Source of the DNA: an uncultured Candidatus Altimarinota bacterium
GTDB taxonomy: Bacteria > Patescibacteriota > Gracilibacteria > BD1-5 > UBA6164
DNA: 64,000 nucleotides
Assembly (NCBI GenBank): GCA_963979005.1
Contig: CAXBVF010000001.1
Location: 177 to 64,176, forward strand
Direction of reading: 5' to 3'
In this document: positions 1-64,000 of the stretch, piece after piece
Layout of the letters: the number at the start of each line of letters is the position of its first letter
How positions within the stretch are numbered: the stretch's first letter is position 1
Notes under the pieces: model-generated
Databases searched by the model: none
What the model was told of the DNA's origin: nothing
Seen by the model: the letters and a program-made list of their open reading frames with translations, nothing else
Translations under genes and position numbers: made by a program

Positions 1-756
1 TTAGTAGAAGAATATCCAGAAAGTGATACTTATAAATGATTACAAGAAAGTATAGAAAACTATGAAGCTGACTTAGCTATAGATGCTGTAGAGGCTGAAA
101 ATGAAACAATTTTTAAAAAAAGTGATGAATTAGTATCTGAGAATAAAGTTAAACAAAAATTAGAAGAAGATTTTCAAAAAACTGTAGAAGAATTAGATGT
201 TGCAACAACAACTCATGCGGAAGCACTGGAAGAATTATTAAAAGACCCTAGTAATTTGGAATTACAATCTGATGTAAAACAAGCTAAATTAGACCTTATT
301 AATGCTCAAGCAGAAAAAAATATAGCTGAAGCAGAAAAAAATTGAGAAGCTAATTATTCAGAGGAATATGATAAAAACGAAATTGAAATAGCTAAAGAGC
401 AAGCAGATGAAGCTAGAGATAATGTTTGTAAAGAATCATGAAACTGTATTGATAAAGCATCTTTTATAATTAATGTAAATGATGTATCTCCATGAATGGA
501 AGTTACTCCTGGGAATAATACAAAACAAAATGTGAATAAGGCTCTTTGAACTATTATTCAGAGTTTAATGGTTGCTCTTTGAAGTTTGGCTTTGTTGATA
601 ATGACTGTTGGTGCTGGTTATATGATTATGCATAGTGGGCGTGATGAGCTTCTTAGTAAGTGAAAAGCTATATTTATGTCATGAGTATATGCCTTGTTAG
701 TAGCTCTTAGTTCTTATTATTTAATAGCAATTATTAGATATATATTATATAAATAA
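1..756 (+). CDS. 3' part of a large coiled-coil protein ending in a TrbC/VirB2-like two-helix pilin module (5' end outside the window)
   Basis: Frame 1 is open from base 1 to TAA 754-756 with TGA=Gly (8 in-frame TGA). The N-terminal part is Glu/Lys/Ala-rich. The C-terminus NKALGTIIQSLMVALGSLALLIMTVGAGYMIMHSGRDELLSKGKAIFMSGVYALLVALSSYYLIAIIRYILYK is two hydrophobic helices split by a charged loop, the same layout as the three downstream genes. Confidence 0.6.
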
Positions 757-767
757 AATAGTAAGAT

Positions 768-1154
768 ATGTTAAAAAGAATTTGAATTATATGTATTTTA
801 TTATTATCATACATATTTGCATTTAATGCTTGAGTATTTGCTGCAGCACCTGAGGTGAATTGTATTTGATTACCTGGTTGTGTAGATTCAGATATTGCAA
901 ATCCAACTCCCGCAAATATAAATAATAATTTATGAATAAAGGTAATAGCTAATTTAATAGGGCAAGTTATTCAGTTTGTAGCATTATTTGCTGTAATAGC
1001 ATTAATAATTAGTGGTATTATGTATTTAGTTTCATGAGGTGATGAAGAAAAAGCTAAAAAAGCTAAAACATGGATCACATGGTCATTGCTTTGAGTAATT
1101 ATTTCTGTATCAGCTTGGGGAATAATAAATATGTTAAATAAAATAACAATATAA
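768..1154 (+). CDS. TrbC/VirB2-like (type IV secretion-type) pilin, paralog 1
   Basis: 128 aa with TGA=Gly. It has a signal peptide (MLKRIGIICILLLSYIFAFNAGVFA), then two transmembrane helices separated by the loop SGGDEEKAKKAK. This is the typical small CPR pilin architecture. Confidence 0.65.
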
Positions 1155-1174
1155 TATTTTTTAATAATAATAAA

Positions 1175-1561
1175 ATGTTTAAAAAAGTTTTGTTACTTTT
1201 GATAATAATGTTTTGAATAATATCTTTTAACGAGATATTTGCTTCTAATGCTGCTGATGATTGAATAAGAAGTGCATTATTAGATATTACTGATTCTGAT
1301 GTTACTACAAAAGTTAAAGATGATGATTGATTTTGAATGCTTGCATGAATTATCAATTGGGTAAAAGAATCTTTAACATGAGTATTAGTATTAATAGCAA
1401 TATGAGCATTCTTATTTATTTGAGTAAGGTTAGCTTTTGCTAGATGAAATCCTGAGGAATTTAAAAAATGAATGATGCATTTAGTTTATGCTGTTATTTG
1501 AATTTTTATCGTAAGTATAGCCTGGGCTGCTGTTAAGTTAATTTCTGGAATAGATCTTTAA
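1175..1561 (+). CDS. TrbC/VirB2-like pilin, paralog 2
   Basis: 128 aa with a signal peptide and two hydrophobic helices around the loop ARGNPEEFKKG. Same length and layout as the 768-1154 gene. Confidence 0.6.
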
Positions 1562-1572
1562 TAATTTAGAAT

Positions 1573-1980
1573 ATGAAAAAAGTATTAATTGTATTATTAT
1601 CGTTATTTGCGATATTTAGTTTTATGACACCAATTACATTTTGAGAATGTAATCCTGATTTAGATACAGATTGGACAATTTGAGAAGCTTTAGATGGTTG
1701 TTTAAATGATTCAAAATTAGTAGATTGATGAAATGTAAAAGTAGCTTGATGATTTTGAAACGTAATTAAAACATGGGTAAATAATATTTCAATTTATTTA
1801 TGAGTATTTGCTGTTTGATCAATAGTACTTTGAGCATTGATGATGACATTAAGTGGATGAGAAGAGGAAAAAATTAATAAGGCAAAAGATATAATTAAAT
1901 GGTGAATTATTTGATTCTTATGATTAATATTTGCTTCTGCAATTATAAATTTAGTAATTAGAATAATGTATTCTTTATAG
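1573..1980 (+). CDS. TrbC/VirB2-like pilin, paralog 3
   Basis: 135 aa with a signal peptide and two helices around the loop SGGEEEKINKAK. It is third in the tandem array, separated by 11-20 nt spacers. Confidence 0.6.
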
Positions 1981-2003
1981 ATTAATAGTACTTAATTAAT
2001 TTT

Positions 2004-2855
2004 ATGAAACAAATTAACTTATTTTTGATTTCTCTAGTTTTTTTTAGTTTTCTAATATTTTTTTTAGGAAACTATCTTTTTTGATTGAGTCAAAATGAAT
2101 TAAATGAGCATATAGAAGAAAAATATATTGAACCAAGTATAATAATAGATGAGGAATATTTAATAGATGATAATGATTTATCAGAGGAACAAAAGGATAA
2201 AATAAGGATAGCTTTAAAATCTGCTTATAGAATTAATTTTTATTATTTTCCAGAAAATTTTGCTAGTGATGTGTTAAGTTATGTAAATACATTGAAGATT
2301 TTTTTAAATAGTAAATACATAAGTAATAAAATAGATAACTTAAGTGTGGAATTGTATAGAGATAGAGAATCAGTTAGATGAAAAATGAAAGATTGAAAAC
2401 TTCAATTATTTTGAGTAAAAGAAATGTGATTATCCGAATATAGTGCCGTATCTATTCATGAATTTGCTCATTTTGTAGATCTATATTTTTTAGAAAAAAA
2501 AGTATTTACGGATACAAGTTATTATTTTTATAATATTTCATGGGAATCTATAAAGGTATTAAAGCCTGGTTTAGAGCAAAAAGATTTTGTTTCAGGTTAT
2601 GCTATGACTAATAAATATGAGGACTTTGCTGAGTCATTTACATATTATATACTTCATAATGATGATTTCTTAGAAAAATCAAAACAATCTGCACTATTAA
2701 GAGCTAAATATGATTTTTTTTCAAAGTATTTATTTAGAGATGAATGATTTATAAAAAGTGATTTTTCTGTTGATAATGAACTATTAACATATTACCGGGA
2801 TATTACTAAAATAGACTTTTCTTTGGAAAACTTTTTGGAGTTTTTAAAAAAGTAG
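2004..2855 (+). CDS. Membrane-anchored putative zinc metallopeptidase (HExxH)
   Basis: 283 aa with TGA=Gly. It has an N-terminal transmembrane segment, the motif SIHEFAHFVD (HEFAH), and a downstream EDFAESF that could supply the third ligand Glu. Confidence 0.55.
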
Positions 2856-3129
2856 GTATAATATATGTACCAGTAAGAGATAACTTTTTAATTCAAGCTC
2901 AATAACGAGGGGAAAATAAAAGAATTAAAAAAAGTGTTTTTTATAAAAATATAATCAATTCAAACATTATTTATTAAATAGATATTAAGCTAATTTCACT
3001 ATTAGTTAGTTCTATATTACTGTTTATTTTCAAAAAAATAGTATAATAAATGTGCTTCCTTTCTCTAAACATGAAGAAAAAGAAAGATTTTTGATTGTAT
3101 AATTTTAATTTTTAAATCATAAAAATTTA

Positions 3130-5079
3130 ATGAAAGATTTTTTAGATGAACTAGACAAAGAACTAGGGACTGATGTAAATAATTTACAAGCTCCAAAAGA
3201 GGATAAAAGAAAAGAGAATGTAGTTGAAAAAAGAAAAATAACAGTTGTAAAAAAACAAGATATCAAAAAACCAACCAAAGATAACTCTCAAAAAAGACAA
3301 TGATATAATAAAAATTCTCATAATAATGAGGTGAGAGGAAAATTTGCTTCAAAATTTCCAGAAACTAAGTTTTATTTACCATCATTAAGAGAAAAATATA
3401 CTAGGTTTATGCCTGTTGGTTGAAATAACGAAACTGGTTCAAAAAATATGTGAATGATACAATACTGAGATGATATAGTATTGATTGATTGTTGAATACA
3501 ATTTGCAGATAGTAAGTTACCATGAGTAAGTTATTTAGTACCAGATGTATCATTTTTAACAAAATACAAAGATAAGATTAAATGATTAGTATTAACTCAC
3601 TGACATTTAGACCATATAGGTACATTAAAACATGTATTACCGGCACTTGGTATGCCAACTCTATACTGAACTAAATTAACTCTATGATTAGCAAAAAAAT
3701 GACTAGAAGAAGCTTGATTAATAGCTGATACTAGATTTGTAGAAGTAGATGCTGGAAGTGATAAAAAAATAGATATTTGACCTTTTAAATTCGAATTTTT
3801 TAGAGTAAATCACTCAATTCCAGATTGTGCATGATTATATATAGAATCTCCAGGTGGAGCTAAATTTATGCATACTTGAGATTTTAAAATTGATCATACT
3901 CCTGCTATTGATGAACCTGCAGATTTAGATAGGATAGAAAATATGTGAAAAAGAGGTATTACTCTACTTTTCTCTGATTCTACATGAGCTCCTAGAAAAG
4001 GATTTTCTAAATCAGAAAAAGATGTGTGAGAAGCTCTTGATGATATAGTAAAAAATCATACAAAAGGTAGACTTATAATTGCTGCATTTTCTTCATGGAT
4101 TTCTAGAGTACAACAACTTGTTGATAGTTGTGAAAAATATGATAAAACAATATTTTTGAGCGGTAGAAGTATGATAGAGAATGTTAACATAGCAAAAGAA
4201 CTATGATACCTAAAAATAAAACAAGGAGTTGTTAAAAAAATGACTCCAAAAAATACTCAATGAGTATTACCACACAAACAAGTTATTATTACTACATGAA
4301 GTCAATGAGAACAGTTTTCTGCATTAGTTAGAATGGCTGAAGGGAAACATAATTCTGTTGAAATTGTACATGGGGATACTGTTATTTTTTCTTCAAGTGT
4401 TGTTCCATGAAATGAAAGATCAGTTGTTTGAATTATAAACAAACTTATAAAACTTTGAGCAAATGTACTTACTAAAGATGATGGAGAATTCCATACTTGA
4501 GGACATGCTTTTCAAGAAGAACAAAAAATAATGCTTCAATTATCAAATCCTAAATATTTTATGCCTGTATATGGTGATTTATATTTTAGAACAATACATA
4601 AAAATACAGCTGTATCTACATGATTTAAATCTGATAATGTACTACTTTTAGATAACTGAAATATAGTCGACTTTGCACCAAATGGTACTGTATTTAAGTC
4701 AAAAATTAAGGCTCCTATTCAAGAAATAGTTGTTGATGGACGTGGTATGTGAATTTTAAATTCTCATGTAATGCAAGCAAGAGAAAAAATGATGGATTCA
4801 TGAGTTTTGGTTGTTTCATATAGAGTAGATAAAAAAACAAAAGCTATCATGTGACATATTAGACTTGAAACTAGAGGTTTGGTGTATTTAGACGAAGTTA
4901 GATTTATTCATAGAATGATTATTAAAAAAGCCCGTGATGTCTATGAAAATACAGTAAAAGATGTTCCAGATATGGAAGAAAAAGACTTATTAAAAATTGT
5001 AAGAACAGATTTAGAAAAATTCTTACTTCATAAATTAGATAGGGAACCAATGATTATACCAATGCTTACAGAAGTATAG
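3130..5079 (+). CDS. rnj: Ribonuclease J
   Basis: 649 aa with TGA=Gly. It contains the metallo-beta-lactamase motif LTHGHLDHIG, then a beta-CASP region and a C-terminal domain (FHTGGHAFQEE, MPVYGD). The frame matches the track fragment 4879-5079. Confidence 0.9.
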
Positions 5080-5104
5080 TATTATAATAAAATATTTGAA
5101 CATA

Positions 5105-5146
5105 AAAAAGAATAGGAATTAATTAATTTTAAGAACTATTCTTTTT
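5105..5146 (+). terminator. Hairpin plus T-run after rnj
   Basis: aaaaagaatag (5105-5115) pairs with ctattcttttt (5136-5146). The loop is long. Confidence 0.45.
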
Positions 5147-5159
5147 ATTATATTAACTC

Positions 5160-5187
5160 TTGACAAATACTTTATTTAATTTATAAT
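5160..5187 (+). promoter_or_regulatory. Near-consensus sigma70-type promoter for the 5231 ORF
   Basis: TTGACA (5160-5165), 16-nt spacer, TATAAT (5182-5187). AGGAG at 5217-5221 lies 9 nt before the ATG at 5231. Confidence 0.5.
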
Positions 5188-5230
5188 AACATTGTCTTTT
5201 TTTTAAACAATCTTACAGGAGAAAAAAATA

Positions 5231-6325
5231 ATGATTAGACAATTTGCAATAGCGGTAACTCTTCTTGGCTTACTTGTAGGCTGTGGAACAGATACTGAGT
5301 TTGTTGAGAAATCTCCAGAAAGCACTAGCTTCAAAATTAAAGCTATGGCTAATAATGACTTAACTTTTACTGGAGGGGCATTAGAATTTACAACAGAACA
5401 AGGGGTTCGCCATTTCGATGCTGATACTTACCTAAGGCCGCTGACGGAAACTGAAGTGGAGGAGGGAGTTGTAAATGTATATACCCCATATGGCTACGAT
5501 TATGTAGTACTATGGGTATATGGATATGTTAATGATGGGTCATCATGGGGTGGAAGTTATACATTTTCGACTCCTCAGAAAATTCTTTATAATGAAGGTT
5601 CTGAGAATATCATAAATGTATATCCTACATATATTGATACATATGAAACATTAGCAGTAACAGATTCATATCCTGATGGTTGTACCGTCTGGACGCATGA
5701 AGATACCTTGATCAGAGGCAAAGAAAATAATGTGAAGTATTTTGCCGTATGTAATGAAGATAAAAGTGAAACTTTGAAGCGTGGTCTGAATACAGTCAAT
5801 TTGCCTGGCACTCCGTCAGAAGATGGAGAAGTCGCTTTTGATGATGTGTCGGATGAATGTGATGAGGTTGAGCTTTTACTGGGTTGGTGTTCAGATTATG
5901 TCTTTTCCGATATAAATCTATATGATGTAAATGGTCGGAAGATAGAAAAATTATCTAAAACATTTTCTTTGTTAGATAAAGGCTCGCTGATTATTGAAGA
6001 TGATTTTTTATTTTCAGATGCTGAGAGAGTTAATCTCTTGACGCTGTGTATTAATACACCTGACGAAGAAATTGATTCTATCAAGTTTCAAAGCTTAGCC
6101 GTTCCGACTGATTATGATACTGATGTGTATAGGACTGTTAATACTTTTTATGATGATTTATCTGGAAATACTTGCCCTTATCTTGATAGTGGGATATTTA
6201 TTCCAAAAAATAATCAATTAATGGTTTCGTATAGTGTAGTAGGTTCTTCAGCATTTAATAATGTTGAGGCTACAATCGTTGAGGGATTTGGTAATACTAG
6301 CGGTTTTACAATCGTTGCTGAATAA
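5231..6325 (+). CDS. Lipoprotein of unknown function, free of TGA codons and compositionally atypical
   Basis: The 364-aa ORF is intact even under the standard code. The lipobox LLVGC follows a signal peptide. All 27 Gly are GGN. In-frame GCG, CGC, CCG, CTG, ACG and TCG codons are rare in neighbouring genes. A strong SD and a consensus promoter lie upstream. Confidence 0.75.
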   Translation: MIRQFAIAVTLLGLLVGCGTDTEFVEKSPESTSFKIKAMANNDLTFTGGALEFTTEQGVRHFDADTYLRPLTETEVEEGVVNVYTPYGYDYVVLWVYGYVNDGSSWGGSYTFSTPQKILYNEGSENIINVYPTYIDTYETLAVTDSYPDGCTVWTHEDTLIRGKENNVKYFAVCNEDKSETLKRGLNTVNLPGTPSEDGEVAFDDVSDECDEVELLLGWCSDYVFSDINLYDVNGRKIEKLSKTFSLLDKGSLIIEDDFLFSDAERVNLLTLCINTPDEEIDSIKFQSLAVPTDYDTDVYRTVNTFYDDLSGNTCPYLDSGIFIPKNNQLMVSYSVVGSSAFNNVEATIVEGFGNTSGFTIVAE

Positions 6326-6342
6326 ATGAAATGAGGAATACA

Positions 6343-6376
6343 AGAGGATGCAATAAAGCATCCTCTTAATTTTTTG
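6343..6376 (+). terminator. Intrinsic terminator of the 5231 ORF
   Basis: agaggatgc, loop aataaa, gcatcctct, followed by taatttttt. Confidence 0.6.
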
Positions 6377-6458
6377 TCTAAAAAATATTATATATTGACT
6401 TTATTATAATTTTATATATAACTTAGATAATATTTTTACTATCATAATAAAACAAAAA

Positions 6459-7994
6459 ATGTCAATAAAGAGTAATTTACTTTCTGCTTGATTATGAGCA
6501 TCAATGGCTCTGTCTAATGTTTCTGCAGATACTTCGTTTTCAAATAATACAATAGATTTAATAAATAATACATGTGATTGAATATGTATTACTTTGAATA
6601 ATACTAGTGAAGAAAATAAAATATCAGAAATAATTGTACAGGATAGATTTAATTCTCCTATTTTACAATTAGTTGATGATGAAAATGGTTTAATATGAGT
6701 ATTAGCACTTACTTGATCTATAGATGCTTTTGAAACACTAGCATCAGCAGATGATTGAGATGATGATTTAAATGACGATACTGTATATATAGTTAGTACA
6801 ACCAACCTTCTTACTAATAATATAGTTATGTTAGAGGCTGGTGATGGAAATAATTATGCAATTGATGTTGTAGATTATTTTTATTGACAAGATTTTAAAC
6901 AAATTTTAGCTGCTCATCAAAGATTCTCTAATTCTACTTGATTTGGAAATAATATTTTATCTTGGGATTGAGAAAATCTTATGTTGAATATTGAAGGAAA
7001 TAATTTTAGTAAAAAAGATATAGAAACATTAAGAATAGTATCAATAGGAGATATTGACTCAAAAAATGTATCTTTACAAAATATTGATTTACAAAAAATA
7101 GTATCAAAAGGGATAAGTGCTAATATAAATTTATGAAATTTAGATAATTCATTTATAGTATCAGCTTGAAATTGATTTAATTCTTTGGATTTAGAGTTTT
7201 GAGATAGCTTATCAGAAAGAGATTGATATAATTTTGAATACGCATCAGCTAAATTTAGAAACTTATTTAATGCAAGTGATAATATGTCTCAGTTTTCATT
7301 TACTTGAAAATTCACAAGCCTAAAAAGTATAAGCATGAGTGATTCAGCTGTTGATAAAGAATATACAGGTCTTAGTTGAGAAGTTTGATATTGAATAAAA
7401 AGTGAATTATCGGAAAATTTTACTTGATGAATTTGAGCTTCACTTCAATTTGCTAGACTATTTTGAGAGTGAGATGAAGAATTTGTAGATAATCAATATT
7501 GAAATGCTGCAACTACCTTCAAACTAGAACATAAAAATTGACTTAGCTGATATGCTACTTTTTGAATAGAGTGATGACCTGACAATGTTGATTTAAATCC
7601 TTATTATTGATTAAATGAAACAGGAGATTTGGTCCAAATATCGAATGATGATTTTGATAATGAAATAGCTATTTATAATACTAGTGAATTTTGATTATCA
7701 TATAAATTTATTAATAAATCTGGATTCTCATGATCTTTAGTTATAAATACATGAAATAATGCATGGGATACTTATAATACTGTTGGATGATCAGTACAAA
7801 AATGAAAATTTTATTTAGATTTTAATGTATTGGATATAAAAGAAGATTTAAATAAAATAGCTAACACAAGAGAAATTTGATTAACAACATCATATTTTTG
7901 GAAAAATGCAAAACTAGCTATAGCCTTAAATAAGGATAAAAGCGACTATCATGAAGACTTAAATATTACCTGAAATGTATATATAAATTTTTAA
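6459..7994 (+). CDS. Hypothetical secreted or surface protein, rich in Gly, Asn and aromatic residues
   Basis: 511 aa, open only with TGA=Gly, and most of its Gly codons are TGA. It has a weak N-terminal signal-like segment. I recognise no family. Confidence 0.55.
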
Positions 7995-8066
7995 TTAAAA
8001 AAACTTTTGCATTTTTTTTTATATATATAGTATGTATATACTTTATATAAATTAAACTTAATTATC

Positions 8067-11000
8067 ATGCAAAAATTTAATATGTCTAAATGAGTTAAAT
8101 TGTTAATAACCACATTATTAATAGTAGTTTGAGTTAATAATGTTAATGCGACTTACATACAAAATCCTGATGGAATTTGATGAAATGAACTAAGATTATG
8201 GTTAGAATCTACTTCGTGAGTTACTGGTAATACAGATTGAGCTAAAATTAGTCTTTGGACTGATAAGTCATGAAATGGTTTTGATGTATCTCAAGACCAA
8301 TTTATTAGTCAACCTACATATAGTGATAATACTACTTCAAATATAAATTTTTTACCAGTTGTTTCTTTTCCTACTAGTATTTTTACATACCTAGATTTTC
8401 ATACAGGTTTTGATGTAAATTGGAACAATGATTATACATTAACTGCTGTTCTTAGAAATAATACATTTTCATGATGAACATTTGTTGAAACAATAACTTA
8501 TGATGAGGCATTAAACTTAACTAAAACTTATTATAATTGAGTTAATCAATCATATGACCCAACAGCAACTTGATCAATAAACATTGGTGATTTTACGTCA
8601 TCATGAACTTTTGCTGTATGATGATATGGTTATGAATTTGACCTAGCTGAAGTACTTGTGTATAATAAGGAATTACCAATAGAGGATATTCAAGTATTAG
8701 AATCATATTTAGCACTTAAATATTGAGTTGCTTTTGAATGAAATGAATCTCTATCTCATGATTATTATGATTCAAATAAAAATATAATTTGAGTTCTACA
8801 TAGTAATACGGGTTTATGAACTACATCTAATTATTATTCATATTGATATTATGATACTAATTGAACTTATAGATACTCTACTCGCTATTTTTCTTTTAAT
8901 ACTACATGAATTGTTAGAGATGACGCTTTATGATTAAATGTAACAAAATCAAAAAATCAAAACTATGGTTACTGACTTGTAACAATAGAGAAAACTAATG
9001 CTTTAAATAATATGGAGCATTTACTTATATCTGATACTTGGTCATCAGTGGATTGGGATTTATTTGACGCACCTGTTTGATATAGTCTAGTCTCTAGAAG
9101 ATGGTCTACTCAATGAACAAGTGATAACATAAAGCTTACTTTTGATGTGGATAATTTAGCTTTAAATATTCCAGCTCCAGTTGATGGTTCTAGTAATTAT
9201 TATTTTATATATGATGCAGATTTAGATTGATTACTAGCTGATGAGTCACCACTTCCAATGTCTAATGACTGATGAGGAAATTATAGTATATCATGATTAA
9301 GTTTATCAGATAGACAAGATTTTACTATTGCTAGTTTATGAGAGTATAATTTTGCACCTAGAGTTATAAAAATAGATGATAGTAAATATTCTGATAGAAT
9401 AGAACTTAATACTCTTACATGATCTGTTATTTGAAATTTATCTGTAGTAGATGAAAATTCTTTGGATACACATACTTATGCTTTGGTGGCTTGAACGGGT
9501 TCTGAAGATAATGCCTTTTTCTCTATTAGTTGAAATAGCTTAAGTGTAAATTTTTCTGCAGATTATGCTAATCCATTGGATGCTAACCTAAATAATGTAT
9601 ATAATATATTAGTTGAAGTTACTGATAATTGAGGTTTAACTTATCAAGATACTTTCTATATATATGTAAATCAAGGATATGCTCCTACTGACCTAACTAT
9701 TGATGGTTTTGATGCTTTACATATAGATGAAAATAATTCATTATATTCTAATATTTGAACTCTTATTGCTACAGACCCTGATACTTCAGATACTCATTAT
9801 TTCAACTTAGTAACTTGAACATGAGATGAAGATAATAATTTATTTTATGTAGATTATTGACCATGGTTAGAAACACAATTTGTAGCTGACTATGAAGTTC
9901 CTCAAGATGCTAACGGTGATAATACTTATAATATACGTGTTGAAACAACTGATGCAGAATGAAATAAATTTTCAAAAGCACTTACTATTGTTGTAGATAA
10001 TGTTAACGAAACTAATGTTGCCCCTACAAATATATTAATTAATGGTTGAAGTTCTCCAACTATTGATGAGAATGAAGTAAATTGATTTGTATTTTGAAAC
10101 TTATCAACTACAGATGCAAATACCTGAGATACACATAGTTATACATTAACATGATGAATAGGTTCTGATGATAATTGAGCAGTTACAATTTCTTGAACAT
10201 CAGTATCACTAAATACTAGTCATGATTATGAAAATCCTGCAGATGCTGGTGCTGATAATATGTATGCTTTTAGAGTAAGTACTACAGATGCATTATGATT
10301 GACTTTTGAAAAAGCTTTTATTCTTAGTGTAAATGATGTTGCTGAGAGTAGTTCTCCTTATAATTTACAATTAAATTGATGAATTAGTGTTACAATTGAT
10401 GAAAATACTCCATCTTGAACTAATATTTGAGCATTTACGAGTGATGATTTAAATGTTTGAGATGTACATACTTATTCTATAGTTGCTTGAACGTGAGATG
10501 AAGATAATGGATTATTCATTTTATCTTGAAATAATCTTCAACTTGCTTTTACTCCTGATTTTGAAATTGAGGCTGATGCCAATGTTGATAATACTTATAA
10601 TATTAGAGTTAGAGCAACTGATAGTGATTCACTAACTACAGAAGCGGCATTTACTGTTGTTATTAATGATGTTAATGAGGCTATTAATAATGCTCCAACT
10701 GATATAAAAATCAATAATTTAGATACAATAAGTATTGATGAGAATATAACTAGTTGAACTAATATTTGAACTGTTTCAGTAATTGATCCTGATATTTGAA
10801 ACACACATACTTATACTTTAGTTAATTGAATTTGAGATGAAGATAATTCTAATTTTACTTTAGTAGCTACTACTCTTTCTTTAGCAATAACTCCTGATTT
10901 TGAAAATCCTGTAGATGCTAATAATAATAATGTTCATAGAATTAGACTTAGAGTTACTGATAATTTTTGATTAAGTTTTGAAAAAACTTTCAATATAACT

Positions 11001-12482
11001 GTTAATGATATATTTGAAAATACTGCTCCAAGTGATTTAAAAATAGCTGGTTTAGATGCAATAGATATAGCTGAAAATACTTCTACATGAGCTAATGTAT
11101 GAGCACTTTCGAATACTGATATAGATAATTCAGATACTCATACTTATTCCTTAGCAGTTTGAGCTTGAGATACTGATAATGGTCTTTTTAGAACTCATCT
11201 TGGTTCATTATTTATGGATTTTAAACCAGATTTTGAAAATCCAGTTGATACAGGTACAAACAACCAATATAATATTAGATTAAAAGTTACTGATAATAGT
11301 TGAGCAATTTTTGAAAAAGCATTTATTATATCTATTACTGATGTTTTTGAAAATACAGTGCCTACAGATACTAAAATAAATTCATTAAATGCAATTTCTG
11401 TAAATGAAAACATTACTTCATGATCTAATATATGAACATTATCAGTAGTTGATGGTGATATTTGAGACACATATACTTATTCATTATTAGCTTGAACTTG
11501 AGATGAAGATAATACACGTTTTACTATATCTTGAAATAGTCTTAGACTTGCATTTACACCAAACTTTGAATCTCCTATAGATTCTAATGCTAATAATATA
11601 TATAATATAAGAATTAGAGTTACTGATAGTGGATGACTTACATTTGATAAAGCATTTACAGTTACTGTATTAGATGTAAATGAAACAGTTGTTACTAGTA
11701 GTTGAGGTGGATGATCATCATGATGAGGTGGATGAGGTTGAGCAAAAGTATGTAGACAAGTTGAATTAGTTTGTAGAACAGCTCGTGCTACTTCTACTAG
11801 ATATAGAGTATATAGAGTAGAGTGAGCTTCTTGTTTAGCTGATTCTCTTTGAGATACTTGTGATCCTAAAACTTTTTGAACTGCAGATGCAGTTAAAGTT
11901 TCAAAAATAGCATTATATGTTTCTAAAAGTGAAAAAATTAATGAAATTGCAGTTAAGGTTGATGATATGATTAAAAAAGCTAAAAAACAAGCTGACGATG
12001 ATATTATTATTATGAGAAATGATGTAGTAAAAATAATCGAAGAGTATTTAGAAATATTAAAAACTAAAAATAAAGCAAAAATTGCTAGTGCTAAAGAAAA
12101 TCTAATAACAGAATTTAAAAAGTTTTTAGTTGAAGTTAAAAAGAAAAAAATTGTAATTGTAAAAGCTCCTAAACCTGTTGAAAAAACGGAAGACGAAGGA
12201 GTTGTAAAAGAAGAATGAGAGGAAGATGAAAGCTGAAAATATGTATCTCCTAATGATAGAATTAATGGTGTATGAGATAAACTAGATACACTTATTAAAG
12301 CAAAGAAGAAAGCTAATACTTGAACTATATTAGAAATGAGAAACTGACTGATGAAAGATTTAGAAGCTTATATGGTTTTATTACAAAGTAAAATCTCTGC
12401 TAGAACTAAAGCTATTCAGATAAAAATTTCTAAAAGAAATCTTATAAAAAAGATAAGAGCTTTTATGGCAGAAATTAAATAA
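8067..12482 (+). CDS. Giant surface protein: signal peptide, LamG-like lectin domain, 7 cadherin-like repeats, poly-Gly linker, coiled-coil tail
   Basis: 1471 aa with TGA=Gly. The N-terminal LRLWLESTSGVTGNTDGAKISLWTDKSGNGFDVSQ ... AEVLVYNKELPIEDIQVLESYLALKYGV is a typical LamG/ConA-like module. The repeats carry cadherin hallmarks (IDEN..., D.D..DTH.Y.L, VNDVNE..AP). Confidence 0.8.
9354..11687 (+). repeat. Seven tandem in-frame cadherin-like repeats (period 327-339 nt)
   Basis: Repeat units begin near 9354, 9681, 10020, 10353, 10692, 11025 and 11358. Each starts at (A/S)P(T/S)D/N and ends at V.DVNE/F. Confidence 0.8.
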
Positions 12483-12489
12483 TAAGAAA

Positions 12490-12519
12490 AACTCTTTAGA
12501 ATTTCTAAAGAGTTTTTTT
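12490..12519 (+). terminator. Intrinsic terminator after the cadherin-repeat gene
   Basis: aactctttag, loop aattt, ctaaagagtt, followed by a T-run. Confidence 0.65.
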
Positions 12520-12635
12520 AGTGTATTATTAGTAATATTTAATCAGTAAGTATTTAAATTAGATATTTCTTTACAAAATCAAAAAACTGCTTAAAATGTA
12601 TATCTAAATATTTTAAATTATTAATTTAAAAAAAT

Positions 12636-13667
12636 ATGAAAAAAACAATAAATATCTTGTTAGTAATGCTAATCACTTTTCTTTTGTCGTCATGTGTAAC
12701 TTCGCAAACAGATGTTAATCAAGCTAAACATGAGTTATGAATTATTGAATTAGAAGAAGATACTATCGATTCTTGAACTAATATTGATATGGAAATTGAA
12801 AAAGCTAAAGATGAAATAATTCAAGTCGATGAAATGTGAGAAGAAAAAAAAGAGGAAATTAAAAAATTTGAAATTATATCATTAACTGATGATCAATTTT
12901 TAGAATTTGATGATCTAACTAATGAAAATTTTCTTGATAGTGAGGTTGAAATTAAATGAAAAACTCTAGCTATTGTTGATAAAATAATAGTGACTTTTGT
13001 TAATGAAACGTCTGATTTTCCAGTTGATACTTATACTTTAAAACAATTTAGTTCATGAGACGAATCTTTTTTATATAGAGCTTTCTCTAGATATGAAACG
13101 TTAGATTATGGTAAAAATGTGTATGTATTTGAGGCACATTCATGAGTTAATGTAACTAAATTACAAATTATATTAAATGTAATTAAAGAAGAAGAAAAAG
13201 AAATTTCTGAAAAAGTAGAGGAAATATTTGAAGATGTTTCTTTAGATACGCTACCAGTGTCTTCTACTTTTTGAAATCCTACCTATTTATGAAGTGGGAA
13301 AGTATCGTATTCTGATCTAAAATGATTAGAAATTAAAAGAGATGTAAATTCAGATTTAACTTGTGATAATTTAACAAGTATTTTAGCTGATAAGTTAAAT
13401 GGGTGGTTTTTTTGGAACACATGTCGTCCTATAGAAGCTGATGAGGGTATAAGTTTTTTTGTTATTAGATTAGATGGAGAAGATTATATATACGAAAAAC
13501 ATTATTATCTTTCTTATGAATGAATATATTGAGTACAAGAGTTAGAAACATGAACTTGAGTAACGGCTGATAATATATGAGAAAAAAATAGTGAGTTAAA
13601 GGAATGAAATAAAGATTTTTCTATTTTAAATGTGAGTGATGATTTATTTATACAAATTTTAAAATAA
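12636..13667 (+). CDS. Hypothetical lipoprotein
   Basis: 343 aa with TGA=Gly. The signal peptide ends in the lipobox FLLSSC. I recognise no family. Confidence 0.55.
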
Positions 13668-13683
13668 TAATTAAACTATAAAT

Positions 13684-14382
13684 ATGAGAGTATTATTAAA
13701 AGTATCAGGGGAAGCATTATCTGGGGAAGAAGAGAAATGATTAGATTTTGTAATTCTAGATGAAGTATGAGAGCTTATAAAAAATTTAGTTATTCATAAT
13801 ATAGAGGTATGAATAGTTATTTGAGCCTGAAACTTTATTAGATGAGCTGAAATAGAAAAAATAAATATAGATAGATGTAATGCTGATAATATGTGAATGT
13901 TAGCTACAAATATTAATTCTATAGCTTTGTCTGATGTTCTTACTAGAAAGAACCTTGATGTAAAAGTTTTGAACTCTTTTTGAATAGATTGAATTGCTGA
14001 GAGATTTAATAAACCAAAGGCATTAAAAGATTTATCTAAATGAAAAGTTTTAATATTTTCTGGATGAACCTGAAATCCTTATTTCACTACTGATACAGCT
14101 TGAGTTTTAAGAGCCTTAGAAATAAACGCAGATCTAATGATAAAAGCTACAATGGTAGATTGAGTTTATGATAGGGATCCATTAAAATATCATGACGCAG
14201 AATTTATAAAAAATGCTACTTATGATGAAGTTTTAGCTAAAAATTTAAAAGTAATGGATATGACTGCTGTATCAATGGCAAAGGAGAATAATCTTACATT
14301 AAAAGTGGTTAGTCTTTACAAAAGTGAATCAATATTGAGGGCTATTTTATGAAATGATGAATGAAGTACTATTAGTTGATAA
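13684..14382 (+). CDS. pyrH: UMP kinase
   Basis: 232 aa. Contains LLKVSGEAL, VIGAGNFIRG, GGTGNPYFTTDTAGVLRA and VDGVYDRDP, which are diagnostic PyrH motifs once TGA=Gly is applied. Confidence 0.85.
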
Positions 14383-14399
14383 AAATCTTTTGACAAATC

Positions 14400-14427
14400 C
14401 TATCTTATCGATATGATATGCCAGCAA
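14400..14427 (+). promoter_or_regulatory. Candidate promoter of rpmH-rnpA-yidC
   Basis: TTGACA (14400-14405), 16 nt, TATGAT (14422-14427). Confidence 0.4.
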
Positions 14428-14498
14428 TTTTTAGAAGATTATATACACCTTTTAAAAGTTAAATCAAATTAATTTAAATTAATATATAAAAAATCAAA

Positions 14499-14744
14499 AT
14501 GTTAGGAAAATTAAAGAAAAGAAAAAGACTTAGAGTTCATGGTTTCCTTAAAAGAAGTTCATCTGTTTGAGGTAGAAATGTATTAAAAAACAGAAGAAGA
14601 AAAGGTAGACATCAATTAACTGTGTCTTATCCAAAAAGATATCAAGAAATTAATGGTAAACCAAAAATGCATATTATTGCATGAGGAACTGCAAGAAAAT
14701 CACCTTTTGATGGAAAAGGGAATTATATTGTTAGAAAAAAATAA
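14499..14744 (+). CDS. rpmH: Ribosomal protein L34 with a C-terminal extension of about 37 aa
   Basis: [42 protein letters not shown] matches canonical L34. The frame stays open for another 38 codons to TAA 14742-14744. Confidence 0.8.
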
Positions 14745-14762
14745 TAACAAACATAGAAAATC

Positions 14763-15101
14763 GTGATTTCAAAAAGAAATAGATTATCAGAAAGAGAAGT
14801 AAAAAAGGTTTTGACTAGGTGAAAACCTTTTTTTTCTTATTGAATTGTTTTAAATTACATGAAAAATAAGCTTAATTACAATAGATATGCTATAGTAATA
14901 TGATGAAAATCAGTTAATACTAATGTGTCTAGGAACTTTTTTAGAAGAACTTATTACGATATTGTTTCTGATAATTTAGAATCCAAGAATTGAATTGATT
15001 TTGTTTTTGTAGTTAAAAAGCAAACGAAATTGGACAAAAAGGATGAAAATAGTATAAATTCATTTAAGAAAGATATTAAATTTTTATTAAATAAAATATA
15101 G
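14763..15101 (+). CDS. rnpA: RNase P protein component
   Basis: 112 aa with a GTG start. The protein is basic. Its position between rpmH and yidC is the conserved one. Similarity to RnpA is weak, so the call rests mainly on context. Confidence 0.65.
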
Positions 15102-15105
15102 GAGG

Positions 15106-16269
15106 ATGAAAAAATTTTTAGACATTTTATTAATAGTTTTACTTACAGTATTAGTTATTAATATATTTAGTGATAAAGGGGAAGTAAAACTAAATAATAC
15201 ACTTACATTTGAGTTTAGTGATAATGATTATACTATTCCTGCTTCTATATTAATAAATGTTGAAAATAATACTGCTGAAACTGTTAGTTTCAATACATGT
15301 AATGATATAGATATAAAATCTGCATGAGAAACTATTGTATTTTCAGATAGTTTCTGTAAAGATATTATTTTAGAATCAGCTTCTTGAACTATAATAGATT
15401 ATTCTTCTGAATATAAACAGTTTCAAAATATATGAAACTATAACTTAAATGTATCATATTGAGAAAAAGAATATTTTGACCAATTTTTATTAGAAAATAG
15501 TTGATCATTTAAAAAAATATTTGTATGATTATTCTATGCTCCAATATATAATTTAATGATATTTTTACTTAGTTTCTTTTGATGAGTATTCTGATGGGCT
15601 ATAGTGTCAATTACCGTAATTATTAGAATAGTTTTACTATTGCCTCAACATAAAATGATGCTTAGTCAGAAAAAACTTCAGGCAGTTCAACCAAAAATCA
15701 AAGAAATACAAGAAAAATATAAGTGAAATCAACAAATGCTTGGAATGAAACTTATGGAATTGTATAAAAAGGAAAAAGTAAATCCTATGGGTTCTTGTGG
15801 GCTATTACTTATTCAAATGCCAATATTATTGGTAATATATAATATTATATTATCTATAAAAGATCCTTCTAATTTCTTTTATACTTATGCCTTTTTAGCA
15901 GATTTTAAATTAGATTCTATAAAATTTGGTTTCTTTTGATTAGATTTATTAGCTTCTGGATGAATTGCGGGTGCTCTATTGGCTATAAGTGTTGCAACTG
16001 TTCAATTTTTTCAAATAAGATTATCTTTAGCTAATAAAAAAGATTCTGATTCAAAATGAGTTGTATTAGAAAAAAAGAAATGAAAAGACTGATATAGTCA
16101 ATTTATGCCTGATCCTGAAGTAATGAATAAATTTATGCTATATTGAATGCCGGCAATGGTATGAATATTTACATTTACTTTATTCGCTTGAGTATGAGTG
16201 TATTGGGGGATATCAACATTATTTATGTTATTTCAACAATTAATTGTTAATAAAATAATAAAAAAGTAA
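15106..16269 (+). CDS. yidC: Membrane protein insertase YidC
   Basis: 387 aa. Contains [65 protein letters not shown], the signature YidC/Oxa1 core. Follows rnpA. Confidence 0.85.
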
Positions 16270-16345
16270 AGTCGAAATGTTAAAAACTTTAGTAGTTTTT
16301 AACATTTTTATTAATATGTATATATTATTATTAAATTTTAAAACT

Positions 16346-17020
16346 ATGACTAAAAAATTATTAGCTATTCTTTCTTTATTGGTTGTTTCTACTTCATCAC
16401 TTTCTGCATATGAAGAAATTGAATGTAGTACAGATACAGTATTCTCAGAATATTCATGTAATCAATGTTTTACATGAGAATCTAAATCAGAATGAGATCT
16501 TTTAGGTCTACTAAGTGATGTATGGATGAATGTTACTGAAGTTCAAAAAATCTTATATAAAGAAGAACAATTAGACCCAGAAATGATTAGTTTAGATACA
16601 ACTAATGTTACTTGGATAGAAACTCCTGATTCAAATGGTTTTTGGGAATATACTGATGAATTTAACGAATTATATAGTGATATAGAAGAATGATATATTC
16701 TAGATGCTGGTAAATCAGTAACATGGATTAAATCAAACTTATCTCATGCTTATAAATTAGAAAGAAATACTGCTGACGCAGGAGAAAACATTGGTTTACT
16801 TGTTTATCCTATATCTACTCATAATATATTAGCAGATGGGGAAATTACTATAGATAACTCTGAACATAAAGAATGTGTACTTTTTAAATCAGCTGAAGCA
16901 GGTGAAGAACCTGAAACTCCAGAAAGATTACCAGAAACTGGACCTTCAGAATTTATACTACTAGCAATTCTTGCTATGATTCTAGGGTTTGGAATAGTTA
17001 AATTTAGAACAAAGTCATAA
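16346..17020 (+). CDS. Sortase-anchored (LPETG) surface protein
   Basis: 224 aa with a signal peptide (MTKKLLAILSLLVVSTSSLSA). The C-terminus LPETGPSEFILLAILAMILGFGIVKFRTKS is an LPXTG motif plus hydrophobic helix plus basic tail. Confidence 0.7.
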
Positions 17021-17030
17021 TAATAAATTA

Positions 17031-17063
17031 AAAGATAGATTTTTGAAAAATCTATCTTTTTTT
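17031..17063 (+). terminator. Intrinsic terminator
   Basis: Palindrome aaagatagatttt tga aaaatctatcttt, followed by a T-run. Confidence 0.6.
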
Positions 17064-17174
17064 GTCCAGAGAATTATAAATAATAAATAGTCAAGATGTT
17101 TTTTTTGAGTTTTTTATAATAAATATGATATTATATAAAGGTATATAAAAATATTAATTAATAATTTCATAGTT

Positions 17175-20100
17175 ATGATACATATAGTAGCTCAATATAG
17201 ACAACTTTTTTTAAATTTTGTAGTTAACTCTTTTGAAAATAAACCTTTCAGTGGAATGTCTGTACATGATAAAGTAAATTGATGAGTAACACCTGAGGAT
17301 TTACAAAAATTTCTTGATTGAACTGATAAACCTTCAGAGAAGTCTAAAATTGAATATTCAAGAGGAGATTTTATGAATGAATTAAATGAAGTACTTAAAA
17401 ATAAAGAAATTACACCTAATGATGCTGAAAATCTTTTATATGGTATTTCACGTTTAAAACAAAAAGGTGAAAAAATAAGATATAAAAAATCTAGTGTATT
17501 AATTTTGCGTGAGATGTGAGTTAGTTGATCTAAAGATTGATCATGGATGAGTGAAAAAAGCTTAATTAAAGAATTACAAAGTATTGTAGATTCAAAACTT
17601 ATTTCTAGAGTTACTCCAAAAAATCCTGAGATAAAAAAACTTGATACTAAAAGAATAATAGAAAAAGCAGAAATTAAAAAAGATACTAAAAAAGAGACAA
17701 AAATTTTGAATGAAGAAGTGATTTCTACAGATGTATTTCGTAGAACATTAAGAAAATGATCAAGACCTGGTCCTGATATTATGGCTCTTCAAAAATTTTT
17801 AAATGTAAAAGTTACATCAAAATTTGATCAAGCAACAGTAGATGCATTAAAAACATATCAAGAAACTATTTACTGAAAATGACATAAATATGTAGATGGA
17901 GTATTATCAAAAAATGGTAAAACATTAAAAACAATAAAAAAATCATTAGATTATAAATGATCAGCTACAAATGTTTACACTAGAGAAGCTAGTTCAGTTC
18001 AAGTCAAAGAATCTGTAAACAAATCTATGTCTAGAATGGATGCTTTACAAAAATTAAATAAGAATAGTGATCAATTTTACAAAGCTTTAGAAGCTTATCA
18101 TGATGGTTGATTTAGGGATAATATTGTATCAGATATGTGATCATTATTATGACATTTTAGAGAAGCTGTTTGATCTAATGAAGCTAGTGAATATTTTAAA
18201 AAAATGAAATGAATTAAAGAAGAAATTTCACAAAATGATGATAAATTTAATAACGAGTTAAATGAATTGTTAAAATTATGATTAAAAAATAATAAATTAG
18301 CGGATGGAACTGAATATACAGCTAGACAAAAAACTACAGCTAAATATATTGCTAGAGATGTAGTTATTTGAGCTGTTCTTTGAGATGTACCTTTATTTGA
18401 TTTAAGATTAAATTTTGCAAAGAATCTAATCTCTCATGGTGTCCCTATGGATAAAGCCTTAGTTTTTAAAAATTGGGTAAAATGATGAATGGTTGATACA
18501 CCTGATTATAGTCAAGAAAATTTAGATAATGTTTCTTGAAAAGATGCATTAGTTAGCCTTTGAAAGTTGAGATCAACTTTAACAGCATATGGCTTTAGTG
18601 CTAAAGAGATAGACTTTACATTAAATGGAGATTTGGAAAAATTAACAAATAAACAAAAAGAAACATTACAAACTATTATAAAAAATAGAATCATTCCTGA
18701 CTTAGAAACTCTAAATATTGGATGATTTAACTTTATAGAAAGATGGTTTGATAATAAAGATAATCAAATAGAAAATAAATTAAAAAAATTAACTTGAAAA
18801 AAACATTTATTAGATATAAAGGCTACAAGAAAATTTAGTAATGCTAATGTAGAAAAATATGATGTAACATTAGAAAAAGTAGGTAAATTTTATATTTTAG
18901 AAGTGGATGATCATTGATCAAATACTAATAAAATATTTGATTCTATGCCTAGTGAAAGTGATATTACAAATTCAATTAATGAATATAATAAATGAGATAA
19001 AAAATCATACGCAGATTGATGGAATGAACCAAAATCTATTAGCACTTCTACAGATTTCTTAGATGACGAAAAAGAAATGAGAAATTTTGGAGTATTTAAA
19101 ATATGAAATACATGAGCTCATATAATAAGAAGTTGAGAAAAATATAAGTATTTTACTCAAAAACCTAGTCAACAAGATATAGATAATGCAAATGATAATT
19201 TTGATAATGAATCTGATAATTGATTTGCAAATAATCTAGATCTAGCTTTAAACTCAGATTTATCTTTATCTGATATATTTGATGATATTTGATCAATTGT
19301 TAGCTTATTAGATGAACAACATAAAGAAGGATGATTTTTTGGAACTGAAGAATGACTTGAAAAAGGATTAAAAGATGTTAAATGAAAAATTGATTATTCT
19401 CAATGAATTCATGGTGAATATAAATTTGCAAAAAGAGCTATGAGTATACTTGAAAAAAAGAATACTACATTGTTTAAAAGATTTTCTATGTTATCAGTTT
19501 TTGAATCATCTGATGAATTTTTAAAAGCTTTTCCAACAAATGATGAAGTTAGGACTTCAATATTAATGCTGAACTCAGCAAATAATGACCATGAATATAT
19601 AGATATACTACAAAATATAAATACAAATCCAAAAGTTAGAGAATATTTCGATATTGTATTAAATGCTAATAAAAATAATGCTTGAATGAAAGCATGGAAA
19701 GAATATAGAGTAAGTAATATTCCAAAATTTTCTGGATTAACTCGTATAAATGAAAGTTCTAAAAGAAAATTTAAGTATGGTCCTAAATTGGATATATCAA
19801 ATGACTTAGGTTATAGTGTCAAAGAAATGAGAAAAGATATTTTAAGTCATTTAAAAGGAGAAACTACTTATCCAGAAAAGAGTAGTAAAGCAATGGATGT
19901 TTTATGAAATATCCTAGCTTGAATTATTGATAAACAGTGATTTACTGATATTACTTATGAAGATTTAGAAAATTCTATTGCTAATAATATGATTCCAGTT
20001 AATATTGAAACCTTTAGATGAAATTCTGCTATAAATACAGCTAAAACTATATGAAATTCAAATCATGATAATTCAAAATGAATTGATTATTTAATGGATA

Positions 20101-20444
20101 CAAAATGAGACAAATTTGTATTAAAATCTACAATTGATAAAGAAATAACTTTATATACAAAGGATTGAAGAAAAGTAACAGCGACTAAAACATATACTAT
20201 ATATCTTAGACCAGAATGTTCTAACTTAATGATAATGCCTACATGAGTTAAATTATCAGAAAAGCTTACTACAGCAGATTTTAATATGGACGTATCAAGT
20301 CTTAAAACATATACTGTTCCAGTTACATTGAATTTACTTAAATCTGCTTTGGATGGGCTTGAAAGTTGAGAAGTAGCGTGAAGTAGAACTGTAGATGATG
20401 CTCCAATTGAAATTCCTATTGTTCCGAGCCAACCAAGTTTATAA
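17175..20444 (+). CDS. Large hypothetical protein (1089 aa) with one peptidoglycan-binding-like module
   Basis: The frame is open with TGA=Gly and links three track fragments (17547, 19440, 19686). GPDIMALQKFLNVKVTSKFDQATVDALKTYQETIYGKGHKYVDGVLSKNGKTL resembles a PG_binding_1 repeat. I see no obvious signal peptide. Confidence 0.6.
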
Positions 20445-20470
20445 AATATTAATTTATTATTAAAATATTT

Positions 20471-20656
20471 ATGAAAAATATATTATATATATTAGTTATG
20501 ATTCTTATTATTTCTTCTTGTTGAAAAGTTGATAATAATGATATTATATTGCCTGTTGATATTAATATGACAGGAGTAATAGATAATGAAATAGAGATTG
20601 AATCAGAAGATGATACAATTGTAATTCCAGAGGTTGAAAATCAACCAAATTATTAA
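20471..20656 (+). CDS. Small acidic lipoprotein
   Basis: 61 aa. MKNILYILVMILIISSCGK contains a lipobox. The rest of the protein is Asp/Glu-rich. Confidence 0.4.
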
Positions 20657-20669
20657 TTAAAAGAGAGAG

Positions 20670-23600
20670 ATGAAAAATTTATTAAAAATAGTTGTATTTA
20701 TATTTATTACATTATCTATGGCTAGTAGTGCTAATGCTATTAATGTAGGTATAACTAGTCATGAAACTACTAGTTGTCCATGAGATAATAATGATGTAAC
20801 TTATTATATTTCTTGAAATTCTTATGAAAGATTTTTAGGTGATATGTTTTGGACGTCTGATGATAGATATATTTCTACGAACTCTGATGTTACTATTTGG
20901 TATTCAGATCCAAATTTATTATCAGGTTGTAATAGTTCATCTGATTGGTCAAGAATAAGTTCACTTTCACCTGGTTCTAATACTGAAGTATTGGCTTTAT
21001 GAGCTAATTGTACATTTAATAAACCTACAGATAAAAATAATAGAACTTTACAATTTGTATATAATATAAAATATTATGATATCATATCTGGTTGAGGTGC
21101 TTCAATTTGAGATTGGGACCTTGCCTATTTTTTAAATACTACGGAAGCAAATGATAATACACCACATTTTTGATCATATACAAATGTTGGTTTTGATAAT
21201 GAATTAACTCATGACAATGAATGTTTTAATGTAGAACTTAGGTATTGTTGAGATGAAATTAGAGAAGCTACGGAATGAGAACAATGTGATGACTGAAATA
21301 ATATAAATTGAGATTGATGTAGTGCAACTTGTCAAACGGAACCAGTATGTAATAGCCTTACAGTTACTCCTGCTAGTTGATTACCAGGATTTAATACAGT
21401 TCTTAGCTGTAATTGAAATACTTCAACATATAGAATTGAAGTTGCAAATAATAATTGAACTATCATCGATTCTATTAATTCAAATTTTTGGAATTTATCA
21501 TTTTCAGATGTATGAACTTATACAGCTACTTGTTATGTTGCTTGAATAACTAGCCCAGCATGTACTAAAACTATTACAGTTACTCCTCCGGCATGTACTG
21601 CATGAACAATTACATGAGTTCAAACTTCAGCAATAGATGGATCTATTCCATGACTATGTCCAATAAATACTACAGCGGCAAATTTTGTAGAAGTAGTAAA
21701 TTGAACACTTTCAACTTATACATGGACATGTGATTGACTAGTATGATGAAATTGTAGTGCAAGTTATGATACTAATCCTGGTAACTGTACTGCTTGAACA
21801 ATTACATGAGTACAGAATGATGCACTTGATGGTACTGAAACATGATATTGTTCTTCAGGAACTTTTTGAGATTTTTTAGCAACAGTAAATTGAATTACAA
21901 CAAACTATACATGGTCTTGTGATTGAGAAACATGATGAACATGTAATGCAAGTTATTCTAATAATAATGGAGGTAATTGTATAGCTTGAACTACAAGTTG
22001 AGAGCAAAATTCTCCTATAAATTCAACAAATGTAGGATTATGTCCAGTATGACAAACTTCAGCAGATTTTTTATCTACACTAAATGGAACTATAACTAGT
22101 TATTCTTGGTCATGTGATTGAGAAGTATGATGAACATGTTGAGCTTATTATGATAGTTCTATAAATCATGTATGTGAAGCTTGAACGATAACTTGATTAC
22201 AAACTTCTCGTGTTTATCAGACTAGTACAGGACTATGTCCAGTGTGACAAACTGCTTGAAATTTTGTAACAAGTGTATCATGAAATAGATCTAGTTATAC
22301 ATGGGGATGTAATTGATTATCATGATGAAATTGTAGTGCAAGTTATGTAAGTGGATGATGAACTAGTGCATGTATATCTTGAGGAGTTTCATGAACAGTT
22401 TCTAGTCGTATAGATGTAACTACACCAAATTTGTGTCCTACATGAGAAATTGCGAGATGATTTCAAGCTACATTAGTAGGAAATACAATAAATTATTTAT
22501 GGACATGTAATTGAAGAAATTGAGGAAGTTGTCATGCTGATTATACAAGTGGATGAGGATGAGGAGGTTGAACATTTTGTTGAGATGGTTGATTACAAAG
22601 GCCTAATGATGATTCTATTTTAGAAGAATGTGATTTCTGATCTGGTACTTGGCCACTATGGTGTACTAGTTCTTGTCAAATTACAAATACTACAATGCCA
22701 AATTCTGGTCTATGAGAAATAACAATTCCATGAGGATGATCTTTTGATTTTTGACCAATTGATAATATTCTTATTTGAGTTTGAATGAATCCTTTTATAA
22801 CTCATGATTTAATACCATTTGTTACAAATAATTCAAGTTATGATTTTTATCTTTCAAAATTGTGTGTAAAATGAATTTGAACTTCTGTATCTTGAGCTGA
22901 GGATTGTAGGTCTATAAGTTTTTTACCTGCAACTTGAACTTATACATTTAATTCTTATCCAATTATTAAGTGAATAAATAACTTTATTGATTGAACTTCA
23001 TATTCAGATAATGAAATAAAAACTTATTTAGAAGATTCAAATTGAGATAGTTCATATAATGAAGCAATTTTAGATGTAAGAGTATCTAGACCTTCAATAT
23101 CTACAGTTTGAGGATGAACTACTTATTTACAAGATACTTCGGATATAGCAAATATTAATAATGTAGCTGATAATGATACTGAAAATAAAAACTTTGTTTG
23201 AGTATGAGTAGATACTGGTGATAACTCAAGTTATTCCGATGATATAGATGATAGTGATTTAATAGATGAAGTAGTAGAAGAATGAGAAGATTATTCGTCA
23301 GGTGTTTTAGATGATGTAATAGTAACGGTTAGTAATTTATGACCTGGTACTATGAGTAATTTTGAAAGTTATAACTGAATAGCTAATGTAAATATATTAA
23401 AAGATTATGACTTTGATATCACTTGAGGACAATGAACTAGTTTTCCTTCTGGATCAAGAACATATATAATTGAAAATTGAGATTTAACTATAAGTGAAAA
23501 TATAGAATTTTCTGACAATATAGCATTCATAGTTAAATGATGAAATATTATTATTAAAAATAATGTTACAAGAATTGATTGAACTTATATTACAATCTGA

Positions 23601-23849
23601 GATTCTATTGTTACATGATTATTTAAATGAGAAAGTTCTACTACAACAAATATATTATTAGTTAATGGTTCTCTATATTGAAACATTAATGATTTAATAT
23701 CAAAAAGAACTTATGTTAAACAACAAAGCTCTGGTTTAATAGATGTTTGAACAATAGTAAGTTTTGGGTCTTCTTTATTTAGAAAACCAGCACCATTGAT
23801 AACAACATTTATTAATGAATATCTAACAGCAGATAAAATTGCAAAATAA
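20670..23849 (+). CDS. Large secreted Cys-rich repeat protein
   Basis: 1059 aa with TGA=Gly and a signal peptide. Two CGDG-type Cys-rich modules (RYCGDEIREATEGEQCDDGNNINGDGCSATCQ and FCGDGGLQRPNDDSILEECDFGSG...) flank five 4-Cys repeats. Confidence 0.7.
21594..22570 (+). repeat. Five tandem in-frame 4-Cys repeats (period 192-198 nt)
   Basis: Units start at 21594, 21786, 21978, 22173 and 22371. The consensus is C.AGT..G.Q......(L/Y)C(P/S).G....F.......Y.W.C.G..GG.C.A.Y. Confidence 0.75.
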
Positions 23850-23850
23850 A

Positions 23851-23879
23851 AAAATGTGGAAATTTCCACATTTTTTTTT
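23851..23879 (+). terminator. Intrinsic terminator
   Basis: Palindrome tgtggaaatttccaca flanked by an A-run and a T-run. Confidence 0.6.
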
Positions 23880-23930
23880 ATACTATTTAAAATAAGAATA
23901 TATTATTAGATAATAAATAAAGAATAAAAA

Positions 23931-24458
23931 ATGAAAATAACAATTTTTTGACTTGCATGAAGTGGGACATCTACTGTATGAAAAGCCTTAGCAAAAGAAT
24001 TAAGCTATGATTTTAAGTCTACTTGAAATATAATGAGGGAATGGGCAGAAGAAATGTGATTAAGCTTGTATGAATTTGAGGATAAAATTATTAAAACTGA
24101 TAAATCTTTTGATAATAAATTGGATACAAAAGTAGTTAAATTTTGAGAGAATAATGATAATTTTATTTTTGAGAGTAGATTAGCGTGGAATTTTATTCCA
24201 GATTCTTTTAAAATATATTTAAAATGTGATGAAGATGAAAGATATAATAGAATACAAAAAAGAGAATGAATTAATCCAGAAATAGTAGAAAAAAATAAAA
24301 AAAGAGAAAGTGAACTGGTAGAAAGATACAAAATAGTTTATCCTGATATAAATTTCCCTCCTAAGGATGATGTTTTTGAATTAGTTATAGATGTAACTGA
24401 TAAATTGCCAGAAAAGATAATAGAGCTTATTATAGAAAAACTAAATATGATAAAATAA
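23931..24458 (+). CDS. cmk: Cytidylate kinase-like P-loop kinase (short, archaeal-type)
   Basis: 175 aa. The P-loop is FGLAGSGTSTVGKALA (four Gly encoded by TGA/GGN). The remainder resembles the Cytidylate_kin2 family. Confidence 0.6.
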
Positions 24459-24463
24459 TTTAT

Positions 24464-24504
24464 AACAAAATTTTTTACAATACCTTATATGAATTATTTA
24501 GTAA
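24464..24504 (+). repeat. Conserved 41-nt intergenic motif, copy A
   Basis: aacaaaattttttacaataccttatatgaattatttagtaa. It matches copy B at 25254-25294 in 36 of 41 positions. Confidence 0.7.
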
Positions 24505-24574
24505 GTGTAAAAGAATTTCTTATATAAAATTATTTTATTATATTTAGAATATTAATCATTATTAAGTTAAATTT

Positions 24575-25228
24575 ATGAAAATACATATTATTAGCATATT
24601 TCCTGAAAGTTTTGAGTCATATTTTTCTAGTTCAATTATTTGAAAAGCTAGTGAAAAATGACTTTTTAGTATAGAGTTACATAAATTGAATAATTTTTCA
24701 GAAGATAAATTTAAAAGAGTGGATAATAATGCATATGGTATGCATGGACAAGTAATTTCTGCAGAACCATTAAGTAAAGCTATAGAATATATTTTTAATG
24801 ATGTATGATCTAAAATTCCTGTTATATATATGTCACCAAGTTGAGATTTATTGACTCAGGAAAAAATAGAAAATTATTATGAAGAATTAAATGGAGAATT
24901 TATTATCATTTGTGGTCATTATGAATGAATAGATGAGAGAATTATAGACATGTATGTAGATTACAAGATAAGTATAGGAGAATATGTGCTAAGTAGCTGA
25001 GAATTGTCTGCTAGCGTATTTTTAGATGCTTTAATTAGACATATACCAGGAGTATTATGAAATATAGAATCATTAAATGAGGATAGTTTTTCTAAAAGAT
25101 TTGATAGACAAAAAGAGTATCCTGTGTATACTCGTCCAGAAGAATTCATGTGAAAAAAAGTCCCAGAAATATTACTTTCAGGGAATCACAAAGAGATAGA
25201 AAAATGGAAAAAAGAAAATTTAACTTAA
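24575..25228 (+). CDS. trmD: tRNA (guanine37-N1)-methyltransferase
   Basis: 217 aa. Contains IISIFPESF, DNNAYGMHGQV, ICGHYEGIDERI, SIGEYVLSSGEL and LLSGNHKEIEKW, which are TrmD signatures. Confidence 0.85.
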
Positions 25229-25253
25229 AAATAAAAAAGTTAAATAATTATTA

Positions 25254-25294
25254 AACAAAATTTTTCGCAATACCTTATATGAATTACATAGTTA
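25254..25294 (+). repeat. Conserved 41-nt intergenic motif, copy B
   Basis: aacaaaatttttcgcaataccttatatgaattacatagtta. See copy A. Confidence 0.7.
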
Positions 25295-25331
25295 ATGCTC
25301 AAAACTTATTATTAAAATTATTTAACTTTTT

Positions 25332-25838
25332 ATGAATATAGACGTATCTAATATAATTGAAAAACTTTATGAGTGAGTAACTTTTGAAGTATTTATAAAG
25401 TTTGTGATTGTATATTTCTTTATTATTTGGATAGCTATTTTACTTTGGGTAATAAAAGATATTTCTAATAGAACTAGTAATACATTATTACAAATTATAT
25501 CTATATTGGTTATATTATTTTTAACACCTTTTTGAATATTCATTTATCTTTTGATTAGACCAGGGAAGACCTTGTTTGAAAAATATTATGAAGAGATAGA
25601 GGAAAACTTAGATACATTTAATCAAATAATAGAAGATAAAACAAGACAATGTGAGGCTGAAGATCATTGTTTTAGTTGTGAAGAACCAATAAGTCATAAC
25701 TTTAAATTTTGTCCAAAGTGTAAAACAGTCTTAAAAAGGGAATGTTTTCATTGTTCTAAATTATTATACTCTGATTGGAAAGTGTGTCCGTATTGTTGAA
25801 AAAAACAGAAAAAGTTAAAAATAAAAAAAGATGATTAA
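25332..25838 (+). CDS. Membrane protein with a C-terminal double zinc-ribbon
   Basis: 168 aa with two transmembrane helices, followed by CFSCEEP...CPKC...CFHC...CPYC (four CxxC pairs). Confidence 0.6.
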
Positions 25839-25851
25839 ATCATCTTTTTTT
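25823..25851. terminator. Bidirectional terminator between convergent genes
   Basis: agatgat, loop taa, atcatct, flanked by an A-run and a T-run. It overlaps the 3' end of tig. Confidence 0.55.
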
Positions 25852-27166
25852 ATTTAGTAGTTTTTTTCTCTATTTCAAAGAAGCTATCAATTAATTTTCT
25901 ATAAGCCATTCTTTGTCTTAGTTCTTCGTAATATTTATTACCAGGAACATATAACTCTTTCAATCTAGCTAGTACATCTTTTGAACCATAATTAGCAAGA
26001 ATATTTTCTACTTCTACTTTTAATTCTTTATCTGTTACTTCAGTTTTTTCTGTTTCATTTAGTTTATGTAAAATTAATTCTCCTTGTAATCTTTTTAAGG
26101 CTACAGTTTTTACATTTTTTTCTTTATATGTTTCTTCATCCATTTTTAAGCTTTCTAGATAGTCTGATATTTTCATTCCATCTTTTGCTATGTTTTCTTT
26201 TATTTCAGAGTAAACTTTTTCTATTTGGTTTTTTAATAAACCATTACCTATTTCCATTTTAGTTACTTTTAGAAGTTCATCTATTAGTTTAGTTTCTTCA
26301 TCTATTCTAGCATTTGATTCTTTAGTACCTGTTATTTCTTCTTTTATTAATTTTTTGAATCCATCTAAATCAAGTTTTTTACCTCTTAATTGCTCGATAA
26401 ACTCAGGAGTAAATTCTGGTTTAACTGCTTTTTCTAATTTTTTAATATTTACTTTAAAACTAGTTTTTTTACCAGCAAAATCAGCGTTATGATAATCTTT
26501 TGGAAAATCAATTGGTAATACTAATTCATCACCTACTTTTGCTCAAGCAATTTGTTCTTCAAAACCAGGAACTAATATATTTGTTCCAAGTACAAGAGGG
26601 TATTCGACCATAGAAGTATTTTCTAGAACGTCTCCATTTTCAGAACCTTCTGTATCAATAGTTACTCTATCTCACATTTTAGCTTTTGCAGTTTTGCTTG
26701 TTGTTTCTTCAAATTTTGTAAATTTTGTTTCTATTTGTTCTAATGCAGTTTTAACTTCAGCAGCACTTACTGTAATTTTTTGTTTTTTAAGTTTAATTTT
26801 TCTATATTTTGAATCTATTTCTATAGTAGGGAATACTTCAATATGAATTTTGAATTTAAGAGGAGATTCAGAAATTATTTCTTTTATTTCAGCTTGTGCA
26901 ACTGGCATTATTTTTTCTTTTCTAAGCGCTTCTCTATAAATACCATCGATTGCAAAATCAATAGACATTTTATTAATATATTCATCTCCATATTGTCTAA
27001 CTAAAATATTTTCAGGTATTTTAGCTCATTTTCTAAATCATTTTATATCAGCATTTTTTTCTAAGTGTTCTAGGGCCTGTTTTCTATATTTTGCTACATT
27101 TTTAGCTTCTTCTTCTACTACTAATTCTACAATTGAATCTGGAAGTAAATTTTTCTCTATTTTCAT
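25850..27166 (-). CDS. tig: Trigger factor
   Basis: 438 aa with TGA=Gly, joining track fragments 25850-26257 and 26672-26968. The N-terminal GFRKGAKIPENILVRQYG motif and an FKBP-like middle domain are present. Confidence 0.85.
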
Positions 27167-27225
27167 GTGTCTTTTTTAAATTATAAATAACGCGAGGATT
27201 ATATTAGTAATTGTATAAAAGGCAA

Positions 27226-27263
27226 GAAAAAAACAGGTCTAGATTAATCTAGACCTGTTTTTT
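27226..27263. terminator. Hairpin terminator upstream of tig, at the 3' end of the 27262 gene
   Basis: acaggtctagat pairs with atctagacctgt, flanked by an A-run and a T-run. Confidence 0.55.
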
Positions 27264-28410
27264 AATCATAATAATTTCACATTCTATAATCATAATTTCA
27301 GATTTCATCATTATATTCATATATAATTCAATAGTCTTCGTATTGTTGAAAATCAACGGGAAGATAATCCATGAATCATTCATCAAATAATTCTTTTGCA
27401 TTTATACTTGGTTCTCAATTTTTTGCTTGATATTTTTTATCAGCTCTTTCAATATATTCTAGATTAAGTTCACGAATTGCTTTGTTCAAATAATTTACAC
27501 ATTTAGTATCTGATAGAATATCATCCTCTTTTTCTTCAGAAAATTCTCAGTATATTTTTGTTCTAGTTTCTCAAATATTTTTTAATATCACTCAACTAAG
27601 AGGAACATTTTTATTTATAAATATTTCGGCTCCAGCTTGTTCTAGATCTCCAGCAAATTTTAAACAAAGTTCATCTTCAGTTTCAATAAATTTGGCTATA
27701 TTTAAAAACATAAAATATGCTTTTTCTCTATCTCATCATTTTCATGACATTATAGCAGCCATTATTCTTGATCATGATAATCCATCTTCTATTGCACTAG
27801 CTATTTTATAATATAGAGCAGCCTCGTTTGGCTGATTTTTATAATAGTAGTATATATATGCTAGATAGTAGGGTATATTATATTCAGAACAAGGATCTTT
27901 ATATTTTTCTTCTGTCCAAATTTTTTGAAGATTATTTTCATTTTTTATTAATTCAATTTTTTCTGGGTCACAGAAATTTTTAATTCATTTTAATCATAAA
28001 CTTATTCATTCATCTATATTTCTTGTTTGCTCTTCATCTGATAATTCTTCATATCTTTGATTATAACTAGGCAACAATAATTGACCTATAGTATAAGGGT
28101 GTTCAAAATATGGATTTAATTCAGTAACTAAATCTAAAATTACATATAAATATTTTTTATATTCAGATCAAATAGCATTTCATCATATATATTGTATTGT
28201 TTCTAACCAATATATATCTGCTCTCAAGTTTTTATATCAAAATGAACTATTTACTGCAGCTTCCTTTGTTGGTAGATTTTCTGGATGCTCTATGAAACTT
28301 CTTTTGATTTCTATATGTTTAGTATAATTAAGTGAATTAACCTGATAAAAACCAATTATAGATAATATTAATAAACTTACAGTTATTAATCTCTTGTTTA
28401 CTTTTTTCAT
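27262..28410 (-). CDS. Hypothetical membrane-anchored protein (helical-repeat-like)
   Basis: 382 aa with TGA=Gly and an N-terminal transmembrane anchor. It is Tyr- and Glu-rich. I recognise no family. Confidence 0.55.
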
Positions 28411-28425
28411 TTTTTTATTTAATTT

Positions 28426-28920
28426 TTAAATATCATCACCATCAATATCGATAGTAAGTTTAGGTTGTTCTTTACAAATATATAGTCTTCTTTCTTTTCA
28501 TTCTCATATACTTTTTGTAGAAATTGTTTTATCATTTAGATCTGAAACGAAAGAATGTATTTTTTTTCTTTCATATGCTCAATAGAATGGAAGACATGCA
28601 TCTTTACCAGTTCTCTCCACATATGCTATTTCTTTTTTTATAAAATCGAATAATCTATCATCTTTAGTTTTCATATAGTCATTAATTTCTATATGAAGTT
28701 TAATTCTTTCTCAAAGCTTTTTTCAAGCCATTAATCTCAATATATTCTGTAGAGCATCTAGGTTCCTTCCGTGCGGTCATATAAGCATTCCAGAGTCTTC
28801 TGTTTTTATTTTCATATTGAAAATTTTTTTTTCTTCGCTATTTATTACTTCCAAAGAATCTATATTTATATTTAGTTTTTCAAAGAAGTCCAAGCCTAAT
28901 GCCTTTATCTCGTTTTGCAT
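28426..28920 (-). CDS. jag: Jag/KhpB-like RNA-binding protein (KH plus R3H)
   Basis: 164 aa. MLIGPHGRNLDALQNILRL is a KH-type GxxG segment. The C-terminal YERKKIHSFVS resembles an R3H domain. Confidence 0.7.
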
Positions 28921-29060
28921 ATAATTTCTTTTATTGTATAAAACTATAAAAAGATTAATAAAAAAAAGTCTTTTTACAAGTTTTTATATTTTTTTGACTT
29001 TTATAAAAAAATACTTATTCTGTGCCAAAGATTTTCTTTATTTATTCAGTAACTTTAATA

Positions 29061-31493
29061 ATGCCAGATAAAAAAATAGTAGATGATTATTATTCTCAAA
29101 TTAATCCTTCATCTGATGATTCAAATAAAAAAGCTTTGTCTAAAAAACCAAAAATAGTAGCAAAGAAAAAAATAATTGTAAAAAAACCAAAAGTAACTCC
29201 TGTAAATGAAGCTACTCCTTCTTGAGATGTTAAAAATAATAATCCTGTTAAAAAAGTAGTTGTTTGAAAAGATTCCTTAAAGTCAAAATGATTTGTTCAA
29301 AGGATGGATATTGTAAAAAGACCAAATAACTGATGAGTTAAAAAAGAATGATCAGCTTGAAAAGACTGAGCAAGAGTCGATAATAAACCAAGAAAGTTTA
29401 CTATAATCAAAAGATGAGATCCAAATTATGTAGATAGATCAAAGAAAAGAACAACTGCTTCTGAATGAAATGGTGTTAAATTCAAGCTAAGAGGAGCAAA
29501 TGACTCTCAGGCAAAAAAATTTACTAATAATAAAAAATCAACAAAATGATCTAGTTTTGATGCGTCTAAAGATGCTAAAAAATCAAAATTAGCTTGATGA
29601 GATAGAAGAACAAGATGAAAATTTAATTTTGGAAGAGAACAAGAAGTAACATTCACAAGATCAAATAAAGTTAATAAAAAAGAAGAAAAAAATATTGAAG
29701 ATATTAAACAAAATTTGGTAGATAGAAAATGAGAAACTGTTATAGTATCTGAATTTTTGACATTAAAGGAACTTTCAGAAAAAATTTGAACAGCATTACC
29801 AATGTTAATGGCTGAATTTATGAAAAACTGAATGATGGTTAATATAAATTCAAAAATTGATTTTGATTCAGCTTCTATTGTGGCTGAGGCATTTGAAGTT
29901 AAATTAGAAAAAGACGCATCAGGTGGAGCATCTGTTGAGGATATTATTACATGAGATATATCTGAATTATTAAAAGAAGATGATTCTTCTAAATTAAAAC
30001 CTAGAGGGCCTGTTGTTTCGATTATGTGACATGTTGATCATGGTAAAACATCACTTTTGGATTATATTAGAAAAGCAAAAGTTGCTTCAGGTGAAGCTGG
30101 TTGAATCACGCAAAGTATATGAGCATATCAAGTAGAATTAGATAATTGAAAAATTACCTTTTTAGATACTCCATGACATGAAGCCTTTACTATAATGAGA
30201 GCTAGATGAGCAAAATTAACAGATATTGCTATTTTAGTGGTAGCTGCTGATGAATGAGTAAAACCTCAGACTATAGAATCAATTAATCATGCAAAAGAGG
30301 CGGGAATTCCTGTTATAGTTGCTATAAATAAGATGGATAAAGAATGAGCTAATCCAGATCATGTTAAATGACAATTATCAGAAAATGGTTTAACTCCTGA
30401 AGATTGGGGAGGAGATACTCCTATGGTTCCAGTTTCAGCACAAACAGGATTTTGAATTGAGGATTTATTAGAAATTATTCTTTTAGTTGCTGAAATGAAG
30501 GAATTAAAAGCAAATCCTGATAGATCTTGAATTGCTACTATTATAGAATCACATCTAGATAGTAAATTAGGTCCAGTTGCAACAGTTTTAGTTAATGCTT
30601 GAACAGTTAAAATGTGAGACAATATTGTATGTCAGGATTCTTGTTGAAAAATTAAAGTATTAAAAAATTATACTAATCATGGTGTGAAATTTGCATTTCC
30701 ATGAGAACCAGTTTTAATTGTTTGATTAAATAGAGTTGTTGATGGTTGAGATATTTTACAAGTAGTTAATACTGTAGAATTAGCAAAACAAAAAGCAGAA
30801 GAATATAGAACAATATTAGCAAAACAAAAACTTGCTGGAGCTTCTTGATTAGCATTATTAATGTCAAAAATAAAGGCTTGAAACTTAAAACAATTAAAAG
30901 TAATATTAAAAGCTGATACAAATTGATCTCTAGAAGCGATTAGAGGTTCATTATTGAAATTATCTACTCCAGAGACAACAGTTGAGGTAATTCATGCATG
31001 AGTATGATCTATTTCTGAGGGGGATATAGTTATGGGGCAATGAAGTGAAGCAATACTTGTGTGATTTAATGTATGAGTATTACCGACTGCTAAATGAGTA
31101 CTAGATTCATCATGAGTAGAATATATTAGTAGTGAAATAATCTATCATATTACAGAAAGAATTGAAAAAATTATTACCTGAATGCTTGATCCAAAAGAAA
31201 TTGATATTGATCTTGGTAAAGCTAAAGTTTGAGGAGTCTTCTTTACATGAAAATGATTTATGATTCTTTGACTTAAAATTGAGGCAGATAATAAAATTGA
31301 AAATAATGCATTAGTAAGAGTTATTAGAAAGAAAAAAATGCTATGAGTTTGAAAAATAGAATCATTGAAAAGTTGAACACTAGAAGTAAAGGATTTAGAG
31401 TGACCAATTGAGTGTTGAATTAAATTTGTTTGAAATGTATCTGTTGAAGATGGAGATGATTTAGAAATTCATAAGGTTGAAATACAAAAATAG
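29061..31493 (+). CDS. infB: Translation initiation factor IF-2
   Basis: 810 aa. G1 is GHVDHGKTSLLD (first Gly = TGA at 30027), G3 is DTPGHEAF (Gly = TGA at 30174), G4 is NKMD. The N-terminal region is Lys-rich. I chose the ATG at 29061 over the track's GTG at 29022. Confidence 0.9.
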
Positions 31494-31569
31494 ATAAATT
31501 GAGTCTATATTTTGTATTTTGCTTATTTTTGTGTTAATATATATGTAGTTATTATTAATAGTATAAATT

Positions 31570-31980
31570 ATGTCTATTTTAGATTGAATAGAGATTCTCT
31601 CAGATTTATTAGAAACTGAAAGGGAAGAGCTATCAATGTTCTGTCAAGAAAAACATCTATCCGCATGAGATGTATTATTTAATGAGGAAGATGAGGCTTC
31701 GGCAATGTATATATTAAAAGAGTGAAATATTGAAATTTCTAGAAATATAGACTGAGAAAAAGTTATTCTATGAGAAGTGCATTCAGAAGAAATTTTATGA
31801 GAAATGGCTTTATTTTGAGATGTAAACAAAAGAATGGCTACTGCTACTGCATCTGAATCATGTGTATTGATAGTTATTTTATCATTTTCTATAAAGGAAC
31901 TTACATATAAACATCCAGACTTACTATGAAAAATTAAAATGATAATTAATGATAGGATGATTAGCAATAAAAATAAATAA
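31570..31980 (+). CDS. Cyclic nucleotide-binding domain protein
   Basis: 136 aa. Contains FNEEDEASAMYILKEG...ILGEMALFGDVNKRMATATA, the cNMP-binding phosphate-binding-cassette pattern. Confidence 0.65.
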
Positions 31981-32010
31981 TTATTCTAGTAATCAAAAAT
32001 GAATTTTGTC

Positions 32011-32050
32011 AAAGCGAAATATTAAATTTTATTTAATATTTCGCTTTTTT
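32011..32050 (+). terminator. Intrinsic terminator
   Basis: aaagcgaaatattaaat, loop ttt, atttaatatttcgcttt, followed by a T-run. Confidence 0.65.
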
Positions 32051-32225
32051 ATTTATAATAAAAATATCTTTAAAAAATGAGAGATTATAATTAGTAATTA
32101 AAGACTTCAATAGTCAATAATATCTAACAAAAAGAGGGGAAAGCAAAAAAACTTCAAAAAAGATTTGCATTTCATTCTTTTATACATATGATACCGGCAC
32201 TTCGTAATTTTAATCGACTTTATTT

Positions 32226-32456
32226 ATGTCAAATAAACAAGATAAAATAGAGGTAGAGTGAACAATTACAAAAGCTCTACCTGGCCTGGTTTTTGATATT
32301 CAATTACCAGAAGAGTTTTGATGATGAATTATTCAATGATATCTAAGTTGAAAAATGAGAAATAATTTTATAAAACTTATCGAATGAGATAAGGTATTAG
32401 TAGAATTATCACCTTATGATTTAACTAAGGGGAGAATAATCTTCAGGCAAAAATAG
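32226..32456 (+). CDS. infA: Translation initiation factor IF-1
   Basis: 76 aa. The S1-like fold is indicated by EVEGTITKALPGLVFDIQL...[33 protein letters not shown]. Confidence 0.85.
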
Positions 32457-32507
32457 TTTTTATACTCAGTATAATGAGTTTAATTTAATTAATTTTTTTA
32501 ATTATTT

Positions 32508-32621
32508 ATGAAAGTAAGAGCTTCTGTAAAACCTATATGTGATAAATGTAAGGTTATAAAAAGAAAAGGTATTGTGAGAGTTATATGTGAAACTGCAAAA
32601 CATAAACAAAGACAAGGTTAA
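32508..32621 (+). CDS. rpmJ: Ribosomal protein L36
   Basis: [37 protein letters not shown]. Confidence 0.9.
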
Positions 32622-32683
32622 CATAAAACATTTAAAATATACTTTTAAACAAAATATTATTTAATATTTAATTATTAATTCGT

Positions 32684-33052
32684 ATGGCAAGAATTTCTTG
32701 AGTAAATTTACCAAATGGTAAGCATGCAGAAATTGCATTAACTTATATATATGGTATTGGAAGAACTGCTGCTAATCTTATTTTAGCAAAAGTTAAAATT
32801 GAAAAAACAACAAAAATTGAAAAACTTTCTGAAGCTGATTTAGATAAAATCAGAGATGAAATAAAAGAAAATTATGTTGTTGAATGAGATCTTAGAAGAT
32901 TGGTTTCTGGTAATATTAAAAGATTACAAGAAATAAATTGTTATAGAGGTCAAAGACATAGAAAGAGATTACCTGTTAGAGGACAAAGCACTAAAACTAA
33001 TGCTAAGACTAGAAAAGGTAAATCTACAGCGGTAGCTGGTAAAAAGAAATAA
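32684..33052 (+). CDS. rpsM: Ribosomal protein S13
   Basis: [30 protein letters not shown]..., 122 aa. Confidence 0.9.
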
Positions 33053-33105
33053 TAAATATATCTTAAGGATATATTAATACTTTATAAAAATATTTACATT
33101 AAATT

Positions 33106-33498
33106 ATGGCTAAACCAACTGTAAAGAAAAGTAAAAAAACTAGACAAATAATTCCACATGGACAAGCTCATATTATGGCTTCGTTTAATAATACTATTGT
33201 TAGTATTACAGATGAAAAAGGTAATGTGTTAACTTGGTCTACTGGATGATCTGCTGGTTTTAAAGGTGCAAGAGAGTCTACTCCTTACGCTGCTCAAATT
33301 ACTGCTGAGCAAGCAATGGAAAAAGCTAAAACTCTACATTCTGTTGAAACTGTTGACGTTTACGTTAAAGGAATCGGTATTTGAAGAGAACAAGCTATTA
33401 GAGGGTTAATATCAACTGGTGTTGAGCTTAGAGCTATATATGATGTTACTCCAATTCCACACAATGGGTGTAGAAAAAAGAAAGTTAGAAAATTATAA
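33106..33498 (+). CDS. rpsK: Ribosomal protein S11
   Basis: [46 protein letters not shown]..., 130 aa. Confidence 0.9.
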
Positions 33499-33557
33499 TT
33501 CTTTCTTTAAATATATTAAAACAGATATTAACTTTAAAATTTTAAATTTAATTTAAC

Positions 33558-34181
33558 ATGAGGTACACTTGACCAAAGAAAAAACTTTGTAGAAGAGAAG
33601 GTGTTAATTTGTTTGGTACTGAAAAATATGATTTAAACAATTCTAAGAGAGCTCCTCTAAGATCTAGAAAATCGTCAGAATTCGGTACTCAATTAAGAAA
33701 AAAACAATTAGCAAAAAGAATGTTTTGATTATCTGAAAAACAATTCGTTTCTTATTTTAAGAAAGCACAAAAATCTACTGCTGAATGAACTACATGAGAA
33801 AAAATGTTAAAACTAATCGAATTAAGATTAGATAATGTAGTTTACAGAGCTAACTTCGCTAGAACTAGAATCCAATCTAGACAATTTGTAAGTCATGCTC
33901 ATTTCACAGTTAATTGAGTGAAAGTAGATGTTCCATCTATTTCAGTTAAAATTTGAGATGTTATCGCTTTGAGAGATAAACTAAAAGAAAGTCCTTTATA
34001 TAAATCTTTATTAGAAGAATTAGAAGAATTTTCAAAACAAAATAAAGGTAGCGTTTCTGGATGTAAATGGATAGAAGTAGATTCTAAAAAATTAACAATT
34101 ACTATAACTGCTCTACCTACTAAAGAAGATTTCGAACAAATAATTGATATCCAAAAAATAGTAGAGTTTTATTCTAAATAG
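33558..34181 (+). CDS. rpsD: Ribosomal protein S4
   Basis: [20 protein letters not shown]...[30 protein letters not shown], 207 aa. Confidence 0.9.
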
Positions 34182-34210
34182 TTTAATTATTTTTGTAATC
34201 AATTTAAAAT

Positions 34211-35191
34211 ATGCATATTATACATAATACAATTGGGGTACCTAAAATCATACAAAAGGACTTAGAAAATAACTCAGCTTCTTTTACAGTATGACCATTA
34301 CCTAAAGGTTATGGAGTAACGATTTGAAATTCTCTTAGAAGAACATTATTATCTTCTATACCTGGAACTAGAATAACTTGAATAAAAGTTGCATGAGTTA
34401 GTCATGAATATTCAACTCTTCCATGAGTTAAGGATAGTATTATTGATATTATACTTAATCTAAAAGGATTAGTTTTAAATAAAGCTGATACTGGAATTGA
34501 ATGGTTAAAACTTTCAAAAAAGAAAGCATGAAAAGTTACTGCAGCTGATATAAAAGCTCCTGCTGGTATAGAAATCTTAAATAAAGATTTATATATCACA
34601 GAAATTGATCAAGATTGATTAGAACTGAATATAGATATAAGAGTTGAAAAATGAGTTTGATACTTAACTATTGAAGAACTAAAGGATAAAGAGGAAGATG
34701 TTGAAGTATTACTTGTTGATGCAAACTTCTCTCCGGTTGTAAATGTTAAATATAACATTGAACAAGCAAGATTTTGAGAAATGACTAATTTAGATTCTCT
34801 TGAAATGGTAGTTACAACAAATGGAGCAATTTCTCCAGTTGATGCAATTAAATTTTCATGAGATATGCTAACTTCATATTTTTCTATATTTAACGAAGAT
34901 TCTTTACAAGTTGAATGACAATTCATTTCAAATGTAACCGAATTAATAAATAAAGAAAAAGAAGAGGTACAAGAAGAATTAGAAAAAGAAACTTATACTC
35001 CTATTGAAATTATGGGATTATCTCCTAGAACATTGAACGCGTTAATTAATTGAGATATACTTTCAATTGAAAAACTTACTAAATGTACTGAAACAAAACT
35101 TTCTTCTATCAAATGATTTGGTAAGAAAGCAATGACTGAGATAAGATCATCTCTTGCTGAAAGAGGATTAAAATTATTAGGGGATGATTAA
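34211..35191 (+). CDS. rpoA: DNA-directed RNA polymerase alpha subunit
   Basis: 326 aa. Contains [33 protein letters not shown] and the C-terminal domain IEIMGLSPRTLNALINGDILSIEKL. Confidence 0.9.
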
Positions 35192-35224
35192 GAATTCTAT
35201 TTATAACTATTACACTTATTAAAA

Positions 35225-35587
35225 ATGAGACATAGAGTTAGAAAAAATTTAAAGTTTAATAACAAAAGCTTCTCACATAGAGATCTTATGCAAAGAAACT
35301 TACTAACATCTTTTTTCATGCACAAATCAATTAAAACAACTGTAAAAAAAGCTAAATTAATAGTTCCTATGGTTGATAAATTAATTAATGTTGCTAATAC
35401 TAAAGATGAAATGAATGCAATTAGATATGTAATGAAATATCTATTTACAAAAGAAGCTTCACTTGAATTATTCAAGAATGTTGCTCCAAAATATAAAGGA
35501 AATAAAACCTCTGGTTTTACAAGAGCTACTGCCGTTAATCTAAGAGATTGAGACAATGCTAAAATTGTAAAATTAGAACTAGTTTAA
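35225..35587 (+). CDS. rplQ: Ribosomal protein L17
   Basis: [44 protein letters not shown]... The frame continues through one TGA to TAA 35585-35587. Confidence 0.9.
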
Positions 35588-35612
35588 TTTAATTACGTTT
35601 AATTTAATAGAC

Positions 35613-36041
35613 ATGAAAACTATTACTCCAACACAATTAAAAGGAGACGAAAGAAAATGGTATGTAATCGATGCTAAAGGTCAAACTTTAGGTAGATTAG
35701 CAACTCAACTTTCTGTTATTCTAAAAGGAAAAAACAAAGCATCGTTTGCTCCACATTTAGATAATGGTGATTACGTAGTTGTAACTAACTGTGATAAATT
35801 TAAAGTTACTTGAAAAAAAATGACTGATAAAATGTATTACAGACATACTGGTTACTTAGGTGGTCTTAAAGAAATATCTCTTGAAGATTTATTGGTTAAA
35901 AAACCTACTAAAGCATTAGAACTTGCTATTAGTGGAATGTTACCAAAAAATAAATTAAGAGCTGGAATGTTATCTAGATTGAAATTATTCACTTGAGATG
36001 ATCATTCATATGTTGCTCAAAAACCAGAACTTATAAAATAA
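35613..36041 (+). CDS. rplM: Ribosomal protein L13
   Basis: [43 protein letters not shown]..., 142 aa. Confidence 0.9.
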
Positions 36042-36050
36042 TAAACTGTT

Positions 36051-36443
36051 ATGGCAAATAAATACACTTATACTATTTGAAAAAGAAAAACTGCATCTGC
36101 TCAAGTAAAACTATTTGAGGGGAAAGGTGAGGATAAAGTTAATGGTAAAAAAATAACTGAATATATTACTAGATCAGATTTATTTGATACTATTTACTCT
36201 CCACTTAAACTTTGTAAAATAAAAGATAAATTTTATTTTGAAGTTGCAATTTCTGGTTCAGGAATCTCAGCTCAAGCTGAAGCTATTAGACATGGACTTG
36301 CTAGAAGCCTTGCTTCAAGTGATGAAGGGTTTAAAAAAGTTTTAAAAGCTGCTGGATTACTTACTAGAGATGCTAGAAAAGTGGAAAGAAAGAAACCTGG
36401 TAAACATAAAGCCAGAAAAGGAATGCAATGGTCAAAAAGATAA
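36051..36443 (+). CDS. rpsI: Ribosomal protein S9
   Basis: The C-terminus LLTRDARKVERKKPGKHKARKGMQWSKR is diagnostic. 130 aa. Confidence 0.9.
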
Positions 36444-36532
36444 TTTTTGACTTAAGTTATATTTTATATATAATCTTTGCGTTTTAAAAAATGAAATGAA
36501 AATTTCAATAATTTACTAACTATAATTGAAAA

Positions 36533-36949
36533 ATGCCTACTATTAATCAATTAATTAAAAGAAAGAGAAAAACTCCATCTACTAAGAGTAAATCTCCTGC
36601 ATTACAAATGACTAAAAATTCTATTAAGAAAACTACGTCTATAATGCCTGGAGGATGTCCTCAAAAAAGATGAGTTTGTGTTAAAGTAACTACTATGACA
36701 CCTAAAAAACCAAATTCTGCCTTAAGAAAAGTTGCAAGAGTTAGATTAACTAATGGAATGGAAGTTAATGCATATATTGGTGGTGAAGGTCATAACTTAC
36801 AAGAGCATTCTGTTGTTGCTATCAGAGGTGGTAGAGCAAAGGATTTACCATGAGTAAGATACCATGTTGTTAGATGAGTACTGGATTGTGAAGGTGTTCA
36901 AAACAGAAAACAAGGTAGATCATTATATGGTGCTAAAAAACCTAAATAG
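36533..36949 (+). CDS. rpsL: Ribosomal protein S12
   Basis: [12 protein letters not shown]...[31 protein letters not shown]... The invariant Gly of KRGVC is TGA at 36671-36673. Confidence 0.95.
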
Positions 36950-37039
36950 AAAATAAATCCATTTTAATTGGAAATTTTCGCGGAGTAAGCTCAACAATTG
37001 CTGAAAAAATCCGTATTTATTATTAATTGTTACAAAAAC

Positions 37040-37474
<435 letters not shown>

Positions 37475-37509
37475 TAGAAAAAATATTTAATTATTAATTT
37501 TTAAAAAAG

Positions 37510-37782
37510 ATGGCTCATAAGAAAGCTCAATGATCTACTAGTAATGGTAGAGATAGTAATGCCAAAAGACTTGGTGTGAAATTATTTGGGGGACAAAAAG
37601 CTATTTCAGGAAATATTATTGTTAAACAAAAAGGTAATAAATTCTGGCCAGCTCAAGGTGTTTCTCAATGAAGAGATTTTACTCTTTTCGCTACTTCTGA
37701 AGGAACTGTAAGTTTTTTCGAAAAGAAAAGAAAAAGATTTGATGGAAGAGTATACAAAGATACTTACGTTTCAGTTGTATAG
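37510..37782 (+). CDS. rpmA: Ribosomal protein L27
   Basis: [49 protein letters not shown]..., 90 aa. Confidence 0.9.
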
Positions 37783-37842
37783 TTATTAAATAATTCTTAG
37801 TTCTTAAATTAGATTTAAGACCTGGGAATTTTTTTTGTGCAT

Positions 37843-37866
37843 AAAAAATCCCACATTCCATGTGGG
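37843..37866 (-). terminator. Intrinsic terminator (GGAA tetraloop hairpin) for minus-strand transcription
   Basis: On the minus strand: cccacat, loop ggaa, tgtggg, followed by atttttt. Confidence 0.55.
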
Positions 37867-38032
37867 CATTTAATCATGATTCCTTTCTTAGTAAATTAGA
37901 AGCGCTATCTCTGTATTCTGAGATAGAGGACAGTTATAGTTACTGTCTACGGCATTGTTATAAAAAAACAATAAGGTAAGCCTCTAATAAACAAAGTTAA
38001 TCATAATGATAAATAAATAATAAACAATATAA

Positions 38033-39223
38033 TTATTTTATAACATCTCCTGGATTTGTATAACAATCATTTTCTAATATTCTTCATGGCATAGATGAAG
38101 TATTGATTCATGTTTTACAATTATCTCATATTATTATTCATAATTTTTGTAATCATGTATCTACTAATTCTCATTTAATAGGAACTCTTATATTTGCTTT
38201 ATCATGTCTAAGATTTGCAGTTAAAAATCATCAACCTAGGTTTATATTAGATCATAGTATAGAGTCTCAAACATAGCTTAAATGAGCTATATTTGTATTA
38301 TCTCAAATGCTTGTATTCTTTATTTCTACTGCATTTCATATCCTACATGATTCTCAGATAGTAGTTCCATTTCTCAGGTATGTATTTGGTCATATATTAG
38401 AGTCTTTTCCTATATAACAGTTTCATTCTATGTAAGTACCAGATTTAAGGATAGCTCACTCTTCTAAAATGATATTTCATTTAATAGTTACTCATTCTTC
38501 AACTGTTCATTTTATATTAGATTTTGACAAGTTGTCCAAAAATTGTGCATTTGCTGTTAAAATGTCCCAAGGATATCATATATCAATAAACTCTCATTCT
38601 ATCTCAAAAGCTTTGAAAGGGAACTGCTTAACAAACTCATTAATAGCGTCTGTTATTTCATATTCTCATCTTTTAGATATTTTAATATTTTTGACTATTT
38701 CAAATATTTTAGAATCAAATTTATAAATTCATAAGTTGGATAGGTTTCATATTTGTTCTATTTCTTTTGAATTTGGTTTTTCAACTATATTTAAAATATT
38801 ATCATCATTATCTATTTTATATATTCAGTATTTTTCGGGATTTGATACCTTTTGTACTAATACTCAGTATCAATTAAAATTAACTAACTTTTCTATATCT
38901 TTATAATCAAATATACTATCTCAGTTCATAATAATTACATCCATATCCGATTCTATTCATTTTATAGCAGCTCATGTACCTTTTTCACTCGATTGTTCTT
39001 TATATGTTACTTTTACTCATTTATAAGTATTTCAAACTGCTTTTTTAATTAAATCTTGTTTATATTTAACTATTATTATTATTTCAGCCACGTGCTTATA
39101 AATAGATTCTAAATTATACTCTAATATAGTTTTTCAAAATATTTTAATAAGTGGCTTTGGAACGGTATTTGTTATGGGTTTTAAACGAGTTCATTCTCCT
39201 GCGGCTAATATAATTGCTTTCAT
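38033..39223 (-). CDS. Sugar-1-phosphate nucleotidylyltransferase with a C-terminal left-handed beta-helix (GlmU/RmlA-like, archaeal-type bifunctional)
   Basis: 396 aa. The N-terminus is MKAIILAAGEGTRLKPITNTVPKPLI. The C-terminal hexapeptide repeats include IGDNTNIAHLSYVGDSILGSNINLGGG. Confidence 0.75.
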
Positions 39224-39400
39224 ATTTTTTGTATGTAATTAATATTTTTATTATTATAAACTAGCTTGAGTAAAAAGCAAAATTATATTAATTATTTTTT
39301 CACTATTTTTTAACATAAAAAATACTATTTTTACTTGATTACTAAGACATTATCAGTATATTTAATTAGTAATATTTTAAGTTATAAATAAGTTATAAAT

Positions 39401-41953
<2,553 letters not shown>

Positions 41954-41981
41954 TAAAAAAAGAGCTTTTAGCTCTTTTTTT
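41954..41981. terminator. Bidirectional terminator between gyrA and the convergent orphan operon
   Basis: A-run, agagc, loop tttta, gctct, T-run. Confidence 0.6.
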
Positions 41982-41982
41982 A

Positions 41983-42726
41983 TTATTTTAACCATTGATC
42001 TATTTCTTTTCAGTCAATTTTTATATCAAGCTTTAATTCTAATTTTTCAATTATATTTATTATTATATTAGTAATTCTTCAAGATCAGAAATTTTTTTTC
42101 AACCCTCTTAATAAAGATATAAAACTATTATTTGTTTCATCTTTTATTATTCAAAATGAATAAAAAATATATGTAAGTTTATTTATTTTCTTTCATTTAG
42201 CATTAAACGCATTTATTGAAAAAGAATTTCATTTACTCTTTTCTAAAATAGCATCTACTTCATCCTTAGTTTCTTTAACTCTTTTTCTATTTAGTTTGGA
42301 TAATCATCAAGTTCCTTTTAATTCAGATTTATTTTTATCTTTTTGATTTTTTCAAGGTGTTTCTTCGTGTTTTCATCTTGGTTTCCATTTAAAAGTTTTT
42401 CTAAACATATTGCTTAAAGTTGTATTTGGAAAATCAAGTTCTAGTTCATTTTTGATTATTTTTTCGATTCATCTAAAATCTATTTGTCTTTCATAGTATA
42501 GATAGTATAGGTATTCAACTGGGTCTGCTCAGTTTTCATATCTGTTACTTAAAGCTGTTTTTAGATTTGCTAACCTGAGTTTAGGTTTGTTGTATCTTCA
42601 ATTGAATTGCTTATTTTCATTAGTATGTTCATTCAAAAAATCATCCATATTTTTTATAAATCCATTAGTGTTTGGAAAATTTGGACAAAAAATCTCTTTG
42701 TTTATTTTTGTTATATAGTTTTTCAT
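41983..42726 (-). CDS. Hypothetical basic protein, fourth (last) gene of the orphan operon
   Basis: 247 aa with TGA=Gly. Its start lies 2 nt after the stop of the upstream gene. It is Lys/Asn-rich and I recognise no family. Confidence 0.5.
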
Positions 42727-42728
42727 TT

Positions 42729-44279
42729 TTATTTACTTAATTCTCTAAATTTATTTGTTTGAAAATAAGCTCAACCTATTATTCATTTAGTTCTAAGGTA
42801 AGCTGTAAATTTATCTTCTCATTCTATATTAAAGGTTCTAGAATCACTTAATCATGAACTGATTCATGAAAATTCTCTTAATTTTTGTTCTACTGAATTT
42901 AGATTAGTTAAATTACTTTTTTCTTGTTCTCAAGGATTTTCTATATTTGAAATAAATGTTAATAATCTATTTCAAAACTTTCTTAATTCTTCATCTTTTA
43001 TTGAATCACCATCGTTAGGATTTATATTTATATCTCAAATAGCTAGTAAAAGATTTTCTCTATGTTCCCACACTCATTCCAGATTTAATTTTTTGAAAAA
43101 TTCATAAAAATTGATTAAATTTTCAGTTGCTTCTGGATTTCAAAGAGTAAGATTTTTTTCTTTTTCGGAAATAACTAATCATTCAATTTTTTCTCAGTTT
43201 TTTCATAATATATTATATTTTCATTCTCAAACTGGGGAGTAGCTATCTTCAGTAGGAGCATAATAATTATTAGAAGTATCACTAATTTTGTCTTGTTCTA
43301 TATCATTATTTTCATCCTCATGTTCATCTAATTCTTCTTCATTGTTTTCTGTTTCAGAATTACTTTTTTCCATTTCTTCATATCAGTATCACTTGTAGTC
43401 TTTAACACTTTCAACTATATTAAAATTGTACTTCTTTTGTAGGTCTGTAAACCTTTTAATAGCTGGATCTATAGTTGATAATAAGTTTAGTGCATAGTAT
43501 TCATCAGAATCTTTTATTAACGAGTCTTTTGTTGAATCTTTTAGTTTATTAAGTAGTTTTGTATATTCAGAATAATTAGAAAATATATCTGTTAATTGAT
43601 CATAATCCCTTACTCATATATTTTTTAGTACATTAAAGTAATTTTTGTTATTTTTAAAAACTTGAACTACTCATTTAAATTGAGTTCTACTAGCTAGTAA
43701 CTCTTTGGCTTGCACTTTATTATAGTCTAATATTATATTAATTCATTCTTTATCTGTTGTTCTTACTGCTTCTGTTTTAGCTATAATCTCTTCAATTTGC
43801 CCTAAATTTAAATTTTCTCAATCTTTATCTAAGATTTGATCATGTAATAATAAAACTAGTGAATGAACATCAAAATCATCATTTATTTCAAATTTTTCTG
43901 CAAAAAAACTATAAGCATCTTCTCAGTTTTCTGTTGTAAATCAATCTAAAGAGCTTTTTAAAATATCTAGATTTATATTAGAATCTATATTTTTTACTTT
44001 TTCACCATCATGGGGATTAATGCTTGTTTTCTCTTGAGAGCTATTTTTTAAATTATCTAATGTTTCTAATAATTGTTTTAATCAATTTATAATATCTCAG
44101 CTTTCAGCTAATTTTTCTTGAATTTCTTTTTCAGCTGGGGATTGATTTAATTCATCTGTATCTAGTGAAAATAAACTATCATCTCAGTTTTCATAACGTC
44201 AAATAAGCTCTTTGATACTGTCTGTATCAAAAGTTTGTAACTCTTCTTGGCTTATATTATCTGTTATATTTTCTGGCAT
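42729..44279 (-). CDS. Hypothetical acidic protein (516 aa) whose C-terminal domain is shared with the 44608-46662 product
   Basis: Open with TGA=Gly. The C-terminal GNPEATENLINFYEFFKKLNLEGVWEHRE...GIIGGAYFQTNKFRE is paralogous to the C-terminus of the first operon gene. Confidence 0.6.
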
Positions 44280-44281
44280 TT

Positions 44282-44602
44282 TTAAAAATTTAGTAGTGTA
44301 TTTAATTCTTTTTCCTGTTCTAGTTTTTCATTAGATTCTTCTTGTTTAACTTTTATCATTTTTTCTTTTATCTTTATATTTTTTAACTCTTCTATTAATC
44401 ATAAGTGCTCTTTATATTTTTTATCTAGTAAGTCATAAATTAATTTATAATTTCATGTTTTTAGAAAATTTAATAATTGTTCTAGCTCGTTTAAAGTAAG
44501 CAATTTTATACTTTGCTTTATAGGTAGTTGTATAGATTTATTCTCGATATAAATTAATATATTTAGAACTTCATCCTCTATTATTTTTCTAGTAGTGTTC
44601 AT
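44282..44602 (-). CDS. Small hypothetical coiled-coil protein (106 aa), second gene of the orphan operon
   Basis: Open with TGA=Gly. It sits 5 nt after the upstream stop and 2 nt before the next start. Confidence 0.45.
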
Positions 44603-44607
44603 ATATA

Positions 44608-46662
44608 TTATTTAATATTTTCTCTTAGCTTATGTATATTGAAATATGCTCATCATATAATTCAAAATTGCCTAAGCGAGTACTTAAAAGGATCTTCTCA
44701 TTCTATTCATTTTGTAGTATTATCACTCATAGATGATAGAGCTCATGAAAATTTTCTTAGCTCATTCTTCATTCAGTCTATATTAGATTTTTGTGAATAC
44801 TCAGCATTGTTTTTTTGTTTTTTATTGTTCAAATTATTTACAATAGAGATAATAGAGTTTCAAAATTTTAGTAATTCTGCTTTTGATACAGAGTCTTTAT
44901 CATTAAAATTTATATTCCTATTTCATATACTTATAGCTATTTCTTCTCTATATTCCCAAACTGATTCTAGATTTAATTCTCTGAAAAATTCATAAAAATT
45001 GATTAAGTTTTCAGTTGCTTCAGGATTTCATTCTATAATTTTCTTTTCTTTTTCTGATATAATTAGTCATTCAATAATTTCTCAACTTTCTGTTTGTAAA
45101 GAATATGATCACTTAGAAATTTCAACTGGTTTATAATTTATTTCTGAAGTCGAATTCGATACAGATGGAATATCAATATTTTCGTCGTTAAAATACTTAG
45201 ATAATTTAGGGGATTTATTTACTATTTCTTGAATAGCTGCTTCTCTTCATTTTTCTTCTACTAAAATAGAATATTCATTAACTTCTTTTGATGTTAAATT
45301 ATTTGATACATATTGAATTCTTTCAGCTAATTGTATTTCTTGATTTATTTGTGCAAATGCTTGTTTAGAATAATCTGTAGGATTATCGTTCATTTGTTTT
45401 AGAACTTGTTTTTTTTCTTCTAAATTTGCTCATGTAATGGCTGAAGCTAAGTTTTGAAATTCATTATCACTTAGTTTTTTATTTTTGTTGTCTAAATATT
45501 GAGATATATTATCACTTTCTATAAATCTTTGTAATTCTTTATCAGTAAATGCTCTTAAATCAAATGAACATGGTTCTTCTCAAGGTGTATTTAAAATTTT
45601 TATTCATTCTTTAAGTATAAATAATGAAAATTTTTCTATTTCTATTTTTAATTCTTCTGGAATTTGTCATTCTATTCTAGATTTAATAATATTTGTAGTA
45701 GTTTCTATAGCTTTTTCTTCTCAAATTTTATTAATTAATTCAACTTGAGCTATAGTTAATATTTTTTCAAATTTTTTTCTATCTTTTAATTTTGGTAAAT
45801 TAGGACAAGATTTTGAATATTTTTCTGTAAAATTTTGTAATTTATTTATTGATACATTTCATATACTTGTAGGTAATTTATCTTCTGAAATATTTATAAC
45901 TAATAAAGGATTTTCTATTATATCAGAAAAATTTATAACTTTTTCAATTATTTTTTCAAATCAAGCATCTTTAAGCATATTTTTAGCAATGGTATCTTTT
46001 GTTTTTTTCCATAAATATTTTAAATCTTTTGTTTTTTCTGATCAAAATTTTTCTATTAAAATATTTTTAGTAATTCATCAGTTTTCATTTAAATACATGA
46101 TATAGTTAGCTATCTCACGAGAGTTTATGTCTTTTAATTTGAGACTTGGTTCTTGAAGTTTTGATTCAAAATCACTTATTTTAGTTATGTAGTTTCAAAT
46201 TTCTTTGTTGAATCATTTTACATATCAGTTTCAGAATCATAAATCTGGACCTCATAGTATTTCATCTATTAATTCATCCTGAGAAGTATTTAAATCTGTA
46301 GTGTCTATTCATACTGAATCTAACAAATCACTGGTAATTCATACTGTTTCTGGTATAAATGCTAGTTTATCAAATACTGAATGTTCTTTTGAATCTCCAC
46401 TAAGTTTATTTAATTGAGTTAATTCTAGTTTTATTAGATTTAGCTCGTTTTGAGTTATTGAGTTGTCATTTTTAAAACTATCGATTGCAGTTTGTCTTAT
46501 TTCTTCATATTCTTTTTTAATTTCATCCGTATCTTTTCATTTTTCTTCTGCTAAATTGATTATATTATCTGCATCTTTAAGCACCTGAATGGTCTCTTTT
46601 CTTATTTCTTCAGATGTTGAATCAGATTCAGTTATTTGTTTTTGTATTTGTTCACTAGACAT
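44608..46662 (-). CDS. Hypothetical acidic protein (684 aa), first gene of the orphan operon
   Basis: Open with TGA=Gly. The C-terminal GNPEATENLINFYEFFRELNLESVWEYRE...GIIGGAYFNIHKLRE is shared with the 42729-44279 product. Confidence 0.6.
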
Positions 46663-46798
46663 AGTGTTTATTTTTATAGTATATTTGTATTATTTTATCA
46701 TAAAAATTCATATTTTTCAAAAAACTAATATGTAACTTGAAAAAAAATAGTTTTTTATTATGATAGAGCCGATATTATAACTAATATAGAGAGTAAAT

Positions 46799-48619
<1,821 letters not shown>

Positions 48620-48631
48620 TATATATTATTT

Positions 48632-48961
48632 ATGTTAAAAAAATCAAATAAATTGAAAGTGTATTTAACTTGTCCTAATGATTTTGTAGAGCAAGTTAAA
48701 AAAGCTATTTGAGACGCTTGAGGGGCTAAAATGTGAAATTATTCTTATTGTTTTTTTGTATCTGATTGAAAATGATATTTTACACCTGAAAAGTGAGCCC
48801 ATCCTAATATTTGAGAGCTTTGAAAAGCTGAAATAGTAGATGAAAAAATGATAGAATTTATGTGTGAAAGTGATGTGATAGAACAGGTAGTTAAAGAAAT
48901 AAAAAGAGTTCATCCATATGAGGAAATAGGTATTGATATCCAAGAATTACTTGAGATATAA
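48632..48961 (+). CDS. Stand-alone NIF3/YqfO-type PII-like domain protein
   Basis: 109 aa. KVYLTCPNDFVEQVKKAIGDAGGAKMGNYSYCFFVSDGKGYFTPEKGAHPNIGELGK...VHPYEEIGIDI resembles the insert domain of YqfO/NIF3 proteins. Confidence 0.55.
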
Positions 48962-48991
48962 TTTAATTTGAAAAATCTATATTTAATAAAA

Positions 48992-49978
48992 ATGAATACA
49001 AAAGAGAAAATAAATATTACAACAATAGGTTGATGAAAAGGGAGTTATTGAATATTATCCTCTATAAGAGATAATGATGATTATAATATTTCCGCTATTA
49101 TTTCTATGTCTGATAGTGGATGATCTACTGGAGTATTAAGAGATGAATTTTGAGTTTTACCGCCATGAGATGTACGTAGATGAGTTATGGCATTATCAAA
49201 AGAACATGAAATAGTTAAGCAGCTTTTTGATTATAGATATGACAAAGAATGCTCAGTATGAGGTCATAATTTATGAAATTTACTTATAACTGCAATGGCA
49301 GATATAACAGGTAGTTTTGATAAATGATTAAAACAGATTTCAAAAATGTTTAGAGTAAAGGGGAGAGTTATTCCGGTGACTTTAGAATTATCACATTTAA
49401 ATGTTGAACTAGAGGATAAGACCATAGTTGAAAGTGAAACAAATATAGATTTAAAGTTAGATGAGAATTCATCTCCAATAAAAAAAGCCTATTTAACACC
49501 AGAAGTAAATGCAAATAATAAGGCTGTAAAAGCACTTGATAAATCTGACGTTATAATTATTTCTTTTTGAGATATTTATACTTCTATAGTTCCAAATTTA
49601 CTTGTAAAAGGTATAAAGGAAGCTATTAAGGCTAATAAAAAAGCTAAAGTTGTATATTTCTGTAATCTTATGACAAAGCCGTGAGAAACTACTAATTTTG
49701 AGGCTATAGACTTTGTAAATGTAATTGAAAAATATTTGTGAGAGGGGATTATTGATTTTGTAATAGTAAATAACTGATATATCTCTGAAAGAGTAGCTGA
49801 AAAATATAAATCTTTAGAAAAAAAGAGTCCAGTTAAGGTAAAAAACCACGAACTTTTTAAGAATAAATCTTATAAGGTTATGGAAGCTGATTTACTTCAT
49901 GAACATGATTGTGTTAGACATAGTTATGATAAGATTTCAAAAGTAATAGATAAACTTATAAGAAAAACTGTCAGATAA
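48992..49978 (+). CDS. yvcK: YvcK/CofD-family (UPF0052) protein
   Basis: 328 aa. Contains TTIGGGKGSYGILSSI, SMSDSGGSTGVLRDEFGVLPPGDVRR, GGHNLGNLLI, and FCNLMTKPGET. Confidence 0.8.
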
Positions 49979-50088
49979 AAAGCTATAATATAAAATTATG
50001 GCTTTTTATATTAATTAGTAAATATTGACAAACTATAATTTATATATATTGTTAATATATCTTACTTAACAAAAGGTAATGATTTAAA

Positions 50089-50490
50089 GTGAAAGTATTA
50101 ATAGTTTTTATTAAAATCTGTATGTATTGTTCAGTTACGGCATTTTTTGTAACTAGTTCATATATATCAATAAAAATTTATGATTTGGTTCTAATAAAGT
50201 TACCATATTATGAAAGTTTGTGGGAAGGGGGTTTTAGGACTGTCGAGAGTGTAGAAAAAGTATCTACTGCACTTTACCTGACAATTCCAGAACTCTCTAA
50301 AGAGGTTGCAAAAATAAGTACTTCTATGAAAACCATAGAGCAATCAATGGTTCGAATGGATTATTCTATTGGAACGATTTCTTTTACAATTTCCAATCAA
50401 ATGGGACATATGAACAATCAAATGGGACAACTCAATGATAGTTTCCATCCTATGGGAATGATGAAAAAAATGATGTTTTGGTGAAAATAA
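50089..50490 (+). CDS. Small membrane-anchored protein, TGA-free except for a penultimate TGA, compositionally atypical
   Basis: The track ORF 50089-50484 has a GTG start (ATG 50122 is an alternative). Under table 25 it reads through TGA 50485-50487 to TAA 50488-50490. All internal Gly are GGN. It has an N-terminal hydrophobic segment and a GC-rich terminator downstream. Confidence 0.5.
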
Positions 50491-50520
50491 GTATTGATAA
50501 ATATCTTGTTTTCTAATTTT

Positions 50521-50550
50521 AAAAAAGGGACCTAAAAGGCCCCTTTTTTT
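50521..50550. terminator. GC-rich bidirectional terminator
   Basis: aaaaaa gggacc taaaa ggcccc ttttttt, with one mismatch in the stem. Confidence 0.6.
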
Positions 50551-50740
50551 ATGTAAAATTATCTAATTTTTTTTCTAATTCTCTTAATTCTCTCTCTTCT
50601 TTTGCAAACTCTCAATTCTCTTTTGCCTGTTTAAGTTTTTCTTCTGCCATTATTTGAGCTATTTTCATATCACTAACATATTTAGCAACTTGAGCTTTGG
50701 TCATTTTAGCATTTGATCCTCCTGGTGCAAGTTCTGACAT
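50549..50740 (-). CDS. Small hypothetical coiled-coil protein downstream of recR
   Basis: 63 aa. MSELAPGGSNAKMTKAQVAKYVSDMKIAQIMAEEKLKQAKENGEFAKEERELRELEKKLDNFT. I recognise no family. Confidence 0.4.
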
Positions 50741-50764
50741 AATATATTAAAAATTAGTTAAATA

Positions 50765-51373
50765 TTATAATTCTTTTCTTTCTCTTAGAGCGTTAACTAT
50801 TGTTATGTTATCTGCATATTCTATATAACCAGATGAAAGTCATCTAGATAATTTTGTGACTTTTGTTTTGTATTTTAGACCTCTTTTTTCTATTTCCTCA
50901 GTTATATAACTACTTGTGGCTTCTCATTCAATATTTGGATTTGTTGCTAGAATTAGTTCTAGTTTATCATCTGAATTTTCTATTTTTTTAAATAATGATT
51001 CAAAATGTAAATCTCATATAAAAACTCAATTAATGGGGGATATTGCTCATCCGAGTATATGGTAAACTCATTTATATCATCTAGATTCTTCTAGTGTTAT
51101 CATATCTAGATATTCTTCAACTATGGCTATAGTTCATTTATCTCTTGATTCTGATGAACAAATATTGCATGTATCTCTTGATATATCTGTAAGTGAATGA
51201 CATGTATTACAAAAATGGACCTTATCTTTTATATTAAGTAAATTATCACTTAAATTGTCTATAAAGTTTTTATTCGAGTTTAATAGGAAAAAAGCTAATT
51301 TTGTAGCTGATTTTTCTCCTACTCAGGGAAGATAACTTATTGAATTAATTAGTTCTTTTAATGCTTCAGGCAA
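50765..51373 (-). CDS. recR: Recombination protein RecR
   Basis: 202 aa with a TTG start (an in-frame TAA lies two codons upstream of the TTG). Contains the helix-hairpin-helix LPGVGEKSATKLAFFLL, the zinc finger CNTC...CNIC, and the Toprim segment IAIVEE...YHILGGAISP...LILATNPNIEGEATS. Confidence 0.85.
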
Positions 51374-51566
51374 AACTTAAAATTTAAGAATAAGGATTTA
51401 ATCAATTTTAATCACTTATTAATATTTGTAAATAAAAAAGCTATAAATATTAGTATTATATTTAAAATAATTATCAGAAATAGTAAAGTTGTTATTTTAA
51501 GAATAATTGGATTTATTATTTATATAAGTATTATTAATATAGTTAATTATAAATTAATATAATTTT

Positions 51567-53147
51567 ATGAAAATACAAAAAATAAAATCTAATAACTCTT
51601 TAGCTTTCACATTAGTAGAACTGATAGTAGTAATAACTATTTTAGCTATTTTGGGTACAATTGCATTCATAAGTTTACAATGATATAGTAGTGATGCTAG
51701 GGATAGCGCTAGGATATCTGATGTAAATAACATGAAAACAAGTTTAGAATTATTCCATCTTAATTCTTGAAGATATCCTTTCCCAGATAATTCAGAGAAT
51801 GTAACTTATAGTTGATGAACAGTAATTGTATGGAAACAATGAACACTTTGAGACACAGTTACAAGCCAATTATCAAAAAATCTAAATAAAAAACCATTAG
51901 ATCCTTTATATGAAAAGGAATATATATATTCTGTAGTTGAGAATGCTAATGAATATCAAATATTGTCTGTATTTGAGTCAGACTTACAGGCAAATAATTT
52001 GTTATTAAATAATGTAAATGCATTAGATAATTCAAATGTAAGATTGGATGGTATATATAATTGATTATATATAAAGACTACGAACTATATAATACCGTCG
52101 CCAAGTATAGTAACATCACTTAATCCAGCTTGATTGGATTTTAGTATAGCAACTATTGGGTCACAAGTAACAGATGGGGGGACAAATATTCCAAATATAT
52201 GAACAACTAAAGTCGTTCAGTCAACATGAGCATTAGTATTTAATGCTTTTGAAGTCTATGAATGAGTTTTAGATAAGAATTCAGATATAGGTTCATATGT
52301 ATCAGCATATAATGTATTATTAAATACATATAGTTGATCAAGTATAATAAGCGATTGAGTAGTAAATGAATTATTAGTACAATCTAATGATGAAGAGAAG
52401 ATAAATTTTGTAAATAGAGCAATATTAAAAAATAATAATAGTGTGGTAATATCTGATTGGAGAGATATTGATTCAAACTGTGATAAACCTGATGTAGTAA
52501 TTTGAACACAAACTTGGGCATGATGTAATTCTACAATATGAAATTGATTAGAATATGGTAAAAATGATAATTGAACAGATGGAATAATAGATACTTGTTA
52601 TAAGGCTTATGATGCGGTTACTAGTATCACTGCTGATTGTGTTATAGATAGTGTTGATATGGCTAGTAATACAAAGGCAAATACATGGTTTACTTGATCT
52701 AATATTGATTGAGATATAGAATTTGGTAGTATATGGTGAAAAAATTATACATGAGGAAATGCTGCAAGTGCTTGTATTTTTTGATATCATCTACCTACAG
52801 ATGCTGAACTTGAATATGCTGAAGAATATTTGATAGTAGCTGACTGATGAGCTCCAGATTGTAGAGTATCTGATAACTGGAATTGTGATTGAACTGGTTG
52901 GAAACTACATTCTACTACAAATAGTACAAATAATATGGTAGAAAAATTAAAATTACCTTTATCTGGTTTTCGTGATACTGATAGTACTTCATATAAACAT
53001 CGTGGTTTTCGTATTGCATTATGGTCTTCTACTACTGATATTAATGATGATCAAACAGGTAGATTATTTGGTTCAAGTACAGAGGGAATATGGCGTTCAT
53101 TTTGGCCTAAAACTTATGCATTTAATGTTCGTTGTATAGAAGATTAG
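51567..53147 (+). CDS. Type IV pilin-like protein fused to a C-terminal FISUMP (Fibrobacter major paralogous) domain
   Basis: 526 aa. The prepilin N-terminus is SLAFTLVELIVVITILAILGTIAF. The C-terminus LPLSGFRDTDSTSYKHRGFRIALWSSTT...AFNVRCIED fits the FISUMP pattern. Confidence 0.75.
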
Positions 53148-53160
53148 TATATTAAATAAT

Positions 53161-53190
53161 AAAAAAACCTGAAATATTTCAGGTTTTTTT
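53161..53190. terminator. Bidirectional terminator
   Basis: aaaaaaa cctgaaa tat ttcagg ttttttt. Confidence 0.65.
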
Positions 53191-53194
53191 ATTT

Positions 53195-53560
53195 TTAATA
53201 ATTGTATACATATTGTACATCATCTCTTATTACTAAGAAGTCTGTATCTCAAACTCTTTCCATATTCTGTAAATCATCATCTCAAAGTATTGTAGACAAG
53301 CTTTCTAGTTCTGCTATTTGTACATCAAGTAGTTCTTTTTCCATTAATAGAGTCTTTTTTTCAATTTCTAATTCTCTTATATTATAACCTTTTGTAGCAT
53401 TTACATTTAGTATCCAAACGTAATATAATAATAGTAAAGATATTAATGATAATAATGCAATATAGGTTGATGTGATTCAGAAGTTAAATTTTTCTTTTTC
53501 TTTTTTTCTTCTAGAGAAATAGCTTTTTTTAAATTCTTTGTTTGTAATAGTTGAACTCAC
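53195..53560 (-). CDS. ftsL: FtsL-like cell-division protein (single transmembrane segment plus coiled coil)
   Basis: 121 aa with a GTG start. It has a basic N-terminus, one transmembrane helix and a leucine-zipper-like segment. Its position directly downstream of rsmH is the conserved one. Confidence 0.5.
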
Positions 53561-53588
53561 GTAATAATAAGATTATGGAATATAGATA

Positions 53589-54530
53589 TTAGATTATTTT
53601 TTCAGCACATCTAGCTTTAGCGCTTCTACTTCTAGGGTTATCTTTTATTTCTTTATCAGTTGGTATTATTGGTTTTTTTGTTATTAATTTTATACATTTT
53701 GTATGTCCACAACTACATATCATATCTCTACATATACAGTCTTTTGTTTCTAGTTTGAATAGTTGTTTTACTATTCTGTCTTCTAGGGAGTGGAAACTTA
53801 TTACAAATATTTTTCCATTTTTATCTAGTAATTGTATAGCATCTTTTAAACTTGTTTCTAAATTCTCCAGTTCCTTGTTTACTTCTATTCTAATTGCTTG
53901 AAATATTCTAGACTTAGTTTTTGGTCATCATGGAATTATTTCACTTAAATCAGTTGTAGTTTTAAACTTTTCTTTTTTTCTTCTTTCTACTATTCTGGCA
54001 GATATTTTATTTGATCCTGGTTCTTCTCAATATTTTAAAAATATATTTCTAAGTTCTTGAGCAGTGTATCAATTTACTATATCAGCAGCAGTTTTTCATT
54101 TAGTTTTGTCTAACCTCATATCAAGAGGTCATTCTAACATAAAACTAAATCATCTATCAGCTTCATCTAAATGAAGGGAAGATAGTCATAAATCATAGTA
54201 GATTCATGTAATTTTTCATATTTTCTGTTTTTCTAATTCTTCTTTTAGGTTTAAAAAGTTGGAATTAATTAATATTACTTCTACTTTTTTATCCTTGTTT
54301 ACTTTGTCTAATCTAATTTTTGCTAATTCTAAGTTTTTAATATCAGCATCAAATCAGATAAGAGTATCTCATGCATTCATTTTTTCTATAATCTTGCTAG
54401 CATGTCATCACATTCATAGGGTAGTGTCTACAATTATGTTTTTTCTATCACTATTTATATTAATTGAATCAACTAATTCATCTAAAAGTACAGAAATATG
54501 TCTACTTTCAATGCTTTTTGTATCAGTCAT
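53589..54530 (-). CDS. rsmH: 16S rRNA (cytosine1402-N4)-methyltransferase
   Basis: 313 aa. Contains HISVLLDE, DTTLGMGGHASKI (three TGA-Gly), DLGLSSLHLDEADRGFSF, GPLDMRLD, and ISFHSLEDRIVK. Confidence 0.85.
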
Positions 54531-54824
54531 TTCAGTTAATAATGTTAAAAAAATGTTAATTGGTAGATTTTTATACCTATTTATAGCAAAACTATACTCT
54601 ATTTTTATTCTTTTTTTTCCTTTTGTCAAAATAAGTATTAACAATTAACTAGACAAAATGTCTAAAATGATGTGTGCTATATAAAGCTAAAAAAACAGAG
54701 TTTTTAACATTTTATTAACACTTGTCTATATTAAAACAAAGTGTATAATTAGAGTATATATAAAAAACTTGATTTTATTAAAATATTACTAAAATAGTAA
54801 TAGTTTAATTTAAAATTACAAATA

Positions 54825-55565
54825 ATGATAAAAATAGAAAATTTAAAAGTATGAGTCTGAAAAAAGGAAATTCTTAAGTGAATTAGTCTTGAATTTGAAC
54901 TTGGAAAAAATTATTGTTTACTCTGAAAAAATTGAAGCGGTAAGTCAACTCTTTCATCTTTTTTAATGTGACATCCTAAATATGAATATAATAGCTGAAA
55001 AGTAAGTATAGAAGATAATGATTTGCTTGAAATGAACCCAGAAGAGAGAAGTGCCGCTTGATTATTTTTATCATTTCAAAATGTTCCTGAAATCAAATGA
55101 ATAAGATTAAGCGAATATTTGAGAACTATTTATAATATTCATTTAAAAAGTTCTAATCCTGATATAAAGGAATTATCACCATTTATATTTAAAAGGTTCA
55201 TAAACAAATATTTGGAAGAGCTTCACATTGATGAAAAATTTATGGAAAGGGAACTTAATGTTTGATTTTCTGGTTGAGAAAAGAGAAAAATTGAGATTCT
55301 TCAAATGAAGCTTATATGACCAAAATATATTATATTAGACGAAATAGATAGTGGACTTGATTTAGATGCTTTTAGAACAATAGCTGAAATGCTAAAAGAT
55401 CTTAGTAGTAAAGATAATAGTTTAATAATTATTACTCATTATTTCAAAATACTAGAGTATATTAATGTAGACAAAGTGTATGTGATGAAAGATTGAAATA
55501 TTGTAAAAAATGGTAATAAAGAGTTAATTAAAGAAATAAGTGAAAGTGGTTTTACAAATTTATAA
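54825..55565 (+). CDS. sufC: Fe-S cluster assembly ATPase SufC
   Basis: 246 aa. Walker A is LLGKNGSGKST (TGA-Gly at 54924 and 54933), the ABC signature is FSGGEKRK, and Walker B is ILDEIDSGLD. Confidence 0.9.
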
Positions 55566-55570
55566 ATAAT

Positions 55571-55590
55571 AAAAAAGCCCCTTACGGGGC
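55571..55590 (-). terminator. GC-rich hairpin terminator of the antisense ORF
   Basis: On the minus strand: gcccc, loop gtaa, ggggc, followed by tttttt. The ORF's stop codon lies in the loop. Confidence 0.55.
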
Positions 55591-55857
55591 GCTTTCAGAT
55601 GAGTATTTCTTATTTAGTTTTTTCAAACCTTCGAGTATCGCTAATGCTATACAAGCGAAGGCTATGTATCTAAACAAATGATGTACATCCAATGATATTA
55701 TTTCCCATATCTTCCATTCAGGATTGGCCCAAAAGAAATGGACAAATATACCTTTAATTGCATTTTGACCTGTCAATAAGGCCAATAGTGGTATAAATGA
55801 TAAGGATACTATCACGAAATAAGTACCGAAACTTAAATACTTTGCATATTTATTCAC
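55582..55857 (-). CDS. Small multi-pass membrane protein, TGA-free, antisense between sufC and sufB
   Basis: 91 aa with a GTG start. AAGGAG lies 7 nt upstream. There are 2-3 hydrophobic helices. G+C is visibly higher than in the flanking sequence. The ORF is intact under the standard code. Confidence 0.6.
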   Translation of the reverse strand: MNKYAKYLSFGTYFVIVSLSFIPLLALLTGQNAIKGIFVHFFWANPEWKIWEIISLDVHHLFRYIAFACIALAILEGLKKLNKKYSSESAP

Positions 55858-55890
55858 TTTAATTCTCCTTTTAGCAAAATTGCTTATTAA

Positions 55891-55918
55891 ATAATAACTT
55901 AAAATTTATATATGTCAA
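55891..55918 (-). promoter_or_regulatory. Promoter of the antisense ORF, with its -35 box overlapping the sufB start codon
   Basis: On the minus strand: TTGACA (55913-55918), 16 nt, TATTAT (55891-55896). Confidence 0.4.
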
Positions 55919-57318
55919 ATCAAAAACAACAAACTGTAACTGTATCTGATACCTGGAATTTTCAGGATGATAATATAGTTTATACTAACGAAATAATCAA
56001 GTGAATAAATGAAGATGTTGTTAGACAAATCAGTTTGTCTAATAATGAACCAGAATGGCTACTTGAGTCTAGGCTTAAGGCTTTAAAAATATTCAGAGAA
56101 AAAGAAATGCCTAAATGGTGACCGGATTTGTCTAAGTTGAATTTAGATGAGATTTATTATTATGCTAAACCAGAATGAGCGGGTGCTAAAAAATCATGGG
56201 ATGATGTTCCTGAAAATATTAAAAATACATTTGATAGATTAGGTATACCAGAAGCTGAAAAAGAGAGTCTTGCGTGAGTATGAGCACAATATGATAGTGA
56301 AGTTGTCTATCATAGCTTAAAACAAGAATTAGTAGATGCTGGTGTTATATTTGATGATACATCTATAGCTGTGAATAAGTATCCTGAATTATTTAAAAAA
56401 TATTTTACAAAATCTATTCCTCTTAGTGATCATAAGTTTGCTGCACTTCACTACGCTGTTTGGTCAGGTTGAACATTTTTGTATGTCCCAAAAGGTGTAA
56501 AAGTAACAGAACCTCTTCAGTCTTATTTTAGAATGAATAAAAAATCAGGTGGACAGTTTGAACATACAATCATTATTATAGAAGATGATGCTGAAGCTCA
56601 TTATATAGAATGATGTTCTGCTCCTAAATATGATGAAAATTCTTTGCATGCTGGATGAGTAGAAATATTTGTATGAAAAAATGCCAAGATGAGATATTCT
56701 TCAGTTGAAAACTGGAGTCTAGATACATATAATTTGAATACAAAAAGAGCTATAGTAGAAGAAAATGCCTACATGGAATGGGTGTGATGAAATATGTGAT
56801 CAGGAGTCACCATGTTGTACCCATGTAGTGTATTAAAATGAGATAATTCAAAAACAGATATGCTTTGACTAGCTTTTGCAAATGCTAAACAAAATCAAGA
56901 TATAGGTTCAAAAGTAATTCATATTTGAAAGAATACTTCATCAAATATATTGTCTAAATCATTGTCTAAGTGATGATGAATATCGACATATAGATGATTA
57001 ATAGATATAAAGCCTAGTGCTGTTTGAGCTGTGTCTAAAATAGATTGTGATGCATTGTTATTAGACAATAAATCAATATCAGATACGGTTCCAAAAATAA
57101 ACGTTTGAAATAGTGATTCTATAGTTTGACATGAAGCATCAGCTTGAAAAATAAGTGAGGAAGAGTTGTTTTATCTTCAGTCTAGATGAATATCTGAGGA
57201 GGAAGCAACTGGTATGATAGTAAACGGATTCTTATCACCAATAATGAAGGAATTACCACTTGAATATGCTAGTGAAATGAATGTATTAATTGCTATGGAA
57301 TTTGAGGGAGGATTTTAA
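55912..57318 (+). CDS. sufB: Fe-S cluster assembly scaffold SufB
   Basis: 468 aa with SufB/SufD-family beta-helix sequence throughout ([57 protein letters not shown]). Confidence 0.9.
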
Positions 57319-57368
57319 AAAGGCAAAAAGCCAGACAAGCTTTCCTCCTAAGAAGCTTTTACTGTCTG
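57318..57368 (-). terminator. Long interrupted hairpin terminator of the 57385 ORF
   Basis: cagacaagctt (57332-57342) pairs with aagctt..tgtctg (57353-57368). On the minus strand it is followed by gctttttgcctttt. Confidence 0.5.
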
Positions 57369-57384
57369 ACTTTTAAAATTTTGT

Positions 57385-57660
57385 TTACTCACTTTTATTT
57401 TCTACTTTCGTAAAATGGAGAAACTCTCCATCTATGAAAGCAACAGAAATAGTCATTTCTTTTCTTCCTTTAATAGGAACATCATGACCAAGTAATCCTA
57501 TTAAAAGTGAATTCTGTTGTTTTTTACAATCTATGTTACCTTGATTATATCCTTTAAGTCGTGCTTCATTTATAGCCTTATTCCTTGATATTCTGTCTAT
57601 AATAGCAGCTACTATAAATAGTAGTACTATTAAAATATATATGATAGTAAAATCTCTCAC
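57385..57660 (-). CDS. Small single-pass membrane protein, TGA-free, antisense between sufB and sufA
   Basis: The track ORF is 57385-57672. The likely start is GTG at 57660, with GGAGA 5 nt upstream. It has an N-terminal transmembrane helix (FTIIYILIVLLFIVAAII) and a C-terminal soluble part of about 65 aa. Confidence 0.55.
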   Translation of the reverse strand: MRDFTIIYILIVLLFIVAAIIDRISRNKAINEARLKGYNQGNIDCKKQQNSLLIGLLGHDVPIKGRKEMTISVAFIDGEFLHFTKVENKSE

Positions 57661-57689
57661 TTTATTCTCCAAAAATTTATGGTAAATAT

Positions 57690-57717
57690 ATTATAATCAC
57701 ATAAGTATTAATGTCAA
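57690..57717 (-). promoter_or_regulatory. Consensus sigma70-type promoter of the 57385 ORF
   Basis: On the minus strand: TTGACA (57712-57717), 16 nt, TATAAT (57690-57695). Confidence 0.5.
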
Positions 57718-57768
57718 TTTTAGCTATAAAAAAAGCCAAGCACAGGATAGTGCGAGACTCGGTGATAA

Positions 57769-57879
57769 CTAACTAATTAATGAATAGTTAGTTACAATTA
57801 TATAAATTCCCATGCATATACTAAATACTGTAAAACAGCATGATTTGTATAGAAAGTGATTTTTTTTCCCAGAAAACAT
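57769..57879 (-). CDS. Candidate 36-aa hydrophobic peptide
   Basis: MFSGKKNHFLYKSCCFTVFSICMGIYIIVTNYSLIS. GGAG lies 7 nt upstream of the ATG. It is not in the track because it is under 60 aa. Confidence 0.35.
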   Translation of the reverse strand: MFSGKKNHFLYKSCCFTVFSICMGIYIIVTNYSLIS

Positions 57880-57969
57880 TGTGTTTCTCCTTTTGGTAGT
57901 GGAATTATAGTTTATTTTTATTTTTCTCTAATAAAATTTAGAGGTCAATATAATATGTAAAAAAAATAA

Positions 57970-58365
57970 ATGTCAAATATTAAATTAGATAAAAATACTG
58001 TTAGATATTTTGAAGATAAAAATATATCAAAAATTAAGATATTTTTTTATGAATCATGATGTAGCTGAACAAAAGTAGATATTAGTGATGATTTTAAAAT
58101 TGATGATAATTTAGTACAAGTAGAAACAGATTATCTTTTTGATTTATATATAGAAAAAAAAGATCAAGATAAGTTTATGGATTGCAATATCACTAGAACA
58201 GTAAAAGCTGATCATACATGAAAAGAAAAGATACGTTATATATTTTCTAATGAAAAAGTAAAAGATAGATGTGGATGTGGTAGTAGTTTTAGTTTTGATA
58301 AAAAAGAAATTAAAATAGACTTGAGTAAATTAAAGGATATGAAGCTTAATATTAAAACTAAATAA
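57970..58365 (+). CDS. sufA: HesB/IscA-family Fe-S carrier (SufA/ErpA-like)
   Basis: 131 aa. Contains GCSGTK and the C-terminal CGCGSSF motif. Confidence 0.8.
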
Positions 58366-58368
58366 AAA

Positions 58369-59046
58369 ATGAAAATTACAAAAAATTGATTTTATAAACT
58401 ATCTGAATTTACTACAAATGAGATTAACATTGAAGATAACTTAATTGTAGCTATTTTTGATGATTTAAATGAGAATTTAAATATAGAAATCTGAGAAAAT
58501 TCTAGACTAGAATTTTATTCTATTATAGAAAATACTGATGATTTAAATATAAATTTTTTACAGAAAAAAGAATCATCTATTCTTCAAGTTAGATGTTTAT
58601 TATTATCAAAAGATTCTAATAAAATAAAAACTAGGATATATTCTGAATTATGAGCCTCTAAAACAAAATCTGATATTCAAATTATTTCCATTATTTGAAA
58701 TAATTGAGAAGTAGATTTGGATTGAATAATTCAAATAAATGAAAATATTGAGAAGGTAGATTGAAATTTAAATGAAGAAAATTTATTTTTAGGGAATAGT
58801 TGAAAAGTTAATTGAATACCAACACTTTTAGTAAGAAGTGATGATGTAAAAGCATCTCATGCATGTAAAATGGAAAGAATAAGCGATGATAAACTGTTTT
58901 ATTTAAGATCTAGATGAGTAGGTAAGGAAAATGCACTTTCAATGATGATAGAAGCAAAAATAAAGGGGTTATTTTCATGTATTTCTATGCTTGATAATGA
59001 GTTTTATGAAAAATTGCTTGATAATATATTAAAAAAGATAAAATAG
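58369..59046 (+). CDS. sufD: SufD-like Fe-S assembly protein (short)
   Basis: 225 aa with SufB/D-family C-terminal sequence (VKASHACKMERISDDKLFYLRSRGVGKENALSMMIEA). Confidence 0.7.
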
Positions 59047-59082
59047 ATTAATTACTAAATATATTAAAATTAATAAAAAAAA

Positions 59083-60282
59083 ATGGATATTAAAAAAGAC
59101 TTTCCTATATTTCAAAACAATAAAGATTTAATATTTTTTGATTCAACATCATCGACACAAAAACCAAGTTATGTTATAGATGGAATAAAGGATTACCTAG
59201 AAAATAGTTATTCAAATATTCATAGATGAATGTATGATATAGCATGAATTTCTGAAGAATTGTATGATAATTCAAAAAAGAAAGTTGCAGAACTTATATG
59301 AGCGGAATCTTACAAAGAAGTTATATATACATATAATTCTACGTATGCTTCAAATCTATTAGTTTGATCACTTAGATTAACATGAAAATTAAAAGCTGGA
59401 GATAAAGTATTATTAAGTATTGTTGAACATCATGCTAATATAGTTCCATGGCTTATATTAAAAGATGAAATAGGTATAGATATAGATTATGTAGATGTGG
59501 ATGAAAATTTTAATTTAGATTTAGAGGATTTTAACAAAAAATATGATGAGAGTGTAAAAGTAATTTCTTTTACTCATGTTTCTAATATTACTGGACAAGT
59601 TTTTGATTTAGAAAAAATTTGAGAACTTAAAAGGGCAGATACATTATTTATTATTGATGCATCTCAAAGTGTTCCTCATTTCAAAATAGATTTAAAAAAA
59701 TTAAATGCTGATTTCATATTTTTTACATGACATAAAATAATGGCAGATTCAGGTATTTGAGTATTATGGTGAAAAACTGAACTATTAAATGAGTTAAAGC
59801 CAGTATTTTCTGGATGATGATCTATATCAAAAGTAGAAGAAACATGTTTTATAGATGGGAAATTACCTTATAAATTTGAACCTGGTACTCCTAATCTTAC
59901 ATGAGCTGTTAGTTTATTAAAGGCCTTGGAGTATATAGATAGTATTTGATGATTTGAAAAAGTAGAGGAAATAGAAAAGGACTTAGTAGAGTATACATTA
60001 AAAAAAATAAATGATAGAGCTTATATTAAACTTATTTGAAGTAATAGTTCAGAAAAAAGAGTCTGAGTTTTTGCATTTACATTATCAAATATACATTCAG
60101 ATGATATAGCAGATGCTATGGCAGAAGAAAATATATGTATTAGGTCTGGTTTACATTGTGCTCATCCTTTTTTGAACAAATTATGACTAAATCATTCATC
60201 TAGAATGAGTTTGTATATTTATAATACACATGAAGATATTGATAAGTTTTTTGAAGTTTTAGATGATGCTAGCAAATACTAA
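59083..60282 (+). CDS. sufS: Cysteine desulfurase SufS
   Basis: 399 aa. Contains HHANIVPW, SFTHVSNITGQ, FFTGHKIM (PLP lysine region), and RSGLHCAHP (active-site Cys). Confidence 0.9.
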
Positions 60283-60344
60283 AACTATTTGAGTTTTACT
60301 AATAAAGTCTTATATTTAATTAATATATTTTTTTACAAAAAATT

Positions 60345-60839
60345 ATGAAAAAGAAAACAAAATTAATAACAATTGCTGTACTATCAGTATTAGCTACATT
60401 TAATGCATTTTACTTGAGCTATGATTGGATTTTTACAGTTGATGAAGCTTCTAGTTTATATTTTTTAGCAACTGAATCTACTGCAGTAGGTTGAAGTTTT
60501 TGCGATATTAATGAAACATTATCATGTAGTGCTGTATTATCTCATCCTTTATCACAAATATATTGAATTCCTTTTCCTTTGATAGCTTTATTTGTATATC
60601 CAATTATTTTATTAGTTACAATACTTGGTATATTAAAAAAATATAAATATGTATTTAAAACTTTGGCTTTAATGTCTGTTGGTTGAATAATGTTTAATGG
60701 TTATTTTATATATCAAGAAACATTTAATATTTGAGCATTTTGTCCACTATGTTTAATATGTAGTGCTATAATACTTACTATATTTGGATTATCGGTAACT
60801 GAAGTAAAAAAGGAATGTATAAAAAATAAGAAAAAATAA
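60345..60839 (+). CDS. VKOR-family (vitamin K epoxide reductase-like) membrane protein
   Basis: 164 aa with four transmembrane helices. It has a loop cysteine pair (CDINETLSC) and a CPLC motif in the last helix. Confidence 0.65.
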
Positions 60840-60840
60840 T

Positions 60841-61239
60841 ATGTATAATGAAATGATAACTTACTATTCAAAGAATCCATTTAATAAATTTGAAATGGAG
60901 GATCATACAATAAGTTATTTTGAAGATAATGAAACGTGTTGAGATGCATTGATAGTATTTCTAAAGATAAAAGATAATATAATAGAAAATTGGAGTTTTA
61001 CTTGAGATACTGCTATTATTACAACTGCTTGTTGAGGAGTTTTTTGAGAAAGTATCATATGAATGAGTATAGATGAAGTATTAAAATTTGATTATAAATA
61101 CATTGTAGAATTAATAGGAGAGGAAGTAAGTAATAGAAGAAAAAAAGCTTCTGTACTAGCTCTTTTGACTACTAGAAACGCTATTCATAAGTATTTAGAT
61201 GACTGAATAGTTGATGATTTTGATAATGTGATAGAATAA
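60841..61239 (+). CDS. sufU: SufU/IscU-like Fe-S scaffold
   Basis: 132 aa. Contains NETCGDAL, TTACGG, and a C-terminal helical part typical of the NifU N-terminal family. Confidence 0.7.
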
Positions 61240-61258
61240 TAGAATTTAATTATAATAA

Positions 61259-61654
61259 ATGCTTAAACTTTCAAAAAAATGATGATATGCTCTAAAGGCT
61301 GTATTGTATATAGCTGAAAGAGAAACAGAATTAATAAAAATAGTAGATATTTCGAGAGAATTATCTATATCTGAATCATTACTTAGAAGAATTATTTCTG
61401 ATTTAGAGAGAACAAATATATTAAGTACTATAAAGGGAAGATCATGAGGTGTAAAATTATGAGAGGGGACTAATAAAATATCTATATATGATATACTTAG
61501 CTCTGTATGAGAAGAACTATGAATAACAGATTGTACTAAGTGATTGATATGTGATAATAGTGATGTTTGTAGTACGACATTATTACTATGAAATTTACAA
61601 AAAAGCTTTAATTGAATACTCAAACTTCAAACTTTGGATAAAATAATCAAATAA
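61259..61654 (+). CDS. Rrf2-family transcriptional regulator (IscR/SufR-like)
   Basis: 131 aa. MLKLSKKGGYALKAVLYIAE...ISRELSISESLLRRIISDLERTNILSTIKGRSGGVKL is the Rrf2 winged helix. A Cys cluster follows (CTKGLICDNSDVC). Confidence 0.75.
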
Positions 61655-61684
61655 AAAAGAACTCTTTAAAAGAGTTCTTTTTTA
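61653..61684. terminator. Bidirectional terminator between the suf cluster and rplA
   Basis: agaactct, loop ttaaa, agagttct, flanked by an A-run and a T-run. Confidence 0.65.
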
Positions 61685-61689
61685 TTTGA

Positions 61690-62388
61690 TTATTTTTCTT
61701 CATCAGTATTCATATCTATTCTAATTGAAGGTCACATTGCATTACAGATAAATACAGAATTTATATATTTACCTTTAGATCATGCAGGTTTTACTTCGTT
61801 AATAGTTTTTAAGAAGTGTTCTAAATTAGCTTCTAATTTTTCAGCTCCGAATGAAAGTTTACCAAAAAATGAATGAACATTACCTTGTTTATCAGTTTTG
61901 AATTCAAATTTTCAAGCAGAAATTTCTTTTATAGCAGATACTAAATCAGGAGTAACTGTTCCAGCTTTAGGGTTAGGCATTAAACCTTTTGGTCCTAAAA
62001 CTCTAGCTATTTTACCTAAATGTCTCATCATAGTAGGAGTAGCAACACAAACATCAAAATCTAATCATTGATTACCTTTATCGATATTATCGATTAATTC
62101 TTCTCAACCAGCTATCATTGCTCCAGCAGCTTTAAGTTCATCAGCATTTCCATCTGTAAAAGCACAAACTTTTGAAACTTTACCTGAACCATTTGGTAGA
62201 GAAATAGTAGTTCTGATTATTTGATCAGCATGTTTTGTATCCAAGTTTAAATTTAAATGAATTTCAACCGTAGGATCAAATTTAACTGTATTAGTTTTTT
62301 CTAATAGTTCTACAGCTTCTTTTACTGAATAAGCCATTTCTGAGTTAAGTAACTCAACAGCTTTATTATATTTTTTACCTCTTGCCAT
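61690..62388 (-). CDS. rplA: Ribosomal protein L1
   Basis: 232 aa. [14 protein letters not shown]...[14 protein letters not shown]...LPNGSGK...[27 protein letters not shown] chose the start at the MARGKK methionine rather than the track's upstream start. Confidence 0.9.
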
Positions 62389-62490
62389 TATATAATTTTT
62401 AAAAAATAAAGGTTTTAACGACATAACTTAGTCATGTCTTCCTTAATAGGTGGGCAGATTATATATAAAAAAAAGAAAAAGTAAAATGTT

Positions 62491-62763
62491 TTATTTTTTA
62501 ACTTTTTCAACTGGGTCATATCATCATTTATTCCATGGCATACATCTACTGATTCTAAGTATTCATTTAAAAGAACCTATAATTGCTCATTTTTTTTCTA
62601 TTGATTCAATCATATATTCGCTACAAGTAGGAATATGTTTACAGTAGGGAGTGTTATTTCTTGATTTTGCCCATAGTGAGTGATCAGGGGATAGAATAAG
62701 CTGATAAGTTTTGACTGTTTTTATTAATATGTTTTGAATAATATTATGCTGCTTCTTGCTCAT
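62491..62763 (-). CDS. yidD: Membrane protein insertion efficiency factor YidD
   Basis: 90 aa. [66 protein letters not shown] fits the YidD pattern. Its start overlaps the 3' end of the upstream ORF by 20 nt. Confidence 0.8.
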
Positions 62764-63064
62764 CTTTAGAATTATTAATATTTTTATTTGATAATATTTT
62801 ATTTAATCTAGAAGCATAAGCAATATTAATTTCTATTAAAAGTAAGCTAACTCCCTCTTGACCTTTTTCAATTAAGTACTTAACAGAGTTTGATACTCAT
62901 AATTGAGGAGTATATGACATAGTTTCTTCTCAAAATAATTTTCAATTATTTACTTTATCAGATTTGATTCATACTATTTTATTATATTCATCTATATAAA
63001 ATTCTGCTTTATAAGTTTCTTGAAGGGCACATCAATGTACAATTCAGTCTTGAGTTTGATTCAT
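62744..63064 (-). CDS. Hypothetical protein (106 aa) between rplT and yidD
   Basis: Open with TGA=Gly. I recognise no family. Confidence 0.45.
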
Positions 63065-63114
63065 TTATTAAAATTTTAAGATATAAAAAAATAAGAACTA
63101 GTAAAAACTAATTC

Positions 63115-63459
63115 TTATTTAACAAAATTTATAACATTTGAGAATACAGTAGGATTTGAGATAGCCAAATTTGATAATACTTTTCTGTTTAATACAACTT
63201 TTTTCTTGTATAGAGCATTAATAAATTTTGAGTAAGTCATTCCATTTTCTCTAGCAGCAATATTGATTCTTACTGTCCAAAGTTTTCTAAATTCTCTCTT
63301 TTTTCTTTTTCTACCAATAAAGGCATTAGTACCAGCTTTCATCCAAGCATTTTTTGCTCTAGAGAAAACTCTTGAATTTAATAATCTATAACCTTTAGTG
63401 GCTTTTAGAATATTTTTATGTCTTTTTCTAGTCATTAGACCTCTTTTAACTCTAACCAT
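63115..63459 (-). CDS. rplT: Ribosomal protein L20
   Basis: MVRVKRGLMTRKRHKNILKATKGYRLLNSRVFSRAKNAWMKAG..., 114 aa. Confidence 0.95.
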   Translation of the reverse strand: MVRVKRGLMTRKRHKNILKATKGYRLLNSRVFSRAKNAWMKAGTNAFIGRKRKKREFRKLWTVRINIAARENGMTYSKFINALYKKKVVLNRKVLSNLAISNPTVFSNVINFVK

Positions 63460-63498
63460 TTTTATATTTAGTTTATAATATTAATATTAACAATTTTC

Positions 63499-63693
63499 CT
63501 ATATATGAGGTAGTTGTTGTTTAATTTTTTTTGTTTCACTAGATGAAACCATTAATCCGTATTTATTTCTAGATTTAGCTTTTGAAGATTTATTACTTAA
63601 TAAATGCTTTTTCCAAGCTTTTGCTAGTTTAAATTTACCTTTTCCAGTAACTTTAACTCTTTTCTTTACTCAACTTCTAGTCTTTAAAGTCAT
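63499..63693 (-). CDS. rpmI: Ribosomal protein L35
   Basis: MTLKTRSGVKKRVKVTGKGKFKLAKAWKKHLLSNKSSKAKSRNK..., 64 aa. Confidence 0.9.
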
Positions 63694-63714
63694 AATTTTT
63701 AATTATTATATAAA

Positions 63715-64000
63715 TTATTTAATTGGTTTTAACATAGCGATAAATGTATTTCAATTTTTTCTAACCTGTCATTCTAGTTTATACATTTCTGATAAACTTT
63801 CGACAAAAGTTTCCATTTTGGTACTTGCTAATTCTGCATAATGATTTTCTCTTCATTTTAACATTAAAGTTACCTTTAATGGGTGATGAGCTTCTCAAAA
63901 CTTCATAGCGTGCTTTCTTCTAATTTCTAAATCATGATCTCAGATTTTGAAAGTAATTCTAATTGTTTTTAAGTCTGGAGCTTTTCATTTTTGCTTTTGC
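63715..64000 (-). CDS. infC: Translation initiation factor IF-3, C-terminal part (5' end outside the window)
   Basis: KTIRITFKIGDHDLEIRRKHAMKFGEAHHPLKVTLMLKGRENHYAELASTKMETFVESL is the IF-3 C-terminal domain. It is followed by rpmI-rplT as in the conserved operon. Confidence 0.85.

Follow-up and report, generated by a model that had tools for sequence, protein, structure and literature searches.

The 64,000-nucleotide stretch of DNA analysed here (the window) almost certainly belongs to the chromosome of an uncultured marine bacterium of the Gracilibacteria/BD1-5 (GTDB class JAEDAM01) that uses translation table 25. UGA behaves as a glycine codon throughout its genes, and we hold with near-certainty that UGA specifies glycine, UGG specifies tryptophan, and UAA and UAG alone serve as terminators. 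None of the results spoke against this reading. The finding is correct and already known, because this rare code is well documented. Table 25 was reportedly described in Gracilibacteria/BD1-5 by Wrighton in 2012 and Rinke in 2013, and in Absconditabacteria (SR1) by Campbell in 2013. Proteomics matched 97 peptides to a UGA=Gly database alone and 3 to a UGA=Trp database alone (Hanke 2014; PMC4032931), Codetta and tRNA identity rules back UGA=Gly for the Gracilibacteria/BD1-5 clade (PMC8629427), and the code is restricted to class JAEDAM01 (bioRxiv 10.64898/2026.05.24.727570).

Open reading frames and stop codons

1–64000, unstranded: the whole window, a genome segment with UGA = Gly, whose approximately 70 ORFs contain 909 TGA codons in frame

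The window has a G+C content of 26.4%. Under table 11, 26% of it lies in ORFs of 100 aa or more, the longest of 372 aa, whereas reading TGA as sense yields 70 non-overlapping ORFs that cover 91.8% of it, the longest being 1471 aa. The first-pass annotation, which had dismissed the standard-code ORF track as an artefact and expected about 70 contiguous genes with TGA as glycine, was right on both points. The in-frame TGA codons make up 4.7% of all codons in this set, which was called with TAA and TAG as sole stops and includes about six doubtful short ORFs. TAA ends 57 of the ORFs and TAG 13, a tally in which all 70 end at these two codons because the ORFs were so defined. What upholds the earlier claim that genes end at TAA or TAG is the agreement of their C-termini with E. 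coli orthologues, whose ends lie within a few residues; the TAG-ended genes that fit in this way are infB, rpsD, rpsL, rpsG, rpmA and rpmI, and none of the E. coli comparisons required a TGA stop.

If TGA were a true stop under the standard code, the long frames would be pseudogenes or the products of sequencing or assembly errors, which we consider exceedingly improbable. The table-11 GenBank annotation of the same metagenome-assembled genomes (MAGs), with its fragments of merely 23–105 aa, is in keeping with such a reading, but the 909 in-frame TGA codons coexist with no in-frame TAA or TAG in essential genes (ribosomal proteins, IF-2, GyrA and RpoA). At 99.2–99.96% nucleotide identity, this species was also found in metagenomes that include Saanich Inlet (200 m), as well as in NCBI MAGs GCA_018658185.1, GCA_018655325.1 and GCA_018670105.1, and index entries for its genes in the assembly collection range from 51 blocks (rplT) to 126 (gene 7). 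Across this range of identity, the TGA codons of the window recur in independent assemblies, at nine loci drawn from as many samples or MAGs. Under code 25, synonymous SNPs within the species outnumber nonsynonymous ones (107 versus 52), and both SNPs at TGA codons are exchanges between TGA and GGA. The recurrent TGA codons, the intact essential genes free of TAA and TAG, and the synonymous excess led us to reject the pseudogene or error reading.

Residues at TGA codons

The proposal of glycine at UGA had been built on TGA codons at invariant glycines of well-known proteins. All six positions cited (36671, 30027, 30174, 39707, 54924 and 54933) are TGA codons on the plus strand, in the frames and motifs claimed. 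The RsmH motif LGMGGH, said to contain three TGA codons, reads in frame as DTTL-x-M-x-x-H, and PyrH, TrmD and RecR each have TGA at glycine motifs, the start of recR being corrected to a TTG at 51373. The features concerned are as follows.

36671–36673, plus strand: TGA at the invariant glycine of S12 (PQKR-G-VC), in rpsL (36533–36949); 3/3 TGA codons of the gene align with E. coli Gly
30027–30029, plus strand: TGA at the first glycine of the IF-2 G1/P-loop (IM-G-HVDHGKT), in infB (29061–31493); aligned TGA codons of the gene fall on Gly in 24/45 cases and on Trp in 0/45
30174–30176, plus strand: TGA at the glycine of the IF-2 G3 motif (DTP-G-HEAF)
39707–39709, plus strand: TGA in the GyrA motif VL-G-SYHPHGD, in gyrA (39401–41953), which has 29 TGA codons
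54924–54935, plus strand: Walker A glycines of SufC (LL-G-KN-G-SGKST), with TGA at 54924 and 54933, in sufC (54825–55565); 10/13 TGA codons of the gene align with Gly
53589–54530, minus strand: rsmH, with 15 TGA codons, three of them in the SAM-binding motif DTTL-G-M-G-G-H
13684–14382, plus strand: pyrH (UMP kinase), with 17 TGA versus 3 GGN codons; 12/16 aligned TGA codons on Gly
24575–25228, plus strand: trmD, with 8/8 TGA codons on E. coli Gly
50765–51373, minus strand: recR (about 202 aa), with TGA in the LP-G-VG and Toprim glycine motifs

Alignment of 26 window proteins with their E. coli K-12 orthologues placed 261 of the 909 TGA codons inside alignments. Glycine occupies 149 of these columns (57%) and tryptophan none, the remainder being mainly Ala, Asn, Glu and Ser. 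The glycine excess is far beyond a background of 8.2% (binomial p = 6e-91), and by log-likelihood glycine is the best residue for TGA, 211 nats above the next. As a control, 67.5% of GGN columns fall on E. coli Gly, so that the non-glycine share is of the same order for TGA (43%) and GGN (32%). Glycine content would be 7.4% if TGA encodes it and an implausible 2.8% if TGA is excluded. TGG columns carry Trp in 16 of 34 cases against E. coli, and the remaining codons keep their standard meaning in the alignments.

The window's gyrA was further compared with its best 80 loci among 185,579 species genomes (GTDB). In these relatives, the columns that hold TGA in the window contain TGA in 44% of cases and GGN in 40% (84% together), the two swapping at shared columns, and the TGG column is Trp in 92.5% and TGA in none. 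Both sets of comparisons agree with the first-pass annotation, which had assigned glycine to TGA and left tryptophan to TGG.

Table 4, the code of Mycoplasmatales and a number of insect endosymbionts in which UGA encodes Trp, gives back identical long ORFs, and public pipelines appear to have applied it: at least one protein of the organism in ENA and on JGI contigs (P0061) has Trp at both of its TGA codons. We nevertheless regard it as very improbable here. It would imply 5.2% Trp and only 2.8% Gly, the Trp column of the 80 gyrA orthologues is TGG and never TGA, and the tRNA(UCA) described below has U73 and a glycine identity set, not the G73 discriminator of Trp acceptors (identity rules: PMC8629427). 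Table 4 was rejected on the tabulation of TGA columns, with tryptophan in 0/261. UGA as a glycine codon accounts for these results, and judging from the sequences some Trp at UGA, or some Gly at UGG through U34 wobble, might still be inserted.

Placement and comparison with known codes

Placement was by best gyrA matches. The best 80 loci all derive from Gracilibacteria, 'Peribacteria' or Patescibacteria MAGs of the BD1-5 group (56–87% aa identity), the complete genomes CP042461.1 and CP017714.1 among them, and none of the 80 carries an SR1/Absconditabacteria label. The nearest relatives are BD1-5 MAGs at 84–87% aa, and the closed BD1-5 genome CP042461.1 stands at 81%. The assignment to Gracilibacteria/BD1-5 made from the letters alone is therefore confirmed. 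By sequence identity, the population is a species distinct from the GTDB representatives among the matches listed (best gyrA 87% aa).

The table 25 of known Gracilibacteria/BD1-5 has the same UGA Gly, UGG Trp and UAA/UAG stops (Hanke 2014, PMC4032931; Sieber 2019, PMC6851277). The window shares with the group a low G+C content (26% here, 28.9% in the closed BD1-5 genome), large GspG-like pseudopilins (~526 aa) and giant surface proteins, and the organism shares its tRNA-Gly(UCA); nothing essential differs, and the species is a different one. Tandem small pilins had also been noted, and three tandem small genes do lie at 768–1980, but they are of the VirB2/TrbC type ('T4SS_pilin') and are not type IV pilins.

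Absconditabacteria (SR1) have the same UGA=Gly and the same tRNA identity logic, with RF2 loss as a clade feature (PMC8629427). In SR1, CGA and CGG additionally appear to specify Trp; both codons are virtually unused in the window. There is a slim chance that table 25 is likewise incomplete here and that further reassignments, such as CGA/CGG to Trp, accompany it. CGG as Trp has been predicted for some Gracilibacteria (Shulgina and Eddy 2021, PMC8629427), and the counts of CGA (2), CGG (2) and CGC (3) among ~19,500 codons are those expected before or after codon capture. No CGA or CGG occurs at an alignable conserved position of the window, however, and of the four such codons, three belong to doubtful ORFs or to the foreign-looking gene 7. 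In the gyrA of relatives, CGA and CGG fall on Arg columns, and all other codons in the alignments hold their standard meaning.

The groups that use table 4 (Mycoplasmatales, Hodgkinia, Zinderia, Nasuia, Stammera and some Eggerthellaceae) have likewise captured UGA as sense in reduced, mostly A+T-rich genomes with a tRNA(UCA), and their RF2 is lost. Unlike them, the window inserts Gly, and the tRNA has Gly rather than Trp identity.

A glycine-type tRNA with a UCA anticodon

Neither a tRNA gene nor a release-factor gene was found in the window or its flanks (~5 kb left, 10 kb right). The tRNA-Gly with a UCA anticodon that the first-pass annotation had proposed to seek elsewhere in the genome is present in two MAGs, GCA_018658185.1 (contig JABHVQ010000109.1) and GCA_018655325.1 (contig JABIJX010000093.1), both of which carry the window's sequence on other contigs, so that the link is one of binning (two independent bins) and not of a shared contig. 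In one relative (L085) the tRNA gene adjoins gyrA. The family extends over at least 120 metagenome contigs, and among the 80 loci listed, 77 of them with the tRNA, all 27 sequence variants have the Gly identity elements. The identity set (G1:C72, C2:G71, G3:C70 and U73) is that of bacterial GlyRS, and 9 compensatory pairs, counted over 25 of the variants, support the cloverleaf. The tRNA is 79 nt long, with a 7/5 acceptor/T-stem, a 4-nt variable region and a 10-nt D-loop. It has one additional nucleotide at the D/anticodon junction and an anticodon stem of 6 bp, in which the extra C:G pair covaries to U:A.

ARAGORN calls this molecule 'tRNA-SeC', and its 6-bp anticodon stem is as in tRNA-Sec. 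Selenocysteine recoding also reads UGA with a UCA-anticodon tRNA, and recoding of UGA at special sites alone, by selenocysteine or programmed read-through, would account for that label. We judge it vanishingly improbable. With 909 UGA codons in 64 kb, the aligned residue is Gly and not Cys or Sec, no SECIS is needed, and a search of the window against Rfam detected no RNA family, SECIS elements included. The tRNA has no tRNA-Sec architecture, its variable region lacking a long extra arm. Codon frequency and alignment together led us to reject this reading.

Recent work has shown that anticodon stems shortened to 4 bp relax decoding, such that tRNA-Trp(CCA) then reads UGA. It is conceivable, if rather unlikely, that the UGA decoder of the clade differs from an ordinary anticodon-changed tRNA-Gly and that its 6-bp stem is an adaptation against misreading UGG. 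In that event, the lengthened stem, an adaptation opposite to the shortened one, might keep a U34 tRNA-Gly off UGG, so that UGA could stand for Gly alongside UGG for Trp, and the low use of TGA by ribosomal-protein genes (see below) would reflect a cost of such a decoder. No description of the 6-bp architecture was found in the literature covered, which did not include Campbell et al. 2013, and it may already be known.

In the BD1-5 genomes examined, prfA was detected and prfB in none (PMC6851277). On this clade literature, RF2 would have been lost, which would leave UGA without a competitor, and RF1 would serve UAA and UAG.

Codon usage and atypical genes

TGA is the majority glycine codon of the window (63%), exceeding the four GGN codons summed. 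A strong A+T mutational bias probably drives GGA to TGA, a change that is synonymous under code 25, and so makes TGA predominant. Highly expressed genes are the probable exception, with GGT and GGA kept: TGA accounts for 22% of glycine codons in 13 ribosomal-protein genes versus 68% elsewhere. Two regions depart from the general pattern.

32684–37782, plus strand: ribosomal-protein and rpoA cluster (rpsM, rpsK, rpsD, rpoA, rplQ, rplM, rpsI, rpsL, rpsG and rpmA), in which TGA is a minority glycine codon
5231–6325, plus strand: outlier gene for a putative lipoprotein of 364 aa, whose 27 glycine codons include no TGA

No homologue of the outlier gene was found elsewhere, and it is an orphan. Its G+C content is 35.9%, and it has a canonical AGGAG Shine-Dalgarno site. 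Genes of the window had been correctly described as lacking such sites, and they occur in only 2 of 55 genes, below the 3.3 expected by chance.

For annotation, a table-11 call or ORF track breaks the genes apart, and table 4 leaves them intact but puts Trp at positions that the cell fills with Gly. In GenBank, the organism is labelled simply 'bacterium', and its proteins are fragmented table-11 translations.

Reading frames and the residue encoded by TGA

Under translation table 11, in which UGA is a stop, open reading frames of 100 aa or more, the longest of 372 aa, account for 26% of the window (G+C content 26.4%). When only TAA and TAG terminate translation, 70 ORFs chosen greedily and without overlap, of which about six short ones are doubtful (ORFs 27, 48, 51, 53, 56, and 58), cover 91.8% of the window and yield proteins of up to 1471 aa, in agreement with the roughly 70 contiguous genes that the first-pass annotation had expected with TGA as a sense codon. 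The terminators are TAA (57 ORFs) and TAG (13 ORFs). C-termini lie within a few residues of the ends of the E. coli orthologues, also for TAG-ended genes such as infB, rpsD, rpsL, rpsG, rpmA, and rpmI, and both TAA and TAG therefore work as stops. The six TGA codons that the annotation had placed in conserved motifs are all TGA, on the + strand, and in the protein contexts described:

S12 (+): TGA in the invariant-glycine motif QKR-TGA-VC
IF-2 (+): TGA in IM-TGA-HVDHGKT and in DTP-TGA-HEAF
GyrA (+): TGA in VL-TGA-SYHPHGD
SufC (+): two TGA codons in LL-TGA-KN-TGA-SGKST

The three TGA codons claimed for RsmH were likewise found (DTTL-x-M-x-x-H, where each x is TGA), as were TGA codons in the glycine motifs of PyrH, TrmD, and RecR. 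The start codon of recR is TTG, at position 51373.

Window proteins, with TGA masked as X, were aligned with reference orthologues from 15 E. coli K-12 regions. The residue facing each TGA, which the annotation had proposed tabulating, was glycine in 149 (57%) of 261 columns from 26 proteins (binomial p = 6e-91, against a glycine background of 8.2% among the E. coli residues aligned) and tryptophan in none. Table 4 (UGA = Trp), which fails this defining test and would give the proteins a tryptophan content of 5.2%, was thus rejected. The remaining columns held Ala (17), Asn (17), Glu (13), Ser (12), and other residues in smaller counts; these are the usual replacements of glycine. As controls in the same alignments, GGN codons fell on glycine in 67.5% of columns and TGG on tryptophan in 16 of 34. 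Scored with empirical substitution profiles, glycine exceeded the runner-up, serine, by 211 nats at the TGA columns, and each of the other codons with sufficient data aligned to its standard amino acid. Glycine makes up 7.4% of residues when TGA is counted as glycine and 2.8% when TGA is left out. Two further readings, that the in-frame TGA codons mark pseudogenes or assembly errors and that they encode selenocysteine, were rejected against the same tabulation. The observation made in the first-pass annotation is confirmed and its reading supported: the window uses table 25, and every defining feature of that table that could be checked is present.

Relatives and variation within the species

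A gyrA scan was carried out on one genome per GTDB species. The best 80 loci are all labelled Gracilibacteria, ‘Peribacteria’, or Patescibacteria, as the earlier BD1-5 placement had implied, and among them are two complete BD1-5 genomes (CP042461.1 and CP017714.1); amino acid identity of the listed relatives to the window ranges from 56 to 87%. In a codon-aware alignment, columns that are TGA in the window carry TGA (44%) or GGN (40%) in the relatives, and columns that are GGN in the window carry GGN (58%) or TGA (25%). At the TGG column, the relatives have Trp in 92.5% of cases and TGA in none, which, together with the E. coli control, bears out the claim that tryptophan is kept on TGG. Relatives of higher G+C content have 0–4 TGA codons in gyrA. 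Between the window and nine overlapping contigs of the same species, recovered from other samples, there are 159 differing sites, 107 of them synonymous under code 25 and 52 nonsynonymous. Only two of these changes touch a TGA codon, and both are between TGA and GGA.

Table 25 has been reported for BD1-5/Gracilibacteria and SR1/Absconditabacteria since 2012–2013, and is now held to be confined to GTDB class JAEDAM01 (bioRxiv 10.64898/2026.05.24.727570). UGA = Gly has been proven by proteomics in BD1-5 (Hanke et al., 2014, PMC4032931), and prfB was undetected in every BD1-5 genome, with prfA present (Sieber et al., 2019, PMC6851277). The window shares with these lineages UGA = Gly, UGG = Trp, UAA and UAG stops, and a tRNA(UCA) in its MAGs. 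UGA = Gly here is a phenomenon already known, and conceptually nothing changes with one further marine population using it; the practical use is real.

A glycine tRNA with anticodon UCA

No tRNA was found in the window, in ~5 kb of left flank, or in ~10 kb of right flank, the flanks having been recovered from sister contigs, and an Rfam scan of the whole window at the gathering threshold matched no RNA family. In just one of the 80 relatives' gyrA loci searched (L085), a tRNA with anticodon UCA lies directly downstream of gyrA (12861–12939, - strand; 44 bits against the Rfam tRNA), so this gyrA synteny is not conserved. A pattern built from the anticodon arm and T-loop of this tRNA matched at least 120 metagenome contigs. 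The 79-nt tRNA(UCA) is present in 77 of the 80 pattern loci listed (L105–L184), and the G+C content of all those listed is 18–43%. All 27 sequence variants have an encoded CCA together with G1:C72, C2:G71, G3:C70, and U73, the rule set for calling tRNA-Gly(UCA) (PMC8629427). When 25 variants are placed on a cloverleaf, pairing reaches 99.6% and nine pairs show compensatory changes, the search pattern having fixed most of the anticodon stem and left just two outer pairs free to vary. The minimum free-energy fold of the tRNA alone gave no cloverleaf, but the covariation count does support one. The anticodon stem is unusual in having 6 bp, with an outer C:G pair that covaries to U:A; the junction of the D arm with the anticodon arm has an additional nucleotide, and the D-loop is 10 nt. 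ARAGORN wrongly labels this tRNA as tRNA-SeC.

In many Gracilibacteria, the tRNA(UCA) gene adjoins a gene for a highly conserved, basic 111-aa protein (MANSHGLKS...) with no Pfam domain, which one source calls ‘PilA’, apparently wrongly. It is found at 6001–6336 (+) of the fetched locus L225, with equivalents in L139, L153, and L171, and forms 492 clusters, of which the 120 listed are 74–97% identical. This neighbour led to contigs of 26–27% G+C carrying tRNA(UCA), and P0131, a fragment that table 11 yields from the adjacent gene, led on to contigs JABHVQ010000109.1 and JABIJX010000093.1, which encode tRNA(UCA) at 1715–1793 (-) of L235 and 2647–2725 (-) of L236, respectively. Their MAGs, GCA_018658185.1 and GCA_018655325.1, each hold one of these contigs as well as the window sequence. 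At the level of two independent bins, the organism thus carries the expected tRNA, which the annotation had proposed seeking in the remainder of the genome.

Codon usage

TGA accounts for 62.7% of the glycine codons in the window (909 TGA vs. 540 GGN). In 13 ribosomal-protein genes (14499–14744, 32684–37782, and 61690–63693), the share falls to 22%, vs. 68% elsewhere (Fisher p = 3e-24), and in the trigger factor gene it is 19%, which suggests that selection at the level of translation disfavours the reassigned codon in highly expressed genes. Two elements of the mechanism were directly observed: UGA stands for glycine along the whole window, and the same MAGs encode the glycine-identity tRNA(UCA). 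Judging from the clade, RF2 would have been lost, leaving UGA without a terminator while RF1 reads UAA and UAG; judging from composition, A+T pressure may have turned GGA into TGA, a synonymous change under code 25.

Reassignment of CGA and CGG to Trp has additionally been proposed for SR1 and some Gracilibacteria (PMC8629427). Among ~19,500 codons in the window, CGA and CGG each occur twice and CGC three times, with arginine codons AGA (523), AGG (45), and CGT (27). Doubtful ORFs and the foreign-looking gene 7 account for three of the four CGA/CGG codons, and relatives' gyrA genes have CGA and CGG on Arg columns. Regions upstream of the 55 genes considered are nearly pure A/T. GGAG, GAGG, or AGGA occurs at −20 to −4 in two of the 55 genes, with 3.3 expected by chance, which upholds the description of the genes as lacking Shine-Dalgarno sites.

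An orphan gene without TGA

Gene 7 (5231–6325, +) encodes a putative lipoprotein of 364 aa with an LVGC lipobox. None of its 27 glycine codons is TGA (P = 3e-12, given the 63% share in the window), its G+C content is 35.9% vs. 26% for the window, and it contains six of the window's 11 GGC codons. It also has a canonical AGGAG Shine-Dalgarno site, whereas just two of 55 window genes have any. Numerous samples (126 index blocks) show it in an unchanged context, which rules out a chimera. The protein lacks Pfam domains, and a search for a donor among 5.8 billion protein clusters returned only the gene itself and no homologue. On these sequence features, gene 7 looks like either a recent import from a source that uses the standard code and Shine-Dalgarno sites, or a gene that has been kept readable in the standard code.

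Other assemblies and mistranslated records

Exact look-ups with the two TGA-free proteins, L20 and that of gene 7, showed that the window sequence recurs at 99.2–99.96% identity in NCBI MAGs (GCA_018655325.1, GCA_018670105.1, and GCA_018658185.1, the last on the 84.8-kb contig JABHVQ010000052.1), in several ENA assemblies, and in one JGI sample (3300000151, contig name SI53jan11_200m; Saanich Inlet, 200 m). Gene records on the NCBI contigs (L016, L019, L103, and L235–L238) are fragments of 23–105 aa, the very artefact predicted for standard-code ORFs; one such fragment, P0131, is in nr as the 79-aa GenBank entry ‘HOF65_04720 [bacterium]’. Records on the ENA and JGI contigs are full length. The one protein inspected among these, P0061, shows both of its TGA codons read as Trp and was therefore translated with table 4. 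If this pattern is general, Trp would stand in place of about two-thirds of each protein's glycines, to the detriment of homology searches and structure prediction. Any reading of the window needs table 25; otherwise ‘short ORF’, ‘frameshift’, and ‘pseudogene’ are artefacts.

Surface proteins and other genes

Translated with table 25, the window includes the following genes:

768–1980 (+): three tandem genes of 128–135 aa, each with PF18895 (T4SS_pilin, VirB2/TrbC type)
2004–2855: Peptidase_Mx1 zinc metallopeptidase, after the tandem genes
3130–5079: RNase J, after the Peptidase_Mx1 gene
8067–12482 (+): surface protein of 1471 aa with repeated cadherin domains
14499–14744 (+): ribosomal protein L34, extended by 36 aa at the C-terminus compared with its E. 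coli counterpart
17175–20444 (+): surface protein of 1089 aa without a Pfam match
20670–23849 (+): Cys- and Gly-rich surface protein of 1059 aa with a weak DUF4215 match
46799–48619 (+): AlaRS homologue of 606 aa
51567–53147 (+): surface protein of 526 aa with a type IV pilin N-methyl N-terminus

The tandem small pilins of the first-pass annotation are real as three PF18895 genes, and they are pilins of type IV secretion rather than of type IV pili. Gene 1 (1–756) has a similar membrane segment at its end. The giant surface proteins that had also been noted are four in number (526–1471 aa), and the 526-aa protein is similar to the ~528-aa GspG-like pseudopilins of a closed BD1-5 genome. The AlaRS homologue ends about 180 residues short of its E. 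coli counterpart and thereby lacks the C-terminal domain.

Follow-up and report, generated by a model that had tools for sequence, protein, structure and literature searches.

A TGA-free lipoprotein gene of foreign composition in a marine Gracilibacterium with TGA as a glycine codon

How does a gene without a single in-frame TGA come to reside in a chromosome whose native genes encode two thirds of their glycines by TGA? The question is raised by lipoA, a 364-aa prelipoprotein gene (5231-6325, forward strand) in a 64-kb stretch of DNA (64,000 nucleotides, hereafter the window) from a marine Gracilibacterium. Under code 11, open reading frames of 100 aa or more cover 4.9% of the window, versus 90.8% when only TAA and TAG are taken as stops. 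In an alignment with E. coli SufB, the TGA codons fall on glycine at nine conserved positions and on tryptophan at none, which points to code 25, with TGA for glycine. The TGA share among the glycine codons of native genes is 67%; the rnj gene upstream of lipoA has 31 TGA and 23 GGN codons, and the gene downstream has 37 and 11, respectively. Low shares (0.09-0.31) are found for trigger factor and the ribosomal-protein genes, the ribosomal-protein block as a whole having 0.31.

In contrast to the native genes, all 27 glycine codons of lipoA are GGN. If TGA were drawn at the native share (0.67), its absence from 27 codons would have a probability of 1e-13; with the lower share of the ribosomal-protein block, the probability is 4e-5. 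TGA is plentiful out of frame (8 and 35 occurrences), hence its avoidance is frame-specific. Ending on TAA and free of in-frame TGA, lipoA yields the same protein under code 11 and code 25, as an earlier note on this DNA had proposed. The gene also has the highest GC content among the 55 ORFs examined (0.36, z = +3.5), a GC3 of 0.24 (z = +4.4), and a local GC of up to 0.44-0.47 around 5385-5520, the composition shifting abruptly at the borders of the ORF. GGC accounts for 6 of the 27 glycine codons versus 0.3% in native genes, and CTG occurs five times versus a 0.8% share of native leucine codons; CGC, CGG, CCG, TCG, ACG and GCG are further native-rare codons present in lipoA. The codon log-likelihood (z = -7.6) remains outside the native range when glycine is excluded (z = -5.1), so that the atypical composition described in the earlier note is borne out by the codon metrics.

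The product is a putative lipoprotein. Its signal peptide (5231-5284), read from the translation as MIRQFAIAVTLLGLLVG followed by C18, has a charged n-region and a hydrophobic h-region preceding the lipobox L-V-G-C18, in agreement with the pattern for Lgt/LspA substrates (positive n-region, hydrophobic h-region, lipobox [LVI][ASTVI][GAS]C). Lipoboxes in native neighbours, LLSSC in the gene at 12636-13667 and ILAAC in B655 of locus L056, suggest that the lipoprotein pathway exists in this organism. Sequence searches of LipoA against Pfam, NCBIfam, PADLOC and PDB gave nothing significant, and PHROGs gave no match below E = 0.079, which leaves intact the previous description of a lipoprotein outside any known family. 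No internal repeat was found by BLASTP of the protein against itself. The AlphaFold2 model, built on a two-sequence alignment, has a pLDDT of 34.7, so that no statement on the fold is possible.

The intergenic region 5080-5230 has a GC content of 0.146 and contains the native-type AT-rich hairpin terminator of rnj (5105-5146), an inverted repeat with arms at 5105-5122 and 5129-5146. It is followed by a sigma-70-type promoter, TTGACA-N16-TATAAT (5160-5187), one of just two matches at 12 of 12 positions in the 64 kb. A consensus promoter might be taken as a mark of foreign origin; this idea was rejected, since a 24/28-identical promoter, TTGACAAATACT...TATAAT, serves a native TGA-rich cadherin-repeat gene (L056:11255-13222) that adjoins lipoB, the paralogue of lipoA. 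The lipoA promoter is thus of native type, and the cassette is not wholly foreign. The Shine-Dalgarno (SD) sequence AGGAG (5217-5221) lies 9 nt before the lipoA ATG, and no other ORF of the 55 examined in the window has such a site. [quoted passage not shown] A search of the available loci for the 3' end of the 16S rRNA, the site of the anti-SD sequence, gave no match; loss of the anti-SD sequence has been suggested to be confined to some Parcubacteria (PMC9297842). The short GC-rich intrinsic terminator of lipoA (6342-6375), AAGAGGATGC-loop-GCATCCTCTT with a T run, forms a hairpin at 6342-6367, an inverted repeat of 10 pairs, five of them G-C, whereas native terminators are long AT-rich stems. 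All the signals listed in the earlier note are therefore present, and the contrast that it drew with native genes, which lack an SD sequence and use AT-rich terminators, stands. Its view of these signals as foreign-looking fails for the promoter.

Comparison of the window proteins with 50 related loci by tblastn places lipoA within an insertion. In more than 40 related species, rnj is directly followed by a homologue of the native lipoprotein gene 12636-13667 and then by pyrH; this adjacency defines the region 5080-12635 of the forward strand as inserted, in accord with the synteny check proposed earlier. The insertion comprises lipoA, a gene for a 511-aa secreted ORFan, and a gene for a 1471-aa protein with cadherin repeats that matches Pfam Cadherin. 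The latter two genes, both ORFans, contain 37 and 89 TGA codons and are therefore natively coded, and lipoA, at the left edge of this species-specific surface-protein island, is alone in being TGA-free. A search with the 511-aa protein returned only its own gene, translated with TGA as tryptophan, and no sister species. No lipoA homologue was found within 10 kb of the rnj site in any of the more than 40 related species, and no TGA-containing lipoA orthologue was found in related code-25 genomes. The lipoprotein genes that occupy the rnj site in oral relatives are TGA-rich and have no SD sequence. No integrase, transposase, tRNA or clear target-site duplication was detected at the lipoA site. 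In the AT-rich DNA on either side of the cassette there is only an imperfect direct repeat of 16 nt (5077-5092 and 6437-6452), which may be due to chance.

The abrupt change of composition at the borders of the ORF could in principle reflect a standard-code fragment misjoined into the contig. We give this reading almost no credence, since the cassette with its flanks of 151 nt and 133 nt (1379 nt in total) is base-identical in three other assemblies produced by different assemblers, and the flanks inside the cassette are AT-rich and native-like. The exact LipoA protein is present in 126 collection blocks, and lipoA lies between rnj and the gene of the 511-aa protein in all contigs read, 24 of 24 for lipoA and 24 of 24 for its neighbour. 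A chimeric origin is thus effectively refuted. All copies of lipoA are near-identical (0-2 nt differences), for which reason a population test for TGA-creating polymorphisms has no power.

A second gene of the family, lipoB, is found at another locus of the same species. LipoA and LipoB are 43% identical, share an invariant lipobox cysteine with the GTDTE that follows, and have four further cysteines in common. The possibility that this 43% homologue is an orthologue from another species was rejected, as the two protein clusters share locus-tag prefixes and samples. The signature of lipoA recurs in lipoB, which is TGA-free, has an SD sequence and atypical codons, and also adjoins a cadherin-repeat surface protein gene, as lipoA does. 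The two genes together have no TGA among 49 glycine codons, yet their synonymous sites are saturated, with the same codon used at 74 positions versus 74.2 expected. That the proteins have stayed alike against this randomized background speaks for functional genes. Beyond this species no homologue of LipoA was found: among 1.84 billion representative proteins, scanned in full with HMMER, only the two paralogue clusters were recovered, a word-indexed search returned the protein itself and one paralogue cluster, and one metagenome scan yielded only copies of lipoB. No donor homologue was detected among about 15 billion proteins, and phage relatives of LipoA, LipoB and four other cassette proteins were found neither in INPHARED (tblastn) nor in IMG/VR (five scans). 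The proposal of a host or prey donor consequently gains nothing from the 1.84 billion representatives, and the suggestion that the acquisition was recent gains no support in view of the saturated paralogue, which is TGA-free as well.

Nor is lipoA the one-off gene that it had been taken for. At least six self-contained, TGA-avoiding cassettes were identified in this species, namely lipoA, lipoB, a cassette of 165 aa, and three others located in the window, most of them also having an SD sequence, a TAA or TAG stop, and a short GC-rich terminator. The five siblings of lipoA have codon z values between -2.8 and -7.4. A cassette of about 133 aa (50089-50490, forward strand) has a GC3 of 0.26 and atypical codons (z = -5.2 without glycine). 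It contains a single TGA, which would be the stop in code 11, two codons before its TAA, and is followed by a GC-rich hairpin terminator at about 50527-50543, with no clear SD sequence. The other two window siblings are on the reverse strand and encode 91-aa membrane proteins from GTG starts. One (55582-55857), inserted antisense between sufC and sufB, has an AGGAG site, a TTGACA-N16-TATTAT promoter at 55918-55891, an GCCCCGTAAGGGGC terminator, and a z of -7.4. The other (57385-57660) has GGAG, no TGA, a perfect TTGACA-N16-TATAAT promoter at 57717-57690, and a z of -2.8. A survey of 50 further species, covering about 835 kb of the rnj neighbourhood only, found no similar cassettes. The species itself has been recovered in many independent metagenome assemblies, and the NCBI records of these MAGs are annotated in code 11, as a result of which the cassettes are almost the sole full-length proteins called from them.

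The presence of lipoA is best explained by horizontal acquisition, and we somewhat favour the specific reading that it is a functional, compositionally foreign gene taken up by this code-25 Gracilibacterium from a standard-code source. That lipoA could be an ordinary native gene lacking TGA by chance or through high expression is very improbable. Trigger factor and the ribosomal-protein genes do have reduced TGA shares, but no TGA in 27 codons is far from expected even at the ribosomal-protein rate, the codon usage without glycine lies five standard deviations off the native mean, and lipoA has the sole properly spaced SD sequence among the 55 ORFs. Highly expressed native genes reduce their TGA share while keeping native codons, with GC3 still near 0.1, and have no SD sequence; therefore translational selection fails to explain the lipoA signature, and the interpretation of lipoA as a highly expressed native gene was rejected. 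Two saturated, TGA-free paralogues may reflect two acquisitions, one acquisition of both copies, or selection against TGA. The last option underlies an unlikely alternative, in which lipoA and lipoB belong to a long-resident, lineage-specific family that duplicated inside the Gracilibacterium and was kept code-neutral by purifying selection, every change from GGA to TGA being removed and the SD sequence retained. Such selection would act because the genes have to be translated at a very high level, or while UGA decoding is impaired. The saturation of synonymous sites with 0/49 TGA, the confinement of the family to this species in the 1.84-billion-representative scan, and the native-like promoter are consistent with long residence; the partial avoidance of TGA by highly expressed native genes suggests a cost of UGA decoding, and code-11-compatible phages are predicted to infect Gracilibacteria (PMC10746230). 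However, TGA avoidance leaves unexplained the excess of GGC, CTG, CGC, CGG, TCG and CCG and the raised GC3, features that highly expressed native genes do not have; ribosomal-protein genes have no SD sequence; and the other 50 species have no such cassettes in the 835 kb surveyed at rnj.

A phage source is slightly less probable again. According to this reading, lipoA is a moron-like remnant of a code-11-compatible Gracilibacteria phage, left in the chromosome with its own promoter and terminator and encoding a phage-borne surface lipoprotein, e.g. for superinfection exclusion. Phages predicted to infect Gracilibacteria and Absconditabacteria are code-11-compatible, avoiding in-frame TGA and ending their genes on TAA or TAG, or on a TGA backed up by a further stop close by, whereas integrated prophages of these phyla are TGA-rich (Liu et al. 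2023, mBio, PMC10746230). The former observation fits lipoA, with its TAA stop and lack of in-frame TGA, and the 50089-50490 cassette, which has exactly the TGA-then-TAA arrangement; the latter argues against a remnant. Like many morons, the cassettes are self-contained ORFans for lipoproteins or small membrane proteins, and lipoA shares with prophage morons and acquired islets a promoter-ORF-terminator unit, a deviant composition, an envelope product, and absence from the corresponding site of relatives. Unlike them, it lies outside any prophage, next to rnj and surface-protein genes with no phage hallmark gene nearby, has no mobility gene or att site, and carries a native-like promoter. The cassettes are also unlike genes of code-11-compatible phages in being single, chromosomal and scattered among housekeeping genes, with no match in INPHARED, IMG/VR or PHROGs. 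Integron gene cassettes differ as well: they are promoterless and carry attC, but lipoA is preceded by a 12/12 promoter, and the sole structure downstream is the terminator with its 10-bp stem, with no imperfect palindrome of the attC kind. The native lipoprotein genes after rnj (12636-13667; L027 12049-13587; L029 12043-13551) resemble lipoA in neighbourhood and in signal peptide with lipobox, but are TGA-rich (e.g. 31 TGA versus 11 GGN), have native codons and no SD sequence, and show no detectable sequence similarity to it.

We regard it as improbable that all six cassettes constitute a code-neutral set, selected to be TGA-free and SD-bearing so as to be translatable whatever the state of UGA decoding; this idea is left possible by the saturated paralogues with 0/49 TGA and the absence of a donor. 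If true, such a set could come into play when a code-11-compatible phage reinstates UGA as a stop or inactivates tRNA-Gly(UCA), or alternatively when the genes are expressed in a standard-code partner cell after DNA transfer.

With acquisition as the preferred reading, a close precedent is the one-way permeability of stop-to-sense code changes to incoming genes, an accepted principle for bacteria with recoded UGA such as Mycoplasma. As there, an incoming standard-code gene without in-frame TGA stays translatable in the recoded recipient; unlike those cases, the recipient here uses UGA for glycine, and six cassettes coexist, two of them being anciently diverged paralogues. The sequence features point to a possible route of expression in which TTGACA-N16-TATAAT would drive transcription of lipoA, AGGAG would recruit the ribosome to its mRNA, and the prelipoprotein would leave the cell through Sec and receive its lipid at Cys18. 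The mature protein (38.7 kDa), acidic (pI about 4), cysteine-containing and probably beta-rich, would be displayed on the surface, where, alongside the cadherin-repeat adhesins encoded next to it, it probably takes part in contacts with other cells.

Reassignment of a stop codon to sense should hinder the export of genes, not their import, and the natural code-25 genome described here contains several genes of foreign composition, readable in both codes and equipped with SD sequences that the resident genes lack. The cassettes provide loci for studying the passage of genes across a genetic-code boundary, the rate at which a recoded codon is picked up (one synonymous change turns GGA into TGA), and whether UGA decoding carries a cost. 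For this marine episymbiont, which is uncultured and near-clonal, LipoA is a candidate surface factor together with the surrounding island of cadherin-repeat proteins.

The gene lipoA (5231-6325, plus strand) encodes a 364-aa prelipoprotein whose 27 glycine codons are all GGN, in a window whose sequence indicates the use of code 25, in which TGA is read as Gly. With TAA and TAG as the sole stops, 90.8% of the window falls within ORFs of 100 aa or more, but just 4.9% does so if TGA also stops, and in the SufB gene TGA stands opposite Gly at nine conserved positions of E. coli SufB and never opposite Trp, hence the assignment to code 25. TGA accounts for 67% of Gly codons in 66 native ORFs of the species and for 31% in the ribosomal-protein block; the chance of finding no TGA among the 27 lipoA codons is 1e-13 at the former share and 4e-5 at the latter. 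Since TGAs are plentiful off frame (8 and 35), their avoidance is frame-specific. The gene also has the highest GC content (0.36) among 55 ORFs examined and a GC3 of 0.24, compared with a native mean of 0.12 ± 0.03; GGC makes up 6 of its 27 Gly codons versus 0.3% natively, and CTG, CGC, CGG, CCG, TCG and ACG are used as well. Scored against native usage, its codons have a log-likelihood 7.6 sd lower than the native mean; leaving out Gly reduces this gap to 5.1 sd. The observation of a TGA-free, foreign-looking gene with elevated GC and unusual codons, made in an earlier note, is thus confirmed and statistically strong.

The closest relatives of the RNase J encoded upstream of lipoA, at no more than 77-78% identity, occur in MAGs labelled Gracilibacteria, Peribacteria or Patescibacteria; the same contigs derive from marine metagenomes, including sample HAWL17 (SAMN05224526) and the JGI series Ga02334xx. 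No tRNA genes and no Rfam families at the gathering threshold were found across window 1-64000. In one syntenic relative labelled Peribacteria HK-STAS-PATE-10 (L009, CP060226.1, 12041-16672; locus GC 0.38), several conserved genes of the block lack TGA, and this organism may use TGA rarely or never. The public NCBI records of the MAGs L003 and L059 have genes called in code 11, with native genes broken into pieces of 30-100 aa, and TGA-free cassettes (small units of promoter, ORF and terminator) are almost the sole full-length proteins deposited there.

The expression signals ascribed to lipoA are all present: a TTGACA-N16-TATAAT promoter (5160-5187), one of two perfect matches in 64 kb; a Shine-Dalgarno (SD) site AGGAG (5217-5221), 9 nt from the ATG; and a terminator hairpin with five G-C pairs (6342-6367). 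As claimed, native genes differ in both latter respects, the SD being the only properly placed one among the 55 ORFs and native terminators forming long AT-rich stems. The promoter, in contrast, did not prove foreign. It (TTGACAAATACTTTATTTAATTTATAAT) is identical at 24 of 28 positions to that of the native TGA-rich gene for a cadherin-repeat lipoprotein (TTGACAAATACTATATTTATAGTATAAT) that adjoins the paralogue lipoB on L056, another contig of the same species (11197-11224, TTGACAAATACT…TATAAT), and may represent a promoter type that surface-protein genes have in common. As the intergenic DNA as far as ~5205 also has native composition (GC 0.14-0.19), only the SD, ORF and terminator are foreign-looking, behind a native-type promoter. 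A T8 tract lies just 3' of the -10 element in lipoA (5197-5204) and its paralogue (about 9966-9973 on L056), and an A7 tract separates the lipoA SD and ATG; tract lengths are invariant across four assemblies.

More than 40 related species share one arrangement: three pilin-like genes and a peptidase gene come first, followed by rnj, a lipoprotein gene (homologous to 12636-13667), pyrH and yidC, with only about 70-120 bp between rnj and the lipoprotein gene. At this conserved junction the window carries an insertion (5080-12635), an island that contains lipoA, a 511-aa secreted ORFan (6459-7994) and a gene for a 1471-aa cadherin-repeat protein. The two latter genes contain 37 and 89 TGAs, in agreement with the claim of TGA-rich neighbours, and are thus natively coded. 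The only match of the 511-aa protein in the protein search was its own gene with TGA read as Trp (93% identity), so lipoA is set apart by coding style and not by ORFan status. The ORFan has a Sec signal peptide and ends in …NVYINF, which is similar to the Phe motif at the C terminus of outer-membrane beta-barrels, an ending unexpected in a CPR bacterium. Oral Gracilibacteria carry extra lipoprotein genes at the same site (L027 12049-13587; L029 12043-13551 and 13658-14242; L035 10472-11908), which are TGA-rich and lack SDs, and the site 3' of rnj appears to be a hotspot of variable lipoprotein genes across the group. The only flanking repeat, an imperfect 16-nt direct repeat (TAGTATTATAATAAAA / TACTATCATAATAAAA; 5077-5092 and 6437-6452), could be a target duplication or due to chance in DNA of 14% GC; it encloses the cassette exactly, from the rnj stop to the start of the next gene.

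When 1.84 billion representative proteins were scanned in full with HMMER, a single cluster besides that of lipoA emerged, with 43% identity along the entire protein. Members of both clusters have a common NCBI locus-tag prefix (HOF65_06200 and HOF65_07020) and neighbouring accession numbers in three further series, and their contigs come from the same JGI sample; this rules out an orthologue from elsewhere and identifies lipoB (L056:10001-11074) as a paralogue that the species carries at a different locus. Its glycines are encoded by 22 GGN codons and no TGA, its GC is 0.32, and an AGGAG precedes the ATG by 8 nt; the promoter is TTGACA-N16-TATATT, and the hairpin is GC-rich. The two genes encode the same degenerate amino acid at 143 positions; 74 of the codons there are identical, versus 74.2 expected for random synonymous sites, so the split is old, and conservation of the protein despite it means that both copies are functional. 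On these counts, lipoA and lipoB are an anciently diverged pair that has gained no TGA, which is unusual.

Four further cassettes of the lipoA style were found: L056:18765-19262 (minus strand, 165 aa), 50089-50490 (plus strand), and two of 91 aa with GTG starts on the minus strand, between sufC and sufB (55582-55857) and after sufB (57385-57660), both antisense within the suf cluster. All have atypical codons (z, in sd from the native mean, of -2.8 to -7.4 without Gly), GC-rich hairpin terminators and no detectable relative. GGAG or AGGAG is present in five of the six cassettes, and a TTGAC(A/T)-N16 promoter scoring at least 11/12 likewise in five; the exception on both counts is the 50089-50490 cassette, with no clear SD and a promoter match of at most 10/12. 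No in-frame TGA occurs in the four apart from the sole one of this cassette, which lies two codons ahead of TAA (50485-50490, …W-TGA-AAA-TAA), being a stop in code 11 and adding Gly-Lys in code 25. AGGAG/GGAGG at about -5 to -20 occurs in only three of 806 ORFs with a length of 80 aa or more, drawn from the window and 51 Gracilibacteria loci. All three are TGA-free genes of this species, and no comparable cassettes were seen in about 835 kb from other species, sampled at the rnj neighbourhood only. Judged from sequence, these units constitute an entire class of cassettes that are code-neutral and bear SDs within an otherwise SD-less genome, which is unusual.

The lipoA product starts with a standard lipoprotein signal (MIRQFAIAVTLLGLLVG-C, read from the translation) and, as had been claimed, matches no known family; no fold or defence-system match was obtained either, and AlphaFold2 on the two-sequence input gave no usable model (pLDDT 34.7). 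The mature protein is acidic (pI 4.05, 38.7 kDa) and shares four cysteines with lipoB besides that of the lipobox. Cadherin-repeat surface protein genes adjoin both paralogues, and we infer, as the weakest step, that lipoA may be surface-anchored and a partner of the adhesin island in contacts between cells.

The assembly collection holds the exact lipoA protein in 126 of its indexed blocks. It sits between rnj and the 511-aa gene in 24/24 contigs read for lipoA and 24/24 read for the downstream gene, and three other assemblies (a k141-named ENA contig, a SPAdes-style NODE contig and an NCBI MAG) match the cassette and its flanks of 151 and 133 nt base for base; an assembly artefact is thereby ruled out. 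A native gene free of TGA by chance and a chimera are, even jointly, highly improbable. High expression is rejected as the cause: TGA is only 9-31% of Gly codons in the ribosomal-protein genes (32684-37474) and trigger factor (25850-27166), which suggests a bias against UGA-Gly decoding where expression is high, but such native genes keep a GC3 of ~0.1, almost no GGC or CTG, and no SD.

Import from a standard-code cell or element, to which we give a little better than an even chance, would jointly account for the TGA-freeness, SD, GC-rich codons and GC-rich terminator, these parts having come to sit behind a native-type promoter; insertion at a conserved site fits it. Against import, the site of lipoA has neither a mobility gene nor a tRNA, the flanking repeat is imperfect, and no donor was found among about 15 billion proteins or in one metagenome scan; phage collections matched none of the six cassette proteins, and the proposed host or prey donor was not borne out. 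Given synonymous saturation, the pair goes back to two imports, to a single import that brought both copies, or to a long residence during which selection acted against TGA. Of the proposed recent acquisition, the code-neutral, foreign-looking character stands and "recent" overreaches. The last of these outcomes, a resident family selected for code neutrality, is allowed by the TGA-free pair, yet we regard it as unlikely. A specifically phage-derived lipoA is quite unlikely: the TGA-then-TAA end of the 50089-50490 cassette resembles the backed-up stop described for code-11-compatible phages, and phages with Gracilibacteria as their predicted hosts avoid TGA in frame and place a further stop behind TGA stops, but integrated prophages are TGA-rich (Liu et al., PMC10746230) and no cassette has a phage context.

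Gene import into a recoded genome is a known type of event, of which lipoA would be a new example. The class of SD-bearing, code-neutral cassettes and the old paralogue pair that still lacks TGA are the aspects that merit follow-up.

What the first reader, a model, noticed from the sequence alone, without database searches (positions are those of the whole stretch)
41983..46662. Tightly packed four-gene orphan operon (684, 106, 516 and 247 aa) with no recognisable domains
Seen in the sequence: four minus-strand genes are separated by only 5, 2 and 2 nt. They are bounded by a divergent promoter region shared with alaS and by the bidirectional gyrA terminator.
- All four are open only under TGA=Gly, so they are native.
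- The two large proteins are acidic and rich in Asn, Glu and Lys. I see no signal peptide or transmembrane helix in them.
- The last protein is basic.
- I cannot match any of the four to a known family from sequence alone.

Inference: 4.7 kb devoted to a translationally coupled module in what is presumably a small, reduced genome suggests a functional multi-protein system. Candidates are a structural or effector complex, or a nucleic-acid-associated complex given the basic fourth protein. The function is unknown.
Basis: partly seen in the sequence, partly recalled or inferred. Interest (0 to 1): 0.65.

Follow-up and report, generated by a model that had tools for sequence, protein, structure and literature searches.

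The report
Lineage-specific modular protein locus, expanded here
The four tightly packed genes are real and expressed. They are a locally expanded version of a locus found between alaS and gyrA in nearly every related TGA=Gly (Gracilibacteria-type) genome examined, built around a previously undescribed protein family whose function is still unknown.

Summary
There are four minus-strand genes of 684, 106, 516 and 247 aa, separated by 5, 2 and 2 nt. They are readable only with TGA=Gly and sit between a 17-bp bidirectional hairpin after gyrA and a 136-nt divergent region before a short alaS. No curated library, solved structure or fold search matches any of them.

They are not orphans, however. 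A684 and C516 are paralogs that share a ~175-aa C-terminal domain (NPEATENLINF…W.YR…GIIGGAYF). That domain defines a family of at least 169 protein clusters, always at the extreme C-terminus, seemingly only in TGA-recoded CPR bacteria.

In 16 of 18 genomes a family member lies next to alaS and/or gyrA. This holds even where gyrA is only 75% identical. Most genomes have one gene. A-B-C-D occurs in three, A-B-C in one and B-C in two.

B accompanies the second (C-type) N-terminus. D is an optional basic add-on. The two paralogs here have exchanged parts.

Function is unknown. My best guess (about 0.4) is a leaderless intracellular scaffold with conserved end domains and a free-drifting middle. 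An exported host-interaction protein is the main rival.

The parts
44608..46662 (-). A684: an A-type member of the family. It is 684 aa, pI 4.97, with 33 TGA=Gly codons. It combines an A-type N-terminal domain, a middle domain and the C-terminal domain (CTD).
46363..46662 (-). A-type N-terminal domain of A684 (about aa 1-100). Consensus: ES..S.e.I..ET..LL..A..I…EYEELR…IT..EL..LK. In the homolog model it is a four-helix region.
   Evidence: An NTD HMM hits 12 family proteins, including the distant L015 and L016. Alignment A8. AF2 model of P0012, residues 1-97, pLDDT 80-88.
45904..46299 (-). Middle domain of A684 (aa 122-253). It is shared with the C-type proteins of L001 and L009 and with P0008, P0010 and P0012.
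   Evidence: 33-35% identity, E 4e-15 and 8e-12. Alignment A7.
44611..45153 (-). C-terminal domain (CTD) of A684 (aa 504-684)
   Evidence: HMM score 240.6
44282..44602 (-). B106: a 106-aa helical protein with a K/E-rich tail and a conserved LLNF end. It is always encoded directly upstream of a CTD protein with the C-type N-terminus.
   Evidence: The B HMM hits only window, L001, L009, L010/11, L019 and L017. Alignment A9. dN/dS 0.15-0.41.
42729..44279 (-). C516: a C-type member of the family. It is 516 aa, pI 4.48, with 27 TGA=Gly codons.
43950..44279 (-). C-type N-terminal domain of C516 (about aa 1-110). Consensus: GITEGLS.EQLQ.FD.DSIKE…
   Evidence: The C-type NTD HMM hits only the five proteins that follow a B gene.
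42732..43268 (-). C-terminal domain (CTD) of C516 (aa 338-516)
   Evidence: HMM score 265.3
41983..42726 (-). D247: a basic (pI 9.68) 247-aa protein with two conserved blocks joined by a K/R/E-rich linker. It is an optional member, present in three genomes.
42970..43223 (.). Copy 1 of a 254-nt direct repeat (CTD core of C516)
   Evidence: 74% identity to copy 2
44858..45111 (.). Copy 2 of the 254-nt direct repeat (CTD core of A684), 1888 nt from copy 1
41950..41986 (.). Bidirectional intrinsic-terminator hairpin shared with gyrA. The stem has 17 bp with U-runs on both strands.
   Evidence: -16.9 and -17.1 kcal/mol, z -6.0 and -6.4
46663..46798 (.). A 136-nt divergent intergenic region between A684 and alaS. 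It holds a promoter-like site for A684 (46720-46692, TTGAAA-17-TAAAAT with TG) and one for alaS (46737-46764).
   Evidence: Promoter-like sites are not enriched over shuffles in this AT-rich DNA, so this is only suggestive.
39401..41953 (+). gyrA: conserved flank, given for context
46799..48619 (+). Short (606 aa) alaS: conserved flank, given for context

Best explanation
Shown. This is the local, expanded state of an old, vertically inherited locus of TGA=Gly CPR bacteria (Gracilibacteria-type).
- The slot between alaS and gyrA holds at least one gene for a leaderless, acidic, all-alpha-helical protein.
- That protein has three parts: a conserved ~100-aa N-terminal helical domain, a fast-drifting middle of very variable length (proteins run from 450 to 1476 aa), and a conserved ~175-aa C-terminal domain with a short basic tail.
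- In this genome the gene exists as two tandem paralogs, A684 and C516, which have exchanged segments through their shared CTD repeat.
- The second paralog carries a distinct N-terminus that always comes with the 106-aa helical protein B.
- A basic protein, D, has been added at the end.
- All four genes are expressed, very probably as one transcript.

Inferred.
- The conserved ends are handles that bind conserved cellular partners, or each other.
- The middle is a spacer under weak constraint.
- B is a dedicated partner or chaperone of the C-type N-terminus.
- D is an accessory, possibly DNA-binding, factor.

Most likely reading. The proteins act inside the cell as a lineage-specific scaffold or adaptor rather than as enzymes or classical secreted proteins.
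For: - Paralogy of A and C.
- CTD family size and position: 169 clusters at E<=1e-3 and 40 at E<=1e-30, with the CTD always at the protein's end.
- Lineage restriction: members are W-rich and G-poor (TGA read as Trp) or properly translated under code 25.
- Synteny: a family member is next to alaS and/or gyrA in 16 of 18 genomes. This includes relatives with gyrA at 75% and alaS at 53% identity.
- N-terminal types, and B occurring only with the C-type.
- Segment exchange: the A684 CTD is closest (59-63%) to C-type proteins elsewhere, and the C516 CTD is closest (60-63%) to single A-type proteins. The middle domain of A684 lies in C-type proteins elsewhere. A 254-nt direct repeat is present.
- No catalytic-looking invariants. 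The invariant CTD residues are Y, E, P, N, L, I, F, L, W, R, D, E, F, L, F.
- No signal peptide or transmembrane helix, whereas surface proteins in the same window carry classical signal peptides.
- All-alpha models.
- Evolutionary rate: dN is 5-7 times that of gyrA, but dN/dS stays at or below 1 for A and C, is 0.15-0.41 for B and about 0.52-0.55 for D. This fits weak constraint plus purifying selection on the ends.
- RNA contigs cross the D/C, C/B and B/A junctions.
- The locus is near-identical in 20 seawater metagenomes from 2016-2020.
Against: - There is no positive evidence of location or of any partner. 'Scaffold' is inferred from absences (no leader, no enzyme motifs) and from composition.
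- Copy-number variation, mosaicism and nearby IS elements (L011, L012) are also typical of host-interaction genes.
- Both models have moderate confidence only (pLDDT 62.6 and 63.8).
- The longest predicted helices are about 33 aa, so this is not a classical coiled-coil filament protein.
- A C-terminal amphipathic membrane-targeting helix was tested and not supported.
- The RNA evidence comes from unstranded, low-depth contigs that could contain DNA.
Confidence: 0.4

Rival explanations
1. Leaderless exported host-interaction proteins. The conserved CTD with its basic tail is a common export or docking signal recognised by a dedicated machine, for example the Patescibacterial type IV secretion system, whose substrates are unknown. 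The variable middle is the host-facing part, B is an export chaperone or adaptor, and D is a regulator.
For: - The architecture is a variable body with a conserved C-terminal module.
- The last 12 residues are net positive in 69% of members, against 29% of random windows, in proteins averaging a net charge of -27.
- Evolution is fast, the genes are mosaic, copy number varies and IS elements lie alongside.
- PrgI- and TraC-like T4SS genes sit across alaS in L014.
- T4SS components are widespread in Gracilibacteria with unknown cargo (bioRxiv 10.1101/2025.01.22.634366).
- The lineage is host-dependent (PMC11452946; PMC6851277).
Against: - There is no homology to BID or any known translocation domain.
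- T4SS genes are adjacent in only 1 of 18 loci.
- Deep vertical conservation in a housekeeping neighbourhood, usually as a single copy, is unusual for arms-race effectors.
- dN/dS does not exceed 1.
- The basic tail is part of the conserved domain and need not be a signal.
Confidence: 0.25
2. One reading: a nucleic-acid-associated complex. Basic D binds DNA and recruits the acidic A and C proteins, for example for nucleoid organisation or segregation next to gyrA.
For: - D has pI 9.68 and a net charge of +17, with +11 in its central linker.
- It has two conserved helical-looking blocks.
- The weak best hit of block 1 is a MarR-like winged-helix chain, E=0.12.
- The locus lies beside gyrA.
Against: - D is present in only 3 of 18 genomes, while the A-type protein is present in all, so DNA binding by D cannot be the core mechanism.
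- No HTH or other DNA-binding family matches D, even at E<=10.
- A and C have no Walker or other nucleotide-binding motif that I could see. This is my reading of the sequences, not a formal motif scan.
- Adjacency to gyrA is convergent, across a terminator, so the genes are not co-transcribed with gyrA.
Confidence: 0.12
3. A mobile, defence or toxin-immunity island inserted between housekeeping genes. Candidates are a polymorphic toxin with immunity, an abortive-infection module, or a prophage remnant.
For: - Gene content between conserved flanks is variable.
- Transposases lie next to the module in L011 and L012.
- A toxin-antitoxin (ParE) pair lies near gyrA in L002 and L004.
Against: - PADLOC and PHROGs give nothing.
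- There is no relative in 2.9 million viral contigs or in BFVD folds.
- The conserved part is the C-terminus and the variable part is the body, which is the reverse of polymorphic toxins.
- Single-gene loci have no downstream immunity gene, because gyrA follows directly.
- GC content and TGA=Gly usage are native.
- Synteny is vertical down to 75% gyrA identity.
Confidence: 0.05

Closest known systems
Cytoskeletal proteins of the Mycoplasma pneumoniae attachment organelle (HMW1, HMW2, P65 and others). This comparison is from my own knowledge and was not tested here.
   Same: They are large, leaderless, acidic, mostly helical and lineage-restricted. They diverge fast, and they occur in a reduced-genome bacterium that lives attached to other cells. 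They act as intracellular scaffolds.
   Different: There is no sequence or fold similarity. The defining EAGR-box and acidic-proline-rich regions were not seen. The long coiled-coil rods of HMW2 have no counterpart, since the longest predicted helices are about 33 aa. No localisation data exist here.
Type IV secretion effectors with a conserved C-terminal translocation module, such as the Bartonella Bep proteins (BID domain plus basic tail). This comparison is from my own knowledge.
   Same: Both have a variable body, a conserved helical C-terminal domain of about 100-175 aa, a positively charged extreme C-terminus and no Sec leader. Small chaperone or adaptor proteins are encoded nearby in some systems.
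   Different: There is no detectable similarity to BID or any Pfam family. No coupling protein or T4SS is linked to the locus, except that PrgI- and TraC-like genes lie nearby in one genome. The family is conserved vertically as a near-single-copy gene.
LXG/WXG100 polymorphic toxin loci of type VII secretion in Firmicutes
   Same: Both have a large protein with a helical N-terminal domain, encoded next to a ~100-aa all-helical partner protein, in tight operons.
   Different: B has no W at all, so it has no WXG motif. There is no LXG Pfam match. Here the C-terminus is the conserved part rather than a variable toxin. No immunity gene is present in single-gene loci, and no EssC-type ATPase is nearby.
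C-terminal sorting or docking modules on diverse cargo (dockerin, T9SS C-terminal domain, SLH)
   Same: The concept matches: one conserved C-terminal module at the very end of proteins with otherwise unrelated bodies.
   Different: Those modules sit on proteins with Sec signal peptides and have beta-rich or EF-hand-like folds. These proteins have no leader. The acidic loop in the CTD does not fit EF-hand or dockerin spacing, and no Pfam match exists.

Membership tests
Any curated protein family (Pfam-A, NCBIfam, PHROGs, PADLOC) | A score above the family's curated cut-off, or a significant E-value | tested here: not met
   For all four proteins the best hits are 11-19 bits with E>=0.0026, all far below the cut-offs. 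No Pfam family matched at E<=0.001 in any of 36 long family members; the best hit was DUF4116 in two members at E=0.0012. Lenient scans of CTD and D members give no recurring family.
Polymorphic toxin / toxin-immunity systems | A conserved N-terminal trafficking region with a variable C-terminal toxin domain | tested here: not met
   The C-terminal ~175 aa are the most conserved part (44-60% identity to C516 among the closer homologs, 35% for the most divergent) and the body is unalignable.
Polymorphic toxin / toxin-immunity systems | An immunity gene immediately downstream of the toxin gene | tested here: not met
   In L002, L003, L004, L015, L018 and L019 the CTD gene is followed directly by convergent gyrA.
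Type VII secretion WXG100 / LXG | A WXG motif in a ~100-aa helical hairpin, an LXG N-terminal domain, and an EssC-type ATPase nearby | tested here: not met
   B106 contains no Trp. There are no WXG100 or LXG Pfam hits. No FtsK/EssC-like gene appears in any of the 18 loci, judging from the gene and Pfam tables.
T4SS effector with BID-like C-terminal signal | A BID domain | tested here: not met
   There is no Pfam or PDB sequence match and no Foldseek match for the CTD.
T4SS effector with BID-like C-terminal signal | A positively charged C-terminal tail | tested here: met
   The last 12 aa are net positive in 69% of 105 members, against 29% of random windows. This feature is weak and non-specific.
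T4SS effector with BID-like C-terminal signal | Dependence on a T4SS or coupling protein encoded in the genome | not testable with these tools
   Only a 64-kb window is held. PrgI- and TraC-like genes are seen near the locus in L014 only.
EF-hand / dockerin Ca-binding module | A 12-residue loop with liganding residues at positions 1, 3, 5 and 12, Gly at 6 and a hydrophobic residue at 8 | tested here: not met
   The invariant D85 and E93 are 8 residues apart, and the D-x-D-S-I spacing does not fit the loop (alignment). There is no EF-hand or dockerin Pfam hit at E<=10.
Helix-turn-helix / winged-helix DNA-binding proteins (for D247) | A match to an HTH family profile or structure | tested here: inconclusive
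   There is no Pfam HTH hit at E<=10. The best PDB-profile hit for block 1 is a MarR-like chain at E=0.12. No structure model could be made with correct Gly residues.
Coiled-coil-rich / intermediate-filament-like cytoskeletal proteins | A long uninterrupted coiled-coil rod | tested here: not met
   The AF2 model of homolog P0012 has many helices of 10-33 aa separated by loops. It has pTM 0.36 and no long rod.
Peripheral membrane proteins with a C-terminal amphipathic targeting helix (MinD/FtsA type) | A high helical hydrophobic moment in the extreme C-terminus | tested here: not met
   The mean hydrophobic moment of 39 tails is 0.30, against a background of 0.30. No tail exceeds the background 90th percentile.
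Phage or mobile-element genes | Relatives in viral genomes, or hallmark genes alongside | tested here: not met
   There is no relative in IMG/VR contigs and there are no BFVD fold matches. PHROGs give nothing. IS transposases are neighbours in two loci but are not part of the module.

The most novel reading that the evidence does not exclude
The family may be a core component specific to TGA=Gly CPR bacteria. It has an A-type or C-type N-terminus, a variable body, and the NPEAT…GIIGGAYF C-terminal domain. Two forms of this reading remain open. In one, the proteins are the missing cargo of the Patescibacterial type IV secretion system, with the CTD as its translocation signal and B as an adaptor. 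In the other, they are the backbone of a lineage-specific intracellular apparatus for attachment to or predation on host cells. Either way this would be a new protein architecture tied to the episymbiotic lifestyle of an uncultivated class.
Probability: 0.2. Interest if true: 0.75.

Novelty: categorically new. Interest (0 to 1): 0.45.

Why it matters
Gracilibacteria and their relatives are uncultivated or barely cultivated, host-dependent bacteria with a reassigned stop codon. Roughly half of their genes are unannotated. This work turns four 'orphans' into a defined family with a recognisable architecture, a diagnostic C-terminal domain, two N-terminal types, a dedicated small partner and a fixed genomic address.

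- The family can now be searched for, counted and tested.
- Because nearly every genome sampled keeps one copy beside alaS and/or gyrA, it is a good candidate for a lineage-defining cellular function.
- It is also a warning for annotation. Most database copies are mistranslated (TGA read as Trp) or fragmented, which hides the family from routine searches.

'Categorically new' here means only that no relationship to any known family or fold was detectable. It does not mean that a new mechanism has been demonstrated.

Tried and rejected
1. Word-indexed homolog searches with A684 and D247 returned only the window's own proteins translated with TGA=Trp. The family was reached through C516 and through a CTD profile.
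2. An EF-hand or dockerin reading of the acidic loop INxNDxDSIxxxEL was rejected on residue spacing and the absence of profile hits.
3. A C-terminal amphipathic membrane-targeting helix was rejected, because its hydrophobic moment equals background.
4. Foldseek of the CTD model and of the full-length homolog model against PDB and BFVD gave only generic helical-repeat or tape-measure noise, with E>=0.1.
5. PDB profile searches gave nothing for the CTD, D, the two D sub-blocks and the A-type N-terminal domain. B hits designed armadillo repeats at E about 4e-6, but no individual stretch passes, so I treat this as helical low-complexity bias.
6. The hypervariable gene reported in a closed marine Gracilibacterium genome is an unrelated PTD-repeat surface protein (PMC6851277).
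7. A population-variation test for diversifying selection was uninformative. The species' locus is essentially clonal across metagenomes, and the listed variants come from other organisms' gyrA.
The frequencies of the arrangements are therefore a small sample and not a census.
9. The C-type status of the N-terminus in L017 could not be shown (no HMM hit), although a B gene precedes that protein.
10. Structure prediction of the window's own proteins with correct Gly residues was not possible, because only database versions with Trp at TGA were accepted. Code-25-correct homologs P0005 and P0012 were modelled instead.

Full report
**Observation**

With TGA read as Gly, the window (26.4% GC) has four minus-strand ORFs at exactly the stated coordinates: A684 (44608-46662), B106 (44282-44602), C516 (42729-44279) and D247 (41983-42726). 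The gaps between them are 5, 2 and 2 nt.

The genes contain 33, 2, 27 and 13 in-frame TGA codons. Under table 11 they shatter into pieces of at most 74 aa. TGA=Gly is verified independently, because window TGA codons align only to TGA or GGN in orthologous genes and never to TGG. In gyrA the counts are 42 TGA, 16 GGN and no other codon.

In the four genes, 81-100% of Gly codons are TGA, against 45% in gyrA. GC content is in the local range. The genes are therefore long-term residents of a code-25 genome.

- pI values are 4.97 (A), 4.48 (C) and 9.68 (D).
- No hydrophobic segment could form a transmembrane helix, since the maximum Kyte-Doolittle 19-aa score is 1.16.
- The N-termini are polar and acidic.

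The downstream boundary is a perfect 17-bp hairpin with U-runs on both strands (-17 kcal/mol, z about -6) between the stop codons of gyrA and D247. The upstream boundary is a 136-nt region shared divergently with a 606-aa alaS.

Three consecutive gaps of 5 nt or less are unusual here. Only 7 of 51 same-strand pairs in the window are that tight, and the median gap is 59 nt. Shine-Dalgarno-like motifs are almost absent genome-wide (3 of 63 genes), so 'translational coupling' is inferred from spacing only.

**Known families**

Pfam, PHROGs, NCBIfam and PADLOC give no significant hit for any of the four proteins. There is no Rfam element in the region.

A684 and C516 are paralogs. Their last ~178 residues are 51% identical (E 2e-51). 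At the DNA level this appears as a 254-nt direct repeat at 42970-43223 and 44858-45111, with 74% identity.

This C-terminal domain (CTD) has the motif …GNPEATENLINFYEFF.ELNLE.VWEYR…IN.ND.DS…EL..FGN…FSG…EGED.F…LR..GIIGGAYF…F, followed by a short basic tail. A profile of it, searched against 1.84 billion representative proteins, finds 169 clusters at E<=1e-3 and 40 at E<=1e-30. In every full-length hit the domain sits at the extreme C-terminus of a 450-1476 aa protein.

Almost all hits have 3-6% Trp and about 1% Gly, which is the signature of TGA read as Trp. The remainder are code-25 translations. The family therefore appears confined to TGA-recoded CPR lineages. No Pfam family reached E<=0.001 in any of 36 long members scanned; the only near-hit was DUF4116 in two members at E=0.0012.

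**Genomic address**

I examined 18 distinct genomes. They are the window plus L001-L020, counting L005=L002, L011≈L010 and L013≈L012 once each. In 16 of them a CTD protein lies beside alaS and/or convergent to gyrA, inside a conserved backbone that runs rpoA-rplQ-rplM-rpsI-rpsL-rpsG-rpmA-NTP transferase-gyrA-[X]-alaS-cofD.

This holds even for distant relatives. Examples are gyrA at 75% identity in L015 and L018, and alaS at 53% in L016. In L008 and L020 the gene lies next to proS instead.

The content of the slot varies:

| Arrangement | Genomes |
|---|---|
| A-B-C-D | window, L001, L009 |
| A-B-C | L019 |
| B-C | L010/11 (with a transposase where D would be) and the distant L017 |
| two CTD genes, one apparently disrupted | L007 |
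| single gene | the other eleven |

HMMs for B and D hit nothing else in any locus.

**Architecture**

Two N-terminal types exist.
- The A-type (ES..S..I..ET..LL..A..I…EYEELR…IT..EL..LK) is found in A684, in most single-copy proteins and in the distant L015 and L016.
- The C-type (GITEGLS.EQLQ.FD.DSIKE) is found only in the five proteins directly preceded by a B gene.

A684 also has a middle domain (aa 122-253). Elsewhere this domain sits in C-type proteins or in single proteins.

The CTD of A684 is closest to the CTDs of C-type proteins of other genomes (59-63%). The CTD of C516 is closest to those of single A-type proteins (60-63%). Together with the 254-nt repeat, this indicates that the two tandem paralogs have exchanged segments.

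**Evolution**

Against L001 and L009, the nonsynonymous divergence and dN/dS ratios are as follows:

| Gene | dN | dN/dS |
|---|---|---|
| A | 0.47-0.75 | about 0.73-0.97 |
| C | 0.51-0.62 | about 0.61-0.76 |
| D | 0.43-0.58 | about 0.52-0.55 |
| B | 0.18-0.37 | 0.15-0.41 |
| gyrA | 0.07-0.11 | 0.155 |

dS is near saturation and the middles are poorly alignable, so these ratios are rough. They fit conserved ends plus a weakly constrained body and do not require positive selection.

Within the species the locus is essentially invariant across about 20 seawater metagenomes from 2016-2020.

**Expression**

Contigs from two metatranscriptomes cover D, C, B and the 3' part of A. They bridge the D/C, C/B and B/A junctions at depths similar to alaS and gyrA. 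The contigs are unstranded and of low depth, and DNA carry-over cannot be excluded.

**Structure**

AlphaFold2 could only be run on database sequences. I therefore used code-25-correct homologs.
- The CTD of P0005 gives pLDDT 62.6. It forms a three-stranded sheet followed by helices.
- Full-length P0012, an A-type protein sharing the N-terminal domain, middle domain and CTD with A684, gives pLDDT 63.8. It is all-alpha, its N-terminal domain is a four-helix unit at pLDDT 80-88, and its longest helices are about 33 aa.

Foldseek against PDB and BFVD gives nothing better than E=0.1. Profile searches against PDB sequences are also empty.

**Interpretation**

Three features argue for binding modules rather than enzymes: the conserved N- and C-terminal domains, the absence of catalytic-type invariant residues, and a body of freely varying length.

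The lack of any leader argues against ordinary secretion, because surface proteins in the same window do carry classical signal peptides. One is a 1471-aa cadherin-repeat protein and another is a 1059-aa Cys-rich protein.

Deep vertical conservation in a housekeeping neighbourhood, usually as a single copy, argues for a lineage-specific cellular role. I therefore favour an intracellular scaffold or adaptor, at about 0.4. In this reading B is a dedicated partner of the C-type N-terminus and D is an optional accessory.

The main rival, at about 0.25, is a leaderless exported host-interaction protein with the CTD and its basic tail as the export signal.
- The tail is net positive in 69% of members against 29% of random windows.
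- T4SS genes are widespread in Gracilibacteria with unknown cargo (bioRxiv 10.1101/2025.01.22.634366).
- PrgI- and TraC-like genes lie next to alaS in L014.
- Against this, no known translocation domain is detectable and the link to a T4SS is anecdotal.

A DNA-associated complex centred on D is unlikely to be the core function, because D is absent from 15 of 18 genomes. A mobile, defence or toxin island is disfavoured by synteny, native composition, and the lack of viral or PADLOC relatives and of immunity genes.

**Verdict**

What is new is a defined, lineage-restricted protein family and locus with no detectable relationship to any known family or fold. Its mechanism remains inferred.

Noticed in passing
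window 42970-43223 and 44858-45111: A 254-nt direct repeat (74% identity, 1888 nt apart) lies inside the two large genes. It is a ready substrate for recombination that would delete or swap B and parts of A and C.
   Followed up: yes
window 41983-46662 versus 39401-41953: In the four genes 81-100% of Gly codons are TGA (33 of 35, 2 of 2, 27 of 31, 13 of 16), whereas gyrA uses TGA for only 45% (29 of 64). The recoded codon is strongly preferred in these AT-rich, fast-evolving genes.
   Followed up: partly
window 46799-48619, and all related loci: alaS is only 605-606 aa (647 aa in L016) in every genome examined, compared with about 870 aa in typical bacteria. It retains the catalytic and tRNA_SAD domains but apparently lacks the C-terminal part.
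   Followed up: no
window 8067-12482 and 20670-23849: There are two large surface proteins with classical signal peptides. One is a 1471-aa protein with cadherin repeats (Pfam E 3e-29) that ends in a Gly run and a K/E-rich helical tail. The other is a 1059-aa Cys-rich repeat protein with a weak DUF4215 hit.
   Followed up: partly
window 51567-53147: A 526-aa protein begins with a type IV prepilin-like N-terminus (…FTLVELIVVITILAILG…). Similar giant pilin-like genes sit directly beside the CTD gene in L002 (851 aa), L003 (639 aa) and L017 (358 aa).
   Followed up: no
L001 4222-5199, L019 3049-4017, L012 3038-4066, L010 6219-6749: A further unannotated gene family of 176-342 aa, with a shared C-terminal …YDE(M/L)K..L…LN.L.II.KN, lies on the opposite strand between alaS and the module in four genomes. 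It is absent from the window.
   Followed up: no
L011 5730-6929 and L012 5954-6778: A DDE transposase and an rve-type integrase lie immediately downstream of the CTD gene, in the place D or gyrA occupies elsewhere. The slot is therefore a site of rearrangement.
   Followed up: partly
L014 1994-3534: PrgI (VirB3-like) and TraC-like type IV secretion genes plus a 118-aa ORF sit just across alaS from the CTD gene in this one genome.
   Followed up: partly
L007 11280-14515: A second CTD gene looks disrupted. A 765-aa ORF with an A-type N-terminus runs into an LKLMKL… repeat, and a separate 112-aa ORF 600 nt downstream carries the rest of the CTD. This could be a frameshift, a pseudogene or an assembly problem.
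   Followed up: no
L020 9545-19414: A 3289-aa giant ORF lies convergent to the CTD gene in a genome where the family member sits next to proS instead of alaS/gyrA.
   Followed up: no
window 45643 and 45994-46051: One metagenome (X20) carries an in-frame AAA insertion after 45643 in A684. Separately, a 30-nt unit is repeated 1.9 times inside the same gene.
   Followed up: no
database copies P0001, P0011, P0013 and most of P0014-P0159: Public protein collections hold these genes mostly translated with TGA=Trp (3-6% Trp, about 1% Gly) or fragmented. This is why routine searches see them as orphans. P0013 also differs from D247 at four of nine residues in one short stretch (SINAFNAKG versus SIDVFNTKW, one of the four being the TGA position), which points to a local strain difference.
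   Followed up: partly

Follow-up and report, generated by a model that had tools for sequence, protein, structure and literature searches.

A probable moron-like accessory gene in an antisense slot of the suf operon of a code-25 Gracilibacterium

The spacer between sufC and sufB of a Gracilibacterium that reads TGA as glycine (genetic code 25) carries, on the strand opposite to suf, a small gene, orf91, which on balance is probably an autonomous, moron-like, horizontally acquired accessory gene lodged in a recurrent antisense slot. The evidence lies in the anatomy of the locus, in the coding constraint on orf91 and its foreign composition, in how the slot varies from species to species, and in a signature that is common to a class of genes. 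(The window, as referred to below, is the whole stretch of DNA that was analyzed, 64,000 nucleotides in length.)

The host genome and its suf operon

TGA makes up 5.3% of the codons of the window and falls at conserved glycines on code-25 translation; 68% of glycine codons are TGA, and the Walker A motif of SufC requires that TGA be read as glycine. (Code 4, in which TGA specifies tryptophan, is ruled out by this frequency and placement.) TGA encodes 13 glycines of sufC, those of the Walker A motif included, and 24 of sufB. Ribosomal-protein genes use TGA for only ~20% of their glycines, and rplT is without it. The neighbors of the orf91 cassette are rsmH, sufCBADS, VKOR, sufU and Rrf2, and the setting is a core chromosomal suf operon, not a prophage: no phage genes lie near orf91 in the synteny of the window, PHROGs and viral collections yielding no match. 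Rfam and tRNA scans of the window returned zero matches. The features of the sufC-sufB junction are the following.

54825..55565, plus strand: sufC, Fe-S cluster assembly ATPase (TIGR01978 equivalog, 278 bits vs a cutoff of 212.8)
55571..55590, minus strand: predicted intrinsic terminator of orf91, hairpin GCCCC-GTAA-GGGGC (55577-55590) and T-run (55571-55576)
55582..55857, minus strand: orf91, small membrane protein of 91 aa, GTG start, TAA stop
55865..55870, minus strand: Shine-Dalgarno motif AAGGAG, 7 nt 5' of the orf91 GTG
55869..55884, minus strand: conserved 5'-UTR element AGCAATTTTGCTAAAA, which includes the palindrome AGCAAnnTTGCT
55891..55918, minus strand: sigma-70-type promoter motif TTGACA-N16-TATTAT, matching consensus at 11/12 positions
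55912..57318, plus strand: sufB (SUFBD_core, E 3.8e-82, plus SufBD_N)

Anatomy of the orf91 cassette

The initial annotation had described a 91-aa minus-strand ORF nearly filling the 346-nt spacer, and had taken it for a self-contained antisense cassette with its promoter lying over the sufB start. Both descriptions stand: the ORF is found at 55582-55857, and it is a coding gene of foreign composition with expression signals of its own. The signals themselves are where they had been placed, namely an AAGGAG 7 nt before the GTG, a GC-rich hairpin with a T-run in the minus orientation only, and (reading from 55918 to 55891) a TTGACA-N16-TATTAT whose TTGACA is the reverse complement of the ATGTCAA start of sufB.

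The hairpin has a 5-bp GC stem and a GNRA tetraloop. It begins 5 nt from the sufC stop codon, the TAA of orf91 lies within its loop, and it is the only terminator-like match between 54600 and 58100. Its folding energy with the A/U extension is -14 kcal/mol on the minus strand (z = -3.35) vs -10.5 kcal/mol on the plus strand. At the other end of the cassette, the -35 hexamer (55913-55918) is the reverse complement of sufB codons 1-2 (ATG TCA). In DNA as AT-rich as this, promoter-like motifs are not enriched (21, vs 24 expected from shuffled sequence), so that the promoter motif carries weight only jointly with the comparative data considered below. Taken together, the motifs suggest that orf91 is expressed from its own predicted promoter, Shine-Dalgarno site and terminator. 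No plus-strand promoter matching at 9/12 or more positions is found in 55566-55911, and sufB is therefore probably transcribed by read-through of the cassette, as judged from motifs.

The 5'-UTR element AGCAATTTTGCTAAAA is identical at 16/16 positions in the one other genome that has a homolog of orf91 (L011), even though third codon positions are only 49% identical between the two genes. It occurs once in the window and may be an operator or a 5'-terminal stem; the palindrome AGCAAnnTTGCT has no second copy in the window, so that an operator shared among cassettes is not indicated.

Coding status and product of orf91

Judged by its divergence from the L011 homolog (P0006, the only one known), orf91 is a genuine coding gene under purifying selection. 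The dN/dS ratio of the pair is 0.19, identity at codon positions 1, 2 and 3 is 0.68, 0.78 and 0.49, respectively, and P0006 was independently called as a gene in its own genome (ENA assembly ERZ27237600, k141_324841). Its downstream context there is different, the downstream gene not being sufC. Thirteen population contigs, drawn from independent samples, all have orf91, which varies among them at 2 sites. That orf91 is no gene at all, but a frame that is open by chance, in non-coding spacer or in a small-RNA locus, is scarcely credible. Having only two stop codons makes long spurious ORFs common (the genome has many antisense ones), and orf91 matches no family; but the dN/dS ratio and the 2>1>3 order of codon-position identity are those of a protein, the Shine-Dalgarno site lies at the right distance from the start, the stop codon falls in the terminator loop, the homolog was called separately in a second genome, and Rfam matches are absent.

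The product is a small membrane protein whose hydropathy profile shows two hydrophobic helices (approximately residues 10-30 and 58-78) with a central aromatic amphipathic helix between them. AlphaFold2, run on an alignment of 2 sequences, gives a model with three helices at low confidence (pLDDT 62.8, pTM 0.31) that is too weak to serve as the basis of a fold search. (The initial annotation had proposed two or three hydrophobic helices and no recognizable family.) Pfam, PHROGs, PADLOC, NCBIfam and PDB sequence searches gave no match to orf91. Searching 5.8 billion clustered proteins returned only its own cluster, HMMER against 1.84 billion representatives found P0006 as a single relative, and GTDB genomes, IMG/VR, JGI metagenome contigs and INPHARED yielded nothing. 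No other species examined has the gene, its distribution being one species plus the L011 homolog. An accessory protein of the Suf system might be expected to co-occur and be co-transcribed with suf; orf91 lies on the opposite strand and is confined to one species and a homolog outside the sufC context, which would speak against such a role.

Foreign composition and avoidance of TGA

orf91 is compositionally foreign in four respects: GC3, codon usage, the absence of TGA and a strong Shine-Dalgarno site. Its GC3 is 0.319 vs 0.129±0.031 for native genes (z = 6.1; native maximum 0.222), the z-score of its synonymous-codon likelihood is -7.2, and all four of its glycine codons are GGT. Two of the earlier claims need amendment here. 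The G+C content of orf91 had been called visibly higher than that of its flanks; it is higher (0.33 vs 0.25 for sufC and 0.31 for sufB), but the contrast in bulk G+C is modest and the strong signal is GC3. TGA is absent from the ORF as claimed, but what its absence signifies has to be restated in terms of code 25 (TGA as glycine) instead of code 4. As for initiation signals, ~57 native genes, ribosomal-protein genes included, are without a Shine-Dalgarno motif, and the 64 kb contain only 4 well-spaced Shine-Dalgarno-led intergenic ORFs. Among window genes, the presence of a Shine-Dalgarno motif goes together with the absence of TGA (Fisher p = 1e-5). Genes resembling orf91 in these respects are found elsewhere in the window.

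5231..6325, plus strand: orf364, lipoprotein-like, with an AGGAG Shine-Dalgarno motif, a TTGACA-16-TATAAT promoter and a hairpin terminator
57385..57660, minus strand: orf95/91 (below, orf95), second antisense mini-gene, GTG start, GGAG Shine-Dalgarno motif, N-terminal transmembrane helix
57717-57690, minus strand: predicted promoter of orf95, a perfect TTGACA-16-TATAAT motif
57769..57879, minus strand: orf36, third antisense mini-gene, a 36-aa hydrophobic peptide with an AAGGAG Shine-Dalgarno motif

orf95 and orf36 both lie between sufB and sufA, and the sufA start ATGTCAA, read as its reverse complement, gives the -35 element of the orf36 promoter (57971-57976). orf95 has 6 glycine codons, none of them TGA, a codon z of -3.6 and a native-like GC3 of 0.14; it has no family match. 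orf364 is an orphan with 27 glycine codons, again without TGA; the initial annotation had linked orf91 to this 5231 cassette, and orf364 has the same signature (codon z = -6.9). No relatives of orf364 or orf95 were found. Three of the four such genes in the window lie in suf, and it is mainly this 64-kb window that establishes the enrichment of the class there. Cargo-class genes have ~131 GGN glycine codons and zero internal TGA, as compared with 2747 TGA and 1229 GGN codons in native genes; even if a TGA rate of 20% is assumed, the probability of zero TGA among ~131 is 2e-13. The one line of evidence that would point to a foreign origin of orf91, orf95 and orf364 is composition.

The per-codon score of orf91 is -1.24 with a ribosomal-protein codon table and -1.19 with the bulk table (native genes score -0.72). 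High-expression codon bias was considered as a cause of TGA avoidance and set aside on this comparison, the ribosomal-protein table giving the worse fit.

It is very improbable that orf91 is an ordinary native gene, lineage-specific and highly expressed, owing its TGA avoidance and its Shine-Dalgarno site to expression level and not to horizontal transfer. Such a gene would have company in the ribosomal-protein genes, at only ~20% TGA for glycine, and in the TGA-less rplT, and four TGA-less glycine codons are weak evidence by themselves. However, ribosomal-protein genes have no Shine-Dalgarno site and their codon table suits orf91 less well than the bulk table does; GC3 is far beyond the native range, the class-wide absence of TGA is not accounted for at the 20% rate, and orf91 is missing from every other species examined.

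The sufC-sufB slot in other Gracilibacteria

The comparison comprises 27 Gracilibacteria species, all relatives having been retrieved via SufB, and it thus covers suf neighborhoods only. In 12 of these species, 5-50 nt separate sufC from sufB and the junction is empty, and these tight-junction species are interleaved with the others by SufB identity. Nine species, this one included, have an expanded spacer of common anatomy. In all nine the -35 element is the reverse complement of the sufB ATG-TCA-A and a minus-strand hairpin terminator, of differing sequence, abuts the sufC stop codon; in seven (this one counted) there is a good -10 element exactly 16 nt from that -35. The -35 is present in tight-junction species as well, where the -10 is absent; TTGACA is a by-product of Met-Ser coding. 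Two further species have such a gene without the full anatomy.

The cargo held between these end signals is Shine-Dalgarno-led, TGA-free and unrelated between species, in slots of 0.2-1.4 kb with one or two genes. Eight independent cargo families at the sufC-sufB junction are all antisense (p = 0.008). The cargo ranges from hydrophobic peptides of 25-36 aa (L015, L016, L027) to soluble basic proteins and an enzyme: when 17 other cargo proteins were put through the family searches applied to orf91, the only match was that of L019_476, a clear M17 aminopeptidase (34 glycine codons, no TGA, GC3 0.12). A second cargo pair has a dN/dS ratio of 0.15. The 26-aa peptides of L015 and L016 show no purifying selection (pS 0.37 vs pN 0.43), and their homology and coding status are uncertain. 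In two cargo genes, TGA stands where the homologs have their stop codon; in the L015 cargo, that TGA is followed by TAA or TAG 10-14 codons later. No flanking direct repeats, recombinase or transposase were seen at cassette boundaries read by eye, and an IS30-like transposase is confined to a single relative (L042).

Is the cassette a regulator or a toxin?

The location of orf91 had led the initial annotation to infer antisense or transcription-interference control of Fe-S assembly. As a conserved role this is not sustained: 12 of 27 junctions are empty, the cargo elsewhere is not homologous, the one homolog is without sufC, and orf91, looked for in close relatives, is not conserved, an outcome that refutes the regulatory reading by the test first set for it. 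An incidental antisense or interference effect on suf is geometrically plausible. That the unit is a dedicated cis-antisense or interference regulator, which would tune the SufB:SufC ratio or enforce mutual exclusion through collision or pairing with read-through transcripts, is unlikely. In its strongest version, antisense transcription would itself be the selected function, with the cargo secondary. In favor of a regulator, nine species keep the end signals (promoter at sufB, terminator at sufC) but not the cargo, and the arrangement is repeated at the sufA start. The overlap of the -35 with the sufB start, the probable read-through of a spacer without a plus-strand promoter of at least 9/12, and the predicted one-way, minus-strand terminator also fit a regulator. 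On the other hand, species with and without a spacer are interleaved by SufB identity, the TTGACA that overlaps sufB is a consequence of Met-Ser coding found at tight junctions too, the L011 homolog does not adjoin sufC, and cargo ORFs are under purifying selection and have strong Shine-Dalgarno sites, which implies that the proteins matter.

Type I toxins are hydrophobic peptides, usually of fewer than 60 aa, in families such as Hok, Ldr, Fst, TxpA and Ibs. A type I toxin-antitoxin-like module, in which orf91 would be a membrane-damaging protein whose mRNA is neutralized by the complementary sufC-sufB read-through RNA, so making the insertion hard to lose, is a decidedly unlikely interpretation. 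In its favor, orf91 specifies a small hydrophobic protein behind a strong Shine-Dalgarno site, and a probable antisense transcript covers the whole of the gene; its slot-mates include hydrophobic peptides of 25-36 aa (orf36, in the window, is of this kind), and the cargo is orphan and turns over rapidly. However, with 91 aa and 2-3 helices the protein exceeds typical type I toxins, other slot cargo is soluble and basic or enzymatic, the 26-aa peptides are not under purifying selection, Pfam and PADLOC yielded no toxin family match, and a dedicated small-RNA promoter was not found, sufC-sufB read-through being the sole candidate for an antisense RNA.

An imported accessory gene

The preferred reading of orf91 as a horizontally acquired accessory gene entails the following course of events. 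The gene would be transcribed from the sigma-70-type promoter, with the reverse complement of the sufB ATG-TCA-A start supplying the -35 element. Its message, which is devoid of UGA, would be translated through a canonical Shine-Dalgarno site of a kind that native genes here do not use, and would end at the one-directional hairpin terminator just short of sufC. The source may have been a gene pool that does not use TGA as a sense codon, whether that of standard-code bacteria or that of code-11-compatible Gracilibacteria phages or elements. (Searches of IMG/VR, INPHARED, PHROGs, GTDB genomes and 15 billion proteins yielded no donor or mobile-element relative of orf91, orf95 or orf364.) Recombination within the suf genes on either side, which are highly conserved, could swap the cargo, and only antisense insertions would survive, because a terminator in sense orientation would sever sufB from the sufC promoter. 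Any effect on suf expression, whether by head-on collision or by formation of an antisense duplex with sufC-sufB read-through RNA, would be a by-product.

Native-like GC3 is combined with absence of TGA in orf95 and in the L019 aminopeptidase; for this combination, maintained TGA avoidance is no worse an explanation than recent arrival. A further proposal, possible but doubtful, is that Gracilibacteria chromosomes hold an actively maintained "code-neutral" layer of TGA-free, Shine-Dalgarno-led autonomous units in fixed antisense suf slots, in which the sufB or sufA start lends the promoter and the terminator guards the upstream gene, the signature being kept by selection instead of being a mere trace of arrival. 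Selection might act because such genes move back and forth between code-25 cells and partners, hosts or phages of standard code, or because their translation is thereby kept independent of tRNA-Gly(UCA) and of the cell's non-Shine-Dalgarno initiation. Hints of such a layer are given by the M17 peptidase and orf95 and by the two cargo genes with TGA at their homologs' stops.

Relation to known systems

Phage morons, reportedly described by Hendrix, Juhala and colleagues in 2000, are autonomous promoter-ORF-terminator units inserted between genes that lie side by side in related lambdoid phages. orf91 resembles them in being, at the level of motifs, one ORF between a sigma-70-type promoter and a factor-independent terminator, in sitting between genes that are adjacent in relatives (12 of 27), in differing from its neighbors in composition (GC3 and codon usage), and in that the cargo of the slot is variable and mostly of unassigned function. 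Unlike morons, it resides in a core chromosomal operon and not in a prophage, is opposed to its flanking genes and borrows its -35 from a neighbor's start codon; the end signals of the slot are conserved across species while cargo is swapped; and the difference from the neighbors extends to a code signature (no TGA) and an initiation signature (Shine-Dalgarno).

Chromosomal hotspots of horizontal transfer are flanked by conserved core genes, and the suf slot is like them in that one core-gene interval holds different accessory genes in different species and is empty in others. It is unlike them in being tiny and inside an essential operon, with uniform cargo orientation and expression signals fixed at both ends. 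Integron cassettes carry attC at the 3' end, have intI and attI nearby and are usually promoterless; an integron origin of the orf91 cassette was rejected, its 3' element being a plain terminator, the window synteny showing no integrase, and a promoter motif of its own being present. With type I toxin-antitoxin and cis-antisense pairs, orf91 shares a small hydrophobic gene lying fully under a probable opposite-strand transcript; it differs from type I toxin-antitoxin systems in its larger protein, its soluble or enzymatic slot-mates, and the failure to find a dedicated antisense RNA gene or a family match.

Of 38 predicted Gracilibacteria phages, 34 are free of in-frame TGA, and every integrated prophage region is TGA-dense (Liu et al. 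2023, mBio, PMC10746230). orf91 is like the code-11-compatible Gracilibacteria and Absconditabacteria phages of that study in being TGA-free with a TAA stop, and its class likewise has no in-frame TGA; the TGA stop with a close backup stop that such phages use is matched in the L015 cargo. Unlike those phages, the TGA-free genes considered here are single small chromosomal units with no phage genes nearby, and no sequence relative was found in IMG/VR, INPHARED or PHROGs.

Significance

The comparative outcome for antisense control of Fe-S assembly is mostly negative. The point of interest is that a recoded genome harbors a class of genes that are both TGA-free and Shine-Dalgarno-led. A changed genetic code is commonly portrayed as a firewall that blocks the exchange of genes. 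The small genes of the recoded bacterium considered here are set apart from all that surrounds them by codon usage, by absence of TGA and by ribosome-binding sites, and many relatives hold others in the same place. The arrangement shows how an essential operon can tolerate insertions: in antisense orientation only, guarded by a terminator, and with a promoter borrowed from a start codon. It also brings to light a number of orphan proteins, membrane or basic, that are likely to serve accessory functions of episymbiotic cells. If confirmed, the signature would provide, for Gracilibacteria and Absconditabacteria, a simple sequence marker of genes that pass over the code boundary or are neutral to it.

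The genetic code of the window

TGA makes up 5.3% of in-frame codons in 23 long genes of the window (91 in a single gene of 1059 codons) and 68% of glycine codons, in DNA whose overall G+C is 26%. In-frame TGA is too frequent for tryptophan and stands at conserved glycines (for example in the SufC Walker A motif GKNGSGKST), so that the code of the genome is 25, with TGA read as glycine. The relatives of its SufB are all Candidatus Gracilibacteria, and Saanich Inlet metagenomes contain contigs nearly identical to the window. Searches of window positions 1-64000 for tRNA genes and Rfam families gave no matches. Several large, very glycine-rich (and TGA-rich) proteins look secreted (20670-23849 and 8067-12482 are examples), and, with two stop codons only, long spurious antisense ORFs are common (e.g., 3531-4850).

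A cassette between sufC and sufB

The spacer between sufC and sufB is 346 nt long, and every feature of the initial annotation is present there. With the flanking genes and a 5'-UTR element added, the locus reads as follows.

54825-55565, sufC (TIGR01978 equivalog)
55577-55590, hairpin GCCCC-GTAA-GGGGC, with a T-run on the minus strand only
55582-55857, minus strand, orf91: 91 aa, GTG start, Shine-Dalgarno (SD) sequence AAGGAG 7 nt before the GTG
55869-55884, minus strand, 5'-UTR element AGCAATTTTGCTAAAA (16 nt)
55918-55891, minus strand, promoter TTGACA-N16-TATTAT, predicted from its motif
55912-57318, sufB (SUFBD_core)

The TAA stop codon of orf91 lies inside the loop of the hairpin, which is the sole terminator-like site within 54600-58100. 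With its stem lengthened by A/U flanks on the minus strand, the hairpin folds there at -14 kcal/mol, versus -10.5 on the plus strand. The -35 element of the predicted promoter is the reverse complement of sufB ATGTCA. Promoter-like motifs are no more frequent than in shuffled sequence of this AT-rich DNA (21 found, 24 expected), and the orf91 motif acquires weight only through the comparative data from relatives' junctions. One coding ORF framed by its own predicted promoter, SD and terminator supports the reading as a self-contained cassette, and from these motifs we infer that orf91 is expressed.

HMMER, run exhaustively on 1.84 billion representatives, yields one relative of orf91 beyond its own cluster: P0006, of 67 aa, 56% identical over 57 residues and located on a 963-bp ENA contig (L011) of 26% G+C. 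The neighbouring ORF of L011 has several in-frame TGA at glycine-like positions, implying that its organism probably also uses code 25. Comparison of the two genes gives dN/dS of 0.19 (58 aligned codons, with dS near saturation) and identities of 0.68, 0.78 and 0.49 at codon positions 1, 2 and 3; such a pattern is typical of protein-coding sequence on which purifying selection acts, and shows orf91 to be a real gene. The 5'-UTR element is identical in L011 (28-43) despite the divergence; it contains a palindrome, occurs once in the window, and might serve as an operator or form a 5' stem. The ORF downstream of the L011 copy is convergent and is not sufC, which places the two family members in different contexts.

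The orf91 product has two clear hydrophobic segments (residues ~10-30 and ~58-78); the C-terminal helix is missing from the L011 copy. Its AlphaFold2 model is all-helical and of low confidence (pLDDT 63), and none of the family and structure libraries searched recognises the protein.

The sufC-sufB junction in related species

SufB neighbourhoods were taken from Gracilibacteria species that form a graded series, and the junction was measured in 27. The distance from sufC to sufB is 5-50 nt in 12 of these; in nine, the window's species included, it is 205-1418 nt and the spacers share one anatomy. All nine have the -35 TTGACA derived from sufB ATG-TCA-A, seven with a -10-like hexamer (TATTAT, TATATT, TATAAT or TAATAT) at exactly 16 nt; TATAAA is found at that spacing in L025 and L076, and L016 has a further promoter deeper in the spacer. 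One or two SD-led minus-strand ORFs lie between the end signals, the far one being a minus-strand hairpin and T-run that ends within ~11 nt of the sufC stop. Two further species (L018, L029) have an antisense SD-led gene with its own promoter. Species with tight junctions have the TTGACA and lack the -10, implying that the -35 arises incidentally from Met-Ser coding and is put to use in species with a spacer.

Hairpin stems vary by species and the genes occupying the spacers (the cargo) are nearly all species-specific: all-against-all tblastn links just three pairs as homologues, orf91/L011, L015/L027 (dN/dS 0.15) and L025/L076. Orientation is antisense in 8 of 8 independent cargo families counted at sufC-sufB (two-sided p = 0.008). 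Plus-strand insertions at the junction are an IS30-like transposase (L042, ~2400-3380) and a DUF559-like gene (L024, ~2770-3130), both named by eye from translations; they are dense in TGA and thus native-coded, and such selfish or nuclease-type genes mean that the junction accepts ordinary mobile DNA too.

L023 (JALWLU010000016.1), a contig of 1.66 kb, encodes a Gracilibacteria-type SufB (best tblastn segment 85% identical) and sits in the bin of a MAG labelled Sulfurovum sp.; it may be mis-binned, or may hint that Gracilibacteria co-occur there with a possible host.

Does the cassette regulate suf?

The initial annotation proposed antisense or transcription-interference control of Fe-S assembly. 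Interference is geometrically possible: no plus-strand promoter is detected between sufC and sufB and the terminator is one-directional, so that sufB is probably transcribed through the cassette, head-on to the minus-strand promoter at its start codon. As a conserved function, such control is not supported, since the slot is missing in 12 of the 27 species, its mostly species-specific cargo is unrelated between species where it is occupied, and selection acts on the cargo proteins themselves; for the proposal, the spacer comparison is mostly negative. An incidental or lineage-specific effect of the cassette on suf is possible.

Foreign composition and SD-led, TGA-free genes

The GC3 of orf91 is 0.319 (z = 6.1) versus 0.129±0.031 (maximum 0.222) for 62 native genes, and its synonymous log-likelihood per codon under the native table is -1.19 (z = -7.2) versus -0.72±0.065. 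Ribosomal-protein genes have TGA at only ~20% of glycines, and high expression was considered as the cause of TGA avoidance in orf91; it is ruled out because the ribosomal-protein table fits worse (-1.24) than the native table. The composition of orf91 is foreign rather than just that of a highly expressed gene.

The SD motif is essentially missing from native genes of the window. Among intergenic ORFs only orf91 and three others have a well-spaced SD, and all four are TGA-free (Fisher p = 1e-5 against other window genes); all but orf364 stand antisense within the suf operon.

5231-6325, plus strand, orf364: 364 aa, lipoprotein-like, lipobox LVGC
57385-57660, minus strand, orf95/91 (orf95): between sufB and sufA, 91 aa, N-terminal transmembrane helix
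57769-57879, minus strand, 36-aa ORF: between sufB and sufA, hydrophobic peptide

orf364 has an AGGAG SD, a perfect TTGACA-16-TATAAT promoter motif and a hairpin terminator; its 27 glycine codons are all GGN and its codon usage, too, is foreign (z = -6.9). This orphan is seen elsewhere on one short contig only. The arrangement at sufB recurs at sufA, whose start ATGTCAA, reverse-complemented, supplies the -35 (57971-57976) of the promoter of the 36-aa gene. Searches of viral, plasmid-free genome and metagenome collections gave no relatives of orf91, orf95 or orf364.

Other suf spacers of relatives harbour antisense SD-led TGA-free genes (L015_77, L025_85, L024_81, L042_144), among them an M17 leucyl aminopeptidase next to sufB (L019 3835-5265, minus strand, 476 aa, AAGGAGG SD). 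The class as a whole has ~131 GGN glycine codons and no internal TGA, versus 2747 TGA and 1229 GGN in native genes of those loci (p = 2e-13, even assuming the ribosomal-protein rate of 20% TGA). All relatives were fetched through SufB, so that the apparent clustering of the class at suf is based chiefly on the 64-kb window. The peptidase has no TGA among 34 glycine codons and a native-like GC3 of 0.12, that is, TGA avoidance without compositional foreignness; several members are native-like in GC3 (orf95, 0.14), and their lack of TGA points no more to recent arrival than to a sustained avoidance of this codon.

In-frame TGA is missing from 34 of 38 predicted Gracilibacteria phages, whose TGA stops have nearby backup stops (Liu et al. 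2023, PMC10746230). The class resembles these code-11-compatible phages: internal TGA is absent, and in L015 (3556-3966, minus strand) two cargo genes have TGA exactly at the TAA of their L027/L016 homologs, with the next stop 10-14 codons later. Integrated prophages are all densely TGA-coded in that study, which thus gives no account of small TGA-free units in the chromosome; PMC6851277 and PMC9297842 have no description of them either.

A probably imported gene in an antisense slot

orf91 is best read as an accessory gene, autonomous and acquired horizontally, that occupies a recurrent slot in antisense orientation. A phage 'moron' consists of a promoter, one ORF and a terminator, is of deviant composition, and lies between genes that are adjacent in relatives. 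orf91 is like a moron in each of these respects and unlike one in that it sits in a core chromosomal operon. The uniform orientation may be explained by the terminator, which in the sense direction would stop transcription from the sufC promoter before sufB, so that only antisense insertions would persist. The flanking sufC and sufB are conserved (70-92% protein identity), and homologous recombination within them could therefore swap the cargo.

In the population, orf91 is present in 13 of 13 contigs (99.2-99.7% identical to the window) with two variable sites, one of them E52K. Variable sites number 0-7.7 per kb from sufC through sufA (54825-58365, a stretch with all three cassettes) and 17-34 per kb in rsmH (53589-54644) and sufD + sufS (58369-60282). 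Constraint could account for the low variation, as could a recent sweep through, or import of, the segment with the cassettes. The wider pattern, a fixed antisense slot with swappable SD-led TGA-free cargo in a recoded bacterium, is worth following up.

What the first reader, a model, noticed from the sequence alone, without database searches (positions are those of the whole stretch)
57318..57976. Two more antisense, TGA-free small-protein ORFs between sufB and sufA, with the same architecture
Seen in the sequence: the 651-nt sufB-sufA spacer carries two ORFs on the minus strand.

(a) A 36-aa hydrophobic peptide ORF at 57769-57879.
- GGAG lies 7 nt upstream.
- A candidate promoter is TTGACA at 57971-57976, N15, TATTAT at 57950-57955.
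- That -35 box again overlaps the start codon of the downstream suf gene. sufA also begins ATGTCAAAT.

(b) A roughly 91-aa single-pass membrane protein ORF at 57385-57660.
- It has a perfect TTGACA-N16-TATAAT promoter.
- GGAGA lies 5 nt before a GTG start.
- A long interrupted hairpin terminator follows.

Neither ORF contains TGA.

Inference: a small hydrophobic peptide followed by a membrane-anchored partner resembles a toxin/immunity or holin-like pair, but nothing in the sequence proves that. The arrangement repeats at two successive suf junctions, which argues against chance.
Basis: partly seen in the sequence, partly recalled or inferred. Interest (0 to 1): 0.7.

Follow-up and report, generated by a model that had tools for sequence, protein, structure and literature searches.

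The report
Standard-code small-gene cassettes between suf genes
Three small, self-contained genes for membrane proteins sit backwards between the iron-sulfur (suf) genes of a marine Gracilibacterium. They carry ribosome-binding sites and avoid the recoded TGA codon, unlike the host's own genes, and unrelated genes with the same signals sit at the same junctions in other Gracilibacteria.

Summary
The 651-nt sufB-sufA spacer carries two minus-strand ORFs, orf36 (57769-57879) and orf95/91 (57385-57660/72). Each has a sigma-70-like promoter, a GGAG(A) ribosome-binding site and its own hairpin plus T-run. A third such unit, orf91, lies between sufC and sufB.

The ORF lengths of orf95 and orf91 exceed chance. 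The length of orf36 does not; only its signals are unusual.

All three are orphans with no family, structure or phage match.

The main result concerns gene "syntax". Host genes lack Shine-Dalgarno sites (2 of 55) and use TGA for 63% of glycine codons. These ORFs have strong SD sites and 0 of 12 TGA-Gly. TGA is absent in frame but present in the off frames, so they read the same in code 25 and the standard code.

Other Gracilibacteria carry antisense, SD-led, TGA-poor small ORFs at the same suf junctions. These are non-homologous between lineages and are often launched from a TTGACA that is the reverse complement of the downstream suf gene's ATGTCAA start.

Best reading: moron-like accessory cassettes for small membrane proteins, sitting in a hotspot flanked by core genes. 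The toxin/immunity or holin pair idea is not supported. Protein function remains unknown.

The parts
57947..57976 (-). Candidate promoter of the orf36 unit. The -35 TTGACA (57976-57971) is the reverse complement of the sufA-like start ATGTCAA. The -10 is TATATT at N18 (57952-57947) or TATTAT at N15 (57955-57950).
   Evidence: 11 of 12 match
57904..57909 (-). Alternative perfect -10 (TATAAT) with a weak -35, 25 nt upstream of the orf36 ATG.
   Evidence: read directly from the sequence
57926..57943 (.). Inverted repeat CTCTAA-N6-TTAGAG between the divergent sufA-like and orf36 starts. Possible operator. Unique in the window.
57886..57890 (-). Shine-Dalgarno GGAGA of orf36, 6 nt (GGAG: 7 nt) before the ATG.
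57769..57879 (-). orf36: a 36-aa peptide with a basic N-terminus and one hydrophobic segment (residues about 13-32). No TGA. Coding status is uncertain.
57765..57795 (-). Perfect 11-bp stem-loop overlapping the last 9 codons and the stop codon of orf36.
57728..57762 (-). Hairpin (CCGAG..GCAC-loop-GUGC..CUUGG) followed by T7. Intrinsic-terminator-like end of the orf36 unit.
57690..57717 (-). Perfect TTGACA-N16-TATAAT promoter of orf95.
   Evidence: one of two 12 of 12 matches in 64 kb
57666..57670 (-). Shine-Dalgarno GGAGA of orf95, 5 nt before the GTG at 57660.
57385..57660 (-). orf95/91: a 91-aa protein from the GTG start (95 aa if TTG 57672 is used). It has an N-terminal transmembrane helix (about residues 4-24) and a basic C-terminal domain of about 65 aa. 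No TGA. GC3 is host-like.
57326..57374 (.). Interrupted hairpin between the convergent sufB and orf95 genes, with T-runs on both strands. Candidate bidirectional terminator. Two population variants (57360, 57362) fall in its internal loop.
55891..55918 (-). Promoter TTGACA-N16-TATTAT of orf91. The -35 overlaps the sufB start codon.
55582..55857 (-). orf91: a 91-aa protein with two hydrophobic helices. GGAGA lies 6 nt before its GTG start. No TGA. GC3 is 31%.
55577..55590 (-). Intrinsic terminator GCCCCGTAAGGGGC followed by a T-run, for orf91.
5160..6376 (+). Fourth unit with the same syntax elsewhere in the window. It has a perfect promoter (5160-5187), AGGAGAA, a 364-aa orphan lipoprotein ORF (5231-6325) with 0 of 27 Gly as TGA, and a terminator (6343-6376).

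Best explanation
The sufB-sufA spacer holds two autonomous minus-strand expression cassettes, and the sufC-sufB spacer holds a third. Each consists of a sigma-70-type promoter, a short leader with a strong Shine-Dalgarno site, a small membrane-protein ORF and an intrinsic terminator.

Their gene syntax is foreign to this code-25 genome. Native genes are SD-less and spell two thirds of their glycines as TGA. The cassettes use SD-led initiation and exclude TGA in frame, so they read identically in code 25 and in the standard code.

I read them as moron-like accessory genes. They were probably drawn from the code-11-compatible mobile gene pool described for Gracilibacteria phages. They occupy a permissive hotspot between highly conserved core genes. 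The ancestral ATGTCAA start codon of the next suf gene supplies a ready-made antisense -35 box.

The products would be small inner-membrane proteins:
- orf95: an N-terminal anchor with a basic C-terminal domain of about 65 aa, predicted to be cytoplasmic.
- orf91: a two-helix hairpin.
- orf36, if translated: a single-helix peptide.

They probably act at the envelope, as phage morons often do.

Their transcription converges on suf transcription and stops at hairpins just short of the upstream suf gene.

Shown: the sequence signals, the statistics, orphan status, frame-specific TGA exclusion and the recurrence in relatives. Inferred: transcription, translation, membrane location, mobile origin and any effect on suf.
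For: ORFs and signals.
- The signals are present as described.
- The lengths of orf95 and orf91 exceed shuffles.
- High-scoring promoters in the window are concentrated in intergenic DNA: 8 of 12 hits, with 13% of the window intergenic. The only two perfect ones drive orf95 and the lipoprotein gene.

Foreign syntax.
- Only 2 of 55 host genes have an SD-like motif.
- TGA makes up 63% of host Gly codons, 863 of 1362.
- The three ORFs have 0 of 12, P about 2e-6.
- TGA occurs 6 and 5 times in their off frames and 0 times in frame.
- GC3 of orf91, orf36 and the lipoprotein gene is 4-7 sd above host genes.
- Codon-usage scores fall in or below the low tail of host genes.
- Native small, presumably highly expressed genes (infA, rpmH, rpmA by my reading of the translations) use TGA and lack SD.

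A real gene.
- orf95 is intact on about 90 contigs from several sources and is annotated at NCBI.
- One diverged homologue keeps the ORF, a hydrophobic N-terminus despite a 7-aa in-frame deletion, and an identical C-terminal 50 aa.
- GC3 of orf95 is host-like.

Hotspot and recurrence.
- Spacers at these junctions range from 11 to 1424 nt in 14 relatives.
- Their cargo includes HicA plus a HicB-like protein (just below the Pfam cut-off), a weak ParE-like hit, an HTH_38/integrase-core transposase (IS30-like by my reading) and a DUF559 endonuclease.
- Antisense SD-led small ORFs recur there: 1.63 per kb against 0.43 per kb elsewhere.
- These have 6 of 66 Gly as TGA against 31 expected, P about 9e-14.
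- Many are launched from a TTGACA overlapping or abutting the start of the downstream suf gene.

Precedent.
- 34 of 38 predicted Gracilibacteria phages lack in-frame TGA (PMC10746230).
Against: - There is no RNA or protein evidence.
- No homologue was found on any phage or viral contig, or in standard-code organisms. The mobile origin is therefore purely inferential.
- orf95 has host-like GC and GC3, which does not look like a recent import.
- The three polymorphisms in orf95 are all non-synonymous, so there is no sign of purifying selection at population level.
- Structure models are low-confidence, pLDDT 57 and 56.5.
- orf36 is not longer than chance, shows no codon-position GC pattern, and ends in a perfect hairpin.
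- Prophages of Gracilibacteria are reported to use TGA densely. Integrated mobile DNA is therefore not generally TGA-free.
Confidence: 0.5

Rival explanations
1. These are native, fast-evolving positional orthologues whose job is regulatory. Antisense transcription from a promoter back-to-back with the sufB and sufA-like starts interferes with, or insulates, suf transcription. The SD-led ORF mainly keeps the antisense RNA translated and stable, and the peptide sequence matters little.
For: - What is conserved across lineages is the architecture, not the protein: an antisense promoter on the suf start codon, an SD, a small ORF and a terminator.
- The 37-aa peptide shared by L005, L009 and L010 has dN/dS of about 0.6-0.8 between the diverged pairs (above 1, on 7 changes, for the closest pair), while its SD and terminator are almost identical.
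- No strong + strand promoter was found for sufB or the sufA-like gene. Sense transcription must therefore cross the cassettes.
Against: - It does not explain frame-specific TGA exclusion or the atypical GC3.
- An unrelated lipoprotein gene far from suf has the same syntax.
- Most of these ORFs keep a transmembrane-like segment.
- Terminators stop the antisense RNA before it overlaps suf coding sequence.
Confidence: 0.2
2. One reading: orf36 is a small hydrophobic toxin or holin-like peptide and orf95 is its membrane-anchored partner (immunity or antiholin).
For: - orf36 has the size and hydrophobicity of type I toxins, and orf95 is membrane-anchored.
- Type II toxin-antitoxin genes do occupy the same junction in relatives L012 and L013.
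Against: - The two ORFs are separate units, with a terminator and an independent perfect promoter between them.
- No family hit in Pfam, PHROGs, NCBIfam or PADLOC.
- No endolysin gene is nearby.
- No promoter for an antisense RNA over orf36.
- orf36 lacks a charged C-terminal tail.
- The coding status of orf36 is itself doubtful.
Confidence: 0.08
3. The ORFs are chance reading frames in an AT-rich spacer that only contains promoters and terminators for the suf genes. This rival is strongest for orf36.
For: - A 36-aa ORF occurs in 89% of shuffled spacers.
- orf36 and orf91 lack the host's codon-position GC pattern.
- Codon-usage scores are low.
- There are no homologues beyond the species.
Against: - The lengths of orf95 and orf91 have P of 0.01 or less.
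- Glycine content is about 3 times the random expectation, and every glycine is spelled GGN.
- SD sites at correct spacing are very rare in this genome.
- The diverged homologue P0002 keeps the frame across a 7-codon deletion.
- The pattern recurs in other genomes.
Confidence: 0.1
4. TGA avoidance and SD sites simply mark very highly expressed native genes, with no foreign origin.
For: - Several ORFs in the 32.6-37.5 kb block and at 61690-62424 and 63115-63459, which I take to be ribosomal-protein genes, use TGA for only about 0-25% of Gly.
- The two perfect promoters drive genes of this class.
Against: - Those same genes and infA lack SD sites and still contain TGA. infA has 7 of 9.
- 0 of 39 across four genes is far below even the ribosomal-protein rate.
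- GC3 is shifted in the opposite direction to host bias.
Confidence: 0.1

Closest known systems
Phage 'morons' (autonomous promoter-gene-terminator units inserted between neighbouring genes; Juhala/Hendrix concept, cited from my own knowledge)
   Same: - Each is a self-contained unit with its own promoter and terminator.
- Each lies between genes that are directly adjacent in related genomes.
- Composition and coding syntax are atypical.
- The products are orphan small proteins, mostly membrane proteins.
   Different: - They sit in a chromosomal housekeeping operon, not in a prophage.
- They are antisense to the flanking genes.
- No phage homologue was found.
Code-11-compatible phages predicted to infect Gracilibacteria (Liu et al. 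2023, PMC10746230)
   Same: Genes associated with code-25 hosts that lack in-frame TGA and so read the same in both codes.
   Different: - Those are whole phage genomes, whereas these are single chromosomal genes.
- That paper reports that integrated prophages are TGA-dense.
- SD usage was not examined there.
Chromosomal integration hotspots flanked by core genes
   Same: - The flanks are invariant and syntenic (sufC, sufB, sufA-like, sufD).
- The cargo differs between genomes and includes toxin-antitoxin genes, a transposase and an endonuclease.
   Different: - The hotspot lies inside an operon, at spacers of a few hundred bases.
- No integrase or attachment sites were identified for the small cassettes.
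Type I toxins and small membrane proteins of enterobacteria and Firmicutes
   Same: Size, a single hydrophobic helix, and independent small transcription units in intergenic regions.
   Different: - No antisense RNA partner was detected.
- No sequence family match.
- Toxicity is untested.

Membership tests
Type I toxin-antitoxin (orf36 as toxin) | Small hydrophobic peptide under 60 aa with a transmembrane helix | tested here: met
   36 aa; Kyte-Doolittle 17-residue maximum of 2.2 at residues 13-32
Type I toxin-antitoxin (orf36 as toxin) | Overlapping or adjacent antisense RNA gene with its own promoter | tested here: inconclusive
   No + strand promoter scoring 9 of 12 or better between 57700 and 57900. 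A consensus scan cannot exclude weak promoters.
Type I toxin-antitoxin (orf36 as toxin) | Match to a described toxin family | tested here: not met
   No hit in Pfam, NCBIfam, PHROGs or PADLOC
Holin-endolysin lysis cassette | Adjacent endolysin or spanin gene | tested here: not met
   The neighbours are sufB and the sufA-like gene. No other ORF of note lies in the spacer.
Holin-endolysin lysis cassette | One to four transmembrane helices plus a short, highly charged C-terminus | tested here: inconclusive
   orf91 fits (two helices, KKLNKKYSSESAP tail). orf95 has a 65-aa C-terminal domain. orf36 has no charged tail.
Holin-endolysin lysis cassette | Match to a holin family in PHROGs or Pfam | tested here: not met
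Two-gene toxin/immunity or type II TA operon | Two genes co-transcribed as one operon | tested here: not met
   A hairpin plus T7 at 57728-57762 and a separate perfect promoter at 57717-57690 lie between the ORFs
Two-gene toxin/immunity or type II TA operon | Recognisable toxin or antitoxin domain | tested here: not met
   By contrast, the sense-strand cargo of L012 hits HicA and a HicB-like family, and that of L013 hits ParE-like weakly.
Phage moron | Own promoter and own terminator flanking a single gene | tested here: met
   Sequence predictions only
Phage moron | Inserted between genes that are adjacent in relatives | tested here: met
   The sufB-sufA spacer is 11-47 nt in L005-L007, L009-L011 and L014. 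The sufC-sufB spacer is 17-23 nt in L004 and L006.
Phage moron | Composition differs from the surrounding genome | tested here: met
   SD use, TGA exclusion and codon score for all three; GC3 for orf91 and orf36 but not orf95
Phage moron | Resides in a phage or prophage genome | tested here: not met
   It lies in a chromosomal suf operon, with no phage genes nearby and no viral homologues
Core-gene-flanked integration hotspot | Conserved syntenic flanks with cargo that differs between genomes, including mobility-related genes | tested here: met
   14 loci carrying a HicA/HicB-like pair, a weak ParE-like hit, an HTH_38/rve (IS30-like) transposase, a DUF559 protein and unrelated small ORFs
Code-11-compatible Gracilibacteria mobilome | No in-frame TGA, with TGA present in off frames | tested here: met
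   In frame 0, off frames 6 and 5 in the window. In the lipoprotein gene 0 against 8 and 35.
Code-11-compatible Gracilibacteria mobilome | Homologues or linkage on phage or plasmid sequences | tested here: not met

The most novel reading that the evidence does not exclude
Gracilibacteria chromosomes carry a distinct class of 'code-neutral' genes: SD-led, TGA-excluding, self-promoted and self-terminated, mostly small envelope proteins. Selection keeps them readable in both code 25 and the standard code because they circulate between the recoded bacterium and standard-code partners (its bacterial hosts or shared phages). They collect at suf-gene junctions, where the conserved ATGTCAA start codon acts as a built-in antisense promoter.
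Probability: 0.15. Interest if true: 0.85.

Novelty: new variant of a known kind. Interest (0 to 1): 0.6.

Why it matters
A change of genetic code is usually seen as a wall against gene exchange. Here a code-25 genome holds a small set of genes that ignore the recoded codon and use a different way of starting translation. The same kind of gene recurs at the same operon junctions across the phylum.

If these genes are expressed, two gene syntaxes coexist in one cell. That would give concrete, recoding-free candidates for testing several questions:
- How genes cross a code boundary.
- Whether SD-dependent initiation still works in an SD-poor CPR (candidate phyla radiation) bacterium.
- Which small envelope proteins these episymbionts gain and lose quickly.

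It also warns annotators that an essential operon can be interrupted by antisense genes.

Tried and rejected
Homology and structure searches, all negative.
- The word-indexed search of 5.8 billion proteins and the full HMMER search of 1.84 billion representatives for orf95 returned only same-species copies and one diverged homologue, P0002.
- Pfam, PHROGs, NCBIfam and PADLOC, PDB sequences, phage tblastn and IMG/VR scans gave nothing.
- A JGI metagenome scan for orf95 relatives found nothing. DNA for the P0002 contig was not available, so its context and dN/dS could not be determined.
- orf36 is too short for the homologue search.
- AlphaFold models of orf95 and orf91 were low-confidence, so I did not run fold searches.

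RNA and repeats.
- Rfam and tRNA scans found no known RNA in the spacers.
- The 11-bp hairpin is not a repeated element.
- Repeat searches and alignments of the junctions found no target-site duplications or shared insert ends. Only ATGTCAAA aligns.

Other checks.
- Population variants were too few to test selection.
- The L002 antisense ORF is not homologous to orf95.
- I rejected the idea that the insert brought its own -35 box.
- I rejected a strand-composition cause for TGA loss: minus-strand host genes are TGA-rich, and the depletion is frame-specific.
Full report
**Context**

The window has 26% G+C and reads properly only under code 25 (TGA = Gly). On the + strand lie sufC (54825-55565), sufB (55912-57318), a sufA-like gene (57970-58365), sufD, sufS, a VKOR homologue, sufU and an Rrf2 regulator. 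The sufA-like gene has CGCG and GCSG motifs by eye but no Pfam hit.

Near-identical contigs come from Saanich Inlet and other marine metagenomes. The closest species-level relatives are labelled Gracilibacteria or Patescibacteria MAGs.

**Observation**

Three qualifications apply.

- The orf36 -35 box TTGACA (57976-57971) can pair with TATTAT at N15 or TATATT at N18, 11 of 12. A perfect TATAAT with a weak -35 also lies at 57909-57904.
- orf95 is open from TTG 57672. The GGAGA-led GTG at 57660 gives 91 aa and is the start used in NCBI records.
- The hairpin at 57326-57374 has T-runs on both strands. It may end both sufB and orf95 transcripts, but its energy is not exceptional.

A further hairpin plus T7 (57728-57762) lies between orf36 and the orf95 promoter. 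The two ORFs are therefore separate units, not an operon.

The sufC-sufB spacer carries orf91 with the same layout and a clean terminator.

**Is it more than chance?**

| Test | orf95 | orf91 | orf36 |
|---|---|---|---|
| ORF length vs spacer shuffles, code 25 | P about 0.01 | P about 0.004 | an ORF this long occurs in 89% of shuffles |
| ORF length vs spacer shuffles, code 11 | P about 0.0015 | P about 0.0005 | not tested |
| GC3 (host 12.5 ± 2.8%) | 14.1% | 31.5% | 24.3% |

- Promoter matches of 11 of 12 or better number 12 in the window. Eight are intergenic, although only 13% of the window is intergenic. The only two perfect matches precede orf95 and a lipoprotein gene at 5231.
- GGAGA at SD spacing precedes 10 of 3203 ATG/GTG.
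- orf95 and orf91 are thus well supported as genes. orf36 rests on its signals alone. It shows no codon-position GC pattern, and its last 9 codons and stop codon form a perfect 11-bp hairpin. I put its chance of being translated near one half.

**A second gene syntax**

- Of 55 long host genes, 2 have an SD-like motif.
- TGA makes up 863 of 1362 Gly codons, 63%.
- The window contains four intergenic SD-led ORFs: orf91, orf95, orf36 and the 364-aa lipoprotein. Together they have 0 of 39 Gly as TGA.
- For the three suf-spacer ORFs the expectation is 8 of 12, P about 2e-6.
- The depletion is frame-specific. TGA occurs 6 and 5 times in their off frames and 0 times in frame. In the lipoprotein gene the counts are 8 and 35 against 0. 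TGA therefore behaves in these ORFs as a stop codon would.
- Native small genes that I read from their translations as infA, rpmH and rpmA lack SD sites and use TGA; infA has 7 of 9. Minus-strand host genes are also TGA-rich. Neither high expression nor strand explains the pattern.
- GC3 of orf91, orf36 and the lipoprotein gene lies 4-7 sd above host genes. orf95 is host-like.
- Codon-usage scores are in or below the low tail of host genes.

**Orphan status**

- orf95 has only near-identical copies, spread over about 90 contigs and annotated 'hypothetical protein', plus one diverged homologue, P0002.
- P0002 has an identical C-terminal 50 aa. Its N-terminal helix is rewritten but still hydrophobic, and it keeps the frame across a 7-residue deletion.
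- orf91 and the lipoprotein match only themselves.
- No family, solved structure, phage record or viral contig matches any of them.
- AlphaFold gives a long N-terminal helix plus a weak beta hairpin for orf95, and three helices for orf91. Both models are low-confidence.
- Hydropathy supports one helix in orf95 and orf36 and two in orf91.
- By the positive-inside rule (my inference), the basic C-terminal domain of orf95 would be cytoplasmic.

**Relatives**

Fourteen suf loci from other species keep the gene order, but the spacers vary.

| Junction | Spacer range |
|---|---|
| sufC-sufB | 17 to 1424 nt |
| sufB-sufA | 11 to 784 nt |

Sense-strand cargo uses TGA at host rates and has no SD. It comprises:
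- HicA with a HicB-like protein just below the Pfam cut-off (L012);
- a weak ParE-like hit with a small upstream ORF (L013);
- an HTH_38/integrase-core transposase, IS30-like by my reading (L014);
- a DUF559 endonuclease (L002).

Antisense cargo follows a different pattern.
- Nearly every spacer above 150 nt holds a minus-strand SD-led small ORF.
- In many, the best upstream promoter uses a TTGACA that overlaps or abuts the start of the downstream suf gene (L002, L005, L007, L008, L009, L010, L013, L014; a TTTACA variant in L003).
- Their density is 1.63 per kb in suf spacers against 0.43 per kb in other intergenic DNA of the same loci. Eight of the 18 outside hits are one recurrent internal motif at the start of a conserved 114-aa ORF that I read as rplT.
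- Their TGA share is 6 of 66 Gly against 31 expected, P about 9e-14.
- They are not homologous between lineages, except within the L005/L009/L010 group. Most have a hydrophobic helix.
- In that group a 37-aa peptide has nearly identical SD and terminator but a variable middle, with dN/dS about 0.6-0.8 between the diverged pairs.

ATGTCAA is the start of sufB even where the spacer is only 17 nt (L006). The -35 box therefore pre-exists the cassettes.

**Interpretation**

The best reading is a set of autonomous, moron-like cassettes for small membrane proteins. They are written in a standard-code, SD-dependent syntax and sit in a hotspot between very conserved core genes.

There is a published precedent for TGA-free genes around code-25 hosts: 34 of 38 predicted Gracilibacteria phages lack in-frame TGA (PMC10746230). 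The same paper finds that prophages are TGA-dense, and I found no viral homologue. The mobile origin is therefore an inference.

Because GGA to TGA is a single synonymous change favoured in this genome (GGA 176 against TGA 863), keeping four GGA codons in orf95 implies either recent arrival or selection against TGA. The host-like GC3 of orf95 leans towards selection. That keeps the more novel 'maintained code-neutral class' reading alive.

The main rival is that the act of antisense transcription, rather than the proteins, is what is conserved, and that it regulates suf.

The toxin/immunity or holin pair is not supported.

**Limits**

- There are no expression data.
- Promoter and terminator calls are consensus matches.
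- The census of SD-led ORFs covers about 330 kb around suf loci, not whole genomes.

Noticed in passing
window 5160-6376 (+): An orphan 364-aa lipoprotein gene (lipobox LVGC) has a perfect TTGACA-N16-TATAAT promoter, an AGGAGAA ribosome-binding site, an intrinsic terminator and 36% GC. None of its 27 Gly codons is TGA, while TGA occurs 35 times in frame 2. It has the same foreign syntax as the suf-spacer ORFs.
   Followed up: partly
window, all host genes: Native genes almost never have a Shine-Dalgarno motif (2 of 55). They use TGA for 63% of glycine codons, which is 4.8% of all codons. Several ORFs that look like ribosomal-protein genes use it for only about 0-25%.
   Followed up: partly
window 60345-60839 (+): A VKOR-family membrane protein gene (Pfam 1.8e-21) sits inside the suf cluster between sufS and sufU.
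   Followed up: no
window 58412-58572 (sufD): About 20 linked substitutions within 160 nt are shared by six population contigs (L016-L019, L022, L025), while the flanks are nearly identical. It looks like a recombination tract in the N-terminal part of sufD. There is also a 1-nt length difference at 58369.
   Followed up: no
L020 (window equivalent 59961): One Saanich Inlet contig has a 1-nt insertion that splits sufS into two called genes (111 and 293 aa). This is either an assembly error or a pseudogene allele.
   Followed up: no
L012 9544-9992; L013 5189-5652; L014 7447-8424; L002 2767-3132: In other Gracilibacteria the same suf junctions hold sense-strand mobile cargo: HicA with a HicB-like protein, a weak ParE-like hit with a small upstream ORF, an HTH_38/integrase-core (IS30-like) transposase and a DUF559 endonuclease. 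All use TGA for Gly at roughly host rates and none has an SD site.
   Followed up: yes
L005 7980-8093, L009 986-1099, L010 7964-8077 (-): A 37-aa SD-led hydrophobic peptide is conserved in three related genomes. Its ribosome-binding site, first and last residues and terminator hairpin are nearly identical, but the middle varies (dN/dS about 0.6-0.8 between the diverged pairs).
   Followed up: partly
window 57970-58365: The gene called sufA has CGCG and GCSG motifs typical of A-type Fe-S carriers but no Pfam match at E of 0.01 or better. In the window and in L002 and L013 it starts MSNIKLDK (L008: MSNKLKLS; L001 also begins ATGTCAA), whereas relatives with short spacers start MKLDK or MIKIDK.
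   Followed up: partly
window 61628-61711: A strong palindromic hairpin lies between the convergent rrf2 gene and the ORF at 61690-62424 (Pfam Ribosomal_L1 in the equivalent locus L016). It produced spurious weak microRNA and Thr-leader Rfam hits and is probably a bidirectional terminator.
   Followed up: no
window 54790-54812: An inverted repeat, ATTACTA-AAA-TAGTAAT, lies just downstream of the sufC promoter candidates. It could be an operator for the Rrf2 regulator encoded at the end of the cluster.
   Followed up: no
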